This document shows positions 1 to 64,000 of a stretch of 64,000 nt of DNA, one piece after another. The position numbers were made by a program, and so were the translations under genes. Numbering within the stretch: the stretch's first letter is position 1; every line of letters begins with the position of its first letter. Under the pieces are notes generated by a model. That model was not told the DNA's origin. It saw only the letters and a program-made list of their open reading frames with translations, and searched no databases. This stretch comes from a virus: IMG/VR virus record IMGVR_UViG_3300045988_183727. The stretch is one strand, 5' to 3'.

Positions 1-3000
1 GAACCTATCAAGGCAGCACACGATTATATCTGGGACATGATTAACCAGCAGGCACAGATTCCAAGTTTCGCTGTTGGCAGACCTACTCAGACATATAACG
101 ATTTCGAGTTGGTATGGGACGGCACTTCTTGGTCGTTGACAAGAACCGACACCAACAGAGTCCTGAGAAATTTTGACGACTTCGAGTTCAGCCTGCCCGG
201 TGTGAGCACCTTCCAGAGTGGAAACAATCTTACGATTACAGCCACGCCGGAAGCCGCTAAGAGTATGTTGAACGGCATTGTATCGTACCCCACCGAGGGC
301 AATGTGATTGACCCTGATAGCGTCAACGCTTACCTTCTCGTCGCGGGTGGCAGCAAGCAGGATTGCGTTGCTCTTAACGGCACCCCCGACCCTGTTACTG
401 CCTACGTCCGCGCCAAGGTCACAAAGACTACCGGCGATTTGAACATTGCCAAGACCTCCGAGGATGGCAAGGTAGGCGGCGTGAGTTTCACGGTCACGGG
501 CCCCAACGGTTACAGCAAGACTGTGACCACTGGTGCAAACGGTAAGATTGCCATTACCGATTTGCAGCCCGGTACTTATACCGTAACGGAGAATACACCC
601 GACAATTACATCCCGACGCAGCCCCAGTCCGTAAACATCGCAATCGGCGATTTTAAGACGGTGAACTTCAGCAACGTGCTGAAGAAGGGCGCCGTAAAGG
701 TGACTAAGACCTCAGAGGATGGTCAGATTGCTGGTCACACCTTCCGGCTGTCCGGCACTTCCGCAGCAGGTACGGCTGTCAATATGACGGCTGTTACGGA
801 TGCCAACGGCGTGGCTACCTTCAATAATGTTCCTGTGGGCAACAACTATAAGCTGGAGGAAATCAACACCGCAGCGAAGTATGTTGTTCCTGCGGTGCAG
901 GCTGGCGTGGTGGTTGAGTACAACACCAGCACCCCCGCTCAGTTTGAGAACAAGCTGGCTCGCGGCAATCTGAAAATCACGAAGACCTCCGAGGATGGCT
1001 TCGTGGCAGGCATGACCTTCCGGCTGACCGGTACGTCTATCTCCGGTGCAGCAGTCAATGAAACTGCTTCTACCGACGAGAACGGTGTCGTCATGTTCAG
1101 AGAAATCCTTATCGGTAATAACTATACCGTACAGGAAATCAACACCGCCGAGCGGTACGTTGTTCCCGCTGTCCAGAGCAATGTGACCGTCACGCTCAAC
1201 AACACCACCAGCTTGAACTTCCATAATAAGCTGGCTCGCGGCGCCGTTGAGGTTAAGAAGACCTCCGAGGACGGCAAGGTCGCTGGTATCACGTTCCGCC
1301 TGTCCGGTACTGCTATCAACGGCGAGACGGTGGATATGACCGCCGTGACCAATGACGCCGGAGTTGCCACCTTCAACAACGTTCTGATTGGCAATAACTA
1401 CAGCGTTGAGGAAGTGAACACGGCTGCCAAGTATATCGTTCCCGCTGTGACAAACGGCGTGAAGGTTACTCTGGATAACACCACCCCCGTGAATGTCTAC
1501 AACAAGCTCAAGCGCGGCGACCTGCGCGTTACCAAGACCTCTGAGGACGGCATGGTCGAGGGCATCACCTTCCGGCTGCATGGCACTGCCATCTCCGGCG
1601 ATGCTGTTGACCTGACTGCTACCACCAACGCTGACGGTATTGCCATCTTCAAGGATGTCCTGATTGGCGACAACTACACGCTGGAGGAAGTCGATACGGC
1701 GGTGAAGTATGTTATTCCTGCCGTGCAGACAGGTCTCGTTGTGGAGTTCCAGAAAGTTACCGACACCGCTGTGACTAACGTACTGAAGAAGTGGAAGGTC
1801 ACTGTGGAAAAGACGGACGCCGAGACTGGCAACATCCCTCGCGGCGATGGTGTCTTTGAGGGTGCTGTGTACGGTCTCTATAAGGGTGACGAACTGGTGA
1901 AGGAGTACGTTATCGGCAGTGATGGCAAGTTCACCACTGACGAGTACATCTGCGGCTATGATTACACCATCCGTGAAATCAAGGCGCCCACTGGCTATCA
2001 GATTGATGAGGGCGTGTATCGCGTTGGCGCCGAGCCGGAGAACTACCGTATCGAACACAACGTTGCTCCCCAGATTACCTCTGTCGAGGTCATCAATCGC
2101 GGCACATTCGCCATCACCAAGTTCATCTCCGACGGAACCTCCGGTCCCGCTAAGTTCGAGGGCGGTGCAGAGTTCAAGTATTGGCTGCAGTCCGCCGGCT
2201 CTTACGAGAACGCTAAGGATGACGAGCGCGGTATCCTGACGACCAACGACTTGGGTTACAGCGGCAAGTCTATCGAGCTGCCCTACGGCACCTATGTGGT
2301 GCATCAGACCAAGGCCGGCGATAAGGGTGCGGGGCTCGCGCCTGAGTTCACCGTTCTGGTTGGCGAGGTTGACCACGACCATCACGACTTGGCTGTCAAC
2401 AACGGACCTATTACCGCGTATCTGCGCGTTGTGAAGGTCGATGAGCTTGACGGCGAGGTCATTCCTTGGGGTGGTGCAAAGTTCCAGATTTACGACCCTG
2501 ACGGGAACAAGGTGTCCCAGAAGGTCACTTACCCCACGGTAACTTATATTGATACATTCGAGACAAATGATGAGGGTTATTTTGTGACCCCGCTGGTTCT
2601 GCCTTACGGCGAGAACTATCATCTGGTCGAAATCGTACCCCCGAAGGGTTATGAGCTGATGGATACCCCGATTACCTTCAGCGTTACGCCCGATACCATT
2701 TCTTTGGATGCCGAGACCGGTCTGGTGACTGTGAATATCATCGCCGAGGACGAGGCGGTGACTCCCAAGGTCAAGACTACTGCAACCGACAAGGAAGGCA
2801 ACAAGGAAATCGTTCCGGCCACCACCGTCACTATCGTCGATAAGGTGGAATGCACCGACGTTATCCCCAACAAGACCTATACGGTCGAGGGATATCTGGT
2901 GGTTAAGTCCACCGGCGAGCCTCTGCTGGACGCCGAGGGTAATCGCATTACCGCCTCTAAGACCTTCAAGGCTGAGGCCGACTTCACTGGCTTTGTGGAG

Positions 3001-4800
3001 CTGGAGTTCACCTTTGATGCGTCTCTGCTGGGTGGCGAGTCCATCGTTGTTTTCGAGGACCTGAAGCGCGGAAACCGTGTCGTTGCTACCCATGCTGACA
3101 TCAACGATGTTGACCAGACCGTTGTAATCCTGAACCCCAAGATTGGCACCACGGCCAAGAACGCTGTTGGCGGTAAGGAGTTCATGCCTCTGGCTGATGT
3201 GATTCTGGTGGATACCATCTCCTACGAGAATATGCCCGTGGGTAAGGAGTTCATCGCTATCGGTACGCTGATGGATAAGGCCACCGGCAAGCCTGTTACC
3301 GATGCCAACGGCGACCCCGTCACCTCTTACAAGGTGTTCACTCCCGAAGCTGCCACTGGTACGGTGGATGTGAAGTTCGTCTTTGACGCTTCTAAGCTGG
3401 CCGGCAAGTCTCTGGTGGTATTCGAGCGTGTGTATCTGGGTAACGAGATTGTTCCCGGCGACTCCAATAAACCCGTGTTTGTGAGTCACGAGGATATCAA
3501 CGATGAGGGGCAGACCGTCACCATCGGCGTTCCCGAAATCGGTACAAAGGCCGTGAACAACGCCACCAACGGCAAGACCCTCGACCCCGAATCCCGCGCT
3601 GAAATCAAGGATACCGTGTCCTATAAGGGCCTGATTGCTGGAGAGAAGTACACTGTCTCCGGTAAGCTGATGAACAAGGCCACCAACGAGCCCCTGAAGG
3701 ATAAGGACGGAAAGGAAATTACCTCCTCCGTTACCTTCACCGCTGAGGCGTCCGATGGCACCGTTGACGTGTTCTTCGTGCTCGATGCATCTCTGCTGCG
3801 TGGCCAGTCTATCGTTGTATTCGAGTCCCTGCAGTACAAGGACATTGAAATCGCAGTTCATGCCGACATCAACGATGTTGACCAGACTGTGACTGTCAAC
3901 AGCCCTGAAATCAAGACCACCGCTAAGAACGCTGCTGATGGCAAGAAGGAATTCTGGGCCTACAGCAAGGTCGAGCTGGTCGATACCGTGTCCTATAAGG
4001 GCCTGATTGCCGGCAATAAGTACACCGTAATCGGTAAGCTGATGGACAAGGCGACAGGTGAGCCTGTTCTGGGCCGCAACAACAAGGAAATCACCGCCAC
4101 TACCGAGTTCGAGGCCAAATCCTCTGACGGTACTGTGGATGTGAGTTTCGTGTTCGATGCATCCATTCTGGGCGGTAAGACGCTGGTCGTGTTCGAGACC
4201 CTGACCCGCAATGGCACTACGGTCGCAACTCACGCCGACATCAACGATGTTGACCAGACTGTGACCATCAAGCGCATCCCGACCTATTCCGGTCCGAGCA
4301 TTTCCACCACCGCTACCTTCGATGGCAAGGAGAAGAAGAACTCCGTTGCTGGTAAGAACGTAAAAATCGTGGACACCGTCAACTATACCGGCCTGACTGT
4401 GGGCAAGACCTACGTACTGGTTGGTACGCTGATGGATAAGGATTCCGGTGTTGCCCTCAAGGACAATAAGGGTAATCTGGTAACTGCTACTACGACCTTT
4501 ACGCCCAAGTCCTCCAACGGTGCTGTGAATGTTACGTTCAAGTTCGACGCATCCAAGCTGAAGGACCATGCGCTCGTGGTGTTCGAGACTCTGTATGAGG
4601 GTCGTGCTGAGGCGGGTAATGTCATTGCTACCCACAACGACCTGATGGACGGTGCTCAGACGGTGTATTTCCGCGACAGTGTCCAGACTGGCGATGAGGG
4701 CATCGGCCTGTGGGCCATGCTGGGTACGTTCAGTGCCATTGCTTGCTGCGGCACTGCGGTGTTCATGTTCCGCCGCAAGAAGGAGTATGGCGCCGAGTAA
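1..4800 (+). CDS. Giant cell-wall-anchored adhesin (5' end outside the window): SpaA/Cna-B-like Ig repeats, then VaFE / Thr-Gln ester-bond repeats, then a C-terminal SVQTG sorting signal
   Basis: Frame 1 is open from base 1. The track M at 37 has no signal peptide, so the N-terminus lies upstream. Repeats carry TKTSEDGxxAGxTFRLxGT...NYxxEExNTAxKYVxPAV, and later repeats end in SLVVFExL...ATHADINDVDQTV (HxDxxDxxQ). The tail is SVQTGDEG, a hydrophobic helix, then RRKKE. Confidence 0.9.
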   Translation, partial: EPIKAAHDYIWDMINQQAQIPSFAVGRPTQTYNDFELVWDGTSWSLTRTDTNRVLRNFDDFEFSLPGVSTFQSGNNLTITATPEAAKSMLNGIVSYPTEGNVIDPDSVNAYLLVAGGSKQDCVALNGTPDPVTAYVRAKVTKTTGDLNIAKTSEDGKVGGVSFTVTGPNGYSKTVTTGANGKIAITDLQPGTYTVTENTPDNYIPTQPQSVNIAIGDFKTVNFSNVLKKGAVKVTKTSEDGQIAGHTFRLSGTSAAGTAVNMTAVTDANGVATFNNVPVGNNYKLEEINTAAKYVVPAVQAGVVVEYNTSTPAQFENKLARGNLKITKTSEDGFVAGMTFRLTGTSISGAAVNETASTDENGVVMFREILIGNNYTVQEINTAERYVVPAVQSNVTVTLNNTTSLNFHNKLARGAVEVKKTSEDGKVAGITFRLSGTAINGETVDMTAVTNDAGVATFNNVLIGNNYSVEEVNTAAKYIVPAVTNGVKVTLDNTTPVNVYNKLKRGDLRVTKTSEDGMVEGITFRLHGTAISGDAVDLTATTNADGIAIFKDVLIGDNYTLEEVDTAVKYVIPAVQTGLVVEFQKVTDTAVTNVLKKWKVTVEKTDAETGNIPRGDGVFEGAVYGLYKGDELVKEYVIGSDGKFTTDEYICGYDYTIREIKAPTGYQIDEGVYRVGAEPENYRIEHNVAPQITSVEVINRGTFAITKFISDGTSGPAKFEGGAEFKYWLQSAGSYENAKDDERGILTTNDLGYSGKSIELPYGTYVVHQTKAGDKGAGLAPEFTVLVGEVDHDHHDLAVNNGPITAYLRVVKVDELDGEVIPWGGAKFQIYDPDGNKVSQKVTYPTVTYIDTFETNDEGYFVTPLVLPYGENYHLVEIVPPKGYELMDTPITFSVTPDTISLDAETGLVTVNIIAEDEAVTPKVKTTATDKEGNKEIVPATTVTIVDKVECTDVIPNKTYTVEGYLVVKSTGEPLLDAEGNRITASKTFKAEADFTGFVELEFTFDASLLGGESIVVFEDLKRGNRVVATHADINDVDQTVVILNPKIGTTAKNAVGGKEFMPLADVILVDTISYENMPVGKEFIAIGTLMDKATGKPVTDANGDPVTSYKVFTPEAATGTVDVKFVFDASKLAGKSLVVFERVYLGNEIVPGDSNKPVFVSHEDINDEGQTVTIGVPEIGTKAVNNATNGKTLDPESRAEIKDTVSYKGLIAGEKYTVSGKLMNKATNEPLKDKDGKEITSSVTFTAEASDGTVDVFFVLDASLLRGQSIVVFESLQYKDIEIAVHADINDVDQTVTVNSPEIKTTAKNAADGKKEFWAYSKVELVDTVSYKGLIAGNKYTVIGKLMDKATGEPVLGRNNKEITATTEFEAKSSDGTVDVSFVFDASILGGKTLVVFETLTRNGTTVATHADINDVDQTVTIKRIPTYSGPSISTTATFDGKEKKNSVAGKNVKIVDTVNYTGLTVGKTYVLVGTLMDKDSGVALKDNKGNLVTATTTFTPKSSNGAVNVTFKFDASKLKDHALVVFETLYEGRAEAGNVIATHNDLMDGAQTVYFRDSVQTGDEGIGLWAMLGTFSAIACCGTAVFMFRRKKEYGAE
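454..1732 (+). repeat. In-frame tandem Ig-like (Cna-B/SpaA-type) domain repeats within the adhesin gene
   Basis: About five ~93-aa units, each opening with (T/K)KTSEDG and containing TFRLxGT, GNNY and NTAxKY(V/I)VPAV. Borders are approximate. Confidence 0.7.
2659..4672 (+). repeat. In-frame tandem VaFE / ester-bond (Cpe0147-like) domain repeats within the adhesin gene
   Basis: About seven ~100-aa units, each with TTA(K/T)..., VDTVSYxGL, GxLMDKATGEP, VxFxFDAS, LVVFE and HxDINDxxQTV. Borders are approximate. Confidence 0.7.
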
Positions 4801-4837
4801 GCAGCTCACCATGTGGTGAGTAAACCCCAAAGTGAAT

Positions 4838-4876
4838 GCAGAGGGCGCAGACCTTGTGCCTGCGCCCTCTGCTTTT
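4838..4876 (+). terminator. Rho-independent terminator after the adhesin gene
   Basis: The 13-bp perfect stem gcagagggcgcag / ctgcgccctctgc has a 9-nt loop and is followed by TTTT. Confidence 0.8.
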
Positions 4877-4926
4877 ACAAATATAACAGTAGGGGAGAGC
4901 ACCTCCCCGGAAAGAGAGAAAAGGAA

Positions 4927-5235
4927 ATGAAATACTGTAATAATTGTGGCAAAGAGGTCTCTGATAACGCTGTTGTCTGTCCTTTCTGCGGCTGCGCCGT
5001 GGCGAGCAAGAATGTCGAGGTGGACAAGCCTTCTACCGGTCTGAACATCCTGTCGTTCCTCATCCCGCTGGTTGGCCTGATTCTGTACCTGTCGTGGCAG
5101 AATTCGACCCCCATTAAGGCGAAGGCGGTGGGGAAGTGGGCACTGATTGGATTCTGTGTGGCAGTCGGTCTGAGCATCCTTGGCACCATCCTTTCCGGCG
5201 CACTGATTTCCAGTGCTATCGGAGCTCTCTATTAA
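4927..5235 (+). CDS. Zinc-ribbon membrane protein
   Basis: The internal ATG at 4927 follows gagaaaaggaa. The N-terminus has CNNCG...CPFCG, followed by two or three hydrophobic helices. The part of the ORF upstream of 4927 overlaps the terminator. Confidence 0.75.
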   Translation: MKYCNNCGKEVSDNAVVCPFCGCAVASKNVEVDKPSTGLNILSFLIPLVGLILYLSWQNSTPIKAKAVGKWALIGFCVAVGLSILGTILSGALISSAIGALY

Positions 5236-5293
5236 GAGTTAAAGAGGAGAAGGGGAAACCCTCTCCTCTTTCGACTTTACAGAAAGGTGAAAA

Positions 5294-6016
5294 ATGGGAA
5301 ATAAAACAAAACAAGACAAGGCGTTGTACGACAACAATGAAAACAAGGTCGAGGATGAAACGAGTGTCCTCCTGCGTTTTTTCGTGCTGGCTGTAGTTGT
5401 TCTCGCTGGAATTTTACTTATCCTTTTGGCCGACTGCTATGGATGGTTTGATTTCTTAGAAAAGCCCATGAATGCGGCAGGTCAGTTCTTGAAGGATAAT
5501 TGGATGAAGGTATGGATAGGGCTTATAATTGTAGCACTTCTGCTTTGTTATCTTTCTTTCGAAATAGGCGGTGCAGTTTTCGCCAAGAAGCGTCGTCTTG
5601 AAATTGAGGCAAATGTAGTGGGAAGTGTTCCAATTTCACGTAAAGACTTTCTGCGTGATTGGGATTCCGCGCCCAGCCGGAGGGGGATGAATGCGTGTTC
5701 CAATGGAGCTTTGTTTGGATATAAATATGTCTTCTGTTCAGGTGTGTATGTGATTGCGGAGGTGGATGAATTGAATCGTTGTCTCAATGCGGTTTTCATT
5801 GGTTCGTCCTCCGTCGGAGCGTGCTGCTCACGGGCGTATGCTCATCTTTCGTGCAAGGCTGCAGCTTCTGTCGCTGTGTGTGACGCTGTTCGGGCAGGAT
5901 GTGAGCTTTATGTTGTGTTCGTTCCGTGTCAAGCAGAGTATGTGAACGAAGTGAAAGGCGCTGTTAAAACATATCTTGAGAGCGCTTCTGAGCTCATAAG
6001 ATTTGAAAATAGGTAG
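5294..6016 (+). CDS. Hypothetical membrane protein
   Basis: ATG preceded by aaaggtga. There are two N-terminal TM helices. The C-terminal part (GVYVIAE-x10-VFIGSS) is only faintly GIY-YIG-like. Confidence 0.6.
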   Translation: MGNKTKQDKALYDNNENKVEDETSVLLRFFVLAVVVLAGILLILLADCYGWFDFLEKPMNAAGQFLKDNWMKVWIGLIIVALLLCYLSFEIGGAVFAKKRRLEIEANVVGSVPISRKDFLRDWDSAPSRRGMNACSNGALFGYKYVFCSGVYVIAEVDELNRCLNAVFIGSSSVGACCSRAYAHLSCKAAASVAVCDAVRAGCELYVVFVPCQAEYVNEVKGAVKTYLESASELIRFENR

Positions 6017-6125
6017 ACTCTTTATCGCGGATGACTTTTGGGATAAAAAAGTTTTCGCAAAACACGCTGGTTTTCCGACTTCTCACATGGTAGAATAATT
6101 AAAAACAAAGAAGAGGAGTTTTCAA

Positions 6126-7637
6126 ATGCCGATGGATGCCGATTACGCGCTCTTGAAAAAGTGGAGCAACTGGTTCGACCGGAAAAACGGCAGCGGTTAT
6201 GGGCCAGCAAACATATTGCAGCGGAGAACAATGAACACTGCAATCGTAACTGTGAGTACACTGCAAAATATTCCTTTTACTGAGTTATCTTCTTCGCTGT
6301 ACTTCTTTTGTAGTGATATAGATAGCAAGGAGTTCTCTCGTCTGTATGAGTCTCAGGTGGAGTTGGCCGGTGCCAACCCTGACAAGTTTATCAAGGGCCT
6401 TCACAGCTTTTTCAATTCCATGGCCAAGAGAATCAAGAACGAATCCGAATACGCCCTGTTCTTTGATTTTCTCATGGCTGCATCTCGCCTTCTTTTTACC
6501 GCAAAGGAAGAAAAACAATCTAACATCAACATTGATGTGGTGTACTGTTACTTCAGTATCCTCCTTCAGCAGACGGAATACCTGCGTCCCGATAAGTTCG
6601 ACTTAACCAAAGTCGTCTGCGGTTTGAAAACGACCGGCGAACTGTTGGTCATGGAAGATACCTACCCCTTCTTGGATAAGCCTGCTTTTGAGTTGGAGCG
6701 CCGGAATCTTGATGGAAAGGTTCGTTCCCCCATGGAGCTGGATGCTCAAATCAAGGAAATTTATAGCAAGTGGGGATATGGCTACATCCAAAATAAGGAG
6801 GATTTGGAGCGCTACACGCAGGTAGACAGGATTTTTTCCAACCAAATAGCGGGTATGGCTGCGCTCATCAATGAATACACCTTCGACATACTTCCACAGC
6901 ATTGCTTTTCTGCCATCGCAAATAAGTTCTTTTCCGTTGTTGCGCTGCCTCCGATGCTGCCTGATGAGATGCATGAGCTGCTGCGGACGAAACGAAGTTC
7001 AACGCTTCCTGCCAACGGCGCAGTGTTTGAGTTTACAAGCGACAAAGACATTATCCGGAAGGTCTTGCTCAAGGAAACTCTATACGGCGATTCCATCTAT
7101 ATGCTTTACCGTCTGGACACCTGTGAGGGAGACTTGAGCGGGTACTATGATACTAAGACAGGGTTCTTCTTTTCGGTTTTCCTCGATTCAGAGGACAGAG
7201 TCATCTACGGGAACATAAGGCGGCTCGTTTTAACTCTCTACGCCTGTGCCGTAACGCGCAAAGGCCCAAAACTGCTGTCGCAACTAAGCAGCCATGTCAA
7301 GTATCTGTCCCTCGACAATAAGGGCGTCCGGAAATTTGATGAGGTATCCATAAGCTACTACGGTCGCGGAGGACGCCTCAGGAACGCCTACGACGGCGCG
7401 GAAGCGGCAGGGAAGGATGGATACACCCGTAAGGGCGACGAAGCCTATGAGGAGGCTCCCAGAGCCATTCAGGGCTTTATCCGAAAGGTGGGCGAGGGGA
7501 GAACGCCGTCCCGTGAGGCGGTGGAGTACGCGGAGGCTCTTGGGTACTCCCTCGCGCCTGACGAAACCTATGTAAAGCCATTCATCCGTAGAGTTCTTCG
7601 CCTGAAGCAAAAGGAAGCTGAGAACACAAATGGATAA
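6126..7637 (+). CDS. Hypothetical protein (503 aa)
   Basis: Long ORF with RBS aagaggag. No family recognised. Confidence 0.7.
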   Translation: MPMDADYALLKKWSNWFDRKNGSGYGPANILQRRTMNTAIVTVSTLQNIPFTELSSSLYFFCSDIDSKEFSRLYESQVELAGANPDKFIKGLHSFFNSMAKRIKNESEYALFFDFLMAASRLLFTAKEEKQSNINIDVVYCYFSILLQQTEYLRPDKFDLTKVVCGLKTTGELLVMEDTYPFLDKPAFELERRNLDGKVRSPMELDAQIKEIYSKWGYGYIQNKEDLERYTQVDRIFSNQIAGMAALINEYTFDILPQHCFSAIANKFFSVVALPPMLPDEMHELLRTKRSSTLPANGAVFEFTSDKDIIRKVLLKETLYGDSIYMLYRLDTCEGDLSGYYDTKTGFFFSVFLDSEDRVIYGNIRRLVLTLYACAVTRKGPKLLSQLSSHVKYLSLDNKGVRKFDEVSISYYGRGGRLRNAYDGAEAAGKDGYTRKGDEAYEEAPRAIQGFIRKVGEGRTPSREAVEYAEALGYSLAPDETYVKPFIRRVLRLKQKEAENTNG

Positions 7638-7643
7638 GCGAAA

Positions 7644-7677
7644 AAGACCGGTGGTGAGCCCATCGGTCTTTTTTTTC
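7644..7677 (+). terminator. Rho-independent terminator; an adjacent second hairpin (7683-7707) serves the convergent gene
   Basis: aagaccg / cggtctt stem followed by T8. It is followed by the ggaagca...tgcttcc hairpin. Confidence 0.7.
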
Positions 7678-7766
7678 AAAAAAGGAAGCAACCCTTGGGC
7701 TGCTTCCTGAGAAATACTGTAAGTATCGAATATTTAATTTTGAAATGTATTTGTCTTTGCAGGTTG

Positions 7767-8333
7767 CTATGCGTCCAGCTCGTACACGATAAGCCCAATA
7801 CTATCAATAAACTGATAGTGGTTCGCATATTCACGCTGGATGAATTCCTCTCCCTTTGCCCTGCCCCACTTATTCTCATCACAGATATCCGTAATCATGT
7901 CGGACATGGATTCGTAGATACTGGCGATAGGGGTAACAATGACATTTTCGCGCCTAAACAACCACATCCGCAGCACCTCGCGGGGAGAGAAAGCCCGACA
8001 GAGACTCTGCTCTTCGGGGACAAGGTCGTGCGGCGCACGGGTGCCGTAAATTTCGTGCTGCTTCACAAGAGTCTTGAGGCGAAGCTCTGCCATGTCGAGA
8101 AGCCGCTTCGCTGTTTCGGGGTCGTCCCCTCCAAACTCCATAATGGATATCATCACATCCATAAGGGAAAGAGGGTCGTTGACTGCCATTTCTACAGACT
8201 TCCGGACAGCGTCGCTTGTGCTGCCTGTGAATTGGCAAACGTCATCAATGAGGTCGTCATTATCTTTCTTGTTCTGTTTTTCTTCGTTGCTGGTTCCGTG
8301 TTCATAGATTCTACTGTTCTGTTTTCGCTGCAT
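7767..8333 (-). CDS. Hypothetical protein (188 aa)
   Basis: ATG with RBS gaaggagg. No family recognised. Confidence 0.7.
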   Translation of the reverse strand: MQRKQNSRIYEHGTSNEEKQNKKDNDDLIDDVCQFTGSTSDAVRKSVEMAVNDPLSLMDVMISIMEFGGDDPETAKRLLDMAELRLKTLVKQHEIYGTRAPHDLVPEEQSLCRAFSPREVLRMWLFRRENVIVTPIASIYESMSDMITDICDENKWGRAKGEEFIQREYANHYQFIDSIGLIVYELDA

Positions 8334-8549
8334 TTCCCGTGACCTCCTTCTACGCTGCTACTTTTTCCTTTCTTCCTTTGAAAACGATGACAGTGGCGTG
8401 TTTTGTTCGCCATTCGAGATATTGCTCCCGCGTATTGGGCTGGCAAGAGTACATGGAAATAGCGCTGACAAGCCGCTGCTTCTATGCCGCAAAAGTGGAG
8501 TAAGTGCTTCCTGCGGCAGTGAAAGTCGTCTGCCAGCGCTTATGTTCCA

Positions 8550-8592
8550 TATTCAATATCACTCTACCACGATTACATAATTTTGTCAAGTT
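8550..8592 (-). promoter_or_regulatory. Sigma-A-type promoter (member of the conserved promoter family)
   Basis: The minus strand reads cTTGACAAAATTATGTAATCGTGGTAGAGT, about 220 nt upstream of the 7767-8333 start. Confidence 0.5.
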
Positions 8593-8839
8593 TACGACTT
8601 GTGAAAATTGGAACAATCATGTCTTTCGTGTTGACATTATTCCTAATATAAGCCGTGTTAATTTGTGGGATGTTACAGTTTCGTGTAACATCTTTTAATC
8701 ATTTGTGAAAGGATTCTGCTCGTTTTTGTGCTAAATGTAGATATTCTTACCAAATTTTACGTTTTTAGGCGTTTTGCTTTTCTCCCTTACGGCTTGAATG
8801 ATTTTGGCGTATGAGCCACCCTTTTTACGCCCTGCGTAC

Positions 8840-8869
8840 TTGACATTATTTTATGTTCGTGCTAATATG
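8840..8869 (+). promoter_or_regulatory. Sigma-A-type promoter of the conserved TTGACAttATTTTATGTTCGTG-TAATAT family
   Basis: TTGACA at 8840-8845, TGcTAATAT at 8861-8869. Nearly identical to the promoters at 17260 and 47961. Confidence 0.7.
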
Positions 8870-8890
8870 AAATCGAAGAAATAAGCCCTT

Positions 8891-11206
8891 TTGGGAGCTT
8901 TTAATGCCTGCTGTGAAAGGTCGTGTTTCCACATTAAACTAATACTGGCTGAAAAGAAACAGCTTGGCGATTTGATTGCCCAAGCTATTCCCGGTACAGC
9001 ACATTATGACCGTGGTGCAACCGTGAAAGGTGAATATGTAATCGTCTGTTCGCAAGGACATCTTCTTTCTCTGAAGGAGCCTGAGGACTATGATGTCGCG
9101 TTTGGAAAATGGGAGTTGTCTGCCTTGCCGATTTATTTTCCGAACTGGCAAACAAAGGTGAAAGAGTATAACGGGAGAGGCGTGAATCCCAACGAGCGCG
9201 TTTCGCGCATTGGGGAGCTTTTGAAGCAGTGTTCCTGTGTAATCCACGCAGGAGACCCTGATGAAGAGGGGCAGCTTCTTATTGACGAGCTGCTTCGCTG
9301 GCACGGTTATCGTGGACCCGTTTACCGTTTGGCGACGGGCGACACCTCTATCCCTGCGCTGCAGCGTGCGCTCAATAACCTCAAGGACAACCGTCTCTTT
9401 GAGAACATGGGGTGGTCTGCTTACGCACGGAGCGTTGCCGACCTTATGGTTGGTGTGAATATGAGCCGATATTATTCGCTGGTCAACAATGCTTCGCTGA
9501 CAGTTGGACGTGTGCAGTCTCCTACTCTTGGGCTTGTGGTCGAGCGTGATATGCTTATCGAAAACCACGTAAAAACTAAATACTATGAGGTCTCAGCGAA
9601 GACTTCTATTGAGGGTAAGGTCGTTGAGACGAAGTACAGGCCGAAGAAAGATGACCCGCATCTGACTGATGGGCTTATCTTGGATAGACCTTACGCGGAG
9701 AGCAAGTCTGTGATGATTTCCGGAAAACAGTTCTCAGGGGCTGCCGTTACAAAAAAGATTTCCAAAGAACAACCGCCTTTGCCGTTTGATATGCTGGAAT
9801 TGCAGGGCTACTGTTTGAAGAGTTTCGGCTACAAGCTGGACGACACCATGGAAATCACGCAGTCTTTACGCGATAACTACAACGCCATTACATATAACCG
9901 TACTCAGGTGCGATATCTCCCCGAAAACTACTTTGCGGAAGCTCCTGCCACCTCCCGTACTGTTATCGCAAACATAAACACGGTAGGAAAGGGAAATTTC
10001 AACCCTATTCTTGGTATGGACTTCAAGACGAAGGGGCGGTGCTTCGACGATTCTAAAATTGAAGCGCATTTTGGTATCATTCCTCAAAATGTGAGTCTCG
10101 ACCTCAACAAGATGACGGAGCGGGAACGAAACGTATATCTTGCCATTTGTAAGTATTATCTTATCCAGTTCTTTCCGCCCGCTGAGAAGGAAACAACAAA
10201 GCTGGTTGTCCCGCTGCCGGACGGCGCCACTTTAGAGGCGTCCAGCACTGGTGTGCTGAAACCCGGTTATCTCGTGATGATGCGCGAAGGTGTAGATACG
10301 CCCACAGCGTTGAGTATGATACCCGCCGGCAGTTACGGTGCTTTTGTTTCCGACGCTCAGGTCTTAGAGAAGGAAACAAATCCCCCTCCTCGTTACACAC
10401 AGTACACACTGGCGAAGGATATGAGCCGTATTGCCAAGTATGTTACCGACCCATTCATCAAGAGCACTCTGCTGAAGAAAGATGCCGACGTGGAAGAGAA
10501 TAACGGGGCTATCGGCACCAGCGCAACACGGGACCAGATAATCTCCGGTCTCATTTCAAGAGGGTTCTTGCAGGAAAAGGGGAAGTCCCTTATTTCCACT
10601 CCACTTGGACGCGAGTTGTATCGCATTCTCCCCGATTCCCTTCGTGGACCGGACCTCACCGCCTTGTGGTGGGTCATTCAAGAGGAGATACATGAGGGGA
10701 AGGCGACGCCGGAGAAGCTGGAACAAAACGTTCTGGCTATGCTCAAAGATTTCCTGCAGCAACCGCATCCTAAAGTGGACCCCAACATTGTCCCGACAAG
10801 GAAGGGATTCACGCCGATAGGAGTCTGTCCTCGCTGTGGTGGGAACATCATAGAGGGGAAAATGGGCTTTGGTTGTTCCAACTGGAAGAGTGGATGTAAG
10901 TTTACCATCTGGAAAAAGCCAAAACCGACTCTGTTCCAGCACATCACATTCACAGAGAAGGATGTCAAAAACTTTCTCGCTGGAAAGCCTGTCCATAAGA
11001 CGAAGCTGACCAAGAAGGACGGCGGTACATTTGCGGCAGACCTTGTGATGGATGACAGTCAGCGCAGTGATTGGGGCCCGAACTTTACGCTTCAGTTCAA
11101 CAGCACCAAACCCGCAGGAGCCTCCTCGCGCTCTGGTGGTGGTCGTTCCGGTAGTCGCAGTACGTCGCGTGGTTCTTCGCGGAGTCGGCGCTCTGGACGT
11201 CGGTGA
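8891..11206 (+). CDS. topB: DNA topoisomerase III (type IA) with a C-terminal zinc ribbon and an RS/RG-rich tail
   Basis: Toprim N-terminus (KLILAEKKQLG, DPDEEG), topoisomerase IA core, then CPRCGG...GCSNWKSGC and SRSGGGRSGSRSTSRGSSRSRRSGRR. The start is uncertain: the track uses TTG at 8891. Confidence 0.9.
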   Translation: MGAFNACCERSCFHIKLILAEKKQLGDLIAQAIPGTAHYDRGATVKGEYVIVCSQGHLLSLKEPEDYDVAFGKWELSALPIYFPNWQTKVKEYNGRGVNPNERVSRIGELLKQCSCVIHAGDPDEEGQLLIDELLRWHGYRGPVYRLATGDTSIPALQRALNNLKDNRLFENMGWSAYARSVADLMVGVNMSRYYSLVNNASLTVGRVQSPTLGLVVERDMLIENHVKTKYYEVSAKTSIEGKVVETKYRPKKDDPHLTDGLILDRPYAESKSVMISGKQFSGAAVTKKISKEQPPLPFDMLELQGYCLKSFGYKLDDTMEITQSLRDNYNAITYNRTQVRYLPENYFAEAPATSRTVIANINTVGKGNFNPILGMDFKTKGRCFDDSKIEAHFGIIPQNVSLDLNKMTERERNVYLAICKYYLIQFFPPAEKETTKLVVPLPDGATLEASSTGVLKPGYLVMMREGVDTPTALSMIPAGSYGAFVSDAQVLEKETNPPPRYTQYTLAKDMSRIAKYVTDPFIKSTLLKKDADVEENNGAIGTSATRDQIISGLISRGFLQEKGKSLISTPLGRELYRILPDSLRGPDLTALWWVIQEEIHEGKATPEKLEQNVLAMLKDFLQQPHPKVDPNIVPTRKGFTPIGVCPRCGGNIIEGKMGFGCSNWKSGCKFTIWKKPKPTLFQHITFTEKDVKNFLAGKPVHKTKLTKKDGGTFAADLVMDDSQRSDWGPNFTLQFNSTKPAGASSRSGGGRSGSRSTSRGSSRSRRSGRR

Positions 11207-11219
11207 TGGTGCATCATAG

Positions 11220-11249
11220 TTGACATTTTAACATAGTCTATGGTATAGT
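11220..11249 (+). promoter_or_regulatory. Sigma-A-type promoter upstream of the YdjM-like gene
   Basis: TTGACA at 11220-11225, and TGGTATAGT with TATAGT at 11244-11249. Confidence 0.6.
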
Positions 11250-11279
11250 ACAAGTGTTCTATTTAACAAAGATGTACCA

Positions 11280-11291
11280 GAACATTTGTTC
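11280..11291. promoter_or_regulatory. LexA (Cheo/SOS) box GAAC-N4-GTTC
   Basis: aGAACATTTGTTCa is a perfect Gram-positive SOS-box core, lying between the promoter and the YdjM-like start. Confidence 0.6.
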
Positions 11292-11384
11292 AAGATGCTT
11301 GTTATTTACCTGTGATTTCCGAGATAAATAACAAGAATCTTGTTATTGTGCTATACCCCGTTCAAAACATTAGGAGGTGAACCA

Positions 11385-11933
11385 TTGGACGGGCGAACCC
11401 ATACTTTTGCCGGATACACGGCAGGATTACTTCTTGTGCAGGCACAAATCTTCGGAGCATTTGGACTTCCGGCGCCGGACGGCATTCTTCCGTGTGTCGG
11501 AATGGTTGGACTGTCCATGGCGGGCTCCCTCGCGCCTGACATAGACCTTCCGCGTAGCAGAGCAGGACGACGCAATAGACCCGTGTCCGCTGCCGTAAAC
11601 GCTCTTTTTGGGCATAGGGGGATTACCCATGCGCCCTTCATTTGGGCGGCGCTGTACGCGGCTTTGAAGCTGCTTTTGGGTGCTGAATGGTTGACCTATA
11701 TCCTTGCGTTTGTTATTGGTGGAGCAACTCATATTTTGCTCGACCTTTTCAATAAAGCCGGCGTTCCTTTGCTTTGGCCGATATCCCATCGCTTCTGGAT
11801 ATTCGGTATAAGGACGGACAGTGCTGCTGGTCACGCATTTTCTTTTGTCTTGGCGTGTGTCGCAGTTCTTTGTACCATCAATTTTTTCTACGAAGCCGGC
11901 GACTACTTAAAGGAGGCGATTTGGTTTGTTTGA
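11385..11933 (+). CDS. YdjM-family membrane-bound metal-dependent hydrolase
   Basis: TTG start at 11385, 7 nt after AGGAGG. Multi-TM protein with DIDLPRS and GHRGITHAP motifs. Confidence 0.7.
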   Translation: MDGRTHTFAGYTAGLLLVQAQIFGAFGLPAPDGILPCVGMVGLSMAGSLAPDIDLPRSRAGRRNRPVSAAVNALFGHRGITHAPFIWAALYAALKLLLGAEWLTYILAFVIGGATHILLDLFNKAGVPLLWPISHRFWIFGIRTDSAAGHAFSFVLACVAVLCTINFFYEAGDYLKEAIWFV

Positions 11934-11976
11934 CGCTACAACAACAAAGTCTGAAAACGCACAATGGGGTGAGCGC

Positions 11977-12636
11977 ATGGCGACATATATTGCGCTGATG
12001 CGGTGGAACGGCTACTCTGTGCAGGAAATTGCTGATACCTTTGGCATTTCCCGGCAGCAGGTGTATCTGCATCTGCAGAAGATTCCTTTTCCTAATGATA
12101 AGGCCAAAAGGTATCCTCGTCCCGCACTGAATGAAGAGCAGGTGAGGGCTGTGGTCGGTTTTTTTGTCGCGAATAAGGACGCGCCCATATCCGCTGCTTC
12201 AGAGACAACGGGCATTCCTGTTGCGGATGTTGTGATGCTTTGCAACAATATCCGTGGCGCTCATTCGTGGTATTTCAGCGAGGGTTATCCTCTCATTGCG
12301 GATTATCTGAACAGGGAGGGAGTTACGCTTGATTATCTGGAACAGATGGCTGGCGTTCAGGGACTCGCACAGTATATTTTTTCCACATACCCCTACAAGG
12401 AGATGCCGAAGGCTCGTGCTGCTGCGGTAGCCGCAGTAATTGACGTTCCCGCAGACAAGCTGATGGAGGTGGCTGTTGCGTCCGGAAATATGGCCACAGG
12501 TGTGGCAACATCGGATGAAATGGCATTGGTCATCGGCTCAGTAACCGGACGCGAAGCGAACTCGCGGCTCTTTTTCCGTGGACGCCGTATCAAACCTTCT
12601 TTCTCTGCAACTGGAGGTGGTTCTTGTGGTGAATAA
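11977..12636 (+). CDS. Hypothetical HTH protein
   Basis: The ATG at 11977 is in frame with the TTG at 11926. The N-terminal YSVQEIADTFGISRQQVYLHL is helix-turn-helix-like. Confidence 0.6.
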   Translation: MATYIALMRWNGYSVQEIADTFGISRQQVYLHLQKIPFPNDKAKRYPRPALNEEQVRAVVGFFVANKDAPISAASETTGIPVADVVMLCNNIRGAHSWYFSEGYPLIADYLNREGVTLDYLEQMAGVQGLAQYIFSTYPYKEMPKARAAAVAAVIDVPADKLMEVAVASGNMATGVATSDEMALVIGSVTGREANSRLFFRGRRIKPSFSATGGGSCGE

Positions 12637-13159
12637 ATCTGGACCTGACCTCCAGAGCGATATCGTCGTCGATACTCGCGATTATCCTGAAGCTCTGCAG
12701 CGCCTCACGATGAAGGGCATCTTGATGGCCGGTGCCATTGTGGTTATCCTCATTGCAACGCTTTGCCTGCAGAAGTCCGAATTGAAGGCAATGCTTCCCT
12801 TTGCCGGCGTTATCCTCTTGCTGGCAGGATATGTTGTCTATTCTGCCCTACACTTGCGAACAGAATGGCAGAATGGGGACATCGTGTGTCATATTGCTTT
12901 GTGCCGCTCTGTGCGGTCTCGGTCATGGCCACGGGACAGCAAAGAGGTGGTTTTTGTAACAGGGGAAGACGAAGGTCAAGAGGCCCATGTGTTTAATCTT
13001 CCTGACCGCAAGAACAAAGACCTGTATCCCGGCTTTAAGTACACCATCTATGTTCGTGCAAGAGATAATACGCATCTCTTGGCCTACAAAGAAATCTATG
13101 TGCCTTCCGATGCGAAGGACACCGAAGAAGTCAAGTCGGAGCTTTCTTCAGAAAAGTGA
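12626..13159 (+). CDS. Hypothetical membrane protein
   Basis: GTG at 12626 lies 5 nt after GGAGGTGG and overlaps the upstream stop. An alternative ATG is at 12710. Two TM helices. Confidence 0.6.
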   Translation: MVNKSGPDLQSDIVVDTRDYPEALQRLTMKGILMAGAIVVILIATLCLQKSELKAMLPFAGVILLLAGYVVYSALHLRTEWQNGDIVCHIALCRSVRSRSWPRDSKEVVFVTGEDEGQEAHVFNLPDRKNKDLYPGFKYTIYVRARDNTHLLAYKEIYVPSDAKDTEEVKSELSSEK

Positions 13160-13188
13160 AAAAAGCCGGCCTACGGGCCGGTTTTTTT
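13160..13188 (+). terminator. Rho-independent terminator
   Basis: aaaagccggcc tac gggccgg followed by T7. A second hairpin at about 13196-13230 serves the convergent gene. Confidence 0.75.
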
Positions 13189-13240
13189 GCGTTAAGAAGA
13201 GGCCTTGCCTTGTGGCAAGACCTCTTTCGTGTTGTGAAAG

Positions 13241-13687
13241 TTAATTGAAAAAGAAGGGCCTTCCGATTTCTGCATCCTCCTGAGGTTCAGACTCTTCCGG
13301 AGTAAAGCCGTTTTCCGGCGTATTGGCCTCGTTCACAAGGCCATCATCGCTGTCCTCGTCTTCCGTGGCTTCCGCTGCAACAGGGGATACACCCCAGTTG
13401 AGAATAGCCTCATCCTCCTCGGACAGTGCAATACGCTGCCTTTCAGCGGTATCGCGGATTTTCTTGACCATTTTTTCGCGGAAGTTTTTCATGGCGGACT
13501 GGATGCGTGTCGCGGCCTGTTCATCTACAACGATAGCAGGCTTTTTACGGCTTTTTGCCGATACCGTAAAGGCGTTATCCTTTGCAGCGATATCTAACAT
13601 CGTATTGATGTCTGCGACTGCTTTCAGTCCGTCTGAGACCTGCTGGAGTGCCTGCTGCTGCTTGGAATCACTGATAATTGCGGGCAT
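13241..13687 (-). CDS. Hypothetical acidic protein (148 aa)
   Basis: ATG with RBS aaaggagag. Acidic C-terminus. Confidence 0.7.
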   Translation of the reverse strand: MPAIISDSKQQQALQQVSDGLKAVADINTMLDIAAKDNAFTVSAKSRKKPAIVVDEQAATRIQSAMKNFREKMVKKIRDTAERQRIALSEEDEAILNWGVSPVAAEATEDEDSDDGLVNEANTPENGFTPEESEPQEDAEIGRPFFFN

Positions 13688-13711
13688 GATTTATCTCTCC
13701 TTTTCTTTTTT

Positions 13712-14398
13712 TTAGTTAGCGGGTGAGGTATCTGTCTCAGTATCGGCGCCTTCAATGACCGCGCTCATATCTGCGAGGTAGTAAACATCCGCTGCCTTGT
13801 CGTAGTTGATGTGTGCGATAAAGCTGCCAAGGTCTTCGCCCGTAGCCTTATCACATACGCGGATTGTCAGCGTTTCATTGCCGTTATATCCATCCACAAG
13901 AATGGAGTCCTGCCACGCAACACCGAATTTGTTTACATCGCGGTAGGTCGCGTCAATTCCCAGCACATCGTCATACCAAGTAAAGGCTGCAATACTGTTG
14001 GTATCCATTGTGTAAAAATCTTGCCGCTTGACCGTTGCGTATTCTTCCGGCATAAAGTATAGGGGATATGTCGTACGCTCACACTTGATATAGAACGCCG
14101 CACCGTTGGGGTCGTTGCAGGTGGGGTTCAAGTAGATGGCGTTGACGCCGGCATCCTTATCGCCCATACCCAGCGTGACCTCATAGCCGGATTCCAGCGT
14201 ACAGCTCAACTTGATGTCGTTGCGGTACTTGCCATCCCCGATATATCCTTGGGAGTCCTCTTCACCGTCGGGGATGGGTTCGGGATTTTCGAGGTTGTAC
14301 TGAGGTTCGCCGGTGTCCTCATCTTTATCTTTCTTTCCACATCCCACAATGGTCAGAGCCATAAGCACGGCCAGAGTCAATGCGATGAACTTCTTCAT
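13712..14398 (-). CDS. Lipoprotein
   Basis: Signal peptide MKKFIALTLAVLMALTIVGC with a lipobox. RBS aaggagg. Confidence 0.8.
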   Translation of the reverse strand: MKKFIALTLAVLMALTIVGCGKKDKDEDTGEPQYNLENPEPIPDGEEDSQGYIGDGKYRNDIKLSCTLESGYEVTLGMGDKDAGVNAIYLNPTCNDPNGAAFYIKCERTTYPLYFMPEEYATVKRQDFYTMDTNSIAAFTWYDDVLGIDATYRDVNKFGVAWQDSILVDGYNGNETLTIRVCDKATGEDLGSFIAHINYDKAADVYYLADMSAVIEGADTETDTSPAN

Positions 14399-14421
14399 AC
14401 GGGATTCCTCCTTACTGATTT

Positions 14422-15915
14422 TTACTGTACGGGGCTTGCGTTCTGAGGTGTGGTATCGCCGCAGAGCACACGGTCTACAAATTGGCAGATGTTGAGCTGT
14501 GCGGCGCGTTCGGGAGTGTTGGCTTCCAGCTCCTCCAGCAGCTCCACGGTCGTAACCGTACCGCTTGTAAGTGTTGCATCTGCACCAGTGACCATGGTCG
14601 CGTCATACACGGTTGCAGCCTTTTCTGTCATGCGGAATCTTACGATGGAGGGAACCATTTTTGCGATGCTAACATGGTTCTTCACATACTGTGTCAACTC
14701 GCCCTGCGGGATTGCTCCCAGCTTGGCATAGACATCAAACAGCAGCGTTCCGTCGGCGTTCAGGAGGTCGCTTACCACCGCATTCAGCTTAATGGTTTCA
14801 TGCCTCCGGTTATGCTCGTCCTTATCGCTGATGGTGTACTCGATAGTGGGGTCATCCGCATAGAGTTCCTCGCGCAACGCGGGGTTGTTGTCGTCCACTG
14901 TGCGATTGATGGTAATGACAGCCTCGCGTCCAAACATGAGGAAGCTGGTATCCGTTTCCCACAGATAATCTCGCACATCTTCCTCATCAGCGGCCAGCCA
15001 AGGGTTGACGGCAACTGATGTTCCTCCTGTGCTGTTTACACTAAACTGGTCGATGCGGAGAATTTGACCGGCGCCGATATATTCAGTCGCGTATTTCCCC
15101 ACCACAGTGGATACCATGTCCACATTACACAGCTTGGAGCCAATGGCCACAGCGCAGTTGTAGACGTCGGCGGGAATGGTTGCTACGGCAAGATTATCCT
15201 TAGAGAACTGCGTTCCCGGCAGTATATCGTCTGTGACCTGAATCACCTGTACGCTATCTCCATGAACGTAGGACGTGGAAACTGTCGTTCCATCAGAACG
15301 CTGGAGCGTCGTGGGGTACTGAAACCCGATAGGTGCAGAGCGGTTGGCCAGCGTGGTGTAGACGCAGAAGACAACAGCGGCACCGGCAATGATAGCTGCA
15401 GCAGGATAAACGACCTTTTTCAGAAACCGCTTCCCTTTACTTACAGGGACCATGCTCGTTCCTGCCGCATCACTTGCGGATACGTTCTTTTCCGCCGGTT
15501 TGCGCTTCTGCTGCTTTTTCTGCTCCTTTTCCCGCAGCCTCTCGGCCTTCAGCCGTTCTTCCTCCTGCCGCTTGAGCTCGCGCCAGTCGGGGGTTTCTGC
15601 CGTGCCTGAGCTGGGCGTGTCGGTGCTGTGAGTGGGGGATTCCGTGCTCCGAGAGGCTTCCTTTTTCTCAGGTGCGGAAGGGGGCGCGTCATCGCCGCCG
15701 TTTGCAGCGGGAACAACGATAGTCGTCTGCTTCTTTGCGCTACCAACGCGGCCAGTCAGCTCTCCGTCCTCCCTGCACTCGTAGAAGCGACTATTGGCGT
15801 CATCGAAATATCCGGTACAGATATTCCCAGCACCCAGCTTAAACTGGCGCTTAGGCAGCTTTTTGATTTGTGCGACTTCCTCAGCAGTGAAAGTCCATGT
15901 GTTATCTCTCGCCAT
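14422..15915 (-). CDS. Hypothetical single-pass membrane protein with a K/E-rich linker; the extracytoplasmic part is possibly SAF/CpaB-like
   Basis: 497-aa ORF with a TM segment (VVYPAAAIIAGAAVVFCVYTTLA). The family call is weak. Confidence 0.6.
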   Translation of the reverse strand: MARDNTWTFTAEEVAQIKKLPKRQFKLGAGNICTGYFDDANSRFYECREDGELTGRVGSAKKQTTIVVPAANGGDDAPPSAPEKKEASRSTESPTHSTDTPSSGTAETPDWRELKRQEEERLKAERLREKEQKKQQKRKPAEKNVSASDAAGTSMVPVSKGKRFLKKVVYPAAAIIAGAAVVFCVYTTLANRSAPIGFQYPTTLQRSDGTTVSTSYVHGDSVQVIQVTDDILPGTQFSKDNLAVATIPADVYNCAVAIGSKLCNVDMVSTVVGKYATEYIGAGQILRIDQFSVNSTGGTSVAVNPWLAADEEDVRDYLWETDTSFLMFGREAVITINRTVDDNNPALREELYADDPTIEYTISDKDEHNRRHETIKLNAVVSDLLNADGTLLFDVYAKLGAIPQGELTQYVKNHVSIAKMVPSIVRFRMTEKAATVYDATMVTGADATLTSGTVTTVELLEELEANTPERAAQLNICQFVDRVLCGDTTPQNASPVQ

Positions 15916-15937
15916 AGGGCATCATCTTCCTTTCTGT

Positions 15938-16393
15938 TTAGCCCTCAAATCCCAATGCTTTCATCACCGCTATTGCAGCGATAATTGGGATAATATACAT
16001 AAGAAGTTTTGATGGGCTTGAACTTACATCAGCCTCCGAAAAAACTCTGCCGTTATCGTGGTAAAGAGTGATTTTCAAAGGTGGCATACTATTTGAGGTT
16101 ACAACCTTTTTTGTGTGCAATCCATTAAGCTCATATTCGTATGTGGCTACATAATTTCTTGCACCAGAGCTTTTTTCATAATAACGACATTTTACCTGTG
16201 TTGCAGAAAGCATATGCCCGCTTTCTTTTGCCTTCGCTATTTTTTTCTCGCCGCTCGAAAAAATGATTCCCTTTTTGTATAAAACGATTTCAATAGCAAA
16301 AACAACGATAGCAGTAAAAACTCCTATCCAGACAGCAGGGTCATACGCCAGCAACTGTTCCCACGCTTCTTTGAGTCCAATTTGATTGTTCAT
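15938..16393 (-). CDS. Hypothetical membrane protein (TM, beta-rich domain, TM; DUF3592-like architecture)
   Basis: 151-aa ORF with terminal TM helices. Confidence 0.6.
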   Translation of the reverse strand: MNNQIGLKEAWEQLLAYDPAVWIGVFTAIVVFAIEIVLYKKGIIFSSGEKKIAKAKESGHMLSATQVKCRYYEKSSGARNYVATYEYELNGLHTKKVVTSNSMPPLKITLYHDNGRVFSEADVSSSPSKLLMYIIPIIAAIAVMKALGFEG

Positions 16394-16411
16394 ACAACTC
16401 TCCCAATTCTA

Positions 16412-16843
16412 TCAACCTACAGTCTCATCAGCCTTGGCTGAAACAGGTTTTTTTAAGAATGGGTTCGGTCCGGGAAATTCGCCCTTGTACTCTGTGGCGT
16501 CAAAAGCCAGAATTGCAAGGACGATGAGCTGGAAGAAAATCATCCAAATAAAAAGTTTAGGGGTGTGGTAGCTGGTGCGACCTTGATATTCGACGCCAAG
16601 CATAGGTATGAACTTCACCCATATGATAATCCACATGATGAGGTTTACACCCGGTATGAGCATCAGCCATATATAGCGAAGGTTCCCAAAAACGGAATAG
16701 AATAGGCAAATGATGTTATACACGGGGATAAGCCCCGCCCAAATGGGATACTTGGCCTTTTTAAGAATAAAGGCAAGAAGTATGCAGGTGGCAACGGTTC
16801 GGCCTACAATCCAAAGCAGGCGAAGAGTTTCATAGTGATTCAT
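16412..16843 (-). CDS. Small multi-pass membrane protein (DUF5684-like motif)
   Basis: KAKYPIWAGLIPVYNIICLF resembles the K-x-G-x-x-x-W-x-x-LIP-x-YN signature. Four hydrophobic helices. Confidence 0.6.
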   Translation of the reverse strand: MNHYETLRLLWIVGRTVATCILLAFILKKAKYPIWAGLIPVYNIICLFYSVFGNLRYIWLMLIPGVNLIMWIIIWVKFIPMLGVEYQGRTSYHTPKLFIWMIFFQLIVLAILAFDATEYKGEFPGPNPFLKKPVSAKADETVG

Positions 16844-16898
16844 AGTTTTGTCCTTTCAGTGTGGAGGCGTAGTTGATAGCCTCAGTGGGTTTAGTAGG

Positions 16899-17132
16899 TT
16901 AAATGATGCTCGTGAGCCAACCGAGAACAGTGTAGAAGATGTTCGGTACGAGGAAATAGAGTCCGGCCAGAACAGCCAGAATGGTCAATACAACAGACAG
17001 TCCCTTTTTCACTACTTTCCGCGCCGCATACAGTGCGGCAATGAGAATCAGCAGACTCGCGATTTGTGCGGGGGTAAGGGTCAATACCCAAACTTTGATA
17101 CGTTCAAAAATATTGACAAGTTTTTCAAGCAT
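16899..17132 (-). CDS. Small membrane protein (77 aa)
   Basis: The internal ATG at 17132 is preceded by ggaggtatttt. Two TM helices. Confidence 0.55.
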   Translation of the reverse strand: MLEKLVNIFERIKVWVLTLTPAQIASLLILIAALYAARKVVKKGLSVVLTILAVLAGLYFLVPNIFYTVLGWLTSII

Positions 17133-17259
17133 AAAATACCTCCGTTGGCAGGTTCCCGCCACAGCCACATTCCCTAAAGACCGTGGCGGGACTTGCTTTT
17201 CTACATTTTCTATATTACCATATTCGAACATAATGTCAAGCGAAAAGCACCATGTAGAC

Positions 17260-17288
17260 TTGACATTATTTTATATTCGTGTTATAGT
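17260..17288 (+). promoter_or_regulatory. Sigma-A-type promoter of the conserved family
   Basis: cTTGACATTATTTTATATTCGTGTTATAGT, about 40 nt upstream of the nuclease gene. Confidence 0.7.
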
Positions 17289-17330
17289 CGAATTACGATA
17301 GAAACATAAAAGACTCGAAAGGAAAGCGTT

Positions 17331-18122
17331 ATGGTAAAGAATAATAACAAGAAAAACAACGGCACGAATGCCTTGCGAGGGCTCCTCGCTTTCCTTGTTG
17401 CCCTTGCTGTGTTTCTCGGAGTAGAGCTCATTCCGCAGCTCACAGAGAACCTTGGCCCCGACAACCATCCGTCGTATACAGAAGCGTCTGACGTCTACGA
17501 GGAGAGTTATAAGAGCTGGTTTTCGTTAGATGACATTGTTCCGTTTGAAGGGGAGCCATATGTCGTTGTAAACGGTAATGTTCCTTTCTTTACAGAAGTT
17601 GATATGACCACAGAGCCGTTCGAATTGTTTTCCGAGTTGGATGACCTTGGACGCTGCGGGACTGCCTACGCAAATGTGTGCCAAGAGCTGATGCCTACGG
17701 AAGAACGAGGGTCTATCGGTTCCGTGAAGCCGTCAGGCTGGCACCTGAACAAATACGACTGCGTGGATGGCAAGTACCTCTACAATCGTTGTCATCTGCT
17801 GGGCTATCAGCTTACAGGCGAGAACGCCAATGTCAAGAACCTCATCACCGGAACTCGCTACCTCAATGTAACTGGTATGCTGCCGTTTGAGAACGAGATT
17901 GCTGATTATGTTCACGAGACAAACAACCACGTTCTGTATCGTGTGACTCCCGTTTTTGAAGGCGACAACCTTGTAGCGAACGGTGTCTTGATGGAAGCCC
18001 TTTCTGTGGAAGATGATACCATTGAGTTCTGTGTGTTTTGCTATAATGTGCAGCCCGGTGTCAAGATTGATTACGGCACCGGCCTCAACTGGGCGGACGC
18101 GGAATACTCCGCTGAAAACTAA
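17331..18122 (+). CDS. Membrane-anchored or secreted DNA/RNA non-specific endonuclease (EndA/NucA-like)
   Basis: N-terminal TM or signal segment. NRCHLLGYQLTGENANVKNLITGTRYLNV...MLPFENEIADYV matches the DNA-entry-nuclease family signature. Confidence 0.85.
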   Translation: MVKNNNKKNNGTNALRGLLAFLVALAVFLGVELIPQLTENLGPDNHPSYTEASDVYEESYKSWFSLDDIVPFEGEPYVVVNGNVPFFTEVDMTTEPFELFSELDDLGRCGTAYANVCQELMPTEERGSIGSVKPSGWHLNKYDCVDGKYLYNRCHLLGYQLTGENANVKNLITGTRYLNVTGMLPFENEIADYVHETNNHVLYRVTPVFEGDNLVANGVLMEALSVEDDTIEFCVFCYNVQPGVKIDYGTGLNWADAEYSAEN

Positions 18123-18149
18123 ATTAGAAAGAATAAAGGAGAAAGAACT

Positions 18150-19586
18150 ATGTTTGACCTGCTCTTTGGGAACAAGGCCGTTCTCGTCCCCGCAATTATC
18201 GTGATTGCGGTCCTCATCATCTGTATTTTGGGGTATATCAAGGCGCCGCCCGATATGGCGTATATCATCTCCGGTCTTCGCAAGAAGCCCAAAATCCTCA
18301 TTGGTCGTGCCGGCGTTCGCGTTCCGTTTCTGGAGCGCGTCGATAAGCTAATTGTCCGTCAGATTTCCGTGGACATCAAATCCGATGGCTACATTCCCAC
18401 ACTGGACTTCATCGGCGTTGATGTGGATGCCGTTGCCAAGGTCCGTGTCAGGACAGATGACGAGGGCATTAAGCTGGCTATGCGGAACTTCCTGAACATC
18501 ACTGATGCCCGTGGCTTTGAGCAGGCGATTTCGGACTCTCTGCAGGGAAACATGAGAGAGATTATCGGGACTATAACGCTCAAGGAAATCTGCAATGACC
18601 GTAAGAAATTCGGTGATGAAATCCAGTCAAAGGCGCAGGTTGACATGAATGCGTTGGGTATCGAGATTATCTCCTGTAATATCCAGCGCGTGACCGACGA
18701 GAAGGGCCTTATCAATGCTCTGGGTCAGGATAATATGAGTCAAATCCAGAAAAATGCTTCTATCGCCAAGGCCGAAGCGGAGCGCGATATCCAGATTGCT
18801 CAGGCGGAGGCGGCTCGTCAGGCGAACGAGGCTCAGGTCGCATCCGATACACAGATTTCTATTCGTAAGACCGAACTGGCCGTGAAGCAGGCCGAGCTGA
18901 AGGAAACCTCCGACATCAAGAAGGCTGCTGCCGATGCTGCCTATAAGATTGAGGAACAGAAGCAGCGCCGGAGCCTCGATATTGCATCTACCGATGCCGA
19001 CATTGCGAAGCGCGAGAAGGAAGCAGAACTGGCAGAGCGTGAAATCACGCTGCAGGAGCGTCGGTTGGATGCTGATATTCGCAAGAAGGCAGATGCCGAT
19101 AAGTACGCTGCCGAAAAGAAGGCCGAAGCAGAGCTGTACGCCCGCAAGCAGGAAGCCGAGGCCAAGCGCTTCGAGCAGGAGCAGATTGCCGAAGGTATCA
19201 AGGCCGTCGGTGCCGCAGAAGCCGAGGCTATCAAGGCCAAGGCTCTGGCCGAAGCGGAAGGTATCGACCGTAAGGCTGAGGCCATGAAAAAGTACGGTGA
19301 AGCCGCAGTGGTCGAGATGATTATGAACGCACTGCCCGAAATTGCCAAGAACGTGGCCGCGCCTCTCACTAATGTGGATTCCATCACCATGTACGGCGAG
19401 GGTAACAGTACGAAGCTGATTGAGGACATCGTTTCTTCTACCACTCAGGTTTCCAACGGTATGCTGAACGGTTTGGGTATCGACCTGCGGAGCCTGCTGG
19501 CCGGCTTTGTCGGAGGCAAGGTCGCAGTTCCCGCATCTGCTCCCAGTGTTGAGCCTACCGCCGTCACTGAGGGCGAAGCCGAGTAA
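18150..19586 (+). CDS. Flotillin (SPFH domain, FloT/YuaG-like)
   Basis: N-terminal hairpin helix, SPFH domain, and a long A/E/K-rich coiled coil (AEAERDIQIAQAEAARQANEAQ...). Confidence 0.9.
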   Translation: MFDLLFGNKAVLVPAIIVIAVLIICILGYIKAPPDMAYIISGLRKKPKILIGRAGVRVPFLERVDKLIVRQISVDIKSDGYIPTLDFIGVDVDAVAKVRVRTDDEGIKLAMRNFLNITDARGFEQAISDSLQGNMREIIGTITLKEICNDRKKFGDEIQSKAQVDMNALGIEIISCNIQRVTDEKGLINALGQDNMSQIQKNASIAKAEAERDIQIAQAEAARQANEAQVASDTQISIRKTELAVKQAELKETSDIKKAAADAAYKIEEQKQRRSLDIASTDADIAKREKEAELAEREITLQERRLDADIRKKADADKYAAEKKAEAELYARKQEAEAKRFEQEQIAEGIKAVGAAEAEAIKAKALAEAEGIDRKAEAMKKYGEAAVVEMIMNALPEIAKNVAAPLTNVDSITMYGEGNSTKLIEDIVSSTTQVSNGMLNGLGIDLRSLLAGFVGGKVAVPASAPSVEPTAVTEGEAE

Positions 19587-19629
19587 AAACAATTACCCCA
19601 CCGTAGGCACTCCCTGCGGCGGGGAATAC

Positions 19630-19717
19630 GGAGAGGTGGCCGAGTGGTTGAAGGCACCGGTCTTGAAAACCGGCGATGCGAAAGCATCCGTGGGTTTGAA
19701 TCCCACTCTCTCCGCCA
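19630..19717 (+). tRNA. tRNA-Ser (anticodon TGA), CCA encoded
   Basis: Acceptor GGAGAGG/TCTCTCC, D-arm GTGGCCGAGTGG, anticodon loop CTTGAAA, long variable arm, T-loop GGTTTGAATCC. Confidence 0.9.
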
Positions 19718-19728
19718 AAAAAAAACAA

Positions 19729-19859
19729 GTACGGACGGTATAACCGGAATTAACGCCTGTGGAGATGCATGGTCGTCGCGGAAGCAGGAATACTCTGTTG
19801 GCTGGCAATCACGTGAGAGGTGACGACCAGCACCTTGGGGGAACTGAATACCTGTGCTG
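19729..19859 (+). ncRNA. Omega-RNA-like scaffold, copy A (structured RNA family, 5 copies)
   Basis: GTACGGACGGTATAACCGGAATTAACGCCTGTGGAGATGCATGG...GCTGG-CAA-TCAC-GTGAGAG-GTGA-CGA-CCAGC...GGGGGAAC plus the linker TGAATACCTGTGCTGG. The central hairpin covaries among copies. Confidence 0.7.
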
Positions 19860-20053
19860 GGTATACACCACCCAGAAATAGCAGGGTACTATACCACAAG
19901 ATGCCGCACGTTGAATTTGAGTGGCGGTATACACCACCCAGAAAAAAACAGGGTACTATACCATCTCATTGCACACTGGCATATACCCGTTATCGTAAAG
20001 GATATGTCACGGTTAGGGGTATACACCACCCCGAAATAACAGGGTTGTATACC
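19860..20053 (+). repeat. Hairpin-repeat mini-array A (3 repeats; CRISPR-like layout)
   Basis: Repeats at 19860-19895, 19926-19962 and 20018-20053 (GGTATACACCACCCnGAAATAACAGGGTTGTATACC). The spacers are 30 and 55 nt, and the latter contains a degenerate repeat. Confidence 0.7.
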
Positions 20054-20098
20054 TCGGTATGACGATTATATCCGAAGGAAGCTCATTATCCAAGGAAA

Positions 20099-20117
20099 GT
20101 GTGCAATGATTGCACAC
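20099..20117. repeat. Perfect palindrome GTGTGCAATGATTGCACAC preceding scaffold B (the same palindrome is at 50304-50322)
   Basis: Identical 19-nt palindrome upstream of scaffolds B and C. Confidence 0.8.
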
Positions 20118-20125
20118 TTAAAGAC

Positions 20126-20250
20126 GTACGGATGGTACAGCCGGAATTTACGCCTGTGGAGACGAACTCCGTCGTAGAAGCAGGAACTTCCCATGGCTGA
20201 ACACCGCGTGAGAGGCGGTACAGCACCGAGGTGAGAGCACCTTGGGGAAC
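20126..20250 (+). ncRNA. Omega-RNA-like scaffold, copy B (divergent, no hairpin array)
   Basis: GTACGGATGGTACAGCCGGAATTTACGCCTGTGGAGACG...GCT-GAACA-CCGC-GTGAGAG-GCGG-TAC-AGC...TTGGGGAAC. It ends 30 nt before the ATG at 20281. Confidence 0.65.
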
Positions 20251-20280
20251 AGCTTGAGTATCAAAATCGGTGGAAGGGCG

Positions 20281-20691
20281 ATGATTGTTTGTATGGCTGA
20301 TTACTTCAAAGTCGTATATTCGCGGGAGCTCTCCTCAGAATATGAACCGCGTTACATTGTCATACAGCCCAAGACTGGTGCGGTATTGGATGATGCCCAA
20401 GGTTTCGGCTACACGAGCCGCGAGAAGGCGGCAAAGGCATACACCTACAAGAAGATGCCGCATCCCGAACAGCGGTCTCTGGCGGCCCGCAAACGCCGCG
20501 TTGAGAAGTGGTGTCTGGAACACCTTGATGTGGTAGATGGTTATGCTGACATCTGCTTACAGCATATGAAGGCATCGGGAGATGGACGTATCAGTATGAG
20601 TTCTGCTGTTGTCTCCCGTTATTTGAAGGACTGCGGATACGATAATCTGCCGTTCTCGGCACAGGACTTTATCCGCTACTGTAAAACTTGA
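20281..20691 (+). CDS. Hypothetical protein (136 aa)
   Basis: The ATG at 20281 follows ggtggaaggg. The track ORF starts at an upstream TTG inside the RNA scaffold. Confidence 0.65.
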   Translation: MIVCMADYFKVVYSRELSSEYEPRYIVIQPKTGAVLDDAQGFGYTSREKAAKAYTYKKMPHPEQRSLAARKRRVEKWCLEHLDVVDGYADICLQHMKASGDGRISMSSAVVSRYLKDCGYDNLPFSAQDFIRYCKT

Positions 20692-20713
20692 ATTTTGGGC
20701 GAGGTGAAAGGAC

Positions 20714-22903
20714 ATGAAGAACACCATATTGGGGACGGTGCGCTTTAATGACATCGAGGCATACAAGAATGAGTGGGCGGCGAGAAGCCGTGAATGGCGC
20801 TTTGAAAAAGCCCGACAGGAGGAAACCCACATTATCAGGGAGAATGACAGAGACGATGCAACGCTCTTTTCTGGACTCACAGACCTGTCCAGTCTCTCGC
20901 GAGATAATAGTGACACCAATGAGAGATGGTGGCGGAAACGCATTGAGGACTACCTCAAGAACCTTTCTGAGTTCATCGACTACTGTAAGACCTATGAGCA
21001 GCCTGCCAACGTATATAGCATTTATGAGGGCATTGGTATGGTCGTCGGCCTCGGCAGTCGTAGGTTCTTTCTCTACCAGCCGGACTCTCTGGTGGCGGAG
21101 TATGTGCCGGTCAAGGACTATTCCGCAATGTCCGTGGGCGAGATGCGAGCCCTCGCAACGCACGGCGCTTCATCGACGCTGCCGGCATCCGTGCCTGAGT
21201 CTCTATCGGTCTCTCAGGTGCGCGAAGGTCTGTCCGACCGTGAGGCGGAGCTGAACGCCCTCAAAGCCAATATCGAAGATACCAAGAACGGAACCAGTGA
21301 TGAACTCCGCGCCCTCAAGGAAGAGGTCGAGCGTGCCATGGCCGCCTTGGAGAAGAAAAAGGACAAACTGATGGCAGAGCTGTCCGCCAAACGCGAGGCT
21401 CTGGAGGAACAGGTAGAAATGATGAACAATCAGATTTACCTGTTGGAATCTCAGATTTATGCTATCCGCTGCTACATGGGTGAGACAATCAACTTTACCC
21501 GTATCCGCACTGGCCGGAACGCACCGGAAAAGGAGCCGGTTGTCCTGTTCCAGAAGCTCCGTTTTCTCGATGAAGAGATGGGGCGTCTTGCTTCCATTTA
21601 CAACATGAAAGAAAGCAAGCTGAAGTATTTCGAGGAGTTTCTCGCAGCGTCTCCTGTTGCGCTGGATACCTTTGCTCCCAGTGAGAAGTGCGTGGCACTG
21701 GTTCGTCTCAGCAAGACCGGCAAACATTTCTTTGGGCATGAGATGTGGAGCAATATGCTGGACAGCTATAATATCTACCACGGGAACACCATTGGTATCA
21801 TTATCCGAAACGGAGAAAATGTCTATATCGGTTGGACTGACCCGGAGGAAGTCCATGTGACAGATGACTTCATTATGGAAGTAAATCCCAAGGATTTCCG
21901 CGTCAATACGGAGTATATCGGGCAGGAGGATGAATACCAGCGGAAGCAGCGTGTCAAAGAGGAGCGTTCACAGGCGCGAAGTATGGTCGTGGAAATGGTT
22001 TCCAGAATTTTCCTGTTCAATATCCTGCAGGGTGTGGTGGATAGCTCCAACATCCTTTCTCTGCCGGATGGTGTCAAAATCTCCAAGTCCTCCGAATATG
22101 TCGTGTTTTCCATGGCTGACCGCTGGTTGACCGACAACCGTTATGGCAGCTTTGTAGACATCGTGAAGCGATGCAATAAGCCTGATGCAAAGAAAGGTGA
22201 TAGTATCTTGACCGTCCTTTCTTTGACTCCGGGGAGAGAATACAGGTATAGGCCTTACTGGAATGACCGTGGCAGGGGAGACCGCAACCGTACCCATGAC
22301 TGTTCCGTTGATGACTGCGCCATCTATCCCATCAATCTGGTGGAGTATGACGCACCGGAGCAGCGCACCTATTATCTCTTTAATGGCATTCGCTACTCCA
22401 CATATGGCGATGGCAGTAATCTCGGCGATGACGCTGAAATCATCGAAACCGTTATGGAGACTAAGCCGCATTTCTTCGTATCTGTGGAGAAAGGCGAGTC
22501 CATAAACCGCCGTTGGTATGCTGACGAGGGCAAGAAATGCGCCCGTTCCAACTTCGAGGTGTTCCGCGACGAATATATCAACCTCGCTTTTATGAACTCC
22601 GAGTGGCTGACTTACGCCATCAATACCAAGAACCTCGGTGGATGGATTATCGGCGGTAAGTGCGTGGATTACGCCTACGGTATCAAGTACCTGAATGTGG
22701 CACTGCAGCACATCCGCCAGCGCGAGGCATCCGAGAAAGAGCACCTTGACCGCTCTTGCCCCGGCTTTACGGAGAAGTACCCTTCTTGGATGGTAGACCT
22801 GTCAGAATGGAAGCTCGCCGAAGATGTCCATAGCCTCCATTCCCGCAATGTATCGAGATTCTTAAAATGGTTTGCTGAGAAAGCGGAAAGAGGTGAGGTG
22901 TAA
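20714..22903 (+). CDS. Hypothetical large protein with a central coiled coil (729 aa)
   Basis: RBS gaggtgaaagg. Coiled-coil segment around EAELNALKANIEDTK...LLESQIYAIRCY. No family recognised. Confidence 0.75.
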   Translation: MKNTILGTVRFNDIEAYKNEWAARSREWRFEKARQEETHIIRENDRDDATLFSGLTDLSSLSRDNSDTNERWWRKRIEDYLKNLSEFIDYCKTYEQPANVYSIYEGIGMVVGLGSRRFFLYQPDSLVAEYVPVKDYSAMSVGEMRALATHGASSTLPASVPESLSVSQVREGLSDREAELNALKANIEDTKNGTSDELRALKEEVERAMAALEKKKDKLMAELSAKREALEEQVEMMNNQIYLLESQIYAIRCYMGETINFTRIRTGRNAPEKEPVVLFQKLRFLDEEMGRLASIYNMKESKLKYFEEFLAASPVALDTFAPSEKCVALVRLSKTGKHFFGHEMWSNMLDSYNIYHGNTIGIIIRNGENVYIGWTDPEEVHVTDDFIMEVNPKDFRVNTEYIGQEDEYQRKQRVKEERSQARSMVVEMVSRIFLFNILQGVVDSSNILSLPDGVKISKSSEYVVFSMADRWLTDNRYGSFVDIVKRCNKPDAKKGDSILTVLSLTPGREYRYRPYWNDRGRGDRNRTHDCSVDDCAIYPINLVEYDAPEQRTYYLFNGIRYSTYGDGSNLGDDAEIIETVMETKPHFFVSVEKGESINRRWYADEGKKCARSNFEVFRDEYINLAFMNSEWLTYAINTKNLGGWIIGGKCVDYAYGIKYLNVALQHIRQREASEKEHLDRSCPGFTEKYPSWMVDLSEWKLAEDVHSLHSRNVSRFLKWFAEKAERGEV

Positions 22904-23113
22904 ATGTCTGCGGTAAAGAAGAACAGTTCCGGAATTCTCAAATACGTCGTGTTTTGCAGTGCCTGCGGGCAGACTGCTCCCTTAACTGACAAGGTTGATG
23001 TTGACGGCCATCTTATGTACGATTGGCACCGCCCTTGTCCGCGCTGTGGTAAGGAAGACTGGGCAACTCGCTTCATTGAACCTCTCGGAGCTGCAAAGAA
23101 AACGCAAACTTGA
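22904..23113 (+). CDS. Small zinc-ribbon protein (69 aa)
   Basis: The start overlaps the upstream stop (TAAATG). Contains CSACG...CPRCG. Confidence 0.6.
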   Translation: MSAVKKNSSGILKYVVFCSACGQTAPLTDKVDVDGHLMYDWHRPCPRCGKEDWATRFIEPLGAAKKTQT

Positions 23114-23211
23114 GTTTGCTTATCTCTTTGCTTATTCACCCAATCTCTTAGCTTTTTCCTTGAAATTTAGTTTGGTTTGTCGCAAGTTGGTTGCAACCTT
23201 GAAAAATAAGC

Positions 23212-23245
23212 AAAAAGCACCTCTCAAGAGAGAGGTGCTTTTGTG
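23212..23245. terminator. Bidirectional rho-independent terminator
   Basis: agcacctctc aaga gagaggtgct, flanked by an A-run and a T-run. Confidence 0.8.
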
Positions 23246-23246
23246 T

Positions 23247-24611
23247 TTAGAATTTGAGTTGCTCTTCAGTTATTTTTGCGATTTGCGGCAACTTGCGAGC
23301 TTCTTCGGTACGGAGCTGGAACATATCCAGCTCATAATTGCCGAGCCGAACGCGGTCAAGCCCATCAGCGTCTTTGAAAATATCAAAGAGTGCTTTGACG
23401 CGCAGCGCATCCTGCCTATCCCTCCAGTGTTCCGAGATGAAGTCGTAGCCTTCCTTATCGGGGCGGCAGTGATACTCCATCAGAAACAGAGTGATGGGGT
23501 CCGTATCAGGATATGCTTCCTGCAGCATCCTTGCGCTCTCGCCACCGTGGGTATTATCCTCGGAATCGCTACGCCTGCCTGTGTCGTGATACAGTGCAGC
23601 CTCAATCAGAATTTCCTTGTCTTCCAAGTCCAGACCCTTCATATATGCCAGCAGCATACACATGAATAGGACACGGCCAGCGTGAGCCTTTCCATGCAGT
23701 TTGCCTGCCATCTGGAATGGAACGGCGTCATAGTCAGCAGTCTTCTGATAGAGCCAGAAGTCGTCTATCGCACCGTCATCCGCTGCCTCGTTGAGCCAGT
23801 CGATACCATAGAAGGGGAAGTCTTCAACCTCCTTGATGTCATCGGGAGATACAATAACTTCAGCCTCCACGCCTTCGAAATACTCAATGACAGAGGCTTT
23901 TTCGACTGTAGCCCGATATACCTTTGCATGGTCAGACGGAAAGCGCGTGGCGAAGAACACGGCTACGGCAGGGTCCAGCGTCCAAGAGAACGCTTCCTCC
24001 AGACTTGCGCTTTCATCGCCGGTGCCACGGTAAACCGTCAGTGTGTCAGGATACTTCCTGAGCCCCTTCTCCGTTGCCTGAACCTGTTCCGGCGTTTTCA
24101 TGCTTTTGAGCTTCAGTATACCATCCCGTCCGAGTGCGGAGCATCCGTAATCGGAAAAGGGGTAGACATTGTAGAACAGTTTGTAAGCACCATCAAAGCC
24201 CTCATCAACGAGTTTCTTCAGATACTCTATCCGCATCCGGTCGTTGAGTGCCGTGATGATGAAGTTACAGTTGCCGGAGGCAATTTTCTCCTTCAGTTGC
24301 TCAACAGCCCCTCGGATTTCAGGCGTTTTATCTTCACCGTCGGCTGCCATTGTAAGACTGTTGCAGGGGAATATGACCTTATCCTTATCCCAGTAATAAA
24401 ACGGGGTAAAGCCGCAGCCGTAGTAGAGGTTCTCAATGATGTCGTCGGTTAGATGAAACTTCTTCCGCAGTTCATCGGCTGTATAGGGCGCCATATATCC
24501 GTTCCGACTGGCAACTGCCTTTGATTTCTCTGATGTGACAGATGTAACAGGGAGGAGGTTGTTGAACGATTCAACATTGCGGGACTTCATCACCACATCA
24601 GTGATGTTCAT
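23247..24611 (-). CDS. Fusion protein: ADP-ribosyltransferase-like central domain plus a C-terminal HD phosphohydrolase domain
   Basis: An R-S-E-like triad is present: TVYRGT, FSWTLD, EAEVIV. The C-terminus has HGKAHAGRV...ALYHDTGR (HD motif). ATG at 24611; the track TTG at 24620 sits too close to the RBS. Confidence 0.6.
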   Translation of the reverse strand: MNITDVVMKSRNVESFNNLLPVTSVTSEKSKAVASRNGYMAPYTADELRKKFHLTDDIIENLYYGCGFTPFYYWDKDKVIFPCNSLTMAADGEDKTPEIRGAVEQLKEKIASGNCNFIITALNDRMRIEYLKKLVDEGFDGAYKLFYNVYPFSDYGCSALGRDGILKLKSMKTPEQVQATEKGLRKYPDTLTVYRGTGDESASLEEAFSWTLDPAVAVFFATRFPSDHAKVYRATVEKASVIEYFEGVEAEVIVSPDDIKEVEDFPFYGIDWLNEAADDGAIDDFWLYQKTADYDAVPFQMAGKLHGKAHAGRVLFMCMLLAYMKGLDLEDKEILIEAALYHDTGRRSDSEDNTHGGESARMLQEAYPDTDPITLFLMEYHCRPDKEGYDFISEHWRDRQDALRVKALFDIFKDADGLDRVRLGNYELDMFQLRTEEARKLPQIAKITEEQLKF

Positions 24612-24807
24612 ACTTCTCAATCTCCTTCAATAATTTTTCTATCACATCGGCAGCATCCGCTTCAATGTCGTTGATGTTACAGGCACCGTCCACATCACGG
24701 TACTTGCACCGCTTATCGCCGCAGCCAAGGTTGTCTTCAGCGTCCGTGCCGTAGCAGCGGAGCTTCTTGATAACTCTCAGCGCATCGCTTTTCAGCTTTG
24801 CAGTCAT
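24598..24807 (-). CDS. Small Cys-containing hypothetical protein (69 aa)
   Basis: RBS aaaggagaaaac. Overlaps the downstream start. Confidence 0.6.
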   Translation of the reverse strand: MTAKLKSDALRVIKKLRCYGTDAEDNLGCGDKRCKYRDVDGACNINDIEADAADVIEKLLKEIEKYEHH

Positions 24808-24895
24808 TATGTTTTCTCCTTTCTACGGGTTCTTTTTGCATATCATTATATATTCTTATATGCAGAAACTCAACTCCTTTCTGCAGCAAACAGAA

Positions 24896-25132
24896 TCAAA
24901 GGGTCTCATCGGCAATGACTTCCTTGGAAACCGTGTTATTCCACATCCGCACACTCTTCCTGATACTGCTGGCATAGATTTTTGTGCCGGCATAGGTCTT
25001 CAGGTTTGCGTGGAACGGAAACCCCTTTTTGCAACTCTGACATACAGCCTTACAATCGGGCTTGCCACAGTGGGAATACAGCTTGATTTTGCCACCACAC
25101 ACGGGGCAGGGAGCAATGTAACCTAAATCCAT
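24896..25132 (-). CDS. Lar-family-like restriction-alleviation zinc-ribbon protein
   Basis: CPVCGG...CQSC followed by SIRKSVRMWNN, resembling Lar CPFCGG...AWNRR. ATG at 25132 follows AAAGGAG; the track TTG start lies inside the RBS. Confidence 0.5.
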   Translation of the reverse strand: MDLGYIAPCPVCGGKIKLYSHCGKPDCKAVCQSCKKGFPFHANLKTYAGTKIYASSIRKSVRMWNNTVSKEVIADETL

Positions 25133-25152
25133 AGCATTATCTCCTTTCAAAG

Positions 25153-25179
25153 AGAGCCACCCCGAAAGGTGGCTCTTTA
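25153..25179. terminator. Bidirectional terminator hairpin
   Basis: agagccacc ccgaaa ggtggctct, followed by TTTAA. Confidence 0.6.
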
Positions 25180-25186
25180 ATTGTTG

Positions 25187-27409
25187 TTAGACCTTCAACC
25201 GCTTCTTGACGATTTTGACCATTGCCTTGGGGAAGGTGGACAGGTCAGTAATGTCAAGGAACTGGTCGCCGTAAATCTTCTTGAGGTACTCTTTGTCGTC
25301 GCCAATAGCTGCTGCGACAATCTCAACACCGCGCCGGCGATTGCGGGCTACGATGTCTTTGATGTCCTTCGCCGCAGAATCTCCACCATAGGAATCATCA
25401 TTCGGCTTACCATCCGAAATGATAATGAGGAGCTTCGTGCGCTCAGGTCTCGCATTCAGCAGGTTCGCAACGACCTCCAGTGCTGCACCGTCACGGTTAC
25501 AGCCGCCAGTGGAGAGCTTGGCAAGACGGTACTTGTCACGCTTACCGGCCTTCAGGAAGTCTGTGTAGACGAACAGGTTGACCCTACCATGCATGGTCAC
25601 ATTGTGACCGTACACAGCGACAGGAACATGAACACGCTCTGCAAAGTCATGCAGGAGCATGGTAGCCTTCATAGCGGCGCCCATGCGCTGTCCGTACATC
25701 GAGCCAGACTGGTCAACCAGCACGGAAACTGCCATATCGGGCAGGTCCTGCGGCAACTTTGTGTCGCTGAAGAACCGGCAATCCGGACGCCACATTTCGC
25801 TTGCAACGATATCTCTACCGTACATTCGGTTTCTGCGGACATCGCCGTCCTGCAGGTCCTTCAACTCCTGCTGCATCAACTTTGCCAGACGCTTGGAATA
25901 CTGCGACACATCCTCCATCATTTCACCGTAGAGCTTGATGTTGGAAGGTGTTACTTCAACCTCGCGTTTGACGTCGATGCTATGGCCCTTGTGCGTAGAG
26001 CTACGGTCCATGATGTCAACATCAGCGATGATTTGAGACTTCAAATCCTGCTCCATCTGTGCTTCGGCCATGTTTCCGGCAACGGAGGAAATAATGGTCT
26101 GCAGGACATTCGCCAACATACTGTCGGCTTGCTCCTGCTTTCCGTTTTTATCCTGTCCATCGCCGCTCTTGCCGGCCACAGCAGCGGGGATGTTGCCCTT
26201 ATTGGCATCATTCCCGCCGGAACCACTACCGCTGTCGTTTTTCTTACCCTTCTTCTTGTCGGCAGACTGGGCATCCTTGGTAGCTTGCTTGGCTACGTTG
26301 GATGCCTTCTGGTTCTGAGGCATCTGAGAACCACCTCCATTCTGTGCGCCCTGAGCAATTTGCTGGAGCACCTGCTGAATGGCATTGGCGCTGGGCTGGG
26401 AGATACCTCCGCCGCCCTGCTGGTTCTGACTGCCTTGACCACCGCTGGAAGCGGGCTGTCCTTGCTGCCCGCCCTGACCGTTCTGGTCGGAGCCGGACTG
26501 CTGACCTTGCCCCTGCTGGCCTTGGCCTGCCTGAGAGCTCTGCTGCTTGTCACACTTCTCAATCGCGTCCTTAATGTAAGGCCACATAAAGAGAAGCATC
26601 ACATTGATTTGGGAATACAGCTCCTTCGGGTTATCCGTGTTGGTGGCAAGCTCAATGGTCTGCGAGATGTCTGTCAGCTTTTTGGCGTACTCATTGGTAT
26701 AGAGCGTCTGCTCATCCGCAACGAGAATTTCACCAAATCGTGCGAACTGGAGAACGAGGCTTGTCATAATAGACAGCGGCTCCTTCTTGTTGTTCGTATA
26801 GCCTTCCAGCGTGTGAAGCTGCCCCTGAAGGGAAGATGCTGCCATCTCAATACCACGAGCGACAATGCCGCCGTAGTAGTCGCTCATACGTTCCTCGTCG
26901 TGTGCGTCGATGATGCAGTTGACGAGTTCGTCTCGCAGCGACTTGAACACCTTGCGGTATTCAGGATGCTTCAGCGCCTCCTTCATCTCATCCAGCTCTG
27001 TCTCATCGTCCGGTTCAGGCATCCGTCCATAGAGTGTGCCGTTCTCTTCCAGTTCCTTGTCTGCCAGCGCATCGGCGCGAAAGTCGTGGAATCGGATGTG
27101 GGCCAACTCGTGATAGACAATACCCATGACCGTTGCGAATCGGGAGGAGGGGAGCTTATACCATGTGATGACACTGTTTGCCGTATTCTGACAAAGACTA
27201 TTCCCGTCAGTACAGGCGGTGATGTCGGATTTGGGGTTATGCATCAGAGAAACGGAGATGTGCTTGTCAAGGTCTTTCGTCATCGAATCGACCGTTGCCT
27301 GCACATGACTCCGAAACGCTTCACTGGTGTAGATGTCAGCATCTGTGAGTTTTTCGCTCATTTCCTTGGCGCCTACGCGGATTTGCCTCCAGATAGATTT
27401 CTGGTCCAT
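25187..27409 (-). CDS. CobT-like VWA-domain protein with an N-terminal HExxH motif and a Q/G-rich linker
   Basis: C-terminal MIDAS motif VLVDQSGSM...GGCNRDGAAL...IIISDGKPND. N-terminal YHELAHIRF. Low-complexity GQGQQGQGQQSGSDQNGQGGQQGQ. Confidence 0.8.
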   Translation of the reverse strand: MDQKSIWRQIRVGAKEMSEKLTDADIYTSEAFRSHVQATVDSMTKDLDKHISVSLMHNPKSDITACTDGNSLCQNTANSVITWYKLPSSRFATVMGIVYHELAHIRFHDFRADALADKELEENGTLYGRMPEPDDETELDEMKEALKHPEYRKVFKSLRDELVNCIIDAHDEERMSDYYGGIVARGIEMAASSLQGQLHTLEGYTNNKKEPLSIMTSLVLQFARFGEILVADEQTLYTNEYAKKLTDISQTIELATNTDNPKELYSQINVMLLFMWPYIKDAIEKCDKQQSSQAGQGQQGQGQQSGSDQNGQGGQQGQPASSGGQGSQNQQGGGGISQPSANAIQQVLQQIAQGAQNGGGSQMPQNQKASNVAKQATKDAQSADKKKGKKNDSGSGSGGNDANKGNIPAAVAGKSGDGQDKNGKQEQADSMLANVLQTIISSVAGNMAEAQMEQDLKSQIIADVDIMDRSSTHKGHSIDVKREVEVTPSNIKLYGEMMEDVSQYSKRLAKLMQQELKDLQDGDVRRNRMYGRDIVASEMWRPDCRFFSDTKLPQDLPDMAVSVLVDQSGSMYGQRMGAAMKATMLLHDFAERVHVPVAVYGHNVTMHGRVNLFVYTDFLKAGKRDKYRLAKLSTGGCNRDGAALEVVANLLNARPERTKLLIIISDGKPNDDSYGGDSAAKDIKDIVARNRRRGVEIVAAAIGDDKEYLKKIYGDQFLDITDLSTFPKAMVKIVKKRLKV

Positions 27410-27426
27410 GCGTCAACTCTCCTTTC

Positions 27427-27846
27427 TTACTTTTTCCGGTTCTTGAAAATTTCAACGGTAAATTCAAGGCAGAAGTCTGCCACCTGCAGGCGGTCGGTGG
27501 AATCTCCGGTAAAAATCGGACTGATTCCGTTTGCTGCCGCCATCCGGTTAATGACATTGCAGCTATTGCAAGCAACGTCATGGTAGCATTTACGGAGCCT
27601 GTCGATGGTCTGCAATGCGTCGCGGAGGTCTTCGCCCTCAAGACGGTTGTGAGCAATGATGATGCGGGTCTCACCCATATCAACTGTGTTCACATAGTCG
27701 AGGAAGGCAGAGCATCGCTCTTCAAGGCTCTCAAGCAGCTTATCTGCATTGGGAATACCCTTCTTGACGCATTCGCCGACCTTGGCGCAGAGCGCGTTGT
27801 AATTTTCACGATTGAAAAAGTTGATGTTGTTATAGTTCTGAGTCAT
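27427..27846 (-). CDS. Hypothetical protein (139 aa)
   Basis: The internal ATG at 27846 follows aaggagaaaaaaacacc. The upstream part of the track ORF crosses a hairpin. Confidence 0.65.
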   Translation of the reverse strand: MTQNYNNINFFNRENYNALCAKVGECVKKGIPNADKLLESLEERCSAFLDYVNTVDMGETRIIIAHNRLEGEDLRDALQTIDRLRKCYHDVACNSCNVINRMAAANGISPIFTGDSTDRLQVADFCLEFTVEIFKNRKK

Positions 27847-27922
27847 GGTGTTTTTTTCTCCTTTCTTTCTTATCCGAAAAGAAAGAAAAGAGGCACCATG
27901 CCTCTTTTCTCCTTTCGGACCC

Positions 27923-29788
27923 TTATGCCACCTTGCTGATGACTTGTGCTGCGTTGGAACGAATTTCGTTCTGTTCAACGGGGTCGTTCGTGCATTTCGA
28001 GATGAGGCACGTGTCAATATACTTTTCAAGATTCGCCAGATAGCGGTCATCACACTGCACGCAGCACACGAGGGATTCGAGCTCACAGATGGTGCAAGAA
28101 CCCTCGGTGATTTCCTTGTCCGCACAGTAGCTGCGAATCTGCTCGTACACATCGTAGAGCGCGTACAGGGTTCTGTCATCGCGACTCCAGCCGGTGTTGT
28201 ATTTGATGCGCTCCAGCATGGCTTTCTTCTCGATTTCCGTACTGTCGAAAATCATGCGGCAGCGACGGAGAACCGACTGGTCAATGGGACGGCAGGAAGC
28301 ATATCCGACGTTATCTGTGAATACCACAACGGCGTCCTTCTGCCGATAGGTAAATCCACCATCTACCAGAGGAATCATAGCTCCCGGCAAATCGTACTGG
28401 TTCAGCGCGACCATAACACCGGAATCCTTGATTCGGCTGACCTCCTGAATCTCGCAGATGTATCCGCGAGAAACAGCCTTCACAAAAGCGGATTCAACCA
28501 CTTTCACGGGGGAAGTGCAGCCGGCACGTGCAACCAACAGCTCGGAATACTTTGCAAAGCACTCCTCGGAGGTAATGCCCGTGCCATCTTCTCCTGTCAT
28601 GTTGTTCCACGCGGATTCGGGGTCGAAGGAAATTTCCTCAAAGGAGGGGAGTTCTCCTCGTGCCGCATCCACAGGATTGCAGGGAACGAACTCGGAAATC
28701 AAGTCCTTTGCCAACATATCAGTATGACAGGTCAGCTCCAAACGGGGGGTGTGCAGGATGCACGCCAACACCTTCGTACCGGTAGACTTGCCGTAACCGG
28801 TAATGCCGCGCCACAGGAAGTTGCGGAACGGAACGCGCATATTAGACGTTGCGACGATTTTATCTGCGATTTCGATTACCTCCGGCTGGACCTTGAAGTC
28901 GTCGTCAAAGGTGGGAATCAGCAGTTCTTCGTCTTGCGTCCACGTATGTGTTTTTGTCCATGCAGCATATCTGAGTTTGGCATCCTTCACGGTCATGCTC
29001 TTTTCAGACGAGCCGGTGCTTGAGGCCATGGTTCCACCGATAATGGTCGGGGAGCCAACGATGACGGTGCCATTAAAGGCTCCACTGTTTACCTTCTGCC
29101 GGGTCAGGGTATCCAGATTGCCGTTCTGGATGTTGAGAGGGATTTTTCCGTCTTCACAACCGTAGTAGAGAATGTCGCTGAATGTGTAGAGGAAGTCTCT
29201 TGCATCAGGAATCTCATCCATATGGTTGCCCCAGTCGGCGGGGTACTTGGCACTCAGGTCAAGGATGTCCGTCTGTACCTGCTTGAGCTCCACATTGTTT
29301 GCGACAACAGCCAGTTCAGGTGCGCCGTAATACGTTGCGAGGGTGAACGGGGTCATCGCAAGGAGAGCACCGCTCAGGTCGAGAGTGTCCGACTCCGAGC
29401 CAATAGACGGGGTTCCCGCCCACTGTCCGGAAGGTGCCGCTGACGCAGCCGCCAGCTTACCTACTGCCGGCGCATTCGTTTGAATGACCGTCTTGTAGGT
29501 GAAAAGATACGTCCTCGATTCCGTGGCGTCTCGATATTCCGCGCTCCACAGGTTATCAGAAACCTGCAAAAGAGCGTAGTCATCGACAAAATTGGGAATT
29601 CCCAGATACGCCAAAAGAGCTCTGGTCGCATAGTTGTGAAGGGTAGAATACCCCTTTGCAGAGGGGCGCTTGGGAGCACTCCATTTGGACACCGTACTTG
29701 TGTTTCTATTGGGAAGCGAGTTCAGCCCGTACGGAAGGGTGCTGATATCGAACCCTTTCTTCCCTCGGAAGAGTACACAGTTTGCCAT
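27923..29788 (-). CDS. AAA+ ATPase (CobS/MoxR/AAA_5-like), partner of the VWA protein
   Basis: Walker A RGITGYGKSTG, Walker B YICEIQE. The ~330-aa N-terminal domain is unknown. Confidence 0.75.
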   Translation of the reverse strand: MANCVLFRGKKGFDISTLPYGLNSLPNRNTSTVSKWSAPKRPSAKGYSTLHNYATRALLAYLGIPNFVDDYALLQVSDNLWSAEYRDATESRTYLFTYKTVIQTNAPAVGKLAAASAAPSGQWAGTPSIGSESDTLDLSGALLAMTPFTLATYYGAPELAVVANNVELKQVQTDILDLSAKYPADWGNHMDEIPDARDFLYTFSDILYYGCEDGKIPLNIQNGNLDTLTRQKVNSGAFNGTVIVGSPTIIGGTMASSTGSSEKSMTVKDAKLRYAAWTKTHTWTQDEELLIPTFDDDFKVQPEVIEIADKIVATSNMRVPFRNFLWRGITGYGKSTGTKVLACILHTPRLELTCHTDMLAKDLISEFVPCNPVDAARGELPSFEEISFDPESAWNNMTGEDGTGITSEECFAKYSELLVARAGCTSPVKVVESAFVKAVSRGYICEIQEVSRIKDSGVMVALNQYDLPGAMIPLVDGGFTYRQKDAVVVFTDNVGYASCRPIDQSVLRRCRMIFDSTEIEKKAMLERIKYNTGWSRDDRTLYALYDVYEQIRSYCADKEITEGSCTICELESLVCCVQCDDRYLANLEKYIDTCLISKCTNDPVEQNEIRSNAAQVISKVA

Positions 29789-29855
29789 GATGTTTTCTCC
29801 TTTCTCCCAGCCTGTGATAAGGACTTACGGGAAACCAAAATAAAATGTATATATA

Positions 29856-29992
29856 GAAAAAGACAATCACTGCCCGAAAAGGGAAGTGATTGTCTGAATT
29901 TATGATGTGACTTGAAAAACGGAGATAAAACTCCTTATAAAAATATCTTCGTAATTATACTATTATACTACCACGTTTCGCTATTTTGTCAA
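29856..29992 (-). promoter_or_regulatory. Promoter-leader-terminator cassette 1
   Basis: Minus strand: TTGACA (29992-29987), 16 nt, TAGTAT (29970-29965), then TATAAT-like (29959-29954), GGAG-n6-CTCC GTTTTT, and the terminator AGACAATCACTTCCC/GGGCAGTGATTGTCT + T5 (29895-29856). Confidence 0.75.
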
Positions 29993-30004
29993 CAGCAGCA
30001 ACGT

Positions 30005-30035
30005 AAAAAAAGAAGCTCCCGAAGGAGCTTCTTTT
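30005..30035. terminator. Bidirectional terminator ending the upstream (-) operon
   Basis: A6 agaagctcc cgaa ggagcttct TTT. Confidence 0.75.
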
Positions 30036-30061
30036 GAAATTTAGTTTTTTTTATCTTGCTT

Positions 30062-30703
30062 TTAGCATTCCCTTTTAACCATGCGCTCCTGATACTCCTT
30101 CAGAACCCTTTGGCCGCACCCATCAGCGTCGTTGCGATAATCCAAGGAAAACGCTGCGAAGGCGTCTCGCAGTACGGCGGCGCTTCTGGAAATGGTCTGG
30201 AGCAGTTCATCTTCCTGATGGCTCATTGCGGAGAGCGTGTTGTCGAAATCATCATGGTACTGAGCCGTCCAAGCGGTCGTAAATGTACCATCATCATCCC
30301 AAATCCACAAAGGGTCATTATGCTGCCCTTTTGCCTTGTAGAGTATATCCGTGCAATGTGACACATGGACGATATACTCGCACAGCGCAAAGTACAACTC
30401 GTGGTACGCTTTGATGGATTTCTGCTTACTCTCACAGTCGCTGTGGAACAGAATACCGGAAATCAGGAGATGGGCGTAGTTCTGTTCAACGAAGCCGTAT
30501 AACTCAGCCAGTTCGCGCTTCCGCAGAACCAGTTCCGCCGCGTCTTGCGGCAGGTCAGACAGCTTCGGACGAACCTGTAAGGACGCACCCATCCCGACGA
30601 TTGCGGCAATGGCTTCAGCCGCTTTCTCATAGCGGTTGATATACAGAATGGTCTCTCTTATCTTCGGTATAACAAAATGGCGAATGTCGGAAGTATCCAG
30701 CAT
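30062..30703 (-). CDS. Hypothetical protein (213 aa)
   Basis: The internal ATG at 30703 follows aaggagggacaaacgaaa. The track N-terminal extension overlaps the upstream gene. Confidence 0.65.
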   Translation of the reverse strand: MLDTSDIRHFVIPKIRETILYINRYEKAAEAIAAIVGMGASLQVRPKLSDLPQDAAELVLRKRELAELYGFVEQNYAHLLISGILFHSDCESKQKSIKAYHELYFALCEYIVHVSHCTDILYKAKGQHNDPLWIWDDDGTFTTAWTAQYHDDFDNTLSAMSHQEDELLQTISRSAAVLRDAFAAFSLDYRNDADGCGQRVLKEYQERMVKREC

Positions 30704-30728
30704 TTTCGTTTGTCCCTCCTTTCGTGGC

Positions 30729-31775
30729 TTAAATGGCGCAAGTAAATGTGTCATTGCAGCCAGACTTTTCCGTCTCTTTTTCCCATGCCTCAGTAATCTT
30801 GTTGCTGGGAGCGCCGGATGCCTTCTTCCATACAATAGCATCACCGCTGACTTCCAGCGCATCATCGCAAAAGACAAGCGAATTAAAGGTATGCTCGTCT
30901 TCATAGAGTGCCAAATGCATCGGGTTCAGCATGACTGCGCCTTCCGTCAGCAGCATACGGGCCCAGAGCTGGTATTCAAGCGACCAGCGGGACGTTTCTG
31001 TCGGCAGGTCGCCATACAGCTCGTCCAGCTTTCGCAGGATGGAGGCGCAAATCACGCAGCCTGCGGGAGTTCCGTGATGCGTACCGAGATACGGCAGCTT
31101 GGCGAAGAATAGGGGACTCTCAGCATACTCGTCTTCCGCATAGGCGTAAAACGTTAGCTCCATGTCCGCTGCTGCGAAGAACCGGTCGGGAAGGATATCC
31201 TTCACTTTACAGTTGCTCCAGACAACATCATCCGAAAGGAATCTGAAGCCAAGAGGCTCCGTCCTATCAGGTGTGAGGTACTTCCGTGCCATATGTCGGA
31301 CGAGGGCAACGAAACCCAGCTCATGCCGCAGCGTCGGCACATCGTCAAAGATTCTGTGAATGTTTGCCCACAGCTTCTCTTCGCTTCGTTCCACGCACTC
31401 GAAAAAGAGTTTGCAGGACGACCCGTGTGTGAAAGCGACACTCAGGGTCACGAGCCAAGGTGCGAAATCATCAGGCTTCAGAACATACTCTTTCTGCCCA
31501 GTACAGGCGACCGGCACAAACCAACCACCCGCACGAGCTTCGCTATACGAAGCGTCCTCCGCAGCATAGGCGGTTGTTCTGAAGGCATCGTCGGTGTCCT
31601 TATCAGGAATATCAATGGCATCGCCCTTGCAGATATACTTGAAGGGGACATACATTTCCACCTCTCTAATGCCGTCGCCATCTGCATCATCCGTATCACG
31701 GCAGTAACGCACGATATGGACCAATACGTTCTCGTCGCAATGCAGCTTTCGCTTGTTCGAAATCAGATTATCCAT
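30729..31775 (-). CDS. Hypothetical protein, paralogue of 31793-32830
   Basis: ATG at 31775 follows AAAGGAGAA; the track TTG lies inside the RBS. Both paralogues contain the FFAKLP motif and share a near-identical EYQLWARMLL(T/A)EGAVMLNP block. Confidence 0.7.
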   Translation of the reverse strand: MDNLISNKRKLHCDENVLVHIVRYCRDTDDADGDGIREVEMYVPFKYICKGDAIDIPDKDTDDAFRTTAYAAEDASYSEARAGGWFVPVACTGQKEYVLKPDDFAPWLVTLSVAFTHGSSCKLFFECVERSEEKLWANIHRIFDDVPTLRHELGFVALVRHMARKYLTPDRTEPLGFRFLSDDVVWSNCKVKDILPDRFFAAADMELTFYAYAEDEYAESPLFFAKLPYLGTHHGTPAGCVICASILRKLDELYGDLPTETSRWSLEYQLWARMLLTEGAVMLNPMHLALYEDEHTFNSLVFCDDALEVSGDAIVWKKASGAPSNKITEAWEKETEKSGCNDTFTCAI

Positions 31776-31792
31776 GTTTTCTCCTTTCAACG

Positions 31793-32830
31793 TCAGCCAG
31801 TTACGATGCAGGTAAAAGCCTCATCGCCGGACTCACTCATGTCATTCTCCCACGCCTCGGCGATTACGCTGATAGGTGTTTTGACAGCCTTTGCCCACGC
31901 AATACCGTCACCGCTGTCTTTCAGCATTTTATTACCGAAAGCCAGCGTTTTGAATTCGTAGGCGCAGTCGGGGAGGTCGAGGTGCTTCGGATTCAGCATG
32001 ACCGCACCTTCTGCCAGCAGCATACGAGCCCAAAGCTGATACTCCAGAGCCCATTTTGTTGTGTCTTCAGGCAGGTCGCCGTACATCTCATCCAGCTTCT
32101 GCAGCAGTTCTGCGATTGCAGCACGTCCCTCAGGCTTGTTGTACCGTTCGCCCAAATCGGGCAGTTTGGCAAAGAACAGGGGGGACGCTGAATACTCGCC
32201 GTCGGAATAGGCGAAGAACGTCAGCTCCATGGCAGGGGAATTGAAGAACTTCTCAGAGAGAATGTCCTTCACACCGCACTGGGTGAAGTTTACGCTGTCC
32301 GAAATGAGGCGGAAGCCGAACTGCTCCGTCCACTCGCGGGTAAGGTCTCTCTTCGCCATGGCCGCAACCGTGTCAGAATGCCGCCCGCAGGTGTTTTCCG
32401 GAGCCACACGCGGCTCGAATCTCGCCCGCATATTGTTGACGATAGCTTCAGTATCGTTGAGGACACTCTCAAAAAGCAGCCGGCAGCCGCGCCAATCTCC
32501 TTCGTCGGTGACGGAAAGGCTGATGATATAGGGCGCAAAATCTGCAGGATGGAGAATCAATACCGTCTTGCCAGCATCCTCAGTGACCTTAACAGACCAG
32601 CCGCACTCATTCCCGTATCGCTCGTCCTTCTCGAAAGAAGCATTTGTGAGAACGGAAAAGTGCAGTTCGTGACCGTCGCTGAAGACGCTCACAGAATCGC
32701 TCTTGCGGATGTCCTTGAAAGGAACGAATGTGGTCTCGAATCTGTCGTGCTTAGGGTTGTTGCGGGAGACCTTAACCAGCGTGTTCTCGTCGCAGAAAGC
32801 TGCGGCGGCTTTGATAGATACATTGTTCAT
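31793..32830 (-). CDS. Hypothetical protein, paralogue of 30729-31775
   Basis: The internal ATG at 32830 follows aaaggagaaaaat. Collinear similarity to the downstream gene. Confidence 0.7.
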   Translation of the reverse strand: MNNVSIKAAAAFCDENTLVKVSRNNPKHDRFETTFVPFKDIRKSDSVSVFSDGHELHFSVLTNASFEKDERYGNECGWSVKVTEDAGKTVLILHPADFAPYIISLSVTDEGDWRGCRLLFESVLNDTEAIVNNMRARFEPRVAPENTCGRHSDTVAAMAKRDLTREWTEQFGFRLISDSVNFTQCGVKDILSEKFFNSPAMELTFFAYSDGEYSASPLFFAKLPDLGERYNKPEGRAAIAELLQKLDEMYGDLPEDTTKWALEYQLWARMLLAEGAVMLNPKHLDLPDCAYEFKTLAFGNKMLKDSGDGIAWAKAVKTPISVIAEAWENDMSESGDEAFTCIVTG

Positions 32831-32895
32831 ATTTTTCTCCTTTCTTTTTTGGGAAAGCAGGGGAGAGGCAGAGTGCCTCTCCCGCTGGCTTTGAT

Positions 32896-33063
32896 TTAAC
32901 CGGTTATGACCGCCACAATAACCAAAACAATGGTGAGCGCAATAGTACCAAAGGCAGCCGGAAGCATTTCTGGCTGGTCTGATTTTTTTGCGGCTATGAC
33001 TGAGACGACCATTGCGGCGATGATGAGAACGACATAGGCTATAAACAAGGGGTTCGTCAGCAT
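32896..33063 (-). CDS. Small two-TM membrane protein (55 aa)
   Basis: MLTNPLFIAYVVLIIAAMVVSVIAAKK...IALTIVLVIVAVITG. Confidence 0.5.
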   Translation of the reverse strand: MLTNPLFIAYVVLIIAAMVVSVIAAKKSDQPEMLPAAFGTIALTIVLVIVAVITG

Positions 33064-33083
33064 TTTGAACACGTCCTTCTCCG

Positions 33084-33245
33084 TTAATACCACCGAACAA
33101 GTGCGAACAGTTCCACCATAATAACGCCCACAGAAACGCTGCAGACGATTGGCGGCAAGAGGTCCTGTGTGTCCAGTCTCCTTATGCCAAGGAATATGCC
33201 GCACATCACGAGAATGGTCAGAGCGAAGTAAAGAATAATCGACAT
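33084..33245 (-). CDS. Small two-TM membrane protein (53 aa)
   Basis: MSIILYFALTILVMCGIFLGIRR...VSVGVIMVELFALVRWY. Confidence 0.5.
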   Translation of the reverse strand: MSIILYFALTILVMCGIFLGIRRLDTQDLLPPIVCSVSVGVIMVELFALVRWY

Positions 33246-33250
33246 TAGAG

Positions 33251-33892
33251 TTACTCCACCTCGCTCTTTTCCAGCTCGGAAAGGTTGTCGCATTCAAATC
33301 CGCAGGTCATGCAGTGATATGGACCGTAGGGGTCAGACGACTCGTAGATGTTAGATTCGATTTCGTCGTTGATATTTCCGAGGAAATCTCCCGTTTCGAT
33401 GTCAACCAACACATCAATGTGGAGGACCTGATGACCAGAGAAAGATACGCCACCACAGTTGGGGCAGCAGCGGGTATACACCTTCTGCTCCCGCTCTGAT
33501 GCACCAGATTCGATGTCTTCAAACGCTTCGGCGAGTGTGAGAAGCATCTCATTGATTTCCTTGGCGTCCTCGACAAGCACTGACAGTTTCGGAACGCCTG
33601 ACGTGCCCTTTACGGAAGCCTCCGCAAACAGAGCGACGTGCTCGTCAACGTCGAAGTCCTCGTAGACGCGGCGCACAGCAGCGGCTACTCCATCGCCGAA
33701 ATCATCGTCGGCGTACAGGTCGAAGGAGTAGTCCTCGCCGGCAGGCGACCCCTGTCTGAACGTGAACACACCACAGACCTTGTCCTCGTCGATGACCCAG
33801 CCCAACGCTTCTGCCTTTTCGCGGTAGTTGGCCGGAAGCAGGTCAGGAACACTGGTCTGGACCTCCGCAGCGTTTTTTTGGTTATTCTCCAT
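33251..33892 (-). CDS. Hypothetical acidic protein with a C-terminal zinc ribbon (213 aa)
   Basis: The internal ATG at 33892 follows aaaggagaaaatc. Contains CCPNCGG...CMTCGFEC. Confidence 0.65.
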   Translation of the reverse strand: MENNQKNAAEVQTSVPDLLPANYREKAEALGWVIDEDKVCGVFTFRQGSPAGEDYSFDLYADDDFGDGVAAAVRRVYEDFDVDEHVALFAEASVKGTSGVPKLSVLVEDAKEINEMLLTLAEAFEDIESGASEREQKVYTRCCPNCGGVSFSGHQVLHIDVLVDIETGDFLGNINDEIESNIYESSDPYGPYHCMTCGFECDNLSELEKSEVE

Positions 33893-33914
33893 GATTTTCT
33901 CCTTTCTTTTTTCG

Positions 33915-34694
33915 TTAGGCTTCGGCGCCGAACACCTTTTTGCAGATAGAGTGAATAGCCACGAACTGTTCCTGAAGCTGTGCCGGCACAAGGGAGATGG
34001 AGAGACCGGCATCACGCCATACACTATGGCCTGCGAATGCTTTGTCCCACAGTTCTCCACGTTCGTGCTGGGCCTCCAAGAGCCTCTCATAGCGTTCTTC
34101 TTCCGTCTTTGCAGCGCCAATGTACTGCCGTGTGTACTCGTTGAAGTCTGAAATATTCATCTCCGTCTGGTCGGTGTACTCAAAGCGGGGATATTGGGAG
34201 TCGATGAAAGGGGCCGCTTCTCTGGTGAGATTGAACCCTTTCATGTAGGTACTGCCATTATCGCCCCTGAGGAACAGCAGTGACGCCTGCCAATCACGGG
34301 AGACGATTTCGTAGATTTCAGTGATAACGTCGAGCAGATTTCTCTTCTGCTCTACTGTCAATGAAATCTTCCGTTTCTGCGCCTCCTTCTGCAGAATCTG
34401 TTCCGCAGAGCTTTTGGCGCTATCCGTCATCGTAAAAGACGGCGTCCAGTCGTACATCAGAACACACTTATGGACGACGTTTGCGGCGATTGAAGCAAAA
34501 ACAGGTCTGAGCTCCTCAATATCCTCTACAGACTTCTTGGCGAAGATGATGGCGAGCTGGCAGAAATCGAGCGAGTTGTAGACAGCGTCCACAAAGGACT
34601 TCTGCTGCACTTCCCGAATCTCACTGCCGAGCTTGACCAACTCCCCGATGTCGGTAGAGTTGATGCGCCAAGCATCAAAGATTTTTGTGCTCAT
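33915..34694 (-). CDS. Hypothetical protein (259 aa)
   Basis: ATG at 34694 overlaps the upstream stop (ATGA). RBS aaggaagg. Confidence 0.65.
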   Translation of the reverse strand: MSTKIFDAWRINSTDIGELVKLGSEIREVQQKSFVDAVYNSLDFCQLAIIFAKKSVEDIEELRPVFASIAANVVHKCVLMYDWTPSFTMTDSAKSSAEQILQKEAQKRKISLTVEQKRNLLDVITEIYEIVSRDWQASLLFLRGDNGSTYMKGFNLTREAAPFIDSQYPRFEYTDQTEMNISDFNEYTRQYIGAAKTEEERYERLLEAQHERGELWDKAFAGHSVWRDAGLSISLVPAQLQEQFVAIHSICKKVFGAEA

Positions 34695-35059
34695 TTCAGG
34701 CACCCGCCTTCCTTGAGAATGTCCATGACCTTCTCCAACACGGTCAACGGGGCGTTGAAGCCGAAGTCGCCAACGGCTCTGCGAAGAGCCATGAGCAATT
34801 CCGCCTGCCGGTGATAGTCCTTGGCAGCCTGTTCCGTCTGATACAGCCGGTAATCTGTACTCCAGTACATGGAGTTTTGCTGGAAGTAGGGATTTCTGTT
34901 CGCATCTTCGGAAGGAGCCTTGTAGTATCGACAGTCTCTATTGTCTGTCAGCCACTTGGTTCCAACCTTGACCGTGACCTCATCCACCACCTTTCCGTGC
35001 CGCCGTTCGGCATTACTACCGATAATAGGTACGCGGTAGAGTCTCATCTCAGTGGCCAT
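34691..35059 (-). CDS. Hypothetical protein, tandem paralogue Y2 (122 aa)
   Basis: About 75% identical to the N-terminal 105 aa of 35049-35501. Confidence 0.65.
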   Translation of the reverse strand: MATEMRLYRVPIIGSNAERRHGKVVDEVTVKVGTKWLTDNRDCRYYKAPSEDANRNPYFQQNSMYWSTDYRLYQTEQAAKDYHRQAELLMALRRAVGDFGFNAPLTVLEKVMDILKEGGCLK

Positions 35060-35501
35060 TGTTCTTACTCCTTTCTTCGTCTGTCAGCCCACCATCCACA
35101 GCCATGTCCATCAGCGTATTGAAGACGCTGGTGAGACGCTGTGCGAACGGGGTGTATTTCAGCGTATCCATGACCTTCTCCAGCACAGGCAGGGGAGCGT
35201 TGAAGCCGAAATTGCTCACCGCCCTGCAAAGCGCCACACGCAGTTCCGCTTGCCGAAGGTAATCCTTGGCGGTCTGCTCTGTCTGATACAGTCGGTAGTC
35301 CATGCAGTACATGGTGTTGAGCTGGAAGTAAAGGTTTCGGTTTGCGTCCTCAAGCGGCACCTTGTAGTAGCGACGACCGTTATCGTCCGTCAGCCACTTG
35401 GTTCCGACCTTGACTGTGACCTCATCCACCACTTTTCCACGCTGCCTCTCGGCATTGCTGCCGACAACCGTTACGCGGTAAAGTCTCATCTCAACAGCCA
35501 T
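35049..35501 (-). CDS. Hypothetical protein, tandem paralogue Y1 fused to an X-like C-terminus (150 aa)
   Basis: The N-terminus resembles 34691-35059. The C-terminal YTPFAQRLTSVFNTLMDMAVDGGLTDEERSKNNGH nearly equals the C-terminus of 35491-35700. Confidence 0.65.
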   Translation of the reverse strand: MAVEMRLYRVTVVGSNAERQRGKVVDEVTVKVGTKWLTDDNGRRYYKVPLEDANRNLYFQLNTMYCMDYRLYQTEQTAKDYLRQAELRVALCRAVSNFGFNAPLPVLEKVMDTLKYTPFAQRLTSVFNTLMDMAVDGGLTDEERSKNNGH

Positions 35502-35700
35502 TGTTCTTGCTCCTTTCTTCGTCCGTCAGCCCGCCATCCACAGCCATGTCCATCAGTGTATTGATGACGCTGGTTAGACGCTGTGCGAACGGGGTGTAGG
35601 GGTTCGACAACTCACTGCGGCGCTCCATCAGAATCGCCATAGCAAACTTAGCGTCATTGACGCTCTTCAGCTCTTCGATTGTCCAGCGATGCTTACTCAT
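35491..35700 (-). CDS. Hypothetical small protein X (69 aa)
   Basis: ATG with overlapping operon organisation. Its C-terminus is duplicated in the downstream gene. Confidence 0.6.
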   Translation of the reverse strand: MSKHRWTIEELKSVNDAKFAMAILMERRSELSNPYTPFAQRLTSVINTLMDMAVDGGLTDEERSKNNGC

Positions 35701-36005
35701 GCTCTTTCACCCCCTTCCATAACAGGCCGGTCGGCATAAGCCGACTGCAACGCGAACTCCATAGCGGAGATGACCTGTGCGATTGAGGGCGTAGGCTTAC
35801 TCAAATCGCGGGCATATCCGCACCTGTCGTTCAGGTGGGTAGTCAGGGTGTCCCTGACCTTTCCCTGTATTCCCGTTATTTCCAGCAGCCGCCTCAGAGC
35901 GTCGTTGACGTCTTTTGCGGGCAACTTCTTGCGGGGGTGGAACAACAACTCGTTCCGATACTGAGACAATGTGCTGTCAATAAAGTGCAGCGAAGATGTA
36001 TCCAT
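35697..36005 (-). CDS. Hypothetical protein (102 aa)
   Basis: ATG with RBS agaaaggagaataaa. Confidence 0.6.
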   Translation of the reverse strand: MDTSSLHFIDSTLSQYRNELLFHPRKKLPAKDVNDALRRLLEITGIQGKVRDTLTTHLNDRCGYARDLSKPTPSIAQVISAMEFALQSAYADRPVMEGGERA

Positions 36006-36020
36006 TTTATTCTCCTTTCT

Positions 36021-36197
36021 CTAAATCTGCTTGTAAGGCCCAAGTGTGATAGACAGGTTGTAGATATAATTACCACAACGCACACATTCGTCGTTCTTTC
36101 CCCACAAGCCGCTTGCTTTCATACCGCGCACGCTGCCTGTATAATGGATAGACGGGTGTGTATCGCACTCGTGCTGGGTAAGCTCCTTTTGTTTCAT
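36021..36197 (-). CDS. Small hypothetical protein (58 aa; below the ORF-track cutoff)
   Basis: My own translation is MKQKELTQHECDTHPSIHYTGSVRGMKASGLWGKNDECVRCGNYIYNLSITLGPYKQI. RBS aaaggagtaaacgc. It is the first gene after cassette 2. Confidence 0.5.
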   Translation of the reverse strand: MKQKELTQHECDTHPSIHYTGSVRGMKASGLWGKNDECVRCGNYIYNLSITLGPYKQI

Positions 36198-36235
36198 GCG
36201 TTTACTCCTTTCGTTTTTACTTGTTCTGAATATAT

Positions 36236-36368
36236 AAAAAGACAGTCGTTCCCAAATGAGAACAACTGTCTTGAATATGATGATGTGACTGAAAACGGAG
36301 ATAAATCTCCTTATAAAAATATCTTCGTAATTATACTACTATACTACCACAATTCTTTATAATGTCAA
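36236..36368 (-). promoter_or_regulatory. Promoter-leader-terminator cassette 2
   Basis: TTGACA (36368-36363), 16 nt, TAGTAT (36346-36341), TATAAT-like (36335-30), GGAGATTTATCTCC GTTTTC, and the terminator AAGACAGTTGTTCTC/GGGAACGACTGTCTT + T5 (36272-36236). Confidence 0.75.
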
Positions 36369-36380
36369 CGGAAACGGTAC

Positions 36381-36413
36381 AAAAAAAGAAGCCCCCGAAA
36401 GAGCTTCTTTTTA
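36381..36413. terminator. Bidirectional terminator ending the upstream (-) operon
   Basis: A7 gaagccc ccgaaa gagcttc T5. Confidence 0.65.
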
Positions 36414-36421
36414 AGTTAAGG

Positions 36422-36925
36422 TTATTCGTTCTTTGCAGTCTTATCGGCGATACCATCGAAGATGTTGCCAACAACACGGATTTCGGTGCCGAGCAGCTTA
36501 CAAAACGGAACAAAATGTCCGTTGTCGTAAGCCTCGTCCATCAGCTCTGCTGCCGTTTTTGTTTTCAAAGACTCACTAACCAGCAGGCCAAAAGAACCAT
36601 TTCGGAACACAACCGTGTTCTCGTTGAAGAGAGGAGTGGGGCGGAATCCTTCAAAGGTCTCCACGATGTCTCCTTCGAACACCTTTGCGCCGTCCTTGTC
36701 GATGATGCCGGTGTACTGCGTTACGGTATCCGCGTAGACACCGCAAACGTCGCGGCTTTCAGCCGTGTCGGACAAGTACGTGTAGATGATGGCGAAGTCC
36801 TTCGGGCTATTATGGGGACGTGCGGCGCCCCCGTAGACCCAAATTCCCGGCAGGGGTGCTCCGGTTGCCATGCGAACTTTCTCGCCATGCCGCCGAACCT
36901 GACCACGAAACAGGATTTCTTTCAT
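36422..36925 (-). CDS. YopX-family protein
   Basis: ILFRGQ...GIWVYGG...DTVTQYTGIIDKDGAKVFEGDIVE is the typical YopX signature. Confidence 0.8.
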   Translation of the reverse strand: MKEILFRGQVRRHGEKVRMATGAPLPGIWVYGGAARPHNSPKDFAIIYTYLSDTAESRDVCGVYADTVTQYTGIIDKDGAKVFEGDIVETFEGFRPTPLFNENTVVFRNGSFGLLVSESLKTKTAAELMDEAYDNGHFVPFCKLLGTEIRVVGNIFDGIADKTAKNE

Positions 36926-36946
36926 TGTTTTTTTCTCCTTTCATTT

Positions 36947-37246
36947 TCAATGCAGTCCGTGGAGCTTTTTCCACTGGGCCTTGTCCATCCAAGGTCCGTC
37001 AAAGCTGTCGTCCACACACTCTGTTCTGAGACAGTTAGGGCAGACGAGACAGTCCACAGCCCGCCGGACACGACCGGTCTTGAACCGCACACCATGTTGG
37101 ATGATTTCTTCCTCCTCCACGAAGTAGCTCGGTTCAAGCTCGCAGCCACAGGTGCCGCAGATGCCAAACGGGTTTGCATTGGACTCGTAGGTGCCGTTCT
37201 GTTTTTGGATATTCTCCTGAATCACTGCATGGTAATCCGTCGCCAT
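36947..37246 (-). CDS. Small zinc-ribbon protein (99 aa)
   Basis: Contains CGTCGC...CLVCPNC. Confidence 0.6.
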   Translation of the reverse strand: MATDYHAVIQENIQKQNGTYESNANPFGICGTCGCELEPSYFVEEEEIIQHGVRFKTGRVRRAVDCLVCPNCLRTECVDDSFDGPWMDKAQWKKLHGLH

Positions 37247-37983
37247 CAGAACTTCACCTCCTCAAATTCAATGACCCATACCCACGGGTTTCCGGCCCAC
37301 TTTGACAGGGCCTTGTGTTCGGGAATCGTGCTGTCCCACAGCTCGATAAACTTCTCCTGAAGGGACATGGTGTTCTCGCCGGAGGTACTGTCACAGGTGA
37401 TGCCCTCCTTAGTGAAGTCCTCGTCCTTCATGTCATTCAAATGTTCCAACCGCACATCCGTCACACGCAGGAAAATGCGTGCCGCCTCTTTGGGCATATG
37501 AATGGACGGTGTCCAGTGAATGAGGGAACTCACCTCAGGGGAGTTTTTCAAATCCTCATCCGAATAATCGGCCTTATAGAGCCAGCGGTTCTCGGCGCAG
37601 GCACAGGTCGTTTCGCGAACATACAGGACGTCTCCCTTGTCAAACGGAGCACAGAAGCTGCGAATGACGGTGTTCTCATCAGCGAAAGCGGCCACGAGAC
37701 GTCCGTCTCCGTCGCGATACAGTCCATCCACTTTCTTTCCCGCGAAGTGAAACGCACCACGGCGTGTTACCATCTTGCGCCCCTCGCGGATGGCACGTAC
37801 CATCTCGCCGTTGAACAGGATAGGCTTCGGCTTCTTGTCCTTGAAGATGTCGGGGTCAAAATGGATGCCGGCTTTCTCGCGCAGTTCCTTGCAACGAGAG
37901 CCACGATAGATGTCTGTGTCGCACTCTTTGACAGGACAATGTGAGAGGCAGATTCGCCGCTCATAAGGTTCCTTTCTGGGCAT
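37246..37983 (-). CDS. Hypothetical protein, ASCH-like N-terminal core
   Basis: KPILFNGEMVRAIREGRKMVTRR resembles the ASCH / phage morphogenetic-protein motif. The family call is tentative. Confidence 0.55.
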   Translation of the reverse strand: MPRKEPYERRICLSHCPVKECDTDIYRGSRCKELREKAGIHFDPDIFKDKKPKPILFNGEMVRAIREGRKMVTRRGAFHFAGKKVDGLYRDGDGRLVAAFADENTVIRSFCAPFDKGDVLYVRETTCACAENRWLYKADYSDEDLKNSPEVSSLIHWTPSIHMPKEAARIFLRVTDVRLEHLNDMKDEDFTKEGITCDSTSGENTMSLQEKFIELWDSTIPEHKALSKWAGNPWVWVIEFEEVKF

Positions 37984-38011
37984 ATGTTTTTTCTCCTTTC
38001 TTTTCCGGGGG

Positions 38012-38464
38012 TCACTCGTATTCCTGACAACAAAGGTCGTAGACCTTATGCAGCGCAGCTAACGCCGCCTCAGGAATATCCTGAGTGTCCATATCAAACC
38101 ATTCGCCGAGCAATCCGGTAACATCTCCAAGAAACAGGAACTCGTCGAACACTTCCGACGGCGTACCGGAACCTTTTTTGCTTACCTTGCGCCGCTTATG
38201 TGGTGCAGTTCCGCGACAGGCATCCAGTGCGTCCTGCAGGAGCGATATCGCACCCTTGGGAATTTCACCGGTATCCATTTTCAGCCAATTCGCCAGAGTC
38301 TCGATAACATCATCGAGGAACACATAATTGCACTCGCAGATAATTCTCGCCATCTGCAAGTGTCGAATTGCGTCCGTTGGGATGTCGTTAATGTCACACT
38401 CGGTGAGTTGTCTCTTCAGGTTCTTTACAACCTCATCGCGGGACAAAACCTTGTTTCTTCCCAT
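38012..38464 (-). CDS. Hypothetical protein with three internal repeats (150 aa)
   Basis: The repeating unit is (D/T)xxDIPxxA(I/L)xxLxxA. Confidence 0.6.
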   Translation of the reverse strand: MGRNKVLSRDEVVKNLKRQLTECDINDIPTDAIRHLQMARIICECNYVFLDDVIETLANWLKMDTGEIPKGAISLLQDALDACRGTAPHKRRKVSKKGSGTPSEVFDEFLFLGDVTGLLGEWFDMDTQDIPEAALAALHKVYDLCCQEYE

Positions 38465-38491
38465 GTTGTCTCCTTTCTTTTTTTGCGGATT

Positions 38492-39010
38492 TCAACTGCT
38501 CTGCCTCAGCGTATCAGGCACGGCACCGAAGCTCTGCGCGGCTGGGTAGGCGGGAGGGAAGGGGATAGCCCCTCCTCTCGCTACCTGAGCCACCACGAGG
38601 GTGCTAATGCCGCCAGAGGGCGTTTTGTATTGCTGAACGCTTGGCGTGTAGAGAAACCCATCTACCGCTTGTCTCACGGTCATTGTGGGGTATTTTGGCG
38701 CCCGCCAACGATGCTCCTTAGAATAGTAGATTTCCCTGACCCGACACGTTGCAACTGTGACGGGAATGAGGGGATTGTCTACCGTATGTTCACACACGAT
38801 GGCGATAGATGTCTTTCCAATTCTGGAAGCATCCTCCACCATGCGCTGGAGCGCGAGTCTCTGACCATAAGGCATTGCGGCATTACGATGCTTCACCTCA
38901 AAGAAAACATACCCCTTGTCGTGATACTCAATGAGTCCGTCGATGTCGGTAGGATAACAGTTACCCTTGTTTTCAATAGTCATGCCCGTGAAGCTGACGA
39001 GCTGTTTCAT
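38492..39010 (-). CDS. Hypothetical protein, possible PD-(D/E)xK fold (172 aa)
   Basis: The internal ATG is at 39010. TDIDGLIEY...VFFEVKH suggests a D...ExK motif. Tentative. Confidence 0.5.
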   Translation of the reverse strand: MKQLVSFTGMTIENKGNCYPTDIDGLIEYHDKGYVFFEVKHRNAAMPYGQRLALQRMVEDASRIGKTSIAIVCEHTVDNPLIPVTVATCRVREIYYSKEHRWRAPKYPTMTVRQAVDGFLYTPSVQQYKTPSGGISTLVVAQVARGGAIPFPPAYPAAQSFGAVPDTLRQSS

Positions 39011-39071
39011 CCTTGCGGGAAATCTAATGTAGTCCTTCCTCACGGGAGCCTCCTTTCTGCAGGCATCCCCC

Positions 39072-39404
39072 TCAGCGGGGGATGCCTTTGCCGTTTTTGA
39101 GCATGGAAATGACTTTTGCGGCCAAGAAATCGTCGGCCACAAACTGGTTATAGCCGTTTTTCAGACCGTTGCTGGAGAAATCCTCTGTGTCCTTGGCATA
39201 GCGGCACATGGATTTGTCGGAAATAGGTCCATAGCAAGAGTGCTCGGTGGTTACATAGACGCAACTCTCTCTGCAAGTCACGAAGCCAGAGCAGCCGCGC
39301 TTCTGTCCGTTGACTGTGATGTTCTTCAGGTGCGTGGTAATGTCCATGCCCATCTGTTCTGCCAAAGAGGTAAGTCCGTTTTTCAGCTTTACAGAAAGCA
39401 ACAT
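39072..39404 (-). CDS. Hypothetical protein (110 aa)
   Basis: The internal ATG at 39404 follows aaaggcggtgtaaga. Confidence 0.55.
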   Translation of the reverse strand: MLLSVKLKNGLTSLAEQMGMDITTHLKNITVNGQKRGCSGFVTCRESCVYVTTEHSCYGPISDKSMCRYAKDTEDFSSNGLKNGYNQFVADDFLAAKVISMLKNGKGIPR

Positions 39405-39406
39405 TC

Positions 39407-40159
39407 TTACACCGCCTTTCTTTCTACCCAGACATCGCCCAACTTGGCGCACTCGCCGTGGTAAGGGCAGTCGTGATAGGTTTCGCAACCCTCATCAACG
39501 AAGGTCTGGCAGGTGCCACAGTCCAAATTGTGATGCAGAAGACGCTGGATAACATCCCGCGCATTTTCGGTCTCTACCGCGAGGTAGGAAAAAGCTCTCG
39601 CCTTGACGCTTGCATCGTACTCATCCGTGTAGTAGAGGGAAGACGCACAGAGAACCTTTGCGCCGAACACACGGCGGCACTCCTCATCGGAGAGCATTTC
39701 ACCGGCAAACGGGAAAAGACCGCGTCTGCCTCTGAGCTGGTTGCTGACGTGTGTGTGCGCGTTCTTTGCCAACTTAACGCCCTCACGAGCCTCATCCAGT
39801 GTGTCGAAGGACAACGCACACACATCCACAAGAGAACCTTCGCCGATAGGGGAGTGGTTCACAAAAAGCATCGCGTATCTTCTGCTGGGAAGGGTTGCAG
39901 TTCTCGCTGCATCCTCGCCTTCGAGACACACGTAACGCGCCACTTTGTCGTCCCACACATACTTCTCACAGGAGGTGCAGGTGTTCTCTGCCTTATCACA
40001 TCCGGATTTCGACGCAACGACCTTCAGCTCGGCTGCTTTTTTTTCTGCCTCGCACTTATCCACAGCGGCAAAGCACACTTTTCGTCCCTTTTCCTCATCG
40101 AAACGATAGTGCTCACATAACGCACAGGAACCAGCAGGCTTTTCACAGATATATGCCAT
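39407..40159 (-). CDS. Cys-rich hypothetical protein (250 aa)
   Basis: The internal ATG at 40159 follows gagaaaggagaaaaat. It has multiple CxxC pairs at both termini and is the first gene after cassette 3. Confidence 0.65.
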   Translation of the reverse strand: MAYICEKPAGSCALCEHYRFDEEKGRKVCFAAVDKCEAEKKAAELKVVASKSGCDKAENTCTSCEKYVWDDKVARYVCLEGEDAARTATLPSRRYAMLFVNHSPIGEGSLVDVCALSFDTLDEAREGVKLAKNAHTHVSNQLRGRRGLFPFAGEMLSDEECRRVFGAKVLCASSLYYTDEYDASVKARAFSYLAVETENARDVIQRLLHHNLDCGTCQTFVDEGCETYHDCPYHGECAKLGDVWVERKAV

Positions 40160-40222
40160 ATTTTTCTCCTTTCTCCCAGCCTGTGTTAAGGTCTTATGGG
40201 AACAAAAATGTAGTGAATATAT

Positions 40223-40355
40223 AAAAAGACAGTCGTTCTCAAAAGAGAACAACTGTCTTGAATGTGATGATGTGACTGAAAACGGAGACAAAGCTCCTTA
40301 TAAAAATATCTTCGTAATTATACTACTATACTACCACATTTCCTTATAATGTCAA
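40223..40355 (-). promoter_or_regulatory. Promoter-leader-terminator cassette 3
   Basis: TTGACA (40355-40350), 16 nt, TAGTAT (40333-28), TATAAT-like, GGAGCTTTGTCTCC GTTTTC, and the terminator AAGACAGTTGTTCTC/GAGAACGACTGTCTT + T5 (40259-40223). The post-terminator 5'UTR is shared with cassette 1. Confidence 0.75.
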
Positions 40356-40367
40356 CGGTTTCGACGC

Positions 40368-40400
40368 AAAAGAAAAGAGCCGCACAGCGGCTCTTTTCTT
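40368..40400. terminator. Bidirectional terminator ending the upstream (-) operon
   Basis: aaaagagccgc aca gcggctctttt. Confidence 0.75.
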
Positions 40401-40412
40401 TAGGCTTGTTGT

Positions 40413-41372
40413 TCACGCTTCTACGTAAACTGGTTTAAGATACTGTGCGCTGAGAAATTTGCCTCGCAAGGAAGAAATCTTTGCCTCAGCGTCTTTCTCA
40501 CTGATAAACCTCTGAGCATCATCCACGGAGGACGTGTACTGGAGGTTGTTCTTCACGGATTTCTTCACATACTTCCCTGCGTATGCCTTTTCCGTACACA
40601 TAACGACATAGGGCCGAGGCGCCGTCATCTTGCGCGTTACGGTCTTGAACTCAAGTCCCATTACGCTGATAACCTCTCCCATTGCTGCCGTAGCTGCTTC
40701 CGCAGACGGGTAGTGAATGGCATCTCTGACATCCTTTGTGAAATGCACAGTTATTCTTCCAATCACATTATCAAATGCACGCACATAGCCCGCGTTGCGC
40801 TTTTGAACTACAAGCGGACCCTTTACATCCCGCGCTCTGGCAGGTCGCAGGCGCTCGCCGCGCTGTGTTCCGCTGAACGACATGAAGATGTAGTGGTCCT
40901 TGTGTTCTTTTACCAGTTCCCGTGCCTCATCCAGCCAGACTTCCAGCTCATCCGTTGTTCTGACATACCTCCACAGCAGATGGTCGCCGGACGTATAGGG
41001 CATCAGCCCTACATTCAGGTCGTTGACGCCGGGATTGGCGGCGAGGATGTCCTCCAGCGTGGCGGCATCCTTTGCGGCGCGAGCAAACCATTTCCGTGCC
41101 TGAGAGCAAGTGACCCACTTGCTGTTCATCTTCCAGCACTCATCATCGGTGTCGGGGAAGGTGGTATTCACCTTCGCCACAAATTCGTCCTCAGGAAGTT
41201 CCAGAAGATTGATTCCTCCCAGCAAGAACCAGTGGCGCTCGCGAACCTCTCGCGGCTTGAAATTCCTGTCGTAGATGAACTCGGAGCAGTTGTTGCTGCC
41301 ACCCAAGGCAAGGGGAATGATACCACGAGTTGTCTTGATGAAAGAGCGGGCATCAATGATAGTGTATCCCAT
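40413..41372 (-). CDS. Hypothetical protein (319 aa)
   Basis: ATG at 41372 follows aaaggagatgtaaaa. Confidence 0.65.
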   Translation of the reverse strand: MGYTIIDARSFIKTTRGIIPLALGGSNNCSEFIYDRNFKPREVRERHWFLLGGINLLELPEDEFVAKVNTTFPDTDDECWKMNSKWVTCSQARKWFARAAKDAATLEDILAANPGVNDLNVGLMPYTSGDHLLWRYVRTTDELEVWLDEARELVKEHKDHYIFMSFSGTQRGERLRPARARDVKGPLVVQKRNAGYVRAFDNVIGRITVHFTKDVRDAIHYPSAEAATAAMGEVISVMGLEFKTVTRKMTAPRPYVVMCTEKAYAGKYVKKSVKNNLQYTSSVDDAQRFISEKDAEAKISSLRGKFLSAQYLKPVYVEA

Positions 41373-41388
41373 TTTTACATCTCCTTTC

Positions 41389-41658
41389 TTACATCTCGCC
41401 ATCCTCGGCAGCGGTTATAATACCGAATCTGAGGTTGTTGTTGATGTCGTAGATACTTAATCCGCTATCAAAGTCCTTGCGGAGCTGCGTCGCAGCGGCC
41501 TCTACGGAGTCTTCGCCGTACTCAAACGTCTCGGACTCGACGCAGGTTGCCACAAGCTCCTTCAGCTTTGCGCGGGAAGTCGTCGCAGAAACCAGACGCA
41601 TAGAGTCTGTTGCTTTCCAAGCGTCACAGGCAAACACGATGAAGATAGGATTACTCAT
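41389..41658 (-). CDS. Hypothetical protein (89 aa)
   Basis: The internal ATG at 41658 overlaps the end of the upstream gene. Confidence 0.55.
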   Translation of the reverse strand: MSNPIFIVFACDAWKATDSMRLVSATTSRAKLKELVATCVESETFEYGEDSVEAAATQLRKDFDSGLSIYDINNNLRFGIITAAEDGEM

Positions 41659-42229
41659 TTTCGGCTTGCTCCTTTCTTCTTCCAACGGTGGCTGCGGGGT
41701 ACGGTGTGGCCCGCTTGTTGTTGCTGTCCATGATTCGCATAACATGGACAAGCATCTCGGAATATGCCCTGTGCATGGTTTCATACCGCGCACGCCATGT
41801 ATTATCATCATTGTCGTTCACGCGAGCACTCAGCCCCATGCTGTAGTACAGCGCGGCGTCGATGTCTACCAGCTCCGCTTCAGTCAGGTGGCAGATATAG
41901 GCTCCCAGCTCATTGACAGAAACTGCCATCGGCTGCTCGCACAGTGCTGTGCTGGGGCGGCTCGTGCTCGTGATGAGTACATGGGAGGGCTGCTGCATCT
42001 TTGGAGATGATGTCGTAAATACGACCTCCACTACACTGCTGTAGCGGTTCAGGTCATCCGAAGATACAACGATTGCGGGACGATGCCCTCTGATAACAGA
42101 GCTATTGGAAGGATGTCCGTCTTTATCGCGGAACTGGCTTCCTTCCGGGGCCCAAGGGGAAAAGATTTCGATTTCTTTCGCATTGACCCAAAAAACATCG
42201 CCCCTGCGGATGTTTCCATTTCTACCCAT
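41651..42229 (-). CDS. PemK/MazF-family toxin-like protein with a ~70-aa C-terminal extension
   Basis: RRGDVFWV...GHRPAIVVSSDDLN...VVEVVFTTSS...PSHVLI...STALCEQPMAVSVNELG matches the MazF/PemK pattern. Confidence 0.7.
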   Translation of the reverse strand: MGRNGNIRRGDVFWVNAKEIEIFSPWAPEGSQFRDKDGHPSNSSVIRGHRPAIVVSSDDLNRYSSVVEVVFTTSSPKMQQPSHVLITSTSRPSTALCEQPMAVSVNELGAYICHLTEAELVDIDAALYYSMGLSARVNDNDDNTWRARYETMHRAYSEMLVHVMRIMDSNNKRATPYPAATVGRRKEQAENE

Positions 42230-42437
42230 AGATTCTTGTCTCCTTTCCTTCAGAATTGGTTACACACGACGGAATGCCGAAAAAAGACAGAACCGCTTTA
42301 AGCGGCTCTGTCTCCATGCAGTCGATATGACACTGTTTGTTTTCGTAGGGTGCCTCGACAAATTCTTCGCCAACCTCAATGGGTTCGTGGCAAATGCAGC
42401 ATTCGCCGGCGTAACGAATTTCCTTTTTTGCTTTCAC
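42222..42437 (-). CDS. Small Cys-containing protein (71 aa), candidate cognate antitoxin by position only
   Basis: GTG start after aaaggag. Overlaps the MazF-like start by 8 nt. Confidence 0.5.
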   Translation of the reverse strand: MKAKKEIRYAGECCICHEPIEVGEEFVEAPYENKQCHIDCMETEPLKAVLSFFGIPSCVTNSEGKETRIYG

Positions 42438-42458
42438 AATGAATTTACTCCTTTCTTT

Positions 42459-42662
42459 TCAAAGTTGCCGAGACAGTGTTACGGCTGCCTGCTGGCGTCG
42501 TCTTTCGCAGTTTCTTCGCTGCACTTCGATAGCTTCGCGAGCCTCCGCAATACACTGCTTCGCACGCCTATCCTGTTCAGAAGAGAAAGATGCGTAGCGC
42601 TCAGAGTAGACGGAATCCATACGCTCGGCTCTCTCAATTAACTCATACAGCGGTGTAGACAT
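42459..42662 (-). CDS. Small hypothetical protein (67 aa)
   Basis: ATG with RBS gaggaggag. Confidence 0.55.
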   Translation of the reverse strand: MSTPLYELIERAERMDSVYSERYASFSSEQDRRAKQCIAEAREAIEVQRRNCERRRQQAAVTLSRQL

Positions 42663-42678
42663 AGCTTCTCCTCCTCGT

Positions 42679-42951
42679 TTATTGAATGTTCATGCCTACG
42701 GCGCGAGGACCTTCTTTGGACCAAGTTTCCTTGAGCCAGTGATAGGTGATTGTGCTATCTTCGGGACTCTTGTCTGGGTAGCAGGGAAGGTATGCTGCGG
42801 AGTACAAGTCTCTGCACTGACTGAAGTACACATGATTCCAGTCAGCCCACACATCACCAAGAGAACGGATAGCTCGCTTGAACGACCGAAAGCTCTGTGG
42901 CGTGTGAACTACGATGGCATTTGCTCCGTTCCACTTTCCATTCCACATCAT
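42679..42951 (-). CDS. Hypothetical protein (90 aa)
   Basis: ATG overlapping the upstream stop. Confidence 0.55.
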   Translation of the reverse strand: MMWNGKWNGANAIVVHTPQSFRSFKRAIRSLGDVWADWNHVYFSQCRDLYSAAYLPCYPDKSPEDSTITYHWLKETWSKEGPRAVGMNIQ

Positions 42952-43217
42952 TGCACTTCACCTCCCTGATACGTCGGGCGGCTGCGTCTGTTACGGAACG
43001 GAGGCATCACCGGTGCGGTGTAGCTGGTCAGCTCACCCGTCATTTTGACAGGCACACACTGGAGCAATCCGCGCTGTTTTCGATACTGGTGAGCCAAGTT
43101 GTTGCGAGCCTGTTTCTCAGAAACCGCCATAGTCGTCCCGCCCCACTTATTTGTGGTAATGTCGTCATAGACACGAACGGGTCCGAGATAGCTGAAAACC
43201 ATTTTTGCCTGTGCCAT
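42948..43217 (-). CDS. Hypothetical protein (89 aa)
   Basis: ATG follows aagaaaggagaaaacaca. It is the first gene after cassette 4. Confidence 0.6.
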   Translation of the reverse strand: MAQAKMVFSYLGPVRVYDDITTNKWGGTTMAVSEKQARNNLAHQYRKQRGLLQCVPVKMTGELTSYTAPVMPPFRNRRSRPTYQGGEVQ

Positions 43218-43262
43218 TGTGTTTTCTCCTTTCTTATTGTGTTGTAATGTAAAAAAATATAT

Positions 43263-43394
43263 AAAAAGACAGCTATCCCTGTCTTGGGATAACTGTCTTG
43301 AATACTTGGTGTGACTGGAAGCGGAGATAAGTCTCCTTATAAAAATATCTTCGTAATTATACTATTATACTACCACAATTATTTATAATGTCAA
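43263..43394 (-). promoter_or_regulatory. Promoter-leader-terminator cassette 4
   Basis: TTGACA (43394-43389), 16 nt, TAGTAT (43372-67), TATAAT-like, GGAGACTTATCTCC, and the terminator AAGACAGTTATCCC/GGGATAGCTGTCTT + T5 (43299-43263). Confidence 0.75.
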
Positions 43395-43404
43395 CAATGG
43401 CAGA

Positions 43405-43439
43405 GAAAAAAGAGGCGGCTTTCGCCTGCCTCTTTTTTT
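43405..43439. terminator. Bidirectional terminator ending the RecG operon
   Basis: A6 gaggcgg ctttcg cctgcctc T7. Confidence 0.7.
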
Positions 43440-44610
43440 ACCTTATTTCCTCGGAGTATTGTGCCATCCAGCAGTCGCAAAGGGCTTCCGCTACGACCTC
43501 ACTTCTATCGTTATCGTCAGAAATCATCAGGATTGAAGAAAGGGCTGACCGCATACCTTCATCGAGCGTAAACTCCCTCTCGTTTCCACTTTTATCTGGG
43601 ACATTTGTTCGAGCAAGCAGCGTCGAATATTTCGTATAATCGGGGGAAATGAAATAGTCCACAGCCGTGTCGAGTCCAATACTCAGCATCATAAGATTGC
43701 CGGTCGTTCCCATTGGTTCTTTCTTTCCGGACTTCTTCTCCGGTCTCATAAGAGTTCCGTTCTTGTCAAAGAATATTGCCCTATCTGACTTTTCAAATGT
43801 GTCTACAGGAACGCTAAAGCATCTGATTGCCATGTTCTTAAAAGGAGCACTGGCGTCTTCGCCGAACAGTGAGGAAGCATTACAGCAGTCATTTTCCATC
43901 TTCTCGTTAAGCCGCTTTATATAAAGCTCCTGAAAATCAATGGGAGCACCTGCGCTGTCCGCGTATACGTAGTTTTCTGGCTTTTTGCCGTCTGCCGTTT
44001 CCCTTACCATGTACTGCTCGTACTGCTTGCACATTTCTTTAATCTTAACTTGTATCCGCAAGGAATCGGAAAACGGAACTGCTGAGATTTGGGAGAAAAG
44101 GGAGGAGTAGTTGTGAGGGAGGTGGATGGGCGCACACTCATCTCCGAATAAGACTTTTTCGCAGGACTTGTCAAGGAAAAAGTATGAGGTTTTGTAAAGA
44201 CCTTCAACAGACGCATAAAACCCTTCAGGCAGCCGTCGCGTCTGCTTGCCGTCTGCTGGAGGCGAAATGCGTAACTCAAACGGGCCCACAGAGGTAAGCG
44301 CACCGTCCTCAGGCTCCTTGAGGCGCGACATTTTAGTTGCGTCCATGCCGATTTCTGCGCCAATTTGCTTCACATTCCATTCTCCATAGACACGTGGCAT
44401 TTTGGTAATGGCAAACAGCTCTTCGTACACTCTCGCGGAAACAAGCCTGCGTACCAAAGTGAGCTCATCGCTGAATTCGGCATATATTCCGAGCATTTCC
44501 TTGTAATTCAATTTTTCCGACTTCTCGGCGGAAGAGAACCGCGTATTGAGTTTTGTCGCCCATTTATTGCAGTCGATATATGCGTTGACTGCACTATCCT
44601 TTTTTCTCAT
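43438..44610 (-). CDS. Hypothetical protein (390 aa) with a possible HTH
   Basis: ATG with translational coupling to the upstream gene. VKQIGAEIGMDATKMSRL is HTH-like. The stretch is visibly AT-richer. Confidence 0.65.
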   Translation of the reverse strand: MRKKDSAVNAYIDCNKWATKLNTRFSSAEKSEKLNYKEMLGIYAEFSDELTLVRRLVSARVYEELFAITKMPRVYGEWNVKQIGAEIGMDATKMSRLKEPEDGALTSVGPFELRISPPADGKQTRRLPEGFYASVEGLYKTSYFFLDKSCEKVLFGDECAPIHLPHNYSSLFSQISAVPFSDSLRIQVKIKEMCKQYEQYMVRETADGKKPENYVYADSAGAPIDFQELYIKRLNEKMENDCCNASSLFGEDASAPFKNMAIRCFSVPVDTFEKSDRAIFFDKNGTLMRPEKKSGKKEPMGTTGNLMMLSIGLDTAVDYFISPDYTKYSTLLARTNVPDKSGNEREFTLDEGMRSALSSILMISDDNDRSEVVAEALCDCWMAQYSEEIR

Positions 44611-45575
44611 TTGTTTTCCTCCTTAAAGTGTTCAAGTCTTTCGGAAAACTTTTGCAGCGCTTTTCTAAACTCAATTTTGCAGGTGGTTGACATGAAATAA
44701 TAGGCGGAAACAATATCTTCTGTCGTAGAGTTTTTCGCATAAAGTCGCATTGTGCTTGGCATCCCCATGAGCCAGTGTAAAGAGACGCCAAAGGCAGCCG
44801 CTATATGCGGCAGAATTCTTTCGTTGCTTGTGGAGCAGGAGGGTCTCACCAACATGATATTCGCCAACTCGTGAATGACATCCTTTTGTTTATCATCTAA
44901 TTCAAAATTGCCTTTTCCGGACTGAATCAATTCATCCAAATCGAGAATATCCTGTCGCTTAAATGAACATCTGTGGGAAAAAACGTACTGTACTCGCGCA
45001 GAAGGGCGCAGCAATAAGCTGCGTTTTTTATCATCCCAGAATTGATGTATCCACATCGTATCAATCATGCCGAGAGCGGACTCTCTTATGCATCCGTCTC
45101 TTATCGTTTCTGGAAAGCTATCTACAAGATTATAGACTTCTTGAACATCTGGCGGTAGGCTGCTGAAAGCTGGAAAGTTTTTATCTCCGAATCGAATCAT
45201 TTCCTCGTAAGATATGTCCAACTCGGCAAGAATCCGAAAAACGATTTGCCAGTTAAATCCCTGCCAGCCTATAAATCGCTGTGTTTCTCCGTTTGTAACG
45301 GGAGTTTTATCAAATAAAAGGGCTGGCAGCTTTTCTTCTGGACAATTAAGCTGTTCGGCTAACCGCAGCTTTTTCATTTCTGCCCTGTATGGCGTGGTGT
45401 CTGTGATAATGTTGTTTACTCTTGCCATGTTGCCTGCATCCTCCGCAATTCTTAATTTGCGGAGGAGCAGGACTATAGAGGTATAGACAGTTGTTGAGAC
45501 GTTTTCTCCGTACCTTATATCGTCTCCAGCTCGTGCCGGCTTTGTAGGATTTGTTCTTTTATAAATAGCACTCAT
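44607..45575 (-). CDS. Hypothetical protein (322 aa) with XRE-like HTH segments
   Basis: ILPHIAAAFGVSLHWLMG and FRILAELDISYEEMIRFG are HTH-like. Overlaps the recG stop. Confidence 0.65.
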   Translation of the reverse strand: MSAIYKRTNPTKPARAGDDIRYGENVSTTVYTSIVLLLRKLRIAEDAGNMARVNNIITDTTPYRAEMKKLRLAEQLNCPEEKLPALLFDKTPVTNGETQRFIGWQGFNWQIVFRILAELDISYEEMIRFGDKNFPAFSSLPPDVQEVYNLVDSFPETIRDGCIRESALGMIDTMWIHQFWDDKKRSLLLRPSARVQYVFSHRCSFKRQDILDLDELIQSGKGNFELDDKQKDVIHELANIMLVRPSCSTSNERILPHIAAAFGVSLHWLMGMPSTMRLYAKNSTTEDIVSAYYFMSTTCKIEFRKALQKFSERLEHFKEENK

Positions 45576-47647
45576 TTTCTTGATGCCTCCTTTGCGGTAT
45601 TGTCGGTCTCCTGACCTCCCGCGATTATGGAATCGACCATTTTGCAGGAACCTTTTCCTCTGTTCAAAAGTGTCTTTGCGTCCTCCTTTGCCTGTTCGTA
45701 CTCAGCGGGGTATGCCATCATAAGGGTCATATATCGGTTCCATCCGGATTGTTCTGTGCCGAGGAAATCTCCGGCACCTCTAATGCGGAGGTCCGCCTCT
45801 GCAATTTCAAACCCGTTATTGGTCTGTACCATGGCGTTCAGTCTCTCCATCGCAGCCGGCGTGGGCGACGCGCCTGCTTCCAGCACACAATAGGACTGTA
45901 CGCTGCTCCGCCCTACACGCCCTCTCAACTGGTGCAGACTGGAAAGCCCGAAACGGTCCGCGTTTACAATGACCATCATTGTCGCGGTAGGGACATTTAC
46001 GCCAACCTCCACAACGGTTGTACTGACAAGCACATCTACTTGACCATCCTTGAATCGCGAGAGAATGTCCTCCGTTTCTGTCTTTCCCATCTTGCCTGTT
46101 ACTGTTTCGATGCGGACGCCATACGGCTCCAGAACAGAACGGTATTCTGCGCTGACCTCCTCGACAGACTGTACGCCTTCCAGTTTTTCGCTTCTATCAA
46201 TAAGCGGACAGACAACATAGGTTTGATACCCCTTTTGTTTCTGCAGCAGAATGAAGCGAAAGATTTTTTCTTTACTTGTGGCAATACCGGTAATAACTGG
46301 AAGACGTCCGTCCGGCATCGTTTTAATGGTGTGGAGCTGCACGGTATCCCCATAAATTACCTGAGCCAGACTGCGGGGGATGGGGGTGGCAGACATAGTA
46401 ATAGAATGAACACCGCCTGAAGCCTTTTCGATGAGCGCTGTACGCTGGTCAACGCCAAACTTGTGTTCCTCATCCGTTACGGTTAAGGCGAGATTTTTAT
46501 ACTCCACATCTTCTCCAATGATGGACTGTGTTCCAACAATGAGCTGTGCCTTGCCTTCCTTGATGGCGGCCAAGGCTTTTTTCTTTTCGCTCGTCTTCAA
46601 ATCGCTGCCAAGCCAAACAACACTTACGTCAAACGGTTCCGCCAGAGCAGAGAGGTCCTCGTAGTGCTGACGCGCCAACACCAGCGTTGGAGCCATCACC
46701 GCTGCCTGATACCCATTCTCAGCCATGGTCATCATAAGGCAAAAGGCAACGATGCTCTTTCCACAACCGACATCACCCTGCACAAGCGCGTTGATGCGAT
46801 GCCCGTCTGCTGCAAATTGAGTCATGCTCTCAATCGCGTCCATCTGGTCTTTTGTGAGAGAATAGGGCAGGGACTTCTTAATCTTTTCAATCCAGCCGTT
46901 TGTTTTGACGGAGAATTGGCTACCTTTAGAAATCTTTCGTGCGGCCCATTCGTTAGCCATAGCAAAATATACGAGGTCTTCCTGAAGGAGTCGGGATTGA
47001 CCATCCTTAATATCCTGCTCGGAAACGGGGAAGTGCAGCTTCTTGAGTGAAGTCCAAAGGCTTGAAAGACCTTTTTTGTCGAGGAAATCATTGGGAAGCG
47101 TTTCAATAAGTCCGATAGTTCTGTCGGAAGCCTCCTGAATCTTTTCTCTCAGGTAGGCATCGCTCACGCCTCCGATTTGAGCGTACACAGGACGAATGCC
47201 CGGTGCCTGCCCATAGGCAGGCTCGAAAATCTCCGGTGCCGTCATGGTGTAGTTGTTGTATTTCTCGCTGTATCCGACCTTTCCAGCCACATAAACCTCC
47301 TGCCCTGTGCAAGTGGAAATCTTGCGGAAGAGGTAGTTTTGCCGGAACCATGTAATAACGAGTTTTTCTCCGCTTGGAAGCACCGTGCAGTGTGCGATAA
47401 TCATAGGGACATGAGAGGAAGTCTGCACATAAGAACCCTTATAGCGCAGTTCTTGGCCGAAGGACTTCACTTCGTCTACACGTACAAGACAAGCCTGCTC
47501 CGCACCATCTATGAGATGCGTTGCAAGCTGCCGGTAGTCCTTATAGCTTTTTGGGATATAACGCAGAAGGTCTTCTGCTGAGTGGATACCTTTTTTCTCG
47601 AAACGCTTTTCCTTTTGTGCGTTTACTCCAATGACGGATAGCTTCAT
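45572..47647 (-). CDS. recG: ATP-dependent DNA helicase RecG
   Basis: Wedge domain plus SF2 helicase: GDVGCGKS (Walker A), VTDEEHKFGV (DEEH), QLRGRVGR. The internal ATG at 47647 follows ggaggtgagaacatat. Confidence 0.9.
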   Translation of the reverse strand: MKLSVIGVNAQKEKRFEKKGIHSAEDLLRYIPKSYKDYRQLATHLIDGAEQACLVRVDEVKSFGQELRYKGSYVQTSSHVPMIIAHCTVLPSGEKLVITWFRQNYLFRKISTCTGQEVYVAGKVGYSEKYNNYTMTAPEIFEPAYGQAPGIRPVYAQIGGVSDAYLREKIQEASDRTIGLIETLPNDFLDKKGLSSLWTSLKKLHFPVSEQDIKDGQSRLLQEDLVYFAMANEWAARKISKGSQFSVKTNGWIEKIKKSLPYSLTKDQMDAIESMTQFAADGHRINALVQGDVGCGKSIVAFCLMMTMAENGYQAAVMAPTLVLARQHYEDLSALAEPFDVSVVWLGSDLKTSEKKKALAAIKEGKAQLIVGTQSIIGEDVEYKNLALTVTDEEHKFGVDQRTALIEKASGGVHSITMSATPIPRSLAQVIYGDTVQLHTIKTMPDGRLPVITGIATSKEKIFRFILLQKQKGYQTYVVCPLIDRSEKLEGVQSVEEVSAEYRSVLEPYGVRIETVTGKMGKTETEDILSRFKDGQVDVLVSTTVVEVGVNVPTATMMVIVNADRFGLSSLHQLRGRVGRSSVQSYCVLEAGASPTPAAMERLNAMVQTNNGFEIAEADLRIRGAGDFLGTEQSGWNRYMTLMMAYPAEYEQAKEDAKTLLNRGKGSCKMVDSIIAGGQETDNTAKEASRK

Positions 47648-47770
47648 ATATGTTCTCACCTCCGTGTGGTGGGAAAATGTTAGGGTGTCGGGGTGCTTTT
47701 CGTGAACTACTCGGCAATAAATCACCGAGGATTCTTGCTTACTTCTTATAAAGAGGGCTTACACACCCTT

Positions 47771-47800
47771 ATTATAAACACGAACATAAAATTTTGTCAA
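47771..47800 (-). promoter_or_regulatory. Promoter of the recG operon (conserved family)
   Basis: The minus strand reads cTTGACAAAATTTTATGTTCGTGTTTATAAT. Confidence 0.7.
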
Positions 47801-47960
47801 GTGTGTTAGAGAGAAAATTTACTGGATGTCAACCTTTTTTCTTTTGCATATTCGTTATTATTGCCAACTATTTTTCCGTAAAATACAGCTTGCTTTAGTT
47901 TGCGCGGCACGCTTTGCGGCGTATAAACTCGCGGTATAGCTTTTTTTTCTGATAATTAGA

Positions 47961-47989
47961 CTTGACATTTTTATATGTTCGTGTTAGTA
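47961..47989 (+). promoter_or_regulatory. Promoter of the conserved family driving the leader and tRNA cluster
   Basis: cTTGACATTTTTATATGTTCGTGTTAGTAT. Divergent from the recG promoter. Confidence 0.7.
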
Positions 47990-48300
47990 TAACAGCGTGG
48001 ACAGGGCAAGAAAGGCTCGTTCGAAGGGCTCGTGCCTAAAATGACAATATTCTTGCGATTGTAAGAATAAGCGCCTAAATTGCCCGTCCCGTTTTCTTCT
48101 TTCTTTAATTACACTCATAAGCACAATAAAGTCAGCTCCCTGAGGGAAGTGTGCGGGAGTTGCTTCGACTTTCGCGTTGTTCTCCATGCGGGGAGGTTCT
48201 GGCGGTTCGAGTCCGCACGACGCGCCTTCTGTTTTCGCTGCTTCTATCTTCACCTCCGTCTTTTTAACGAGCAGCGGACACAGAAACATCTCTCAATATG

Positions 48301-48379
48301 ATAGCGTAGCATAACTGGTAATGCCGTACCTCTCTCACAGGTAACGATATGTTGGTTCAACTCCAGCCGCTATTGCCAG
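48301..48379 (+). tRNA. Atypical tRNA-like gene, probable anticodon CTC (Glu), CCA encoded
   Basis: Acceptor GATAGCG/CGCTATT, D-arm GCAT-AACTGGTA-ATGC, anticodon stem TACCT/AGGTA with loop CTCTCAC, T-arm GTTGG-TTCAACT-CCAGC. There is one extra nt between the D and anticodon stems and a 7-nt variable loop. Confidence 0.5.
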
Positions 48380-48484
48380 CCGGCGTTCTACCCACCCCGC
48401 CGACATCAACTCTCTTCGGCGCTGGCGGCCTCCGTGCAGACGGGATTACACGTGATAAGCGGAGGCTGCCAGCACCACCAAAAT

Positions 48485-48560
48485 GCTGGTGTAGCTCAGT
48501 AGGCAGAGCGGCGCACTCGTAACGCGCAGGTCGTGGGTTCGACCCCCACCGTCAGCTCCA
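48485..48560 (+). tRNA. tRNA-Thr (anticodon CGT), CCA encoded
   Basis: GCTGGTG...TAGCTCAGTAGG...anticodon loop CTCGTAA...GGTTCGACCCC...CGTCAGC-T-CCA. Confidence 0.85.
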
Positions 48561-48652
48561 TTCCATACTCATTCTCCTTCAAGTGAAGCCCCCGTGTAAC
48601 AGGTCTTTTGAAAAGTGCTTTCAGCCTCGTTGTGCGGGGGCTTCACGACTAT

Positions 48653-48728
48653 GCTGATGTAGCTCAGTTGGCAGAGCGGCGGATTTGTAAACCGCAGGTC
48701 GGGGGTTCAAGGCCCTCCATCAGCTCCA
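48653..48728 (+). tRNA. tRNA-Thr (anticodon TGT), CCA encoded
   Basis: GCTGATG TAGCTCAGTTGG...anticodon loop TTTGTAA...GGTTCAAGGCC...CATCAGC-T-CCA. Confidence 0.85.
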
Positions 48729-48763
48729 TTAAAACCATGTGCTTTTGTGGTGTTTTTATATGC

Positions 48764-48840
48764 GCGGATGTCGTCTAATTTGGTGAGACACCAGCCTTCC
48801 AAGCTGGTCATTGCGGGTTCGAGTCCCGTCGTCCGCTCCA
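48764..48840 (+). tRNA. tRNA-Gly (anticodon TCC), CCA encoded
   Basis: GCGGATG...anticodon stem CCAGC/GCTGG with loop CTTCCAA...GGTTCGAGTCC...CGTCCGC-T-CCA. Confidence 0.85.
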
Positions 48841-48867
48841 AGGACACCGTAAAGTGTGTCCTTTTTT
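48841..48867 (+). terminator. Rho-independent terminator after the tRNA cluster
   Basis: aggacac cgtaaagt gtgtcct followed by T6. Confidence 0.8.
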
Positions 48868-49229
48868 CTTTATCTGCTTATTTGTCCTGTGTTTTTCGGA
48901 CAACATCGGTGAGCGCAAAAGTCGCCTGAAGCGTGAGAAGCGAGCTGCCTGCATCTGTTTTGCGGGCGGTGGCGTGATAAGGGTGAAACTCTGCGCTTTC
49001 AGTAGCCGTAAGCAGGTGAGCAAAAGTCTCTGCGAACGCCTGCATGGTTCGCGGGACAAGGGAAGCCGGAAAAATAAGTAAACGCGGGCCGAGCGCAGAG
49101 GTTGTTGGCGTATTCCAGACGTGGGTGCTGCCTTTTATGCTGTGCTTGTTTGCGTGGGGTCCGGTGTTCTCGCAGTCTGGATGGTTGCTGCGAGAGGTGC
49201 CAAAACTTATTGCGAAAGGACGGAGTTCT

Positions 49230-50288
49230 ATGCCAACTACATTTCAAGCGTTTAAGTATCGCATTTACCCGACTGATGAGCAGGTCGAAATCATTGAAAA
49301 GACTTTCAAGTGCTGCCGGTTTGTGTGGAACCATTTCCTTGAGCGAACCTCCAAAATCTATGACCGTCGGCAGGAAAAGATGACGACCTTCGACTGTATG
49401 AAGGTTCTCACGGAGATGCGGGAGCGCTGGCCTTGGCTTGCGGACTGCGGCTGTACGGCAGAGAGATATGCCATCATTGATTTGTTTGAGGCGCGAAAGG
49501 CGTTCTTCCGCCGCATTAAAGCGGGGGAGAAGCCCGGTTATCCCAAATTTAAGGGCGCGTCCCATCCGACACAGAGTTTTACGACCGCTGGTACTATCTA
49601 TGTGACGGACGATTACATTCAGGTTCCGTTTGGAGGACAGTATCAGAAAATCAACAAGCTCAGGCGAGGGACGGGGCGCCCCATCGAAGGGTCTCCCCGC
49701 GAGGTCACTATTTCTCGGTCTGCTACCGGAAAATACTGGGCATCTGTCTGCTGTAAAGTAGAGCGAGACACGCTGCCTATTGTGGACGGCGAGGTGGGAA
49801 TCAGTCTCGGCCTGAAGGAGTTGGCTATTGACAGCAACGGCGTTCACTATGAGAACCCGAAGCATCTGAGCAAGTCTGCAAAGCGGTTGGCACGTGAGCA
49901 GCGGCGTCTATCCCGCAAGAAGAAGGGCTCTGTCAACTACGAGAAGCAGCGGCGCAAGGTAGCCGGCGTCCATGAGCATATTGCCAATCAGCGCAATGAC
50001 TACCGGCATAAAATCAGCCGTGAACTTGTCAACGCAAACCAGCTTATTGCCGTTGAGAAGGTGGCCGTTAAGCCCTTAGTTGAGGGCAATGAGCAGGCTA
50101 AAAGCATCCTCGATGCCGGCTGGTCTGAACTTACCGGTATGATAAAGTATAAGGCGGACTGGGCTGGACGCACTCTGGTGGACGTAGATACCGCCACCGT
50201 AGCACCGGAAGCCAAGCATGATGAGGCACTGGCACAGGTCGTGCTGTCCGAAGGTCAGCGCATGGCTTCCGAGCAGAAGCCTGCCTAA
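49230..50288 (+). CDS. TnpB-like protein, predicted nuclease-dead and C-terminally truncated (TldR-like); could alternatively be a decaying tnpB
   Basis: N-terminal FKYRIYPTDEQ (OrfB/TnpB). RuvC-I reads VGISLGLK where the family consensus has GIDLG (D to S). RuvC-II has IAVEKV. The ORF stops after KADWAGRTLVDVD, before the zinc finger and RuvC-III. ATG at 49230 follows aaaggacgg. Confidence 0.8.
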   Translation: MPTTFQAFKYRIYPTDEQVEIIEKTFKCCRFVWNHFLERTSKIYDRRQEKMTTFDCMKVLTEMRERWPWLADCGCTAERYAIIDLFEARKAFFRRIKAGEKPGYPKFKGASHPTQSFTTAGTIYVTDDYIQVPFGGQYQKINKLRRGTGRPIEGSPREVTISRSATGKYWASVCCKVERDTLPIVDGEVGISLGLKELAIDSNGVHYENPKHLSKSAKRLAREQRRLSRKKKGSVNYEKQRRKVAGVHEHIANQRNDYRHKISRELVNANQLIAVEKVAVKPLVEGNEQAKSILDAGWSELTGMIKYKADWAGRTLVDVDTATVAPEAKHDEALAQVVLSEGQRMASEQKPA

Positions 50289-50303
50289 AGCCGAGCGAGG
50301 AAA

Positions 50304-50322
50304 GTGTGCAATGATTGCACAC
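50304..50322. repeat. Palindrome GTGTGCAATGATTGCACAC (second copy)
   Basis: Identical to 20099-20117. It lies between the tnpB-like stop and scaffold C. Confidence 0.8.
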
Positions 50323-50344
50323 ATTGCCAAGGAAATAAAAACGA

Positions 50345-50473
50345 GTACGGACGGTATAGCCGGAATTAACGCCTGTGGAGATGCATGGTCGTCGTGGAAG
50401 CAGGAATACTCTGTTGGCTGGTAGTCACGTGAGAGGTGGCACCAGCGCTTTGGGGAACTGAATACCTGTGCTG
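50345..50473 (+). ncRNA. Omega-RNA-like scaffold, copy C (cognate position 57 nt downstream of the TnpB-like gene)
   Basis: Same family as A, B, D and E. Central hairpin GCTGG-TAG-TCAC-GTGAGAG-GTGG-CA-CCAGC, ending GGGGAAC plus TGAATACCTGTGCTGG. Confidence 0.75.
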
Positions 50474-50563
50474 GGTATACACCACCCGGAAATAACAGGG
50501 TTGTATACCAATTCATGGCGTCTCCTTTTGGTATACACCACCCGGAAATAACAGGGTTTTACC
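50474..50563 (+). repeat. Hairpin-repeat mini-array C (2 repeats, 20-nt spacer)
   Basis: Repeats at 50474-50509 and 50530-50563. The spacer is AATTCATGGCGTCTCCTTTT. Confidence 0.7.
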
Positions 50564-50663
50564 ATTCGTAATTATAGTTCTTCCCTCCGCTGTGTGGAGC
50601 GTTTTGTCGAAATGACAAAACATTCCTCTTAAATTCTTAAAAACAAGAAAGGAAATAAAGAAT

Positions 50664-51242
50664 ATGGAACCTTCTATCAACAGAACTCTCACCGTCAGCG
50701 TCGTCAGCTATGGCGTCGTATCTGTCGTCAATGGAGTCATCAACGTTGACAACCAGAACCCCATCGAGTTTCCCGCCGTGCTGGACGAGGCATCCGCTGC
50801 CAAGCTGCTGAAGAGCAGATACGGCGGCAAGCTGTTCCCCGTGGATGCAAATATCGTCGTGTCTTCCATCCGGCATGAGAAGTGGAAGTTCTCTATGGAC
50901 CTGAGCCAGTTCGTCGCTACCGCTGCCCGCAGCCGTGTGGACGGCACCGCATCCGAGGCCGACGATGCCCCCGCAGAGGACATCCCCGCCACTGAACCTG
51001 CTGTTCCCGCGCCTGAGACGACTCCCGCTGCTTCTCCTACTATCCCCATGCCTCTGGTCTCTGAGCCTGAGGAGGATTTTGCGCCTGCTACTCCCGAAGC
51101 GCCTGCTCCCACCGGTGGTTTCGCTCCTGAGACTCCCACTCCTGCACCTGATGCTCCCGCCAAGGAAGTTCCCTATGGTGGTAACTTCAATTTCCCCTCT
51201 GACTTCGGTGGCGACTTCGGTTCCGGCTTTTTCGGCGGTTAA
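50664..51242 (+). CDS. Hypothetical protein with a Pro/Ala/Glu-rich disordered tail (192 aa)
   Basis: ATG follows agaaaggaaataaagaat. The tail ends ...GGNFNFPSDFGGDFGSGFFGG. Confidence 0.65.
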   Translation: MEPSINRTLTVSVVSYGVVSVVNGVINVDNQNPIEFPAVLDEASAAKLLKSRYGGKLFPVDANIVVSSIRHEKWKFSMDLSQFVATAARSRVDGTASEADDAPAEDIPATEPAVPAPETTPAASPTIPMPLVSEPEEDFAPATPEAPAPTGGFAPETPTPAPDAPAKEVPYGGNFNFPSDFGGDFGSGFFGG

Positions 51243-51248
51243 TAACCG

Positions 51249-51416
51249 ATGGATGTCGTGAACGTTGGACGTGGATGCCTTGATTGCATCAATAAGGAAA
51301 CTCCGACGAATAAAGAACCCTGTAAGAGCTGTTCCCGCTGGAATAGGTGGGAACCTGACGAAAAGTGTAAGGAAAAGATGGCGGTCAAAGCCGCACGTGA
51401 AAGGACGAAGAAATGA
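51249..51416 (+). CDS. Small Cys-rich protein (55 aa; below the ORF-track cutoff)
   Basis: My own translation is MDVVNVGRGCLDCINKETPTNKEPCKSCSRWNRWEPDEKCKEKMAVKAARERTKK. Its stop overlaps the next ATG (ATGA). Confidence 0.4.
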   Translation: MDVVNVGRGCLDCINKETPTNKEPCKSCSRWNRWEPDEKCKEKMAVKAARERTKK

Positions 51417-51730
51417 GCAACACCAATACACCTGAAAAGCCCGTCGTCGTATTCATCAGTAATGACCACGATACCGTCATTGGTGTGATGGTCATTAAGA
51501 ACGACGATGAAAACCTGCAGAACAATCTCGAAATCATTGAGAAAAACTGGGTTGCTGCTCGTAACGAGTTGCTCCAGCGGGCTCGTGAGGACGATAGCAT
51601 TGAAGCAGACGAGGACGAGCTTCACATCGCATTCATCGCACACGAGTTGGGGATGTTCGACGAGCCCTATGAGACTATCGACATCTCCGGCGTTTACTCC
51701 GTCTCCAATGGGAATGTGGACCGCATCTAA
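51413..51730 (+). CDS. Hypothetical acidic protein (105 aa)
   Basis: ATG coupled to the upstream small ORF. Confidence 0.6.
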   Translation: MSNTNTPEKPVVVFISNDHDTVIGVMVIKNDDENLQNNLEIIEKNWVAARNELLQRAREDDSIEADEDELHIAFIAHELGMFDEPYETIDISGVYSVSNGNVDRI

Positions 51731-51754
51731 GTTGGTCTTGGCAGCAGACACACA

Positions 51755-51791
51755 GCGGCGCAGGCCCTACTCCGGCGGCTGCGCCGCTTTT
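51755..51791 (+). terminator. Rho-independent terminator
   Basis: gcggcgcag ... ctgcgccgc followed by TTTT. Confidence 0.7.
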
Positions 51792-51811
51792 CGCTAAATA
51801 CCTAAAAGCAA

Positions 51812-51942
51812 GTACGGACGGTATAACCGGAATTAACGCCTGTGGAGATGCATGGTCATCGTGGAAGCAGGAATGCTCTGTTAGCTGGTTTTCATGTGAG
51901 AGATGATGCCAGCAGCTAAGGGAACTGAATATGCCTGTGTTG
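51812..51942 (+). ncRNA. Omega-RNA-like scaffold, copy D
   Basis: Central hairpin GCTGG-TTT-TCAT-GTGAGAG-ATGA-TG-CCAGC (TCAT/ATGA covaries with TCAC/GTGA). Linker TGAATATGCCTGTGTTGG. Confidence 0.7.
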
Positions 51943-52155
51943 GGTGTATGAGGCCCTGAAATGACAGGGGTGTATACCATATAATCTGTCGCTTGAGGAG
52001 ACAGGCGTATAGAGCCCAGAAATAACAGGGTTGTATACCCCTTAACCGCGCTCCAACTTTCAATCCTAAGGTGTATAAGGGCCTGAAATAACGGGGTGAT
52101 ACCTCAGTTATTCCTTTTAGGTACATAACGGGCTAAAACAACAGGGTAGTGTACC
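51943..52155 (+). repeat. Hairpin-repeat mini-array D (4 repeats)
   Basis: Repeats at 51943-51978, 52005-52039, 52071-52103 and 52121-52155. Spacers are 26, 31 and 17 nt. The 3' arm CAGGGTTGTATACC is conserved while the 5' arm varies but keeps pairing. Confidence 0.7.
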
Positions 52156-52221
52156 AGATTATATATGATATGGGTGTAGGTATTCGTTTAGGACAACTTG
52201 AAGTTGAAAGGAGGTCTCTGG

Positions 52222-52743
52222 ATGGCCTCAAAAAAGATATATAGTTCCCCTGAACTCTATGAGGACAAGTTGGTGCGCGTAATGGCGCGGCTTGGTATCG
52301 AAGAAGGCGACTACAACTACGACTGGAGTCGTCAGGAGTGTTGGGTTGAGTTCAGGTACAAGGGTGAGCTTTACCGCTTCTCCCATAGCGTGAAGAACGC
52401 CCAAGAGCACGGCATCTCCCTGCAGTACGGCTCCGATGCCTTCGCACAGGTCGTGCTTTCTTTGGAAGACCTCGCCCGTATGGTCGAACGTGGCATCTAC
52501 GACCTGTCCACATGGGTGGCCGGAATGAGAGCTCTGCCGGAGCGCTCAAAGTCCTTGGATGCCTGTTTCATTGCTCTCGGCTTTGTAGAGCCGCCCACAT
52601 CCAAAGAAGAAATCACACTCCACTACCGCCGGTTGGCGAAGGTGTATCACCCTGATGCCGGTGGCGATAGCTCCTCATTTGATGCGCTGTCTAACAACTA
52701 TGCGAAATGTATGGAGATTTTCGAGGAGGTTGCCAACAAATAA
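52222..52743 (+). CDS. J-domain (DnaJ-like) protein
   Basis: ATG at 52222 follows aaaggagg. The C-terminal LHYRRLAKVYHPDAGGD carries the HPD motif. Confidence 0.75.
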   Translation: MASKKIYSSPELYEDKLVRVMARLGIEEGDYNYDWSRQECWVEFRYKGELYRFSHSVKNAQEHGISLQYGSDAFAQVVLSLEDLARMVERGIYDLSTWVAGMRALPERSKSLDACFIALGFVEPPTSKEEITLHYRRLAKVYHPDAGGDSSSFDALSNNYAKCMEIFEEVANK

Positions 52744-53252
52744 TGTATATGTCTCAGAAAGAGTTCAACGCTATGATGAAGAAAAACCCCCGCCTCCGTG
52801 TTCACGGTGCAAATAACAATACCCGCGAACATCGCTCCAAAGCGAATAAGGCGGCAAAATATAGAAATGTAAAGGTCTACGAGTATGCCGATGGGCTGGC
52901 TTTTTTCGGTAAGCCCCGCAATAATGGTGAAATCCCTATCGCTGTCTTTGACAGCAAGAAGGAGTACCACCGCTGGAAAGAGCTTCAGATTTTGGAGCGC
53001 GGCGGACATATCCACGACCTTCGCCGGCAGGTGCCTTTGACCATCATTACCGAGTTCGAGTATCGTGGTCAGAAGGTCTCCGGTATTACTTACAAAGCCG
53101 ACGCCGTCTATGTGCGCGACGGCAAGTGTGTGGTAGAGGACGTGAAGCCCTTCGATACCACAACGCAGAAGTATCGAACTACAAAGGATTTCAACCTCAA
53201 GTGGAAGCTGCTCAAGGCTGAATATCCTACTTGGTCTTTTGAAATCTATTAA
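52743..53252 (+). CDS. DUF1064-family protein (phage-type, nuclease-fold)
   Basis: KYRNVKVYEYADGLAFFGKPRN..., FDSKKEYHRWKELQILERGGHI..., ITYKADAVYVRDGKCVVEDVKP... follows the DUF1064 pattern. The start overlaps the upstream stop (TAATG). Confidence 0.65.
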   Translation: MYMSQKEFNAMMKKNPRLRVHGANNNTREHRSKANKAAKYRNVKVYEYADGLAFFGKPRNNGEIPIAVFDSKKEYHRWKELQILERGGHIHDLRRQVPLTIITEFEYRGQKVSGITYKADAVYVRDGKCVVEDVKPFDTTTQKYRTTKDFNLKWKLLKAEYPTWSFEIY

Positions 53253-53258
53253 AAACGA

Positions 53259-53390
53259 GTACGGATGGTATAACCGGAATTAACGCCTGTGGAGATGCAT
53301 GGTCGTCGTGGAAGCAGGAATACTCTGTTGGCTGGTAATCATGTGAGAGATGATACCGGCACCTTTGGGGAACTGAATATGCCTGTGTCG
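53259..53390 (+). ncRNA. Omega-RNA-like scaffold, copy E
   Basis: Central hairpin GCTGG-TAA-TCAT-GTGAGAG-ATGA-TA-CCGGC, whose U-G pair is only allowed on the + strand RNA. Linker TGAATATGCCTGTGTCGG. Confidence 0.7.
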
Positions 53391-53533
53391 GGTATATAGA
53401 ACCCTGAAACGACAGGGTTGTGTATCACAGAATAACTGCGGCAGCGGCATATATGGCTCTGAAACAACAGGGTTGTATACCGCATAAAAAAGGCTATGGT
53501 GTGTAATACCCTGAAATAACAAGGTTGTGTACC
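53391..53533 (+). repeat. Hairpin-repeat mini-array E (3 repeats)
   Basis: Repeats at 53391-53426, 53447-53481 and 53499-53533. Spacers are 20 and 17 nt. Confidence 0.7.
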
Positions 53534-53718
53534 CCATAACATATTGTTTCTGAAAGTGGTGGACGGCAAGTGGAAAATCTGAGCAACATCCGGTGGCGAG
53601 TTCATCTGTAAGACCTGCTACGGTGGAGGGAGCGGTATTTTCCTTGCCTACTTCGACCTCGTGCAGTGAGTGATTGCAGGGCTTTCGACGGTTCCGCAAA
53701 TTTGTTCGTTCCAAGAAC

Positions 53719-53796
53719 TTGACAAAATATCGAATTATAGTAGTATAGAATTATAAGGAAGGACAGTCTAACACAGACTGTCCTTCCGCTTTTTTA
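53719..53796 (+). promoter_or_regulatory. Promoter immediately followed by an intrinsic terminator (cassette 5, + strand, short leader)
   Basis: TTGACA (53719-24), 16 nt, TAGTAT (53741-46), then GGAAGGACAGTCT-AACAC-AGACTGTCCTTCC GCTTTTTT (53757-53796), 25 nt before the TTG start at 53821. Confidence 0.7.
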
Positions 53797-53820
53797 TGCT
53801 CAGAAAGGGGATGACAATTT

Positions 53821-54615
53821 TTGGGAAACACAAGCAAAAAGCACGTAAAATGGGGGATTTTCAAGACTGCACTTTTTACGTTCCTGTTCGTCGCAGTATC
53901 CGTTTTCTACTTTCTCTCCACCAACGTGACACTCGCACAGGCCGAAGAACGCTCGAACCACGAATCACCTCCTGCAGCAGAGGTTGCCGCCCAGATGGAC
54001 GACACCAAGCTGTCAGAAGAAGCGCAGCAAGATGTTTTGGTGCTGAAGGAAGGAATCCTCGACCCGCTTTCCGACATCACGGAAGCAGAGAACTCTGAAG
54101 ATGACCCCGACGCCGTGGAGGAAGTACAGGAAGTCGTTCCGACAGTCTGTTCCTACTGCGGCTCTGAGAACCATAGTTCCTCAATCTGTGCAAAGAGGTC
54201 TATCGCCAATGGTGCCTATGGGCGCTGGGTGATTCCGTCTGTTGGCTGTAATGTAGCGGCCTACTCGTGTAACTGGGATGCAGACCAATCCTATGTTCAG
54301 GAAATTACTGACAGTTCCGACAGTGCAGCTTTCTTGACTTGCGGCGGCGTTGGTGTTCTTGCGGACCACAATAACCAAGGTTTCTGTGGACTTTCCAATA
54401 TTTCTGTTGGCGCAAAAGCCTACATGGATTTTGGTGATGGTGCAACTTACTACGAGTGCTATCAGGTTGAATATGGACACAATACCGGCGAAAAGATGCT
54501 CGATGGAAATGGAAACATAATGAGCTACAGCAACTATTCTTCCGGCACCGTGATTTGCTACACCTGCCTTGACCACTGGACCAACATTTACATCACTTAC
54601 TGGACGCCGGTATAA
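53821..54615 (+). CDS. Sortase-like membrane-anchored protein, paralogue 1
   Basis: N-terminal TM, acidic linker, CSYCGSENHSSSIC. Sortase-type strands are WVIPSVGCNVAAY, LADHNNQGF and VICYTC. No obvious catalytic Arg. TTG start follows aaagggga. Confidence 0.55.
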   Translation: MGNTSKKHVKWGIFKTALFTFLFVAVSVFYFLSTNVTLAQAEERSNHESPPAAEVAAQMDDTKLSEEAQQDVLVLKEGILDPLSDITEAENSEDDPDAVEEVQEVVPTVCSYCGSENHSSSICAKRSIANGAYGRWVIPSVGCNVAAYSCNWDADQSYVQEITDSSDSAAFLTCGGVGVLADHNNQGFCGLSNISVGAKAYMDFGDGATYYECYQVEYGHNTGEKMLDGNGNIMSYSNYSSGTVICYTCLDHWTNIYITYWTPV

Positions 54616-54654
54616 GCGCCAGACACCCACTCTACTCTAAGAAAGGACAAAACC

Positions 54655-55455
54655 GTGAAAACGAAATTCAAAATCCCTCGGTGGGCACTCTTCACCGTTA
54701 TCATTCTGTCCTTTATCGGTGGTCTCTTTGCCATCTCCATGCTGCCTGCTTTCGCATCACGTGAAAGCTCTCCGCCTTTGGCAGTAGCAGAAGCCGCGCA
54801 GAACGAGGAAAAGGACGCAAATTCTGATGCTCAGACTCCCGAAGCAAACGAGACATCCGATGAGCATGGAAGCACTGAAACTCCCGTAGAGGACGAGCCT
54901 CAGGCAGACGATGCTGTCGTCGTTGAAGTGACTCCCTCCGAAGAGCCTGTTCAGGAAACTCCAACCACCTGTTCCTACTGCGGCAGCGTAGAACACACCA
55001 AAGACTACTGTGCCGTCCGTGCCGTGGACAATGGCGCCATTGGACGGCTCCGGATTCCCTCTGTCGGTGTTGACGTGGCTGTTTACGACGTCACTTGGTA
55101 CTCTCTGCAGCACACCACCGAAGGCGATAACTACGCGCAGGCCGTTACAGATGCATGGGACAGCGCCGCACAAATCGTCTATCTCGGCCAGACCGTTATT
55201 GGCGACCATAATAATCAGGGCTTCTCCGCCATCAACAACTGTGCCGAGGGCACTTACTCCTACATCGACATAGGCGACTCTGTCCTGACCTATGTTTGTA
55301 CCGGCATCCAGCATGGTCGCAACCCCGGTGGCTATCTTACCGGAGCCGATGGCGATAGCATCTATACCTCTTACTTCAATCCCAATGGTCTGACGCTGTA
55401 TACCTGTCTCGACCACAACTTCAATGTTGCCCTTGTGACATTCCAGCCTGCTTAG
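54655..55455 (+). CDS. Sortase-like membrane-anchored protein, paralogue 2
   Basis: GTG start follows aagaaagga. Contains CSYCGSVEHTKDYC, LRIPSVGVDVAVY, IGDHNNQGF and LTLYTC. Confidence 0.55.
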   Translation: MKTKFKIPRWALFTVIILSFIGGLFAISMLPAFASRESSPPLAVAEAAQNEEKDANSDAQTPEANETSDEHGSTETPVEDEPQADDAVVVEVTPSEEPVQETPTTCSYCGSVEHTKDYCAVRAVDNGAIGRLRIPSVGVDVAVYDVTWYSLQHTTEGDNYAQAVTDAWDSAAQIVYLGQTVIGDHNNQGFSAINNCAEGTYSYIDIGDSVLTYVCTGIQHGRNPGGYLTGADGDSIYTSYFNPNGLTLYTCLDHNFNVALVTFQPA

Positions 55456-55457
55456 GC

Positions 55458-55489
55458 TATTTAAGATTTGATGTGGGAAACCCACAAAA
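55458..55489. repeat. Left terminal inverted repeat (contains the GTGGG-AAA-CCCAC hairpin)
   Basis: Perfect 32/32 match to the reverse complement of 57153-57184. Confidence 0.9.
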
Positions 55490-55659
55490 AGTCTTATAGC
55501 CACAGCCACACCGACGTGTGTAAGTCTTCTCTCAGGTAGAGGCGACGGATGCACCTGCGGGTTTTCCCAGCTCGCAGCTCTGCCAAGCATACGCCGAGGT
55601 AAGGGAGACATTACCGCCTCCTCCGGAGGCGAGACACTACTGAAAGGAGATGAGCGCAC
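55490..55659 (+). ncRNA. Candidate IscB omega-RNA (HEARO-like) scaffold
   Basis: Non-coding, GC-rich and hairpin-rich (CACAC-CGAC-GTGTG; CGCCTCC-TCC-GGAGGCG) stretch directly upstream of iscB, which is the canonical omega-RNA position. The exact ends are unknown. Confidence 0.5.
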
Positions 55660-57144
55660 ATGACGATGGTCTATGTGCAAAATAAAGACGGTAAACCTTT
55701 GATGCCGACAACTCGCTATTGTTATGTGCGCCTTCTCCTGAAGGAGAAGAAAGCACGAGTTGTTTGCACTACCCCGTTTACCATCCAGTTGAACTATGAT
55801 ACCCCAGACATCACCCAAGACTTGATTCTTGGCATCGACCCCGGCAGAACGAACATTGGTGTCGCTGTCGTCAAGGAGGACGGCCAATGCGTGTTCTCCG
55901 CACATCTGGAGACGCGCAATAAGGACGTACCTCTTCTGATGCAGAAGCGTGCCGGTTTCCGTAAGCAGCATCGCACGTTGGACCGGCGCCGCAAGCGCCA
56001 GCGTCGTGCGAAGGCTGCTGGGACCACCGTTGCCGGGGGTTCTGTCGAGAGATTGCTCCCCGGCTATGAGAAGCCCATTGTGTGCCACCATATCCGCAAT
56101 AAGGAGGCGCGGTTCAATAACCGTAGCCGCCCTGTGGGATGGTTGACACCTACAGCAAATCACCTGCTGCAAACCCACATCAACCTGATTGCAAAGGTTG
56201 CGAAGTTCTTACCTATCACGAAAGTGGTGGTGGAGCTGAACCGCTTTGCATTCATGGCGATGGATAATCCCAATATCCGTCGGTGGGAGTACCAGCAGGG
56301 GCCGTTGTACGGACTGGGTTCCGTGGAGGATGCGGTGTACGCACAGCAGGATGGACATTGCCTGTTCTGCAAGAAGCCCATTGACCATTACCATCATGTT
56401 GTTCCACGCCACAAGGGTGGAAGTGAGACGCTGGCTAACCGGTGTGGGCTTTGTGCGAAGCATCACGACCTCGTCCATAAGGACAAGGCGTGGGCGGATA
56501 AGCTGGTCACACGCAAGGAAGGTATGAATAAAAAGTACCACGCCTTGAGTGTTCTGAACCAGATTATCCCGCATCTCATGGAGTATCTCGGAGGCGAGAC
56601 TCTCTACGATGTCTATGCCACGGATGGTAAGTCCACCAAGGGCTTCCGCGTTGCCAAGAACGTGCCGAAAGAACATTACACGGATGCCTACTGTATCGCC
56701 TGTTCCATTTTGGATGCGAATACGAAGGTCTCCACACCTGCCGAACCCTTTAAGCTGAAGCAGTTCCGTCGGCACGACCGGCAATCCTGCATCCGCCAAA
56801 TGGTTGACCGGAAGTACCTTCTGGATGGCAAGGTCGTTGCAGCAAACCGGCATAAGGCCATTGAGCAAAAGTCCGATAGCCTGCAGGAGTTCCGTGAGGC
56901 TTACGGCGATGCTGCGGTATCGCAGCTCACCGTGAAACCTCACTCGCCCCAGTACAAGGACATGACTCGTATCATGCCGGGGGCGGTGATGGATTTCGGT
57001 GGCGCTGTCGGGATTCTTCAGGGGTCGGAAGGCTTCCATAACGGCAAGCCGGACTACTATAAATCTACGAAAGGAGAACGGGTTTTAACGAGGAGATGTG
57101 CGCTTCTCGCACAGAACGCAGGCATGGTTTTCATTCCCGCCTGA
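55660..57144 (+). CDS. iscB: IscB RNA-guided nuclease (PLMP, RuvC, bridge helix and HNH)
   Basis: DGKPLMPT (PLMP), [14 protein letters not shown] (RuvC-I), Arg-rich [25 protein letters not shown]...[38 protein letters not shown] (RuvC-III). 494 aa. Confidence 0.9.
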
Positions 57145-57152
57145 AAACAAAG

Positions 57153-57184
57153 TTTTGTGGGTTTCCCACATCAAATCTTAAATA
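57153..57184. repeat. Right terminal inverted repeat (contains the GTGGG-TTT-CCCAC hairpin)
   Basis: Perfect reverse complement of 55458-55489. Confidence 0.9.
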
Positions 57185-57199
57185 TCCGGTGCAGCTTTA

Positions 57200-57973
57200 A
57201 TGAAAACAAAGAAAATTTCCCGCCGCGCCGTTACGCTGGCTGCCTTTTTGCTGGTAAGTGCATCATCTTTACATATGGCTTGTGCAGAGGCTTCGGTGCC
57301 TTTCGATTACTTTACTGATGACCTCTCTGTGTCCACTGACGCCGTTGCGAAGGAAGATAAATACCGGCCTCCTGAGTGGTTCACAAAAGAAAATGTTGTA
57401 AGTGAAGTGGACTCAGACACGCCTCCGGGGGAGACTCCTACCCCTGCGGGCGAACCTTCTGTGGCGACCCCCGTGCCTGAGCCCGCACCGGAAACCGCAG
57501 CAGCCTGCAGCTATTGCGGCAGCGCAGGGCACTCGCAGAATAGGTGTGCCGTTTACGCTGTCGAACAGCGAGGTGCCGTTGGGCGTTGGTCTATCCCTTC
57601 TATTGGAATAGATGTCGCTTGCTTCACCTATGTGCTTGGAAGCGATTCCTTCGAGTACGGACAGGCAATTTGTGACGCTGCCGATAGTGCCGGCTACAGT
57701 GCGTATGGGAGCCAGTATCTCATTGCAGACCACAACTATCAGGGCTTTTCTGCCATAGCCAACTGCGCGGTCGGTGCGGTGGGATATATGGATTACGGAA
57801 ACAGTCGAACAGAATATGTTTGTACTGGGGTGGAGTATGGGCACAATGAAGGCACGGAACTGACTGATAATGACGGAAACGATGTTGCGTACAACAACAG
57901 TGGAGGAATTACCCTTTACACCTGTTACAACGGCTGGCAAAACGTCGTCATAGCGTATTTTACTCCGGTTTAA
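57200..57973 (+). CDS. Sortase-like membrane-anchored protein, paralogue 3
   Basis: CSYCGSAGHSQNRC, WSIPSIGIDVACF, IADHNYQGF, ITLYTC. There is no convincing RBS; the IscB element abuts its 5' end. Confidence 0.5.
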   Translation: MKTKKISRRAVTLAAFLLVSASSLHMACAEASVPFDYFTDDLSVSTDAVAKEDKYRPPEWFTKENVVSEVDSDTPPGETPTPAGEPSVATPVPEPAPETAAACSYCGSAGHSQNRCAVYAVEQRGAVGRWSIPSIGIDVACFTYVLGSDSFEYGQAICDAADSAGYSAYGSQYLIADHNYQGFSAIANCAVGAVGYMDYGNSRTEYVCTGVEYGHNEGTELTDNDGNDVAYNNSGGITLYTCYNGWQNVVIAYFTPV

Positions 57974-58066
57974 CCGCTGGCCGCTGATGCTGAAGGATAT
58001 TTGAGGTTGGTTGTGCGGCGGCGCATCCAATCTTACATATCCCAGTTCTGAAAGGAAATGATAAAA

Positions 58067-58255
58067 ATGGCACGTCCCGTTGAAACCATAGACCCCAAGT
58101 TAGAAACGAGCAGATATATAACTGTTGATGGGGAGTATGAAGAACGAGAATCCTTTGCCGGAATGGTTTACAGCGACTCTTTACTGCAATCATTCTTCAG
58201 GAGGACTTGGAAGCGGCTTGAAGACGCCGCAAATGCCCATCAGGATACTCCCTGA
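58067..58255 (+). CDS. Small hypothetical protein upstream of the recombinase (possible directionality factor, by position only)
   Basis: ATG at 58067, 9 nt after gaaagga. The track start at 58058 is too close to the RBS. Confidence 0.45.
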   Translation: MARPVETIDPKLETSRYITVDGEYEERESFAGMVYSDSLLQSFFRRTWKRLEDAANAHQDTP

Positions 58256-58282
58256 TGGGCATTTTTCCCAAGAACTTACGAC

Positions 58283-58311
58283 TTGTCATTTTTTTATGTG
58301 GGTTGTATAAT
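58283..58311 (+). promoter_or_regulatory. Sigma-A-type promoter of the recombinase gene
   Basis: TTGTCA (58283-88), 17 nt, TGTATAAT (58304-11). Confidence 0.6.
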
Positions 58312-58359
58312 ATAGGTGAACGTCTTTGCAGAGGGCGTAACTTATAGGAAAGGGGACTT

Positions 58360-59937
58360 ATGCCTACAGAAAGAAAGAAGAAAACAACAAAAGAAGAAAA
58401 CGCAAAAAATAACTCAACAAAAAACACAATAAAAAAACCAAGAAACTCAACAAGTAACACGAAAAGCAAGAAAGAAAGCAAGTCTCTTTTGGGGTTAAAG
58501 GACCTGATGGAAGATACGTCTCCAGAAAAAGTCGTCGGCTGTTATGTTCGTGTATCTACCGATGCACAGGCGGAGCAGGGATATTCTATACCTGACCAAA
58601 CAGCCAAATTGCAGGCCTTTTGTACCGTAAAAGGCTGGGAGAACGCGAAATTCTACACGGACCCCGGATTCAGCGGCAGCAACTTAAATCGACCGGCAAT
58701 GCAGGAAATGATATCCGATGCGATGGAAGGGAAGCTGAAGGCGGTTGTCGTCTTCAAGCTGGACCGTCTCTCCAGAAGTCAGAAGGATACTCTTTATTTA
58801 ATTGAGGATGTGTTTCTTCCGAACGAAGTGGATTTTGTAAGCATTTCCGAGGCCCTTGACACTACCACTCCATATGGACGAGCGATGATAGGTATTTTGA
58901 GCGTCTTCGCCCAGTTGGAACGCGAGAATATCTATATGCGAACCCGTATTGGAATGATGGGTCGTGTAAGCGCGGGGTATTGGCGTGGCGGCGGAAACGT
59001 TCCGTTTGGCTATGATTATGACAAGACAAGCAAATCCCTTATCCCAAATGCTGACGCGCCAAAAGTGCCACAGGCTTACGACCTCTACATCAAGGGCTAT
59101 AGTTGCCAGAAAATTGCGGATATGCTCGGACTAAGTAGCGAACAGCTCGTGAGGAATATTCTCACCAAGCGCACATATTGCGGCTACATCAACTACAAAG
59201 GCAAAGACTACAAGGGTTTCCACGAGCCTTTGATTGATGAAGAGCGGTTCATGCTCGTGGCTGCAGAAATGGAACGCCGTGGGAAGGAAAACCTCGCAGT
59301 CTGCGGCAACAATAAATATTATCTTCTTACCGGGCTTGTTTTCTGCGGAGATTGTGGCGCCAGAATGCGGTACATGAAGTGGGGGAAGTATATCCGTATC
59401 GTCTGCTACTCGCACACGTGTAAAAAGAACATGGTTAAGGACCCCGATTGTCCAAACAAGGGCGTTCGCGCAGATGAACTTGAGAAGGTTGTTATCTCAA
59501 AACTTTTTGACATTGGTACTGACATTTCTCTCGACGATTTTGACGACACCCACGTGCCTGCAAGTGCAGCAGAAATCCTGACGAACCGGATAGATGAGCT
59601 GAAGGAGTCTCTCAGGCGCCTATATGGGCTCTATGCCGACATCGGAGACCCCATGGTGTACGAGCGCATTGAGGATGTGCGAGGACAGCTCCACGTATTG
59701 CAGAGACAGCTTGCAAGCGAGGAAACGCAGAAACTCAAGGAAGAGCACATCAACTACGTCCGTGAGAAAATTCAGACTATTGGAGACCTCTGGCCCCATC
59801 TTACTCCTATGGAGCGCCAAACTCTTGTTCGTGATTGTGTTGAGAAGGTTATTTTGCATCACAACGGACGTGTTGAGGTTTACTACACTTTCCATACTGA
59901 GAAAGATAGTAAAATTCTCAAAAGGAAAGGCGCATAA
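58360..59937 (+). CDS. Large serine recombinase with a Lys-rich N-terminal extension
   Basis: Resolvase catalytic CYVRVSTDAQAEQGYSIPDQ, recombinase domain, zinc ribbon CGDCGARM...CYSHTC, and a coiled-coil C-terminus. An alternative start is at 58507. Confidence 0.9.
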   Translation: MPTERKKKTTKEENAKNNSTKNTIKKPRNSTSNTKSKKESKSLLGLKDLMEDTSPEKVVGCYVRVSTDAQAEQGYSIPDQTAKLQAFCTVKGWENAKFYTDPGFSGSNLNRPAMQEMISDAMEGKLKAVVVFKLDRLSRSQKDTLYLIEDVFLPNEVDFVSISEALDTTTPYGRAMIGILSVFAQLERENIYMRTRIGMMGRVSAGYWRGGGNVPFGYDYDKTSKSLIPNADAPKVPQAYDLYIKGYSCQKIADMLGLSSEQLVRNILTKRTYCGYINYKGKDYKGFHEPLIDEERFMLVAAEMERRGKENLAVCGNNKYYLLTGLVFCGDCGARMRYMKWGKYIRIVCYSHTCKKNMVKDPDCPNKGVRADELEKVVISKLFDIGTDISLDDFDDTHVPASAAEILTNRIDELKESLRRLYGLYADIGDPMVYERIEDVRGQLHVLQRQLASEETQKLKEEHINYVREKIQTIGDLWPHLTPMERQTLVRDCVEKVILHHNGRVEVYYTFHTEKDSKILKRKGA

Positions 59938-59944
59938 AAATTAG

Positions 59945-59976
59945 AAACGCGCCTCTTCTGAGGCGCGTTTGCTTTT
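59945..59976 (+). terminator. Rho-independent terminator
   Basis: aaacgcgcctc ttct gaggcgcgttt gctttt. Confidence 0.8.
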
Positions 59977-60094
59977 CTAAAAACTAAAATCCAATTCCAG
60001 CAAAAGGGTCGTTTTTTCTCCTTTCCAACACTATGCCGATGGTGTTGTGAAGATGAAAAAACTCTGAGGCTGGTATTCCGAGGAGCGTGTTTTC

Positions 60095-61186
60095 GTGAAA
60101 ACCAAACTCTACCTCCTACAAAACGAAGCATTTGACGTAATTCTTGATTATTTCAAGAACAATTCTAACTCATGTTCTATGAGCGACGACCTCTGCCTTG
60201 CTTTGAAAAAATTGGAGGAAATCAAGCAAAATAACCAGTCCCTTACGTGGAAGCAGCTCGGTATAATTGCTTCTGTTGAGAGCTACCTCGCAAACAGTGG
60301 AGGTAAACCTCTAACGAGGCAAAGTTTCCTTGAAAACCATTCACTTCCGTCTGCGGACGTTTTTAAGAACTCGTTCGATAAGACATCTTTCAAATGGCTA
60401 TTGGAAAGATATCCTTATCATACGAAAAAATCTTCCACAGATTTAATTTATGGTGGAAAGGCGTATGACGATGTGGATGAAGTAAAGGATGCTTTTATAA
60501 AAGAGTATTACAGAATAAGGCCTGCAACGCAGCACGAGTTCAACTCAAAGAAAAGTAAAACTATCCCATACTGGGAGTCCTTAGCCGCACGATTTGGCGT
60601 TGTGTCATGGATAGCCCTTATCGACCTCTTGGAGCTGCCGAGGTACAACAAGCGTGGTGACAATCCACTGAGAGTTATAGAAACTAATTTGTGCATAACG
60701 GACGATAGGGTGTCCTTCGCAGGGAGGAAAAGACCTCATGTGTTTAGACGAACATTTTGGACAAAAGAGCTTATTCGTCAGCGTGTCGAAGGGTTCATTA
60801 TTCAAAATGGACGTATCCCAAGCAGGGAAGACCTCCTTGGCACCCCTGAGTTGCCTTCGCCGGAGACATTCAATAATGTTGTGAAGATGAATTGGCGGCT
60901 TTGGATTAAAGAAACATTTCCTGACTGTGTTCCCGATAACTGGCGATATGACCTGTTATCCAGCAAGAAAATAGACAAAAAGAAGTGGCTGGAACTATTC
61001 AAAAAGGAATACAAGAGAATTAAGCCGTCAACGGGCAATCAATACAATCAGCAACGCACTCAAGGAACGCCAACATGGAACACAATCGCAAAACTCATAG
61101 GAGAAAGCGAACACAAATGGAGCAACATGAAAAAGGTTGCAGGGGTAGAGGATGTTCCCATTTCCAGCAAAAAGCCGTCCACGTAA
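60095..61186 (+). CDS. Hypothetical protein with four homing-endonuclease-associated-type repeats
   Basis: GTG start follows gaggag. The repeated pattern (P/T)xxx(F/Y)...(L/I)PSxxT(F/I)...W... resembles the HNH-associated repeat. AT-rich gene. Confidence 0.6.
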   Translation: MKTKLYLLQNEAFDVILDYFKNNSNSCSMSDDLCLALKKLEEIKQNNQSLTWKQLGIIASVESYLANSGGKPLTRQSFLENHSLPSADVFKNSFDKTSFKWLLERYPYHTKKSSTDLIYGGKAYDDVDEVKDAFIKEYYRIRPATQHEFNSKKSKTIPYWESLAARFGVVSWIALIDLLELPRYNKRGDNPLRVIETNLCITDDRVSFAGRKRPHVFRRTFWTKELIRQRVEGFIIQNGRIPSREDLLGTPELPSPETFNNVVKMNWRLWIKETFPDCVPDNWRYDLLSSKKIDKKKWLELFKKEYKRIKPSTGNQYNQQRTQGTPTWNTIAKLIGESEHKWSNMKKVAGVEDVPISSKKPST

Positions 61187-61218
61187 AAAAAGACCACCGT
61201 AAGGTGGTCTTTTTTTTG
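61185..61218. terminator. Bidirectional terminator
   Basis: A6 agaccacc gtaa ggtggtct T8. Confidence 0.85.
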
Positions 61219-61230
61219 TATTTTGTGGTT

Positions 61231-61782
61231 CTAAATTGACTCGTCCTCCGTCTCATCCAAACGTTTGATGCGTTGAAAGCCATTTGCAGAGACCTTCTTT
61301 CGACTGCCATCTGCTCTATGGAAAAAATCGCCGATAATAATGCCTTCTTCAACGTATCGTTTTGAACTGGGATGGTTTCGAGTTCCGCCCCACACCAAGA
61401 AAGAACAAAGCCATCTTTCAGGAACGGTTCGGTTGTTCTTCACCTGAGACTGTTCCTTCCTGCATTTTTCAACGTCCTCATTGATTCTCTTGTCTGTAAG
61501 AGAAGCAAGATAATCAATATCTAAAGAGTAGAAGTCGGTTCCGTTGAAATACTTGCTCGTATGGTGCCATGACGCATACTGCAGAACCTTTGTCCGCAAG
61601 AAAGAAAGCGGGGCCTGCTTGAGCTTTTCAATGTTGCATTGAAGAGACAGCGTTCCGTTCAAAATCTCGGCCTCGATTGCGTTCAGTATGGCTGCTTTCG
61701 TCCACTTTGAACGCGGTTTTTCGCCGGATTCATAAGCATCCACAGCGTTGTTGCTCATCGAGTAGCCGGAATACCCGGCCAT
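61231..61782 (-). CDS. Hypothetical protein (183 aa)
   Basis: ATG overlaps the upstream stop. Confidence 0.65.
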   Translation of the reverse strand: MAGYSGYSMSNNAVDAYESGEKPRSKWTKAAILNAIEAEILNGTLSLQCNIEKLKQAPLSFLRTKVLQYASWHHTSKYFNGTDFYSLDIDYLASLTDKRINEDVEKCRKEQSQVKNNRTVPERWLCSFLVWGGTRNHPSSKRYVEEGIIIGDFFHRADGSRKKVSANGFQRIKRLDETEDESI

Positions 61783-62717
61783 TACACATTCCCTCCGTCA
61801 TCGGAGATACCCTGCAGAAGCAGGTTCTCGTCGATATATGTAGCTGTTTCATCTGCGCGATGCAGAAGAAAAGCCAGAGGATAGCGCGTAAAGGCCGCTG
61901 AGGTATTCTTATCTGTGGAATACTCTCCCATGTGGAAACGGATTGCAAAAGCCTCCGGCATCGTCAGGCGAATATAGCGTTCTGCAAGAAACACAGATTT
62001 ATCGCCGTGGCTGCCGAACGGGAGCTTCTCGTCATAGGAAATCCAAGGCACCTTCTTCCACTGTCCGGTTTTGGGGTCCTTCACATTTCTGCTGTCCCAT
62101 TTATAGAAATCGGCCTTGCAGATATCGTGAAGAAGTGCGGAGATGGCAATGCTATCATTGACCATCTTCCTCTCCCCCTCGGAAAGCGTCTTTCCATTCC
62201 GCTCAATTTCCGTGAAGTATGTGTCGTTCAGACGCATAAATACGTTGACTGAGTGGTCCAGAAGCCCGCCGCAGTAGCTTGAGTGATACTTAGCACTTGC
62301 GGGCGCCGTGAAGAAATCCGTCTTCTCCAGCAGCCACAGCACAAGGTCTCTGATGCCTTTGCGTCCCGTACTGACAAGTGCGCCAATGAACGCGATGGCT
62401 TTAGATTCATACTCCTTATCGGGAGTTGTGCCGGCAGGGTCCTCTACCGTAGGGCGGTAGTCCCCGCCGTGCGCCGTGTACTTTGCGAGCGCCTGAGCTG
62501 CTGCCCATTTAATGAAGTCTTCCAATCTGTCGGGGTCGCCATTGTTAGACTGCTCGACAGTGCGGGAGAAGGCGTCATAGTCATCGAGGGCAGCTTGGCA
62601 GACGTCATCGTGACAAGCTCCCTTTTCAAACTGTCCGGAAATAGCTATCAACGCAGCTTCAGCACGCTCGTGCAGCTTTTGAATCCTCTCGAATTCAGGG
62701 GGGTAGTTGTAACCCAT
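61782..62717 (-). CDS. HD-domain phosphohydrolase
   Basis: AKYHSSYCGGLLDHSVNV...LLHDICK...HGDKSV (HD superfamily motifs). Confidence 0.7.
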   Translation of the reverse strand: MGYNYPPEFERIQKLHERAEAALIAISGQFEKGACHDDVCQAALDDYDAFSRTVEQSNNGDPDRLEDFIKWAAAQALAKYTAHGGDYRPTVEDPAGTTPDKEYESKAIAFIGALVSTGRKGIRDLVLWLLEKTDFFTAPASAKYHSSYCGGLLDHSVNVFMRLNDTYFTEIERNGKTLSEGERKMVNDSIAISALLHDICKADFYKWDSRNVKDPKTGQWKKVPWISYDEKLPFGSHGDKSVFLAERYIRLTMPEAFAIRFHMGEYSTDKNTSAAFTRYPLAFLLHRADETATYIDENLLLQGISDDGGNV

Positions 62718-62719
62718 AG

Positions 62720-63259
62720 TTATTCTCCTTTCTTGATGAAGTCCTCAGCCCTGATAGTACCGGAAGTCCATGCGCTTGTAGGGAAGCTGATTTCGGGGAC
62801 TCTCTCCAGCATAGCATCCCTCAAAGCGTCTCTATAACGCTCGAAATGCCGTTTCTGGAAGCCGAGAATTCTTTCGTCATACTTTACTTCCTTCTGAAGA
62901 AGTTCAACGGCAAGAGAGTTCTCGTTGTCCTCGACCGCGATGGCGAAAAGCTCGTTTTCCATAATCACCCGCTGTGTTCTGGAAACCCACTTTTCGCCCA
63001 ACACAGGCGTCATGCTGCGGAAGCGGTGTCCCAGTGTATCAACGATACACTCCAACACATCGGCCTCCTCATTCATAGAGCCCTCCTCATCGAATAGCCA
63101 CCGGCAGGTGTCCAGTTCAAAGTAGGGGATGTCGTTCAGCAGACGAACTTCCGGTTCCTCTTTATAGGGCTCATCTTCTCGATAGACATGAAGGAAGCTG
63201 TTGGAAATGTAGTAGACGGCCTCGTAAGGTCCATGAACAGAAACATTACCTTTGCCCAT
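62720..63259 (-). CDS. Hypothetical protein (179 aa)
   Basis: ATG follows aaaaagaaaggagaaacgaatc. Confidence 0.65.
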   Translation of the reverse strand: MGKGNVSVHGPYEAVYYISNSFLHVYREDEPYKEEPEVRLLNDIPYFELDTCRWLFDEEGSMNEEADVLECIVDTLGHRFRSMTPVLGEKWVSRTQRVIMENELFAIAVEDNENSLAVELLQKEVKYDERILGFQKRHFERYRDALRDAMLERVPEISFPTSAWTSGTIRAEDFIKKGE

Positions 63260-63291
63260 GATTCGTTTCTCCTTTCTTTTTTTGCGACCTT

Positions 63292-63483
63292 TCAGGTGCG
63301 GCTGACGGTGTGGAGCTTCTGCTCCAGCAGCTCTGCCTTCTCACGGGTCGCTCCACAGGTACACATCTGCGGACAAACAAGAGGGTCGTAGTAGTCCTCG
63401 TTCTTCTCAGGGAAGAATGGCTTTCCGCCCTCATTTACACGCACCACATTAGGGCGCGGGCAGTTGTGACAGGGGTTATACAT
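63292..63483 (-). CDS. Small Cys-rich protein (63 aa)
   Basis: ATG follows aaaggagaacctacag. Contains CHNC...CPQMCTC. Confidence 0.55.
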   Translation of the reverse strand: MYNPCHNCPRPNVVRVNEGGKPFFPEKNEDYYDPLVCPQMCTCGATREKAELLEQKLHTVSRT

Positions 63484-63498
63484 CTGTAGGTTCTCCTT

Positions 63499-63759
63499 TC
63501 AAATGAGTGTTTTGTGGCGTCCTGTTTCTTTGCGAAAGCGCAAAATACTGAAGTATGCATCAGCAGGGTGCTGTGGCAAATCAGCAACTGCCTTAAACAC
63601 CTCATCAATGCAATGTACGGCGAGTTCACGCTCACGAAGCAGGAAAGAAAGCATCTCCGCTGCGGCCAGCAGTTCAGTGCTGCCGGAGGCAGCACCGGAC
63701 CGCTGAAGGCGGACGACCATTGATTTTACGTCTTCGCTTGGAATGTAGGTCTTTTCCAT
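63499..63759 (-). CDS. Hypothetical protein (86 aa)
   Basis: ATG at 63759 lies 6 nt after GGTGGAGGA. The track GTG at 63789 lacks an RBS. Confidence 0.55.
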   Translation of the reverse strand: MEKTYIPSEDVKSMVVRLQRSGAASGSTELLAAAEMLSFLLRERELAVHCIDEVFKAVADLPQHPADAYFSILRFRKETGRHKTLI

Positions 63760-63776
63760 GTCGTCCTCCACCGCAA

Positions 63777-64000
63777 TTACGGTCTCCACGGTGAATTGTG
63801 GAGTTCTTCATTGATTTGCTTTATTGTTTTTTCCTGCCACCGGTTGACGTGCTTCGTCCTTGTGAGATTAAGCTCACCAACCTTGTGAAGAGTGATACCA
63901 ACTGAGCCAAAGTGCAGCCACGTACCCTCGGAAACGGATACTGTGCAGCCTTTTTTCGCACCCTTCAGCCGCTTCTTCACCGACGCGACCATTGCTTGCG
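63777..64000 (-). CDS. Hypothetical protein, possibly 5'-truncated by the window edge
   Basis: The ORF is open to the window end. The ATG at 63992 has no clear RBS. Confidence 0.4.
   Translation of the reverse strand, partial: QAMVASVKKRLKGAKKGCTVSVSEGTWLHFGSVGITLHKVGELNLTRTKHVNRWQEKTIKQINEELHNSPWRP

Follow-up and report, generated by a model that had tools for sequence, protein, structure and literature searches.

The adhesin gene and its C-terminal signal

The window, the 64,000-nucleotide stretch analysed here, comprises bases 1-64000 of ENA contig ERZ27260744:k119_132504 (118,078 bp). It opens within a surface adhesin gene and carries, 49 kb away, three genes for sortase-like proteins. 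The features of interest are the following.

1..4800, + strand: 4.8-kb 3′ part of a surface adhesin gene of the TIE type (Pfam TQ 4e-154, SpaA 5.5e-72; NCBIfam VaFE_rpt 1e-178)
4678..4692, + strand: pentapeptide SVQTG, in which Val takes the place of Pro in the clostridial (S/P)PxTG motif; the Asp conserved in relatives (TGD) comes next
4693-4701, + strand: DEG, between SVQTG and the hydrophobic segment
4702..4770, + strand: hydrophobic segment of the sorting signal, 23 residues (IGLWAMLGTFSAIACCGTAVFMF)
4771..4797, + strand: basic tail RRKK (4771-4782), then EYGAE; stop codon at 4798-4800
53821..54615, + strand: sortase-fold paralogue 1, 264 aa, recognised by alignments; no Pfam match at E<=0.01, all family invariants kept
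54655..55455, + strand: sortase-fold paralogue 2, 266 aa, the protein used for modelling
57200..57973, + strand: sortase-fold paralogue 3, 257 aa (Pfam Sortase E=0.0051)

The part of the adhesin inside the window contains seven SpaA-like and five T-Q ester (VaFE) domains (Pfam, NCBIfam). No stop codon is found in bases 1-36, so the 5′ end of the ORF is cut by the contig start. A Met codon at position 37 was rejected as the translation start, as the reading frame is open upstream to the contig start. Since the ORF runs off the contig, the N-terminus and signal peptide of the adhesin lie outside the window. Full-length orthologues are 1,916 aa long and consist of a signal peptide, a thioester domain, seven SpaA domains and five T-Q ester domains. 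In one of them (L055:4928-10678) the thioester domain is detected by TED PF08341 (1.4e-9) and TED_2 (8e-8), followed by SpaA x7 and TQ x5, and the motifs YCIEP and TQEVIW are present. This orthologue, whose C-terminus is 100% identical to that of the window adhesin, also has a Sec signal peptide (MKHKKMRGVVAMLLTLVMVVGMLPTSVYA/DD). The thioester domain and SpaA/T-Q ester stalk of the orthologue therefore identify the adhesin as of the TIE type, and the window gene is, as judged from its orthologues, the end of a giant plasmid-borne TIE adhesin. Rfam detected only tRNAs near the adhesin genes and no riboswitch, such as the c-di-GMP type found in C. difficile.

The adhesin C-terminus translates as YFRDSVQTGDEGIGLWAMLGTFSAIACCGTAVFMFRRKKEYGAE, followed by the stop codon. 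Substrates of the C. difficile sortase have been defined by a pentapeptide 17-45 residues from the end, a hydrophobic segment and two or more basic residues in a row (PMC4155245). The adhesin tail shows all three, with SVQTG beginning 40 residues before the end of the protein, which is within this range, and with the 23-residue segment and RRKK after it. In a six-frame scan, no second window ORF combined a motif with a hydrophobic segment and a basic tail. SVQTGDEG is unchanged in 8 related contigs despite variation in the membrane segment. Among 12 aligned homologues the T and D of the TGD column are invariant and the G nearly so, and relatives carry xPKTGD, KVQTGD, TVKTGD or PVVTGD at the same position. 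Given this position, the uniqueness of the motif in the window and the conservation of SVQTGDEG and TGD, SVQTG is no chance match. Signals of the Val type also occur in further lineages (ESVQTGD, SSVKTGQ), and their recurrence in independent lineages at the exact motif position suggests selection on the motif itself.

SVQTG does not match the experimentally processed consensus, LPXTG or the (S/P)PxTG of clostridial SrtB, as Val replaces Pro. We conclude that the adhesin tail is a real but unusual tripartite sortase-type signal in which Val stands for the usual Pro, and which is putatively cleaved. The earlier note on this DNA, which had pointed out SVQTG, the hydrophobic helix and the basic tail, was thus right on this point. 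Taken alone, the adhesin signal is an ordinary variant.

A megaplasmid filed as a virus

In relatives of the window, two RepL genes, ParA and ParB lie upstream of the adhesins, which points to a plasmid. A jumbo phage, raised by the IMG/VR matches, was rejected on the same grounds. Moreover, the type IA topoisomerase of the element has PLSDB relatives on conjugative plasmids in 4,366/5,000 cases. When about 40 window ORFs were scanned with Pfam and PHROGs, there was almost no match, and none to a phage structural protein, a T4SS component or a canonical sortase. As its relatives show, the element is a ~190-kb RepL/ParAB megaplasmid listed as viral in IMG/VR, although it may be a phage-plasmid. 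A serine recombinase at 58.4-59.9 kb was considered as the end of the element, one contig stopping 151 bp past it, and was discarded as synteny goes on beyond it in relatives.

Related megaplasmids carry three sorting-signal proteins, ending in APQTGD, SPKTGD and SVQTGD. The first two are encoded just upstream of the SVQTGD adhesin in related contigs: the APQTGD protein resembles a tip pilin (VWA and GBS104-like Ig domains), and the SPKTGD protein is a TIE protein of 3,808 aa. Three signals (APQTG, SPKTG, SVQTG) and three paralogues on one plasmid form a suggestive match in number, which sits uneasily with anchoring by a host sortase.

Fold and active site of the three paralogues

Apart from the three paralogues, which the earlier note had singled out as sortase-like, no window ORF has a sortase-like motif of the [TLxTC] type or gives any signal for Pfam Sortase. 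The three share 35-40% identity and can be described as ancient paralogues. Paralogues 2 and 3 are split by a 1.7-kb IscB insertion in this contig and adjoin each other in most relatives. The N-terminus is hydrophobic in all three, with a helix predicted at residues 9-28. Paralogue 1 has a hydrophobic anchor or signal at its N-terminus and an acidic linker; it further has a CX2CX4HX4C knuckle and a Cys/His domain in which the motifs DHNNQGF and YTC occur.

The predicted structure has the eight-stranded β-barrel of the sortase fold (Pfam PF04203 / peptidase C60). Sequence profiles stay below their thresholds: the Pfam Sortase model, whose gathering score is 26.6, yields 17.5 and 17.0 bits and no match for paralogue 1, and the NCBIfam class C sortase model gives 18 bits where 160 are required. 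A BFVD fold search returned one weak match. Known sortases share 16-21% identity in the class A and E matches and up to 23% in one class C sortase.

The catalytic Cys lies in an (L)YTC motif that aligns with TLITC of S. aureus and B. anthracis SrtA; among 149 family representatives T250 is conserved in 149 and C251 in 148. The DH of DHNNQGF aligns with the GH of B. anthracis SrtA, which assigns the catalytic His to H185 (148/149), at the end of the predicted strand 179-184; this assignment comes from the HMMER alignment and predicted secondary structure, and a single-sequence hhalign comparison with S. aureus SrtA places the His 6 residues off. The sortase triad is His-Cys-Arg, with the Arg conserved on the last strand (PMC11231552). 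At the corresponding position of the family, 257, we found 115 N, 11 D, 9 S, 3 H and 2 R among the 149 representatives. Two residues further on the family has T, I or W, with R in 8 members, and in the alignment none of the three paralogues has an Arg or Lys after the Cys. An invariant Arg lies before strand 1, at R131 (139/149). The Asn in place of the canonical Arg could donate the hydrogen bond normally provided by Arg.

Thus the paralogues are, according to alignment and modelling, secreted or membrane-anchored proteins with a sortase fold and with His and Cys at homologous sequence positions, and are predicted enzymes. The fold expected by the earlier note was borne out in this respect.

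A large family related to the paralogues

A full HMMER scan yielded about 1,100 clusters at E<=1e-10, where a word-index homologue search had given 17 relatives only. The 149 representatives are only ~20-46% identical to the modelled paralogue 2. About 18 positions are nevertheless conserved at >=90%, including D184/H185 and T250/C251 at 148-149/149. The invariance of the His and Thr-Cys in the family counts against a role other than anchoring. The Pfam Sortase model reached E<=0.01 for 22/149 representatives, and an N-terminal signal or anchor is present in 133/147 members. Some members are fused to SH3_3, SLH, choline-binding, Big_2 or Flg_new modules. The substrate-loop region GHNTG..LTD is conserved over about 150 diverse members and nearly identical across the three paralogues, a pattern that suggests one common substrate for the family. 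No match to paralogue 2 was obtained by tblastn against PLSDB plasmids and INPHARED phages. On the alignment evidence, this is a large, uncharacterised family in which Asn replaces the canonical sortase Arg.

Genomic context of the paralogues

The window and 7 IMG/VR contigs each carry both the adhesin and the paralogues, so the earlier note was correct in placing them on one mobile element. This co-occurrence is confined to one plasmid lineage and thus counts as a single event. The paralogues lie in a DNA-processing neighbourhood and are not encoded beside their supposed substrate, as specialised sortases are. Elsewhere, the neighbouring gene families of distant members are heterogeneous. Within 10 kb of family members at 15 distant loci no sorting-signal ORF was found, and no pilin neighbours were found for members elsewhere. 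A MobL relaxase is directly upstream of family members in two different elements, and a topoisomerase is upstream of members in L051-53. Finally, no family member was detected on 143-222 kb contigs bearing Val-type signals of other lineages, using a DNA pattern estimated to cover two thirds of the family diversity; the other co-occurrence tests were made on 10-kb flanks only.

Which enzyme anchors the adhesin?

We tentatively favour a reading in which a host sortase anchors the adhesin and the paralogues do another wall-directed job; it may be correct, with substantial room for the alternatives. After Sec export, the hydrophobic segment and the RRKK tail would retain the adhesin in the membrane. 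A sortase would then cleave the Thr-Gly bond and join the adhesin to peptidoglycan. By analogy with the C. difficile adhesins that bear an SPKTG signal and are encoded on conjugative transposons, this enzyme would most likely be the host housekeeping sortase, since CD0386 and CD3392 (CTn1 and CTn7) are anchored by the chromosomal SrtB (PMC5569036). The paralogues, still candidates for anchoring, would more likely serve plasmid transfer or establishment, for example by local processing of peptidoglycan or surface proteins. A role of this kind is argued for by the absent Arg, the loop conserved family-wide, the fusions to wall-binding modules, the MobL relaxase or topoisomerase upstream, the 15 distant loci that are free of sorting-signal neighbours and the Val-type contigs of other lineages in which no family member was detected. 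However, a host sortase may refuse a Val-type motif, because C. difficile SrtB, the only housekeeping enzyme of this type that has been tested, leaves NVQTG peptides uncut in vitro.

It is also possible, though doubtful, that the paralogues represent a new sortase-fold class using His/Cys/Asn, often relaxase-linked or megaplasmid-borne, whose members would be either Val-type (xVQTG) sortases or wall-remodelling or surface-editing enzymes for transfer.

A narrower proposal, close to that of the earlier note, is that the paralogues are dedicated Arg-less sortases which anchor or polymerise the adhesins of the plasmid, including the SVQTG protein, possibly with one enzyme per signal, and so make surface display independent of the host. 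The sortase fold, the conserved His and Thr-Cys and the N-terminal signal or anchor of most family members would suit such enzymes, which share the plasmid with the adhesins and equal the three signals in number. One of the three substrates resembles a tip pilin, with its VWA and GBS104-like Ig domains. In pilus islands, 2-3 class C sortases are typical. The SrtB results also speak for this proposal: the earlier note had started from the premise that C. difficile SrtB processes NVQTG, but two studies found NVQTG peptides uncleaved (PMC4155245, PMC4371152), which overturns the premise and leaves room for another enzyme. Nevertheless, the paralogues are 49 kb from the adhesins, amid DNA-processing genes, lack the canonical Arg and score below the Pfam threshold. 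Other members of their family are fused to wall-binding modules, unlike canonical sortases, and members elsewhere are without sorting-signal or pilin neighbours. Moreover, the 143-222 kb Val-type contigs are without a detectable family member, co-occurrence is seen in one lineage only, and the near-identical substrate-loop region of all three proteins argues against three specificities. We therefore consider dedicated sortases rather unlikely: anchoring by the paralogues is possible, and the distance, the missing Arg, the neighbourhoods of distant members and the single lineage of co-occurrence leave it unsupported.

Alternatively, SVQTG could be a degenerate, uncleaved motif; the C-terminal helix and the RRKK stop-transfer tail would then keep the adhesin in the membrane, or it would be shed. 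SrtB spares NVQTG peptides, CbpA is a doubtful substrate (PMC4155245, PMC4371152, PMC5569036), proteins with SPSTG and SPQTG are likewise unanchored in vivo (PMC5569036), and the TIE protein of pLS20 acts in conjugation without a sorting signal or sortase (PMC8092201). This is hard to reconcile with a SVQTGDEG that stays invariant over plasmid variants while the adjoining membrane segment changes, with a TGD kept in distant homologues and with Val-type motifs that recur at the exact motif position in several independent lineages. We regard a degenerate motif as unlikely. That the paralogues are decayed relics of sortases, inactive as enzymes, as the missing catalytic Arg and the sub-threshold Pfam score might indicate, is highly improbable in view of the ~18 positions conserved at >=90% in 149 divergent representatives (D184/H185 and T250/C251 among them), the ~1,100 clusters at E<=1e-10 and the retention of every invariant in all three paralogues.

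Host-sortase anchoring thus remains our preferred reading. The earlier note holds in part: the signal, the fold and the shared element stand, the SrtB premise does not, and the dedicated enzymes are unsupported. What is new here is the sortase-like family rather than the adhesin signal, and for adhesin anchoring the enzymes are candidates only. No curated model covers this family of ~1,100 clusters, whose fold is clear and whose active-site residues are invariant, and IMG/VR files the ~190-kb plasmids that bear it under viruses. Should the paralogues anchor Val-type signals, they would answer what processes the NVQTG and SVQTG motifs ignored by SrtB in clostridial surface biology, and would form a seventh, Arg-less sortase class of relevance to sortase-based protein ligation. 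As true sortases for xVQTG they would make the plasmid self-sufficient in displaying its three adhesins. A wall-directed action would instead make them a new type of enzyme tied to plasmid transfer among gut Clostridia.

Comparison with known systems

The closest parallels to the adhesin are CD0386 and CD3392 of C. difficile, borne by CTn1 and CTn7, which have an SPKTG signal and are anchored by the single sortase of the host, SrtB (PMC5569036). Like the window adhesin they are large clostridial mobile-element adhesins with a signal peptide, their signal is of the xPKTG type, and a sister protein on the plasmid ends in SPKTGD. The window adhesin differs in its Val for Pro, in its TIE architecture with T-Q ester repeats and in being carried by a RepL/ParAB megaplasmid whose host is uncultured. 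C. difficile CbpA (CD3145) is also a clostridial surface adhesin and has the VQTG core in common. It is no precedent for processing, however: NVQTG was only proposed as a site, SrtB did not cleave it in two laboratories (PMC4155245, PMC4371152), and CbpA is probably not a true SrtB substrate (PMC5569036).

The class II TED TIE adhesins (TIE-pLS20, BaTIE, EfmTIE86, SaTIE) have the same signal peptide, thioester domain and isopeptide or ester stalk, and are borne by plasmids or conjugative elements; the likeness is one of architecture. TIE-pLS20, which promotes mating (PMC8092201), is sortase-independent and, unlike the window adhesin, has no sorting signal, whereas BaTIE, EfmTIE86 and SaTIE use LPXTG.

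Compared with class A, C and E sortases (L. rhamnosus SrtA, 7cfj; C. diphtheriae SrtA, 6bwe; S. coelicolor SrtE1, 5cuw), the paralogue family is without the last-strand Arg and has invariants of its own: GR before strand 1, D..DSA, DH.NQ.F, a second Cys and GHN. A CCHC knuckle is present in some members, wall-binding fusions in others, and no member is found beside a substrate. Surface proteins and sortase-type genes are also combined on one mobile element in NELoc-1 on C. perfringens pNetB, which carries a putative sortase (PMC11677781). Pilus islands are another such case. The sortases of those loci are canonical and adjacent to their substrates, whereas the window paralogues are divergent and 49 kb off.

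Architecture and sorting signal of the SVQTG adhesin

The window corresponds to the initial 64 kb of ENA contig ERZ27260744:k119_132504 (118,078 bp). The adhesin reading frame has no stop codon in bases 1-36. The contig start therefore truncates the gene, and the Met at 37 is not where it begins. The part within the window encodes seven SpaA-type and five T-Q ester (VaFE) domains. A full-length orthologue of 1,916 aa on a related contig (L055:4928-10678) comprises, in order, a classical Sec signal peptide, an acidic linker, a thioester domain carrying YCIEP and TQEVIW motifs, and a stalk of SpaA and TQ domains. By this architecture the protein is a TIE adhesin; such adhesins are known on conjugative elements of Gram-positive bacteria (PMC8092201).

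The open reading frame ends at 4800 on the + strand, with the C-terminus ...YFRDSVQTGDEGIGLWAMLGTFSAIACCGTAVFMFRRKKEYGAE before the stop. Its translation contains:

4678-4692, + strand, SVQTG
4702-4770, + strand, hydrophobic stretch of 23 residues
4771-4782, + strand, RRKK

SVQTG begins 40 residues from the C-terminus, and the tail agrees in position and composition with the criteria for C. difficile sortase substrates (PMC4155245). No other reading frame with such a tail was found in a six-frame scan of the whole window. The same C-terminus occurs on eight IMG/VR contigs at 93-100% identity, with SVQTGDEG invariant and the membrane segment variable. An alignment of 12 homologous C-termini shows no change at the T or D of TGD and almost none at the G. 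Most relatives carry xPKTGD, and forms with Val appear repeatedly in distinct lineages (KVQTGD, TVKTGD, PVVTGD, ESVQTGD, SSVKTGQ). This recurrence, together with the conservation of TGD, indicates that SVQTG is a genuine form of the clostridial signal, kept by selection, rather than noise. The tail is thus very probably a sortase-type sorting signal, as the earlier note had read it.

The adhesin is carried by a megaplasmid

The region just upstream of the window's equivalent is present in a relative (L113:649-19690, IMGVR_UViG_3300029310_000398), with this gene order:

two RepL-like replication genes
974-aa protein with VWA and GBS104-like tip-pilin Ig domains, ending ...HAPQTGD, hydrophobic segment, RRKK
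ParA and ParB
3,808-aa TIE protein, ending ...SPKTGD, hydrophobic segment, KRKKNK
small secreted protein, followed by the SVQTG adhesin

The RepL and ParAB genes mark the element as a RepL/ParAB megaplasmid with a size of about 190 kb. Related contigs are up to 175-192 kb long, and about 25 contigs of the lineage are classed as viral in IMG/VR. Its three sorting-signal proteins have related motifs (APQTGD, SPKTGD, SVQTGD). Five tRNA genes are also present (window 19630-19717 and 48300-48840: Ser-TGA, Glu-CTC, Thr-CGT, Thr-TGT, Gly-TCC). Thr and Gly make up 11.6% and 8.9% of the adhesin, so this tRNA set may support synthesis of the giant adhesins.

Other genes of the window are:

8891-11206, type IA topoisomerase; PLSDB relatives mostly on conjugative plasmids
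18150-19586, flotillin/Band_7 protein
20714-22903, 729 aa, no Pfam/PHROGs match
25181-27586, 801 aa, no Pfam/PHROGs match
30729-33100, reading frames with no Pfam/PHROGs match
41651-42229, PemK/MazF toxin
45572-47725, RecG-like helicase
49044-50288, TnpB (IS605 OrfB)
58360-59937, large serine recombinase

At E<=1e-3, Pfam and PHROGs left most large reading frames in 20000-45000 without a match, and neither database revealed T4SS or phage structural genes in the window. A contig from a second sample stops 151 bp past the serine recombinase; synteny continues in other relatives.

The three paralogues have a sortase fold

The paralogues are 35-40% identical to one another. In each, a hydrophobic N-terminus is followed by an acidic, disordered linker of ~70 residues, then by a CX2CX4HX4C knuckle and finally by a ~140-residue domain (motifs GRxxIPSVG, D..DSA, DHNNQGF, Y.C, GHN, (L)YTC):

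53821-54615, + strand, paralogue 1, knuckle at ~54148-54189
54655-55455, + strand, paralogue 2, knuckle at ~54970-55011
57200-57973, + strand, paralogue 3, knuckle at ~57512-57553

The Pfam Sortase profile matched below threshold (E ~4e-3). Profile searches of PDB sequences retrieved B. anthracis SrtA (5e-4) and S. aureus SrtA (1.6e-4), with YTC aligned on TLITC and DH on GH. At the sequence level, support for a link to sortases is weak but consistent. The structural evidence is clear in the AF2 model of paralogue 2 (domain pLDDT mostly 80-92, with dips around residues 221-240), for which the best 50 Foldseek matches in the PDB were all sortases. The fold proposed in the earlier note is borne out by this model, and the paralogues are very probably extracellular Cys/His enzymes of sortase fold that look active.

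The knuckle has retroviral zinc-knuckle spacing, and among PDB sequences the paralogue profile even matches the knuckles of Arc and Ty3 Gag. Such a predicted zinc knuckle in an extracellular protein is odd.

A 1.7-kb IscB element lies between paralogues 2 and 3 (window 55455-57187; RRXRR domain, NCBIfam guided_IscB 6e-68). Its ends form an inverted repeat of 21 bp in which one position is mismatched (GGCTATTTAAGATTTGATGTG ... CACATCAAATCTTAAATATCC); in most related plasmids the site is empty, with 5 bp there instead. The 204 nt ahead of the iscB start, which gave no Rfam match, are probably its guide (omega) RNA.

An Arg-less family recurrently found beside DNA-transfer genes

An exhaustive HMMER search across 1.84 billion cluster representatives recovered 1,092 family proteins at E<=1e-10. 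We aligned 149 representatives, ~20-46% identical to the modelled paralogue.

Conserved positions among the 149 representatives (numbering of the modelled paralogue)
149: D184, T250
148: H185, C251, A171
147: F190
146: Q188
145: G221, N223
144: D166
142: C215
141: Q162
139: R131

The His-Cys-Arg triad is a hallmark of sortases (PMC11231552). At the position of the catalytic Arg, the aligned family shows N in 115 members, D in 11, S in 9, H in 3 and R in just 2. The equivalent of the substrate-recognition loop, GHNTG..LTD, is conserved family-wide and among the three paralogues, which suggests that they would act on one common substrate and not with three specificities. A hydrophobic N-terminal segment is found in 133 of 147 members, and the knuckle in 33 of the 149. 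Fusions among the 149 involve wall-binding or surface modules: SH3_3 (10), Big_2 (7), Flg_new (5), SH3_4 (4), SLH (2) and choline-binding repeats. Such modules are typical of wall hydrolases, not of membrane-anchored sortases.

On the plasmid, DnaJ-like and DUF1064 genes precede the paralogues and the serine recombinase follows, with SSB, a RecD2-like helicase and YqaJ exonuclease further along. DnaJ-like and DUF1064-like genes also lie upstream of the family gene in locus L024. DNA methyltransferases flank the L022 gene. Two different elements have a family member only 16-45 bp behind the gene for a MobL relaxase of 695 aa (L064:7869-10825, L119:3560-6538); in L051-53 this upstream place is taken by a type IA topoisomerase. 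The family is thus recurrently linked to DNA-transfer genes. The 13 GTDB genomes with the gene are all from uncultured Clostridia or Oscillospiraceae; there it is single and has unrelated housekeeping genes as neighbours. No sorting-signal reading frame lay within 10 kb of a family gene in the loci of other elements and genomes examined.

Possible anchoring of the adhesin

The comparison of SVQTG with NVQTG rested on processing of the latter by C. difficile SrtB, a premise contradicted by published assays, and the analogy is wrong in that form. NVQTG was only proposed as a sorting motif in C. difficile, and SrtB cleaved NVQTG peptides neither in FRET (PMC4155245) nor in HPLC assays (PMC4371152); CD3145/CbpA is described as probably no true substrate (PMC5569036). 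Chromosomal SrtB does anchor the SPKTG adhesins CD0386 and CD3392, from CTn1 and CTn7 (PMC5569036).

Large IMG/VR "viral" contigs of 60-230 kb (L090-L096, L100, L102-L112) commonly carry adhesins with T-Q ester repeats, whose sorting motifs track the likely host group. The forms xPKTG(D) and xV(Q/K)TG resemble clostridial signals; LAKTG and LAHTG resemble actinobacterial ones, of the class E sortase type. The pattern suggests a match between signals and host sortases.

We tentatively favour a reading in which a host sortase would anchor the adhesin and the paralogues would perform another wall-directed job tied to transfer or establishment. The earlier note had proposed them as dedicated anchoring enzymes. 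Enzymes and adhesin do share a plasmid, three enzymes face three signals, and SrtB fails on NVQTG. However, the paralogues lie 49 kb from the adhesin and lack the Arg, and their substrate loop is conserved; family members are fused to wall-binding modules and linked to relaxase and topoisomerase genes. Independent co-occurrence is also absent. The paralogues accompany the adhesin on 7 of its 8 IMG/VR contigs, all of one plasmid lineage, so that this counts as a single observation. The co-occurrence did not extend to other lineages with Val-type signals: contigs L090-96 (143-222 kb; TQ-repeat proteins ending SSVKTGQ) and L100 (92.7 kb; ending ESVQTGD) were absent among the family matches. A degenerate DNA pattern, which covers ~two thirds of family diversity as estimated from alignment frequencies and found new distant members elsewhere, likewise detected no member on them. 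Therefore, within the limits of pattern sensitivity and contig completeness, Val-type signals need no family member on the same replicon. Anchoring of the SVQTG adhesin by the paralogues is possible but unsupported, and we regard it as doubtful. That SVQTG is cleaved by no sortase is unlikely.

Mobile elements with adhesins and sortases are already known, and the adhesin adds a new member to an established kind of protein. The novelty sits in the Arg-less, partly zinc-knuckled sortase-fold family: in place of the catalytic Arg that opens the last strand in sortases, this family carries Asn.

Follow-up and report, generated by a model that had tools for sequence, protein, structure and literature searches.

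A conserved block in a promoter family of a large gut mobile element most likely marks a common control site

Other large phages and plasmids already offer examples of control sites shared by many promoters. The phage-plasmid P1 carries C1 operators, and its kilA-repL operon is under C1 control. The early promoters of T4, T5 and SPO1 form conserved families that are read by host polymerase, and the PeSL elements of T4-type phages are promoter-terminator cassettes. KorA and KorB of the IncP-1 plasmids RK2/RP4 define global repressor regulons (PMC2665229, PMC4889941), and Cluster A mycobacteriophages have asymmetric operators and stoperators for a monomeric L5-type repressor (PMC9283540). In Bacillus subtilis, MrpR (YopR), the master repressor of prophage SPbeta, binds the SPbeta repeated element (SPBRE), a site that inspection of the sequence had revealed decades before the binding protein was identified (PMC10516654; PMC4191935).

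The 64,000-nt stretch of DNA analysed here (the window) belongs to a large temperate integrative mobile element, a prophage-plasmid of gut spore-forming bacteria that integrates at a sigF/G-like gene. It resembles the SPBRE/MrpR system in several respects: firstly, both are large temperate Firmicute elements; secondly, both pair a large serine recombinase with a sporulation-related integration gene; thirdly, both place a short conserved motif in the promoter regions of ~9-10 dispersed operons. The likeness is one of description, and the motif described below (class A) differs from SPBRE in keeping a fixed register between the -35 and the extended -10. Deposited phages and plasmids include no close relative of the element, tRNA-Ser being the sole match; in a contig collection, one window protein occurs in 2,266 blocks and others in 577-1,146.

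Five matches to ATTTTATGTTCGTG occur in the window at two mismatches or fewer (8848+, 17268+, 47779-, 47970+ and 58539+), as compared to 0.36 expected from the mean of 100 dinucleotide shuffles, none of which reached five. Four of these matches share one register inside TTGACA-17/18-TAnnnT promoters with a perfect TTGACA; the fifth, 58539+, falls within a serine-recombinase ORF and looks like chance. The excess over shuffles and the fixed register bear out the original prediction that promoters at 8840(+), 17260(+), 47962(+) and 47800(-) share their hexamers and spacer. Three of the coordinates it listed stand unchanged (8840, 17260 and 47800), while 47961 shifts to 47962(+) and a looser site at 8592 shifts to 8589(-). 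The spacers of the four main members are 17, 17, 17 and 18 nt long, and their -10 hexamers read TAATAT, TATAGT, TAGTAT and TATAAT.

The operons proposed for these promoters (topB, nuclease-flotillin, the tRNA cluster and recG) also hold, as judged from the positions of the genes downstream. The topB promoter (8838-8868, +) consists of AC, TTGACA (8840-8845), the spacer TTATTTTATGTTCGTGC and TAATAT (8863-8868), and is followed by topB (8891-11206, +), which encodes a type IA topoisomerase (Topoisom_bac 1.1e-76, Toprim). At 17258-17288 (+), AC, TTGACA (17260-17265), TTATTTTATATTCGTGT and TATAGT precede a unit (17331-19717, +) comprising an NS-type endonuclease (17331-18122), a flotillin/SPFH protein (18150-19586) and tRNA-Ser (19630). 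The tRNA promoter (47960-47990, +; AC, TTGACA at 47962-47967, TTTTTATATGTTCGTGT, TAGTAT) is separated by a leader of ~310 nt from its unit (48300-48863, +), which contains the tRNA-Glu/Thr/Thr/Gly genes (48300-48840) and an intrinsic terminator (48840-48863). Divergent from it lies the recG operon promoter (47771-47802, -; AC, TTGACA at 47800-47795, AAATTTTATGTTCGTGTT, TATAAT at 47776-47771), whose 18-nt spacer sets the TG one base farther from the -10 hexamer; its unit (43438-47652, -) starts with recG at 47652 and continues with genes for a 322-aa and a 390-aa protein. Searching Rfam with the window and the tRNA leader returned tRNAs only.

Looser relatives accompany these four. Divergent from the topB promoter, a loose member at 8561-8591 (-; AC, TTGACA, aaattatgtaaTCGTGg, TAGAGT), the 8589(-) site, reads TTGACAaaattatgtaatcgtgGTAGAGT and would drive a 188-aa gene (7767-8333). 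Two further sites were absent from the earlier list. One is the divergent partner of the nuclease promoter, 21 nt away from it (17212-17239, -; TTGACAttATGTTCGaatatggTAATAT), which has a 16-nt spacer with the ATGTTCG piece moved 5 nt toward the -35 and would drive a 77-aa membrane protein and a DUF5684 protein. The 77-aa gene was considered as a regulator and rejected, as its product is a small membrane protein. The other is a degenerate member upstream of the serine recombinase (58281-58311, +; ACTTGTCA, TTTTTTTATGTgggttg, TATAAT), where the site at 58283(+) reads ACTTGTCATTTTTTTATGTgggttgTATAAT. TTGACA is matched at 6/6 positions in the four main members, 8589(-) and 17239(-), and 58283(+) has TTGTCA. 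Outside the window, class A promoters precede a lipoprotein gene (L011, 3667-) and a RepL-like gene pair (L012, 2360-; Pfam RepL/HTH_36). Each element carries at least seven class A loci, which include those of topB, nuclease-flotillin, the tRNAs, recG, the lipoprotein gene and the RepL-like pair, with degenerate copies at the serine recombinase and 8589(-) sites. The position and orientation of the predicted promoters fit, with ribosome-binding sites and start codons, or tRNAs, downstream. From their perfect -35, extended -10 (TCGTGn) and good -10, class A sites are most likely strong host-sigma-A promoters.

A second class of promoters in the element is built differently. The class B, or cassette, promoter at 43367-43394 (-) has TTGACA, 16 nt, TAGTAT and a conserved leader; other copies lie at 40355(-), 36368(-) and 29992(-), and loosely at 53719(+). 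At least ten occur per element, each with a leader of ~130 nt containing two hairpin/T-run terminators; they are without the AC, their spacer centre is variable (0.15-0.55 bits), and the copies are duplicated cassettes with 80% identity over ~150 nt. Class B stands before arrays of small genes (YopX, MazF, DUF1064), and class A before operons for DNA metabolism, replication, tRNAs and some surface proteins. In class A leaders, which are unrelated to one another, we found no terminator-like hairpin. The earlier proposals of two promoter classes, and of a downstream terminator confined to the cassette class, therefore both stand. The repeated module of promoter and stem-loop punctuating small-gene arrays makes class B similar to PeSL elements, from which class A differs in having neither conserved leader nor terminator. 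The class-specific spacer of class A and the leader with two terminators of class B suggest that each class has its own candidate control device. The proposed likeness of the two classes to early and late promoters found no support, as neither class was tied to structural or lysis genes in the DNA examined.

We next consider which part of the spacer is specific to class A. From -37 to about -17, the class A consensus reads AC TTGACA WWW TTtTAT rtTC. A-37, C-36, T-26, T-23 and C-17 do not vary among 16 distinct sequences, a set gathered partly by pattern for the information-content estimate and so subject to ascertainment bias; six members found by synteny alone agree with the consensus at ~75% of the positions between -29 and -17. 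Variation is seen at the centre of the spacer (-27, -24, -20 and -19). The last four bases of the common spacer (CGTG) form the extended -10, or -16-region, element: all 16 class A and all 23 class B sequences carry T-15 and G-14 of the Gram-positive -16 region, and YGTG is seen in either class. The original prediction of a constrained spacer is thus upheld, except that its 3' YGTG, being an extended -10 also present in class B, is no spacer signature. The class-specific signature is instead A-37 C-36 together with a T-rich block (T-26, T-23, A-22, T-18 and C-17).

This anatomy could reflect promoter strength itself. The promoters would then be intrinsically strong, and host RNA polymerase would read the conserved positions as an extended -35 context, a spacer that is T-rich and rigid or curved, and the TCGTGn extended -10, with no dedicated factor, all members descending from one ancestral promoter kept by selection for high constitutive strength. 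The perfect -35 and the TG at -15/-14 in all members are consistent with this explanation, as are the YGTG shared with class B, which would make it a general promoter feature of the element, and the variable spacer centre of the tRNA promoter. So are the strict register with both hexamers and the lack of a dyad. Early promoters of T4, T5 and SPO1 likewise resemble one another beyond the hexamers, in an extended -10 and in AT-rich spacers or upstream DNA; they differ in that strength and polymerase modification explain their likeness, and in serving lytic phages rather than a temperate integrative element. However, the AC at -37/-36, T-26, T-23 and A-22 are invariant in class A but absent or variable in class B, which the same polymerase reads; the 18-nt recG spacer is nearly invariant at ~55% protein identity, exceeding known spacer-strength demands; and unregulated promoters of consensus strength would be costly to an integrated element. 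We regard strength alone as a possible but doubtful explanation.

Comparison of related lineages, at 70-85% nucleotide identity and with the neighbouring 322-aa protein down to 52-58%, revealed that orthologous class A promoters are islands of conservation in diverged or unalignable intergenic DNA. Spacer identity is 10-17 of 17 positions (mean ~84%), flanks are at ~55-60% or cannot be aligned, and the -35 never changes. At recG, 31 of ~33 aligned columns are invariant in five lineages; the ACTTGACA...TATAAT block is identical in four of the five, with two changes in the fifth, amid unalignable flanks. The nuclease promoter is an island in four lineages, keeping 14-16 of 17 spacer positions, and its partner 17239(-) is conserved too, spacer included. 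In the tRNA promoter, five lineages share without change the -35, T-23 A-22, TCGTGTTAGTAT and, at the start of the leader, CGTGGACAGGGCAAGG, and -25 to -19 varies. The topB orthologue of a diverged lineage reads AAATTTTATACACATG, retaining the -35, AAATTTTAT and the TG with loss of GTTCG. A more distant nuclease homologue (L120, 68% identity) sits in another context, one that lacks class A promoters, and yielded no footprint. The class A family appears to be under purifying selection, and RNA polymerase may contact some of the conserved positions.

These alignments also bear on how the family arose. Flanks of paralogous promoters are at the level of shuffled controls, while the cores are 81-88% identical; recent segmental duplication extending past the promoters, the alternative raised at the outset, is ruled out by these unrelated flanks together with the orthologue islands. 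The likeness might still be a neutral legacy of copying, in which short promoter modules were duplicated or gene-converted and spacer similarity has no function. Three paralogues of the window lineage (topB, nuclease and RepL-like) have TTATTTT where their counterparts in a diverged lineage have TTTTTTT (nuclease, RepL-like) or AAATTTT (topB), a common lineage-specific state that hints at exchange between copies; there is also a relic half-copy, TTGACATTATTcctaatat, at 8631, and the class B copies are clearly duplicated cassettes. Against this, the likeness extends only a few bases past either end of the promoter, and the spacer has been kept while neighbouring intergenic DNA diverged past alignment, with the present small sample pointing to slower substitution in the spacer than at synonymous sites or in the intergenic DNA around it. 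Moreover, orthologues keep paralogue-specific variants (AAA at recG in 5/5 lineages; TTTT plus a variable stretch at the tRNA promoter), which argues against ongoing homogenisation. A neutral origin is thus unlikely.

Taken together, the conserved spacer most likely marks a common control site, and we infer that the block is read by a protein other than RNA polymerase and that class A operons are co-regulated. The specific form we favour, to which we give somewhat less than an even chance, is an asymmetric operator overlapping strong sigma-A promoters. Positions -37 to about -17 would bind an element-encoded repressor, which would occupy the RNA polymerase site and so silence the class A operons jointly, for instance while the element is integrated. 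The operator reading is favoured by precedent, since temperate integrative elements are known to place dispersed operators on their strong promoters. KorA/KorB and P1 C1 provide such cases: strong replication, maintenance and transfer promoters share an overlapping operator, and the regulon takes in the replication initiator, here the RepL-like pair; KorA operators differ in being palindromic and in belonging to Gram-negative hosts. The only dyad symmetry from -37 to -7 is ACAT...ATGT, which is lost whenever -20 is A and is unconvincing. The L5-type sites demonstrate that a true operator need not be palindromic; like class A they are many asymmetric copies without a dyad, some at promoters, oriented with transcription. 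Unlike class A, stoperators are found within transcription units as well, at a distance from promoters, whereas 91 of 114 TAYRTTCGTG 10-mers here are in promoter register and the remainder look like chance matches in coding sequence.

Several observations count against an operator. The best-kept spacer positions adjoin the hexamers, where RNA polymerase makes contacts; the spacer centre varies and the motif lacks a dyad; free-standing copies of the motif are nearly absent, as promoter strength alone would also have it; the topB orthologue without GTTCG still looks good as a promoter; and the T-rich block is of low complexity.

Two more specific recognition systems appear far less probable. The Firmicute LexA consensus is CGAAC-N4-GTTCG, so that GTTCG could be a host LexA (Cheo) box making the promoters SOS-inducible. 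TATGTTCG is indeed identical to the right half of the consensus, with seven matches in the window as compared to 1.5 expected. But the left half-site is missing (the 14-mer TTwTTTTATGTTCG matches at 8/14 positions, none in the CGAAC arm), and ATTCG, AATCG or ACTCG replace GTTCG in many members; lacking the left arm of its dyad, a LexA box is ruled out on sequence and is the least probable of the readings considered. Recognition by a sigma factor of the element's own, or by a spacer-dependent activator that appropriates sigma, has parallels in the T4 MotA box and the gp28 and gp33/34 promoters of SPO1, and would suit the class-specific spacer and the temporal classes proposed by the original prediction. 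Yet canonical housekeeping hexamers need no alternative sigma, and the window contains no Pfam sigma domain besides a sub-threshold region-4-like HTH at 11926-12636. Searching ~1.6 Mb of element DNA by tblastn with sigma regions 2-4 gave no element-encoded sigma factor; the matches were the sigF/G-like gene of the host, where the element integrates, and a weak, spurious one in non-coding frames. We consider this explanation very improbable.

Candidates for the putative repressor are few. The original prediction had named HTH proteins at 11977-12636 and 43438-45575; for those at 43438-45575 we found no significant HTH match (nothing in Pfam; best PDB match E = 0.29), and no significant match to Pfam or PDB was returned for 11926-12636, 43438-44610 or 44607-45575. 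The AlphaFold2 model from the 43438-45575 region (pLDDT 56.5) is too poor for a fold search, and the 322-aa family has only three further clusters among 5.8 billion proteins. The product of 11926-12636 is the sole clear HTH protein of the window, and its gene has its own, different promoter. A MrpR-like protein of tyrosine-recombinase fold was not found, and Pfam and PDB sequence searches established no operator-binding protein encoded by the element. Tentatively, and with a clear preponderance of doubt over the whole combination, -37 to -17 may be the asymmetric operator of an element-encoded master regulator, the candidates being the 322- and 390-aa orphans whose genes are transcribed together with recG from its invariant promoter. 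Its regulon would join RepL-like replication genes to those for DNA topology, DNA repair, tRNA supply and surface cargo; its carrier would be a very prevalent gut element of >130 kb, by turns circular and inserted in a forespore sigma-factor gene of spore-forming Clostridia.

If the block is an operator, it outlines the core regulon of a large mobile element that is very common among human-gut spore-formers yet undescribed, and offers a 30-bp bait for finding its master regulator; if it serves promoter strength only, this is a well-documented but ordinary promoter family. Class A promoters are in addition compact near-consensus parts that may serve expression in gut Clostridia.

The class A motif is specific to the element and not host-wide. 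A pattern scan of 185,579 GTDB species genomes returned 39 matches, with ~35 expected by chance on an arithmetic estimate; none of the 39 is one of the element's own sites, they never occur two to a contig, and all are single, unrelated matches. In the chromosomal flanks of the host (L107, L108) there were no consensus promoters to compare with. The same 22-mer does occur as a single-copy, -10-equipped promoter in unrelated bacteria, a point in favour of intrinsic strength. Within the element, the box-only sequence ACTTGACAAwwT has 3-4 copies, all beside class A promoters: a tandem pair, 34 nt apart, lies upstream of the recG promoter in other lineages, and one inverted copy lies directly downstream of the lipoprotein promoter.

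Searching the window for ATTTTATGTTCGTG (a 14-mer, at most two mismatches) returned five matches, as compared to a mean of 0.36 in dinucleotide shuffles; none of 100 shuffles reached five. Four matches (8848+, 17268+, 47779-, 47970+) fall in a common register, flanked by a perfect TTGACA and a TAnnnT hexamer, in promoters at 8840(+), 17260(+), 47962(+) and 47800(-) with spacer lengths of 17, 17, 17 and 18 nt; the fifth (58539+), within the serine-recombinase ORF, looks like chance. These data confirm the shared-spacer promoter family of the original prediction, hereafter class A. The four copies are 81–88% identical in their core and unrelated outside about -38 to -7, where they are no more alike than shuffled controls, which rules out the recent segmental duplication raised as an alternative. 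Further sites include a loose member at 8589(-), a degenerate copy before the serine recombinase at 58283(+), and a relative at 17239(-), back-to-back with 17260(+) at a distance of 21 nt, whose ATGTTCG lies 5 nt nearer the -35. Between the diverging 8589(-) and 8840(+) promoters, the sequence TTGACATTATTcctaatat (8631-8650, +) resembles a class A promoter minus ~10 nt of spacer and is probably a defunct remnant.

Scanning IMG/VR with a pattern, and every fetched locus with a weight matrix, placed class A promoters at seven or more sites per element: the four window promoters, one ahead of a lipoprotein gene, another ahead of a pair of RepL-like genes, and degenerate copies. Part of this set was collected by pattern, so its apparent conservation is inflated; six members found by synteny alone agree with the consensus at ~75% of positions -29 to -17. 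Across 185,579 species genomes, the class A 22-mer pattern matched 39 times, in unrelated taxa, never twice on a contig and never at the element's own promoter sites. As these matches are single, scattered and near the number calculated by chance (~35), multi-copy use of the pattern is specific to the element.

Comparison of orthologues from three to five lineages, with 70–85% nucleotide identity in genes, revealed class A promoters to be islands of conservation. In nine orthologous promoter pairs the -35 is unchanged and 10–17 of 17 spacer positions are kept (mean ~84%); the 40-nt flanks are ~55–60% kept in gapped alignment, or unalignable, and a 322-aa protein of the recG operon has diverged to 52–58% identity. 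Constraint on the spacer is uneven: 31 of ~33 columns of the recG promoter are invariant in five lineages, the topB orthologue reads AAATTTTATACACATG, and in the tRNA promoter positions -25 to -19 vary. A TTATTTT common to three window-lineage paralogues hints that the shared spacer arose by neutral copying or gene conversion, but paralogue-specific variants persist across lineages, and we consider this origin improbable. The class A family of promoters is real and specific to the element, and its spacer is constrained.

The constraint across lineages bears out the original emphasis on the spacer, but its CGTG end is an extended -10 common to the element's promoters, since Y-17 G-16 T-15 G-14 is also present in class B, the 'cassette' promoters (TTGACA-16-TAGTAT). 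The proposed division into two promoter classes is nonetheless real. Class A is marked by an invariant A-37 C-36 and a T-rich block (T-26 and T-23 invariant, A-22 in 15 of 16 sequences), then T-18 C-17; class B, for which the fetched DNA yielded 24 or more different promoter sequences and large contigs 10 or more copies apiece, has no AC before the -35, a variable spacer centre (0.15–0.55 bits at -23 to -21) and a leader with terminators. Class B cassettes lie at 29840-29992, 36230-36389, 40217-40356 and 43257-43415 (all -), with a loose one at 53719-53900 (+). An element has at least 10 cassettes, each comprising an upstream terminator, the promoter with a tandem -10-like TAGTATAgtAGTATAAT, and a conserved leader with two hairpin/T-run terminators, one small and one long, followed by an RBS and the gene; pairing in the large stem is kept through differing sequences. 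The cassette resembles a leader for antitermination or attenuation, or else a gene for a small RNA. The strong promoter ahead of the ydjM-HTH operon (11220-11249, +) is of a third kind; within its spacer is a small, perfect palindrome, CATAGtCTATG, which may be an operator through which the HTH protein at 11926-12636 regulates its own expression, and the spacer of the orthologous promoter differs in a diverged lineage.

The downstream genes had been assigned correctly: 8840(+) serves topB; 17260(+) an NS-type nuclease, flotillin and tRNA-Ser; 47962(+) four tRNAs, closed off by a terminator at 48840-48863; and 47800(-) recG with two unknown genes. As predicted, these class A promoters lack the cassette family's downstream terminator, no terminator-like site being found after them in the window. 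Within 8891-8960, no ATG, GTG or TTG is available to start the conserved TopB N-terminus (IKLILAEK) itself, and a 12-codon uORF (MPAVKGRVSTLN, 8905-8943) with a good RBS, in another frame, stops exactly there, an arrangement that points to coupled re-initiation or to a start codon of a non-canonical type. The tRNA promoter is separated from the first tRNA by a ~310-nt leader (47991-48299) that begins with an identical CGTGGACAGGGCAAGG in each of five lineages; the leader has no Rfam match and no convincing ORF, and may be an RNA of unknown kind. The 322-aa protein co-transcribed with recG (44607-45575, -) belongs to an orphan family: a search of 5.8 billion proteins gave just three more 90% clusters, each of them again in the recG context.

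Integration of the element goes through a large serine recombinase (58360-59937). The point matching window ~60034 is adjoined in some contigs by a 98-aa N-terminal piece of a sigF/G-type sigma gene (MRGKVEICG...FSTYGVPM); in others, a 161–164-aa C-terminal part (regions 3-4) directly follows the recombinase, and the host genes beyond differ. The junction lies near 60031-60041, within 59937-60095 (counterparts in other fetched contigs: L107/L108, 12668-12964; L221-L226, about 5674-6168), and the window and three other contigs carry the joined, attP-like form. The element is therefore temperate, which bears on how its consensus-strength promoters are read. A literature search found no forespore-sigma gene split by an element >130 kb.

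We tentatively read the class A block as a shared putative operator overlapping the promoter. The main rival, in which the conserved positions would reflect contacts with polymerase and a spacer geometry under selection for strength, is possible though rather unlikely: class A retains positions that are dispensed with in class B, even though the same polymerase must serve both. The operator is further favored by the frozen recG spacer, by the need of a temperate element to silence consensus-strength promoters, and by the different control device of class B. Clear precedents, by analogy, come from SPbeta (SPBRE/MrpR; PMC10516654), from L5-type phages, whose operators are asymmetric and bound by a monomer (PMC9283540), and from IncP plasmids (KorA; PMC2665229). 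The class A motif is itself asymmetric, in strict register with both hexamers, and 91 of 114 class A 10-mers lie in promoters; the others look like chance matches in coding sequence. A few box-only ACTTGACAAwwT copies adjoin class A promoters, two of them in tandem. In other lineages, tandem ACTTGACAA boxes lacking a -10 follow one another at a 34-nt distance upstream of the recG promoter (contig L229: 1336, 1370, 1404), and an inverted ACTTGACATTATTTTT box 10–25 nt downstream of the lipoprotein promoter (L011 3616, L183 13450) may be an antisense promoter facing it or an accessory site for binding. The HTH proteins originally named as binding candidates could not be confirmed. Reading of class A by an element sigma or activator is very improbable; no element-encoded sigma factor was found in ~1.6 Mb of fetched element DNA. 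A LexA box in the spacer, the least probable candidate, was rejected, its left arm being missing.

The window's element is very common in the human gut: 2,266 blocks of the contig collection list one of its proteins, and 577–1,146 blocks list three others. Contigs reach 378 kb (IMG/VR versions, 130–192 kb), and the element combines phage-like genes (YopX, DUF1064, YqaJ, a RecD2-like helicase, SSB) with plasmid-like ones (RepL-like initiators, topB, MazF), a T-Q-ester adhesin, TnpB and an IscB-like protein. The adhesin, a giant surface protein of repeated T-Q ester-bond and SpaA-type domains (1,587 aa, 37-4800, +; 2,216 aa in another lineage, L011 3874-10524), is unusual cargo for an element listed as viral in IMG/VR. 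The genes for TnpB (OrfB_IS605) and the IscB-like RRXRR protein lie at 49044-50288 and 55660-57144. A 100–250-nt repeat occurs in five copies (19717-19895, 20096-20227, 50265-50509, 51803-51978, 53250-53481), one directly after tRNA-Ser and one at the tnpB end, and may be related to omega-RNA or transposon ends.

What the first reader, a model, noticed from the sequence alone, without database searches (positions are those of the whole stretch)
19729..20250. Two scaffolds in tandem right after tRNA-Ser; scaffold B lacks the hairpin array and abuts a gene start
Immediately 3' of tRNA-Ser(TGA), after an A-run, lie scaffold A, a 3-repeat array, the palindrome GTGTGCAATGATTGCACAC, and the divergent scaffold B. 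Scaffold B ends at GGGGAAC and is followed directly by AGCTTGAGTATCAAAATCGGTGGAAGGGCG-ATG, which includes the RBS and start of gene 20281-20691. If the segment following GGGGAAC acts as a guide, B would carry a fixed guide identical to the translation-initiation region of the adjacent operon. The tRNA-proximal position could also mark an integration junction.
Basis: partly seen in the sequence, partly recalled or inferred. Interest (0 to 1): 0.65.

Follow-up and report, generated by a model that had tools for sequence, protein, structure and literature searches.

The report
Dead-TnpB guide arrays; scaffold B relic
The region holds one working-looking unit of a miniature CRISPR-like system (a TnpB-type RNA scaffold followed by 36-nt repeats and about 30-nt guides that match rival integrative elements) plus a second, incomplete scaffold that relatives often lack, so the real guides are the spacers between the "hairpins", not the sequence next to the gene start.

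Summary
tRNA-Ser, scaffold A, three hairpins, a palindrome and scaffold B lie at the stated coordinates. The scaffold occurs five times in the window, against none expected by chance.

The scaffolds are TnpB omegaRNA homologues. The TnpB-like gene (49230-50288) has RuvC-I Asp replaced by Ser and no zinc finger.

The "hairpins" are CRISPR-like repeats:
- They are 36 nt long and mostly separated by 30-nt spacers, across 81 unique arrays in related elements.
- Every array that could be checked follows a scaffold.
- The scaffold can pair with the repeat at two sites, like a tracrRNA.

28 of 169 spacers, including the window's spacer at 19896-19925, match two integrative elements of gut Clostridia. 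Nearly all matches are on the coding strand, and 21 of 23 have a G just 5' of the match. Shuffled spacers give about one hit. This points to RNA-guided silencing of rival mobile elements.

Scaffold B lacks the repeat, the matching anti-repeat and the 3' pseudoknot strand. In relatives it is truncated, chimeric or absent, while the downstream 5'UTR stays. Its "guide" is that ancestral UTR. The tRNA junction is not an element boundary.

No RNA or binding data exist.

The parts
19630..19717 (+). tRNA-Ser(TGA). It lies 11 nt upstream of scaffold A and is probably co-transcribed with it.
   Evidence: ARAGORN and Rfam tRNA at 58.6 bits. A promoter-like site lies at 17260-17288 and no terminator-like site lies between it and 20300.
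19729..19852 (+). Scaffold A, an omegaRNA-derived, tracrRNA-like scaffold. The core is 19729-19844 (ends GGGGGAAC), followed by the conserved 3' end TGAATACC. It contains GGTATA (19737-19742) and the anti-repeat-like CTCTGTTG (19792-19799).
   Evidence: Five copies in the window against 0 expected. Homology to the omegaRNA of full-length TnpB relatives. 41-sequence alignment and pair counts.
19860..20053 (+). Mini-array of three 36/37-nt repeats (19860-19895, 19926-19962, 20018-20053). Spacer 1 is 19896-19925 (30 nt). Spacer 2 is 19963-20017 (55 nt, atypical).
   Evidence: Covariance-model hits and array statistics. Spacer 1 matches contig L093 at 4568-4593 (26/26 nt, then 2 mismatches). A variant of this spacer in relatives matches 30/30.
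20054..20073 (+). Possible short terminal guide after the last repeat. No target was found.
   Evidence: By analogy with terminal spacer T95 in L053, whose first 15 nt match the target. No match in IMG/VR.
20097..20119 (+). Palindromic hairpin AAGTGTGCAATGATTGCACACTT, also present at 50304-50322 upstream of scaffold C. Its role is unknown; it may be an RNA processing or stability element.
   Evidence: Fold shows a 10-bp stem. Conserved upstream of scaffolds in relatives.
20126..20250 (+). Scaffold B, an array-less scaffold of a different lineage. It has a GACGAACTCCGTC hairpin and CTTCCCATGG in place of the anti-repeat, with a partial GTGAGAG duplication. It has no 3' ATACC strand.
   Evidence: Truncated, chimeric or absent in relatives.
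20251..20691 (+). 5'UTR (20251-20292, containing the conserved AAAATCGGTGGAAGGGCG) and a gene of unknown function (probable start 20293, stop 20691).
   Evidence: The UTR and start are conserved in 10 sequence variants, including one with no B scaffold. No Pfam family found.
49230..50288 (+). TnpB-derived effector gene (352 aa), predicted nuclease-inactive. RuvC-I is GISLG (Asp to Ser), the 28-aa zinc-finger segment is deleted, and the RuvC-II Glu and RuvC-III Asp are kept.
   Evidence: Pfam OrfB_IS605 and HTH_OrfB_IS605. ISDra2 TnpB match at E 2e-49. Alignment with full-length relatives.
50345..50563 (+). Scaffold C (50345-50466) with a 2-repeat array (50474-50509, 50530-50563).
51812..52155 (+). 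Scaffold D (51812-51935) with a 4-repeat array (51943-51978, 52004-52039, 52070-52105, 52120-52155).
53259..53533 (+). Scaffold E (53259-53383) with a 3-repeat array (53391-53426, 53446-53481, 53498-53533).

Best explanation
The window comes from a large mobile element of gut Clostridia. IMG/VR lists its relatives as viral, at about 40-190 kb. The element carries a TnpB-derived, predicted nuclease-dead effector of 352 aa. It also carries several dispersed guide-RNA modules.

**Module structure.** Each module is an omegaRNA-derived scaffold followed by a small CRISPR-like array of 36-nt repeats and mostly 30-nt spacers. Region 19729-20053 is one such module: scaffold A plus three repeats. It is probably transcribed with the upstream operon and tRNA-Ser.

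**Inferred mechanism.**
1. The scaffold acts like a tracrRNA.
2. Its 5' GGTATA pairs with the repeat's 3' TATACC. This would be the pseudoknot next to the guide.
3. Its CTCTGTT pairs with the repeat's AACAGGG.
4. Each repeat plus its downstream spacer therefore forms a guide RNA.
5. The effector binds DNA that matches the spacer and has a G immediately 5' of the match.
6. It does not cut. Sitting on the template strand, it blocks transcription of operons of rival integrative elements (xis-int; HTH/FtsK-like/integrase).

**Scaffold B (20126-20250).** B is a second-lineage scaffold with no repeat, no repeat-matching anti-repeat and no pseudoknot 3' strand. It is most likely a dispensable relic of an unsplit omegaRNA, now part of the 5'UTR of gene 20293-20691. 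The sequence after it is that gene's ancestral leader, not a chosen guide.

**Shown here:** homology, array architecture, complementarity, spacer-target matches, strand bias, the flanking G, and B's patchy conservation.

**Inferred only:** RNA processing, effector-RNA pairing, lack of cleavage, and silencing.
For: **Effector**
- Aligns to ISDra2 TnpB over residues 6-322 (E 2e-49).
- RuvC-I Asp is replaced by Ser and the zinc finger is deleted, compared with full-length relatives of 43-54% identity.

**Scaffold**
- Five copies in the window against 0 expected.
- 144 copies in 74 stretches of IMG/VR contigs.
- Homologous to the omegaRNA 3' of full-length TnpB relatives.

**Arrays**
- 394 repeat hits in 613 kb.
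- 81 unique arrays of 1-7 repeats. All 73 arrays not at a locus edge follow a scaffold.
- 84 of 114 internal spacers are 29-31 nt.

**Scaffold-repeat pairing**
- The two helices are 99% and 96% paired over 41 sequences. All variation is wobble-compatible. Slid controls give 33-53% over all five helices tested.
- The geometry matches the ISDra2 pseudoknot, -5..-3 with -105..-103 (PMC10097598).

**Targets**
- Three spacers from three arrays fall within 230 bp of an excisionase-like gene, and a fourth falls in the adjacent integrase. The element is found in a fecal record and in a Clostridiales MAG.
- About 21 distinct spacers from many arrays map to 3.2 kb of contig L093. This includes the window's spacer at 19896-19925.
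- 28 of 169 spacers hit the two targets, against a mean of about 0.8 for 30 shuffles.
- 21 of 23 projected protospacer sites are on the + strand. This is the sense strand for the hits inside the targeted genes and operon; the single clear exception is I115.
- 21 of 23 have G at position -1, whereas the repeat ends in C.
- A terminal spacer after a last repeat matches 15 nt of target, which places the guide 3' of the repeat.

**Scaffold B**
- Truncated in L096, L097 and L056; chimeric in L062 and L065; absent in L044 with the UTR kept.
- Its anti-repeat position reads CTTCCCATGG, which pairs in cis with its own CCTTGGGGAA (read by eye).
- No match of its "guide" in the window or in the target contigs.
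Against: - There are no expression, processing, binding or cleavage data.
- The scaffold-repeat helices show no true compensatory changes. An alternative self-hairpin of the repeat is 89% paired.
- Only one catalytic residue is changed, so residual or altered nuclease activity is not excluded. PMC10691335 notes that rearranged sites can stay active.
- The TAM is a single base, unusually short for TnpB.
- Only two target elements were found. Most spacers, including all other window spacers, have no known target.
- No adaptation genes were found in the window, so the source of spacers is unexplained.
- B keeps about 85-90% identity and its stems in several relatives, so it may still do something.
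- The "phage" identity is unverified. No structural genes appear in the window or in 44 large ORFs of relatives.
Confidence: 0.65

Rival explanations
1. First reader's model. Scaffold B is a working fixed-guide omegaRNA. Its guide (20251 onward) directs the TnpB-like protein to the translation or transcription start of the adjacent operon, as autoregulation.
For: - B is a full-length scaffold in the window, L059, L038 and L039/L045, with stems kept by wobble changes.
- A cis stem between CTTCCCATGG and CCTTGGGGAA resembles an unsplit omegaRNA (read by eye).
- Other relatives carry a short scaffold in the 5'UTR of the effector gene itself. Scaffold-in-UTR is therefore a recurring arrangement.
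Against: - The "guide" equals its own flank by construction.
- The same leader sequence exists without any scaffold in L044.
- B is truncated or chimeric in five other variants.
- B has no 3' strand for the pseudoknot.
- The base 5' of the self-site is C, not the G seen at 21 of 23 targets.
- There is no second match in the window or in the target contigs.
Confidence: 0.12
2. The arrays are true interference arrays. The effector is still a nuclease despite the Asp-to-Ser change, or the repeats are used by a host-encoded Cas protein. Targets are cut rather than silenced.
For: - RuvC-II Glu and RuvC-III Asp are retained.
- Catalytic rearrangements that keep activity are known in TnpB (PMC10691335).
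- Mobile-element-borne CRISPR arrays that attack rival elements are known (own knowledge: ICP1 phage against PLE; Cas12j in huge phages).
Against: - The strong coding-strand bias (21 of 23 sites on the + strand) is expected for a transcription roadblock by a Cas12-like binder, not for a nuclease.
- Loss of the RuvC-I Asp together with loss of the zinc finger mirrors the TldR proteins shown to bind without cutting (10.1101/2023.11.30.569447).
- Every array is tied to a TnpB-type scaffold (73 of 73). This argues against a host Cas partner.
Confidence: 0.15
3. The hairpins are structural RNA or DNA elements with no guide function, such as REP/BIME-like palindromes, stabilisers or terminators. The scaffolds are decaying omegaRNA copies left by IS200/IS605-type activity.
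For: - The hairpins fold (89% paired) and are degenerate in some window arrays.
- Scaffold chimeras show frequent recombination.
- A full-length TnpB IS sits nearby in some relatives.
Against: - Spacer length is fixed at 30 nt.
- 28 spacers match two foreign elements, against about 1 for shuffles.
- The flanking G and the strand bias are not expected of inert palindromes.
- No terminator-type T-runs follow the hairpins.
Confidence: 0.03
4. The tRNA-Ser/scaffold junction is an attachment or integration boundary of an inserted element.
For: - tRNA genes are common integration sites (established knowledge).
- The cassette content after tRNA-Ser varies between relatives.
Against: - The tRNA lies inside the element, with the same genes on both sides in L096: a 478-aa ORF upstream and a 729-aa ORF downstream.
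- tRNA-Ser still precedes the cassette in L038.
- The same A-rich leader precedes scaffolds that are not next to tRNAs.
- The variation is explained by recombination between scaffold copies (L038 duplication).
- No integrase or direct repeat of the tRNA 3' end flanks the cassette.
Confidence: 0.03

Closest known systems
TldR (TnpB-like nuclease-dead repressors; Wiegand et al., 10.1101/2023.11.30.569447)
   Same: - A TnpB homologue with an inactivating RuvC change and loss of C-terminal parts.
- No transposon ends; carried by a mobile element.
- An omegaRNA-like guide scaffold encoded next to the gene.
- Predicted to bind DNA and repress transcription.
   Different: - Described TldRs work with essentially one fixed guide against a host promoter (fliC, oppA).
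- Here there are at least 5 scaffolds per 64 kb and up to 7 guides per scaffold, in repeat-spacer arrays.
- Targets lie in other mobile elements, and mostly inside operons.
- Only one catalytic residue is changed, so this protein would have failed that study's filter of two or more mutations.
TranC / early type V CRISPR-Cas (V-U groups, Cas12f). OmegaRNA split into tracrRNA and crRNA (Jin et al. Cell 2025, cited in PMC13565253; Altae-Tran et al. PMC10691335)
   Same: - A small TnpB-like effector.
- An array downstream of an omegaRNA-derived scaffold.
- The repeat's 3' end resembles the scaffold's 3' end, as expected if the array arose by duplication of that segment.
- Two repeat:anti-repeat contacts, like Cas12f.
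- No cas1/cas2.
   Different: - The effector is 352 aa, smaller than the TranC chains it matches in the PDB (478-575 aa), and is predicted to be inactive.
- The scaffold is duplicated with each array and scattered over the genome, instead of one tracrRNA plus one array next to the gene.
- A single-base 5' G motif.
Cas12m and Cas12c (DNase-free type V effectors that silence transcription) and plasmid-borne type IV-A CRISPR (own knowledge for type IV-A; Cas12c/m cited in PMC13565253)
   Same: RNA-guided binding without cutting, used by or against mobile elements to shut down a rival's genes. Array-only loci without adaptation genes.
   Different: Unrelated or only distantly related effectors that are much larger. 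They use a single array and no omegaRNA-like scaffold copies.
Phage-encoded CRISPR systems that target rival elements (ICP1 against PLE; Cas12j/CasPhi, Cas-lambda and Cas12r in phages; own knowledge and 10.64898/2026.04.20.719267)
   Same: A mobile element carries arrays whose spacers match another mobile element of the same host. The L093 target carries a copy of the carrier's own promoter-leader-terminator cassette, as satellites often copy helper signals.
   Different: Those systems cut DNA. Here, whether the carrier is a phage is unverified, and the effector is predicted to be dead.
IS200/IS605 TnpB omegaRNA (OMEGA system)
   Same: Scaffold B and the "class-4" scaffold in relatives look like ordinary unsplit omegaRNAs whose "guide" is simply the DNA flanking the right end.
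   Different: No TnpA, no transposon ends and no intact nuclease accompany scaffolds A-E in the window. A, C, D and E are followed by arrays rather than by flank-derived guides.

Membership tests
TnpB / OMEGA (IS200/IS605) | Protein with HTH_OrfB_IS605 and OrfB_IS605 (RuvC) domains, homologous to characterised TnpB | tested here: met
   Pfam E 1.6e-17 and 3.1e-25. ISDra2 TnpB E 1.9e-49.
TnpB / OMEGA (IS200/IS605) | Intact RuvC D-E-D triad and zinc-finger (TNB) domain | tested here: not met
   GISLG instead of GxDxG, and a 28-aa zinc-finger segment is deleted. Glu and the third Asp are kept.
TnpB / OMEGA (IS200/IS605) | Mobile unit: TnpA or transposon ends, and the same element in several genomic contexts | tested here: not met
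   No Y1 transposase family among the window ORFs. The effector gene sits in the same context in L001, L002 and the window.
TnpB / OMEGA (IS200/IS605) | OmegaRNA scaffold at or after the 3' end of the gene, homologous to those of relatives | tested here: met
   Scaffold C starts 57 nt after the stop codon. It shares a core with the omegaRNA of P0005 and a parallel layout with that of P0041.
TldR | Nuclease-inactivating RuvC mutation(s), usually with C-terminal loss | tested here: inconclusive
   One of three catalytic residues is changed and the zinc finger is lost. Activity was not measured.
TldR | Guide complementary to a promoter, leading to repression | not testable with these tools
   Some protospacers lie at a promoter or gene start (L090 2957-3030), but most lie inside genes. 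No expression data.
TldR | A single adjacent gRNA with a fixed guide | tested here: not met
   Five scaffolds and 12 repeats in the window. 81 unique arrays in relatives.
CRISPR array (type V-like) | Direct repeats of constant length separated by unique spacers of constant length | tested here: met
   36-nt repeats. 65 of 114 spacers are exactly 30 nt and 84 of 114 are 29-31 nt. The window arrays are less regular, with spacers of 16-55 nt.
CRISPR array (type V-like) | Spacers match foreign genetic elements | tested here: met
   28 of 169 spacers hit L091 or L093, against about 0.8 for shuffles.
CRISPR array (type V-like) | Conserved motif (PAM/TAM) on the 5' side of protospacers, absent from the repeat | tested here: met
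   G at position -1 in 21 of 23 protospacers. The repeat ends in C.
CRISPR array (type V-like) | tracrRNA with an anti-repeat complementary to the repeat | tested here: inconclusive
   Two complementary stretches are 96-99% paired, but with wobble changes only and no compensatory pairs.
CRISPR array (type V-like) | Adaptation genes (cas1, cas2, cas4) | tested here: not met
   No such Pfam family among 61 window ORFs. The rest of the genome was not seen. Many type V-U, V-F and V-M loci also lack them (PMC10691335).
tRNA-linked integration site | Element boundary at the tRNA 3' end, with a repeat of the tRNA end and a nearby integrase | tested here: not met
   Same-size flanking ORFs on both sides in L096. 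tRNA-Ser still precedes the cassette in L038. No repeat of the tRNA end and no integrase adjacent.

The most novel reading that the evidence does not exclude
This is an independent, very recent birth of a CRISPR-like system from a TnpB omegaRNA, caught in an intermediate state. It has a 352-aa nuclease-dead effector. The tracrRNA-like scaffold is copied together with each mini-array at a dozen places in a large mobile element. The system is used to silence, not cut, small integrative elements that parasitise or compete with that element. Under this reading, scaffold B and the short UTR scaffolds are the unsplit ancestors still lying in the same genome.
Probability: 0.45. Interest if true: 0.85.

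Novelty: new variant of a known kind. Interest (0 to 1): 0.72.

Why it matters
How CRISPR arrays and tracrRNAs arose from the single omegaRNA of TnpB is an open question. Known intermediates (TranC, V-U groups) are few.

This family shows several stages in one genome: unsplit-looking scaffolds, split scaffold-plus-array modules, and repeats whose 3' end copies the scaffold's 3' end. That would make the duplication-and-splitting route directly testable.

It would also extend the TldR idea from one fixed guide against a host gene to multiplexed, evolving guides against rival mobile elements. This would be a nuclease-free form of inter-element warfare in the human gut.

A 352-aa programmable DNA binder with a one-base target motif and natural multiplex arrays could be useful for compact CRISPRi. 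This holds only if binding is confirmed.

Tried and rejected
**Database searches that found nothing useful**
- Rfam gives only tRNAs in the window and no known family for the scaffold or hairpin.
- Megablast of 19000-23000 against INPHARED gives only a tRNA-like match.
- The integrase of the first target has no relatives in IMG/VR.
- IMG/VR scans with window spacers A1, D2 and C1 returned only arrays; the A-terminal segment returned nothing.
- PLSDB has no relative of the effector/scaffold region or of 17300-25000 beyond a common endonuclease gene.
- No supplement text is held for PMC10691335, so I could not check whether this family is one of its V-U groups.

**Spacer and guide searches**
- Window spacers, the conserved leader and B's "guide" have no second match in the window at up to 3 mismatches.
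- No spacer from any array matches non-array DNA of the 613 kb of related loci. The exception is one spacer antisense to a scaffold core. I therefore dropped self-regulation of the held regions.
- B's guide variants and the leader give only chance-level hits in the target contigs.

**Structural and boundary ideas**
- I considered pairing of the leader CCTGTGyyGGG with the first repeat's loop. I dropped it because variants do not co-vary (read).
- I tried to find the left-end boundary and TAM of the active relative P0041 by aligning upstream flanks. The result was not informative.

**Identity of the carrier element**
- PHROGs on the window ORFs and on 44 large ORFs of related loci found no capsid, terminase or tail genes. 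The phage label could not be confirmed.
Full report
**1. The observation**

- tRNA-Ser(TGA) at 19630-19717, then an A-run.
- Scaffold A at 19729-19844, ending GGGGGAAC.
- Three similar hairpins at 19860-19895, 19926-19962 and 20018-20053.
- The palindrome GTGTGCAATGATTGCACAC at 20099-20117.
- A diverged scaffold B at 20126-20250, ending GGGGAAC and followed by AGCTTGAGTATCAAAATCGGTGGAAGGGCG-ATG.

The scaffold core occurs five times in the window, all on the + strand (19729, 20126, 50345, 51812, 53259). None is expected by chance. The hairpin motif occurs only downstream of scaffolds. Rfam knows neither element.

**2. The protein partner**

Scaffold C follows an ORF at 49230-50288 (352 aa). This ORF carries the two TnpB Pfam domains. 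It aligns to ISDra2 TnpB over residues 6-322 with E 2e-49.

I compared it with full-length relatives of 43-54% identity (P0005, P0006, P0041):
- RuvC-I reads GISLG instead of GLDVG, so the Asp is replaced by Ser.
- A 28-aa segment holding the CxxC...CxxC zinc finger is missing.
- The RuvC-II Glu and RuvC-III Asp remain.

Only three or four close relatives exist in 5.8 billion proteins. All share these changes. This is the pattern of the TldR proteins, which bind but do not cut (10.1101/2023.11.30.569447). Inactivity here is a prediction, not a measurement.

**3. The scaffold is an omegaRNA derivative**

The region 3' of the closest full-length TnpB (L003) shares the core GCCTGTGGAG...GAAGCAGGAAT...GTGAGAGG. 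For the more distant IS of P0041, three insertion contexts fix the right end at ...GGGGAGTGTCAA|. That gives the same overall layout.

A scan of IMG/VR with 22 nt of the core returned 74 stretches from about 30 contigs of 8-373 kb, mostly 40-190 kb. Together with the other related loci held, they contain 144 scaffold copies. About 110 of these continue GGGGAAC-TGAATA(TG)CC-TGTGyyG and then a hairpin.

Four other scaffold classes exist:
- The B type.
- A short scaffold inside the 5'UTR of the effector gene in some relatives.
- A "class-4" scaffold belonging to a full-length TnpB IS. It ends ...GGTTGAATATCC| next to a tRNA-like fragment.
- Chimeras between these classes.

Because class 4 ends in TGAATATCC, the conserved TGAATA(TG)CC after GGGGAAC is best read as the true 3' end of the standard scaffold, not as a guide.

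**4. The hairpins are CRISPR-like repeats**

A covariance model of the 12 window hairpins finds 394 copies in 613 kb of window plus related loci. After removing duplicates there are 81 arrays of 1-7 repeats:
- All 73 arrays not cut by a locus edge are preceded by a scaffold.
- Of 114 distinct internal spacers, 65 are exactly 30 nt and 84 are 29-31 nt.

The architecture is therefore a 36-nt repeat plus a 30-nt spacer, with a 66-nt period. The window's own arrays are less regular, with spacers of 16-55 nt.

**5. How scaffold and repeat may fit together**

RNAalifold on 41 scaffold-plus-first-repeat sequences pairs two sites:
- The scaffold's 5' GGTATA with the repeat's 3' TATACC.
- The scaffold's CTCTGTTG with the repeat's nearly invariant AACAGGG.

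These helices are 99% and 96% paired. Every variant is wobble-compatible. Slid controls give 33-53% over all five helices tested. There are no true compensatory changes, so this is conserved complementarity, not proof.

The geometry matches the ISDra2 structure. There, nucleotides -5..-3, next to the guide, pair with -105..-103 to form the pseudoknot that all Cas12 guide RNAs share. Stem 4 there corresponds to the second repeat:anti-repeat duplex of Cas12f (PMC10097598).

The repeat's 3' end (AGGGTTGTATACC) resembles the scaffold's own 3' end (GGGGAACTGAATACC). That is expected if arrays arose by duplicating the 3' segment of an omegaRNA, as proposed in PMC10691335 and for TranC (cited in PMC13565253). 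The repeat can alternatively fold on itself, with 89% of positions paired.

**6. The spacers match foreign elements**

*Search of a phage collection.* I BLASTed 87 concatenated spacers against INPHARED. They hit one human-fecal record, MT835962.1:
- Three spacers from three different arrays lie within 230 bp. They cover the promoter region, start and end of a small excisionase-like gene.
- A fourth spacer (17 of 17 nt) lies in the adjacent tyrosine integrase.
- The same element occurs in a Clostridiales MAG, with a 100% identical integrase.

*Scan of metagenomes.* I scanned with the core of the window's spacer 19896-19925. This gave seven more arrays and one non-array contig, L093. A variant of that spacer matches L093 30/30. 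The window's copy matches 26/26 nt and then has two mismatches.

About 21 distinct spacers from many arrays map to L093 3571-6729. That region holds:
- a leader;
- two genes of unknown function;
- an FtsK/SpoIIIE-like gene, followed by an integrase.

*Control and signatures.*
- 28 of 169 unique spacers hit these two elements. The mean for 30 shuffles is about 0.8 and the maximum is 4.
- 21 of 23 projected protospacer sites are on the + strand. This is the sense strand for the hits that fall inside the targeted genes and operon. The single clear exception is I115.
- 21 of 23 have G at position -1 (p about 3e-11 against a 0.25 expectation). The repeat ends in C.
- Short spacers (17-24 nt) match over their whole length.
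- One terminal spacer after a last repeat matches 15 nt. This places the guide 3' of the repeat, as in TnpB and Cas12.

No spacer matches non-array DNA of the related loci. The exception is one spacer antisense to a diverged scaffold core.

**7. What the targets are**

L093 shares nothing with the held loci by tblastx. The one shared piece is a stretch of about 120 nt (3528-3645) that is 72-79% identical to a cassette present four times in the window. The cassette consists of:
- a promoter (TTGACA-17-TAGTATAAT);
- a leader of about 100 nt;
- a terminator hairpin.

In L093 this cassette drives the targeted operon. The first protospacer lies in its leader, at positions where L093 differs from the window copies.

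From this I infer that the target is a small integrative, possibly mobilisable or satellite-like, element that copies the carrier's regulatory signal. This is an inference.

**8. Mechanism proposed**

Transcripts carrying scaffold and array would yield a tracrRNA-like scaffold and repeat-spacer RNAs. For module A the transcript probably comes from the promoter-like site at 17260-17288, through tRNA-Ser, because no terminator-like site is found in between. The dead effector would load them, recognise G-flanked matches, and sit on the template strand to block transcription of rival elements.

The coding-strand bias fits what is known of dead Cas12 roadblocks (own knowledge). A nuclease would not need it.

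No cas1, cas2 or cas4 is present in the window. How spacers are gained is unknown. Related elements share spacers that differ by point mutations, which points to vertical descent.

**9. Scaffold B**

B belongs to a different scaffold lineage. It has a GACGAACTCCGTC hairpin, like the UTR scaffolds and like an orphan scaffold in the target element (L090 2790-2850).

B differs from the standard scaffold in three ways:
- At the anti-repeat position it reads CTTCCCATGG. That does not match the repeat, but it can pair in cis with B's own CCTTGGGGAA (8 of 10 positions, read by eye).
- It has no TGAATACC or ATACC strand for the pseudoknot.
- It has no repeats.

The ten sequence variants of the region upstream of the conserved gene start fall into these states:

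| State of B | Loci |
|---|---|
| Full length | window, L059, L038, L039, L045 |
| 5'-truncated and fused to spacer 2 of array A | L096, L097, L056 |
| Chimeric | L062/L065 |
| Absent | L044 |

In L038, B follows tRNA-Ser directly and there is no A module.

It has no other match in the window or in the targets. At its own locus it is preceded by C, not G.

I conclude that B is most likely a dispensable relic of an unsplit omegaRNA. A residual role is not excluded.

**10. The tRNA junction**

The tRNA is internal to the element.
- In L096 the flanking ORFs (478 aa upstream, 729 aa downstream) have the same sizes as in the window.
- tRNA-Ser still precedes the cassette in L038.
- The A-rich leader also precedes scaffolds C, D and E, which are not next to tRNAs.
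- L038 carries a duplicated leader, AAAGTAAAAATAAGTACGC/AAAGTAAAAAATAAGTACGG. This is typical of recombination between scaffold copies.

This is a recombination-prone cassette site, not an att junction.

**11. Caveats**

- The carrier is called viral only by IMG/VR.
- The window encodes a TQ/SpaA adhesin, a topoisomerase, a large serine recombinase, RecG, MazF and an SPFH protein. It has no structural phage proteins.
- 44 large ORFs from related loci add ParB, primase and methyltransferases, but again no structural genes.
- The carrier may be a plasmid, a phage-plasmid or a conjugative element.
- PLSDB and INPHARED hold no close relative.
- I could not check whether the family is already one of the unnamed V-U or inactivated clades of PMC10691335.

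**12. Verdict**

The reading of B as a fixed-guide regulator and of the tRNA as an integration junction is not supported.

What is there is a module of a TnpB-derived, probably nuclease-dead, multi-array CRISPR-like system aimed at rival integrative elements. This is a new variant of known kinds (TldR, TranC/type V-U). It is interesting mainly as a natural intermediate and as multiplexed RNA-guided silencing between mobile elements.

Noticed in passing
window 29852-29973, 36231-36349, 40272-40342, 43253-43375 (- strand); L093 3505-3650: A cassette of promoter (TTGACA-17-TAGTATAAT), a leader of about 100 nt and a terminator hairpin is repeated four times in the window. A 72-79% identical copy drives the spacer-targeted operon in contig L093. 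It may be an antitermination-controlled promoter copied by the target element.
   Followed up: partly
L090 2790-2850 (MT835962.1; the same element is in L091): The targeted integrative element carries an orphan omegaRNA-like scaffold (GTACGG...GCCTGTGGAGACGGATTTCTGTCGTTGAAGCAGGAAG) plus a terminator-like hairpin, about 110 nt upstream of the first protospacer. No TnpB gene is on the contig. It could be a decoy or a hijacker of the effector; this is pure speculation.
   Followed up: partly
window 48190-48225; L025, L042, L068: A tRNA-like 3' fragment (GGTTCGAGTCCGCACGACGCGCC) precedes the tRNA cluster at 48300-48840. In relatives, an IS with a full-length TnpB (51% identical to the dead one) ends ...GGTTGAATATCC| exactly at this fragment. 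The window holds the empty site.
   Followed up: partly
L048 spacer at about 392-421; L077: The 3' half of the spacer CTTCGTCAATGA(T/G)GGCATTTCCACAGGCGT is antisense to a diverged scaffold core (ACGCCTGTGGAaATG...). It looks as if it targets the guide-RNA gene of a rival system.
   Followed up: no
L018, L019, L020, L029, L043, L063, L074 (upstream of the effector gene): In relatives whose effector is about 88% identical, a short scaffold (...GAAACAGGAATTTTGGGGAC) sits inside the 5'UTR of the effector gene, ending 35-40 nt before its ATG. The window has unrelated sequence there.
   Followed up: no
window 1-64000 and related loci: No capsid, terminase, portal or tail family was found. Instead there is a 1587-aa TQ/SpaA adhesin (37-4797), a topoisomerase, a large serine recombinase, RecG, MazF and SPFH/flotillin, with ParB and primase in relatives. 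The "viral" label from IMG/VR may be wrong; the element may be a plasmid or a conjugative element.
   Followed up: partly
window 20281-20295: The gene after scaffold B more likely starts at ATG 20293 (MADYFKVVYSRE, conserved in all relatives) than at the first ATG, 20281.
   Followed up: yes
window 19963-20017: Spacer 2 of array A is 55 nt and looks composite. Its 5' part resembles a 31-nt spacer family (TACACTGGCATACGCCC...) of other arrays. It also contains 12 nt (TCATTGCACACT) complementary to the arm of the 20099 palindrome.
   Followed up: partly
protospacers on L091 and L093: The first spacer position is mismatched to the target in about 6 of 22 otherwise good matches. This suggests that position 1 is not read.
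   Followed up: no
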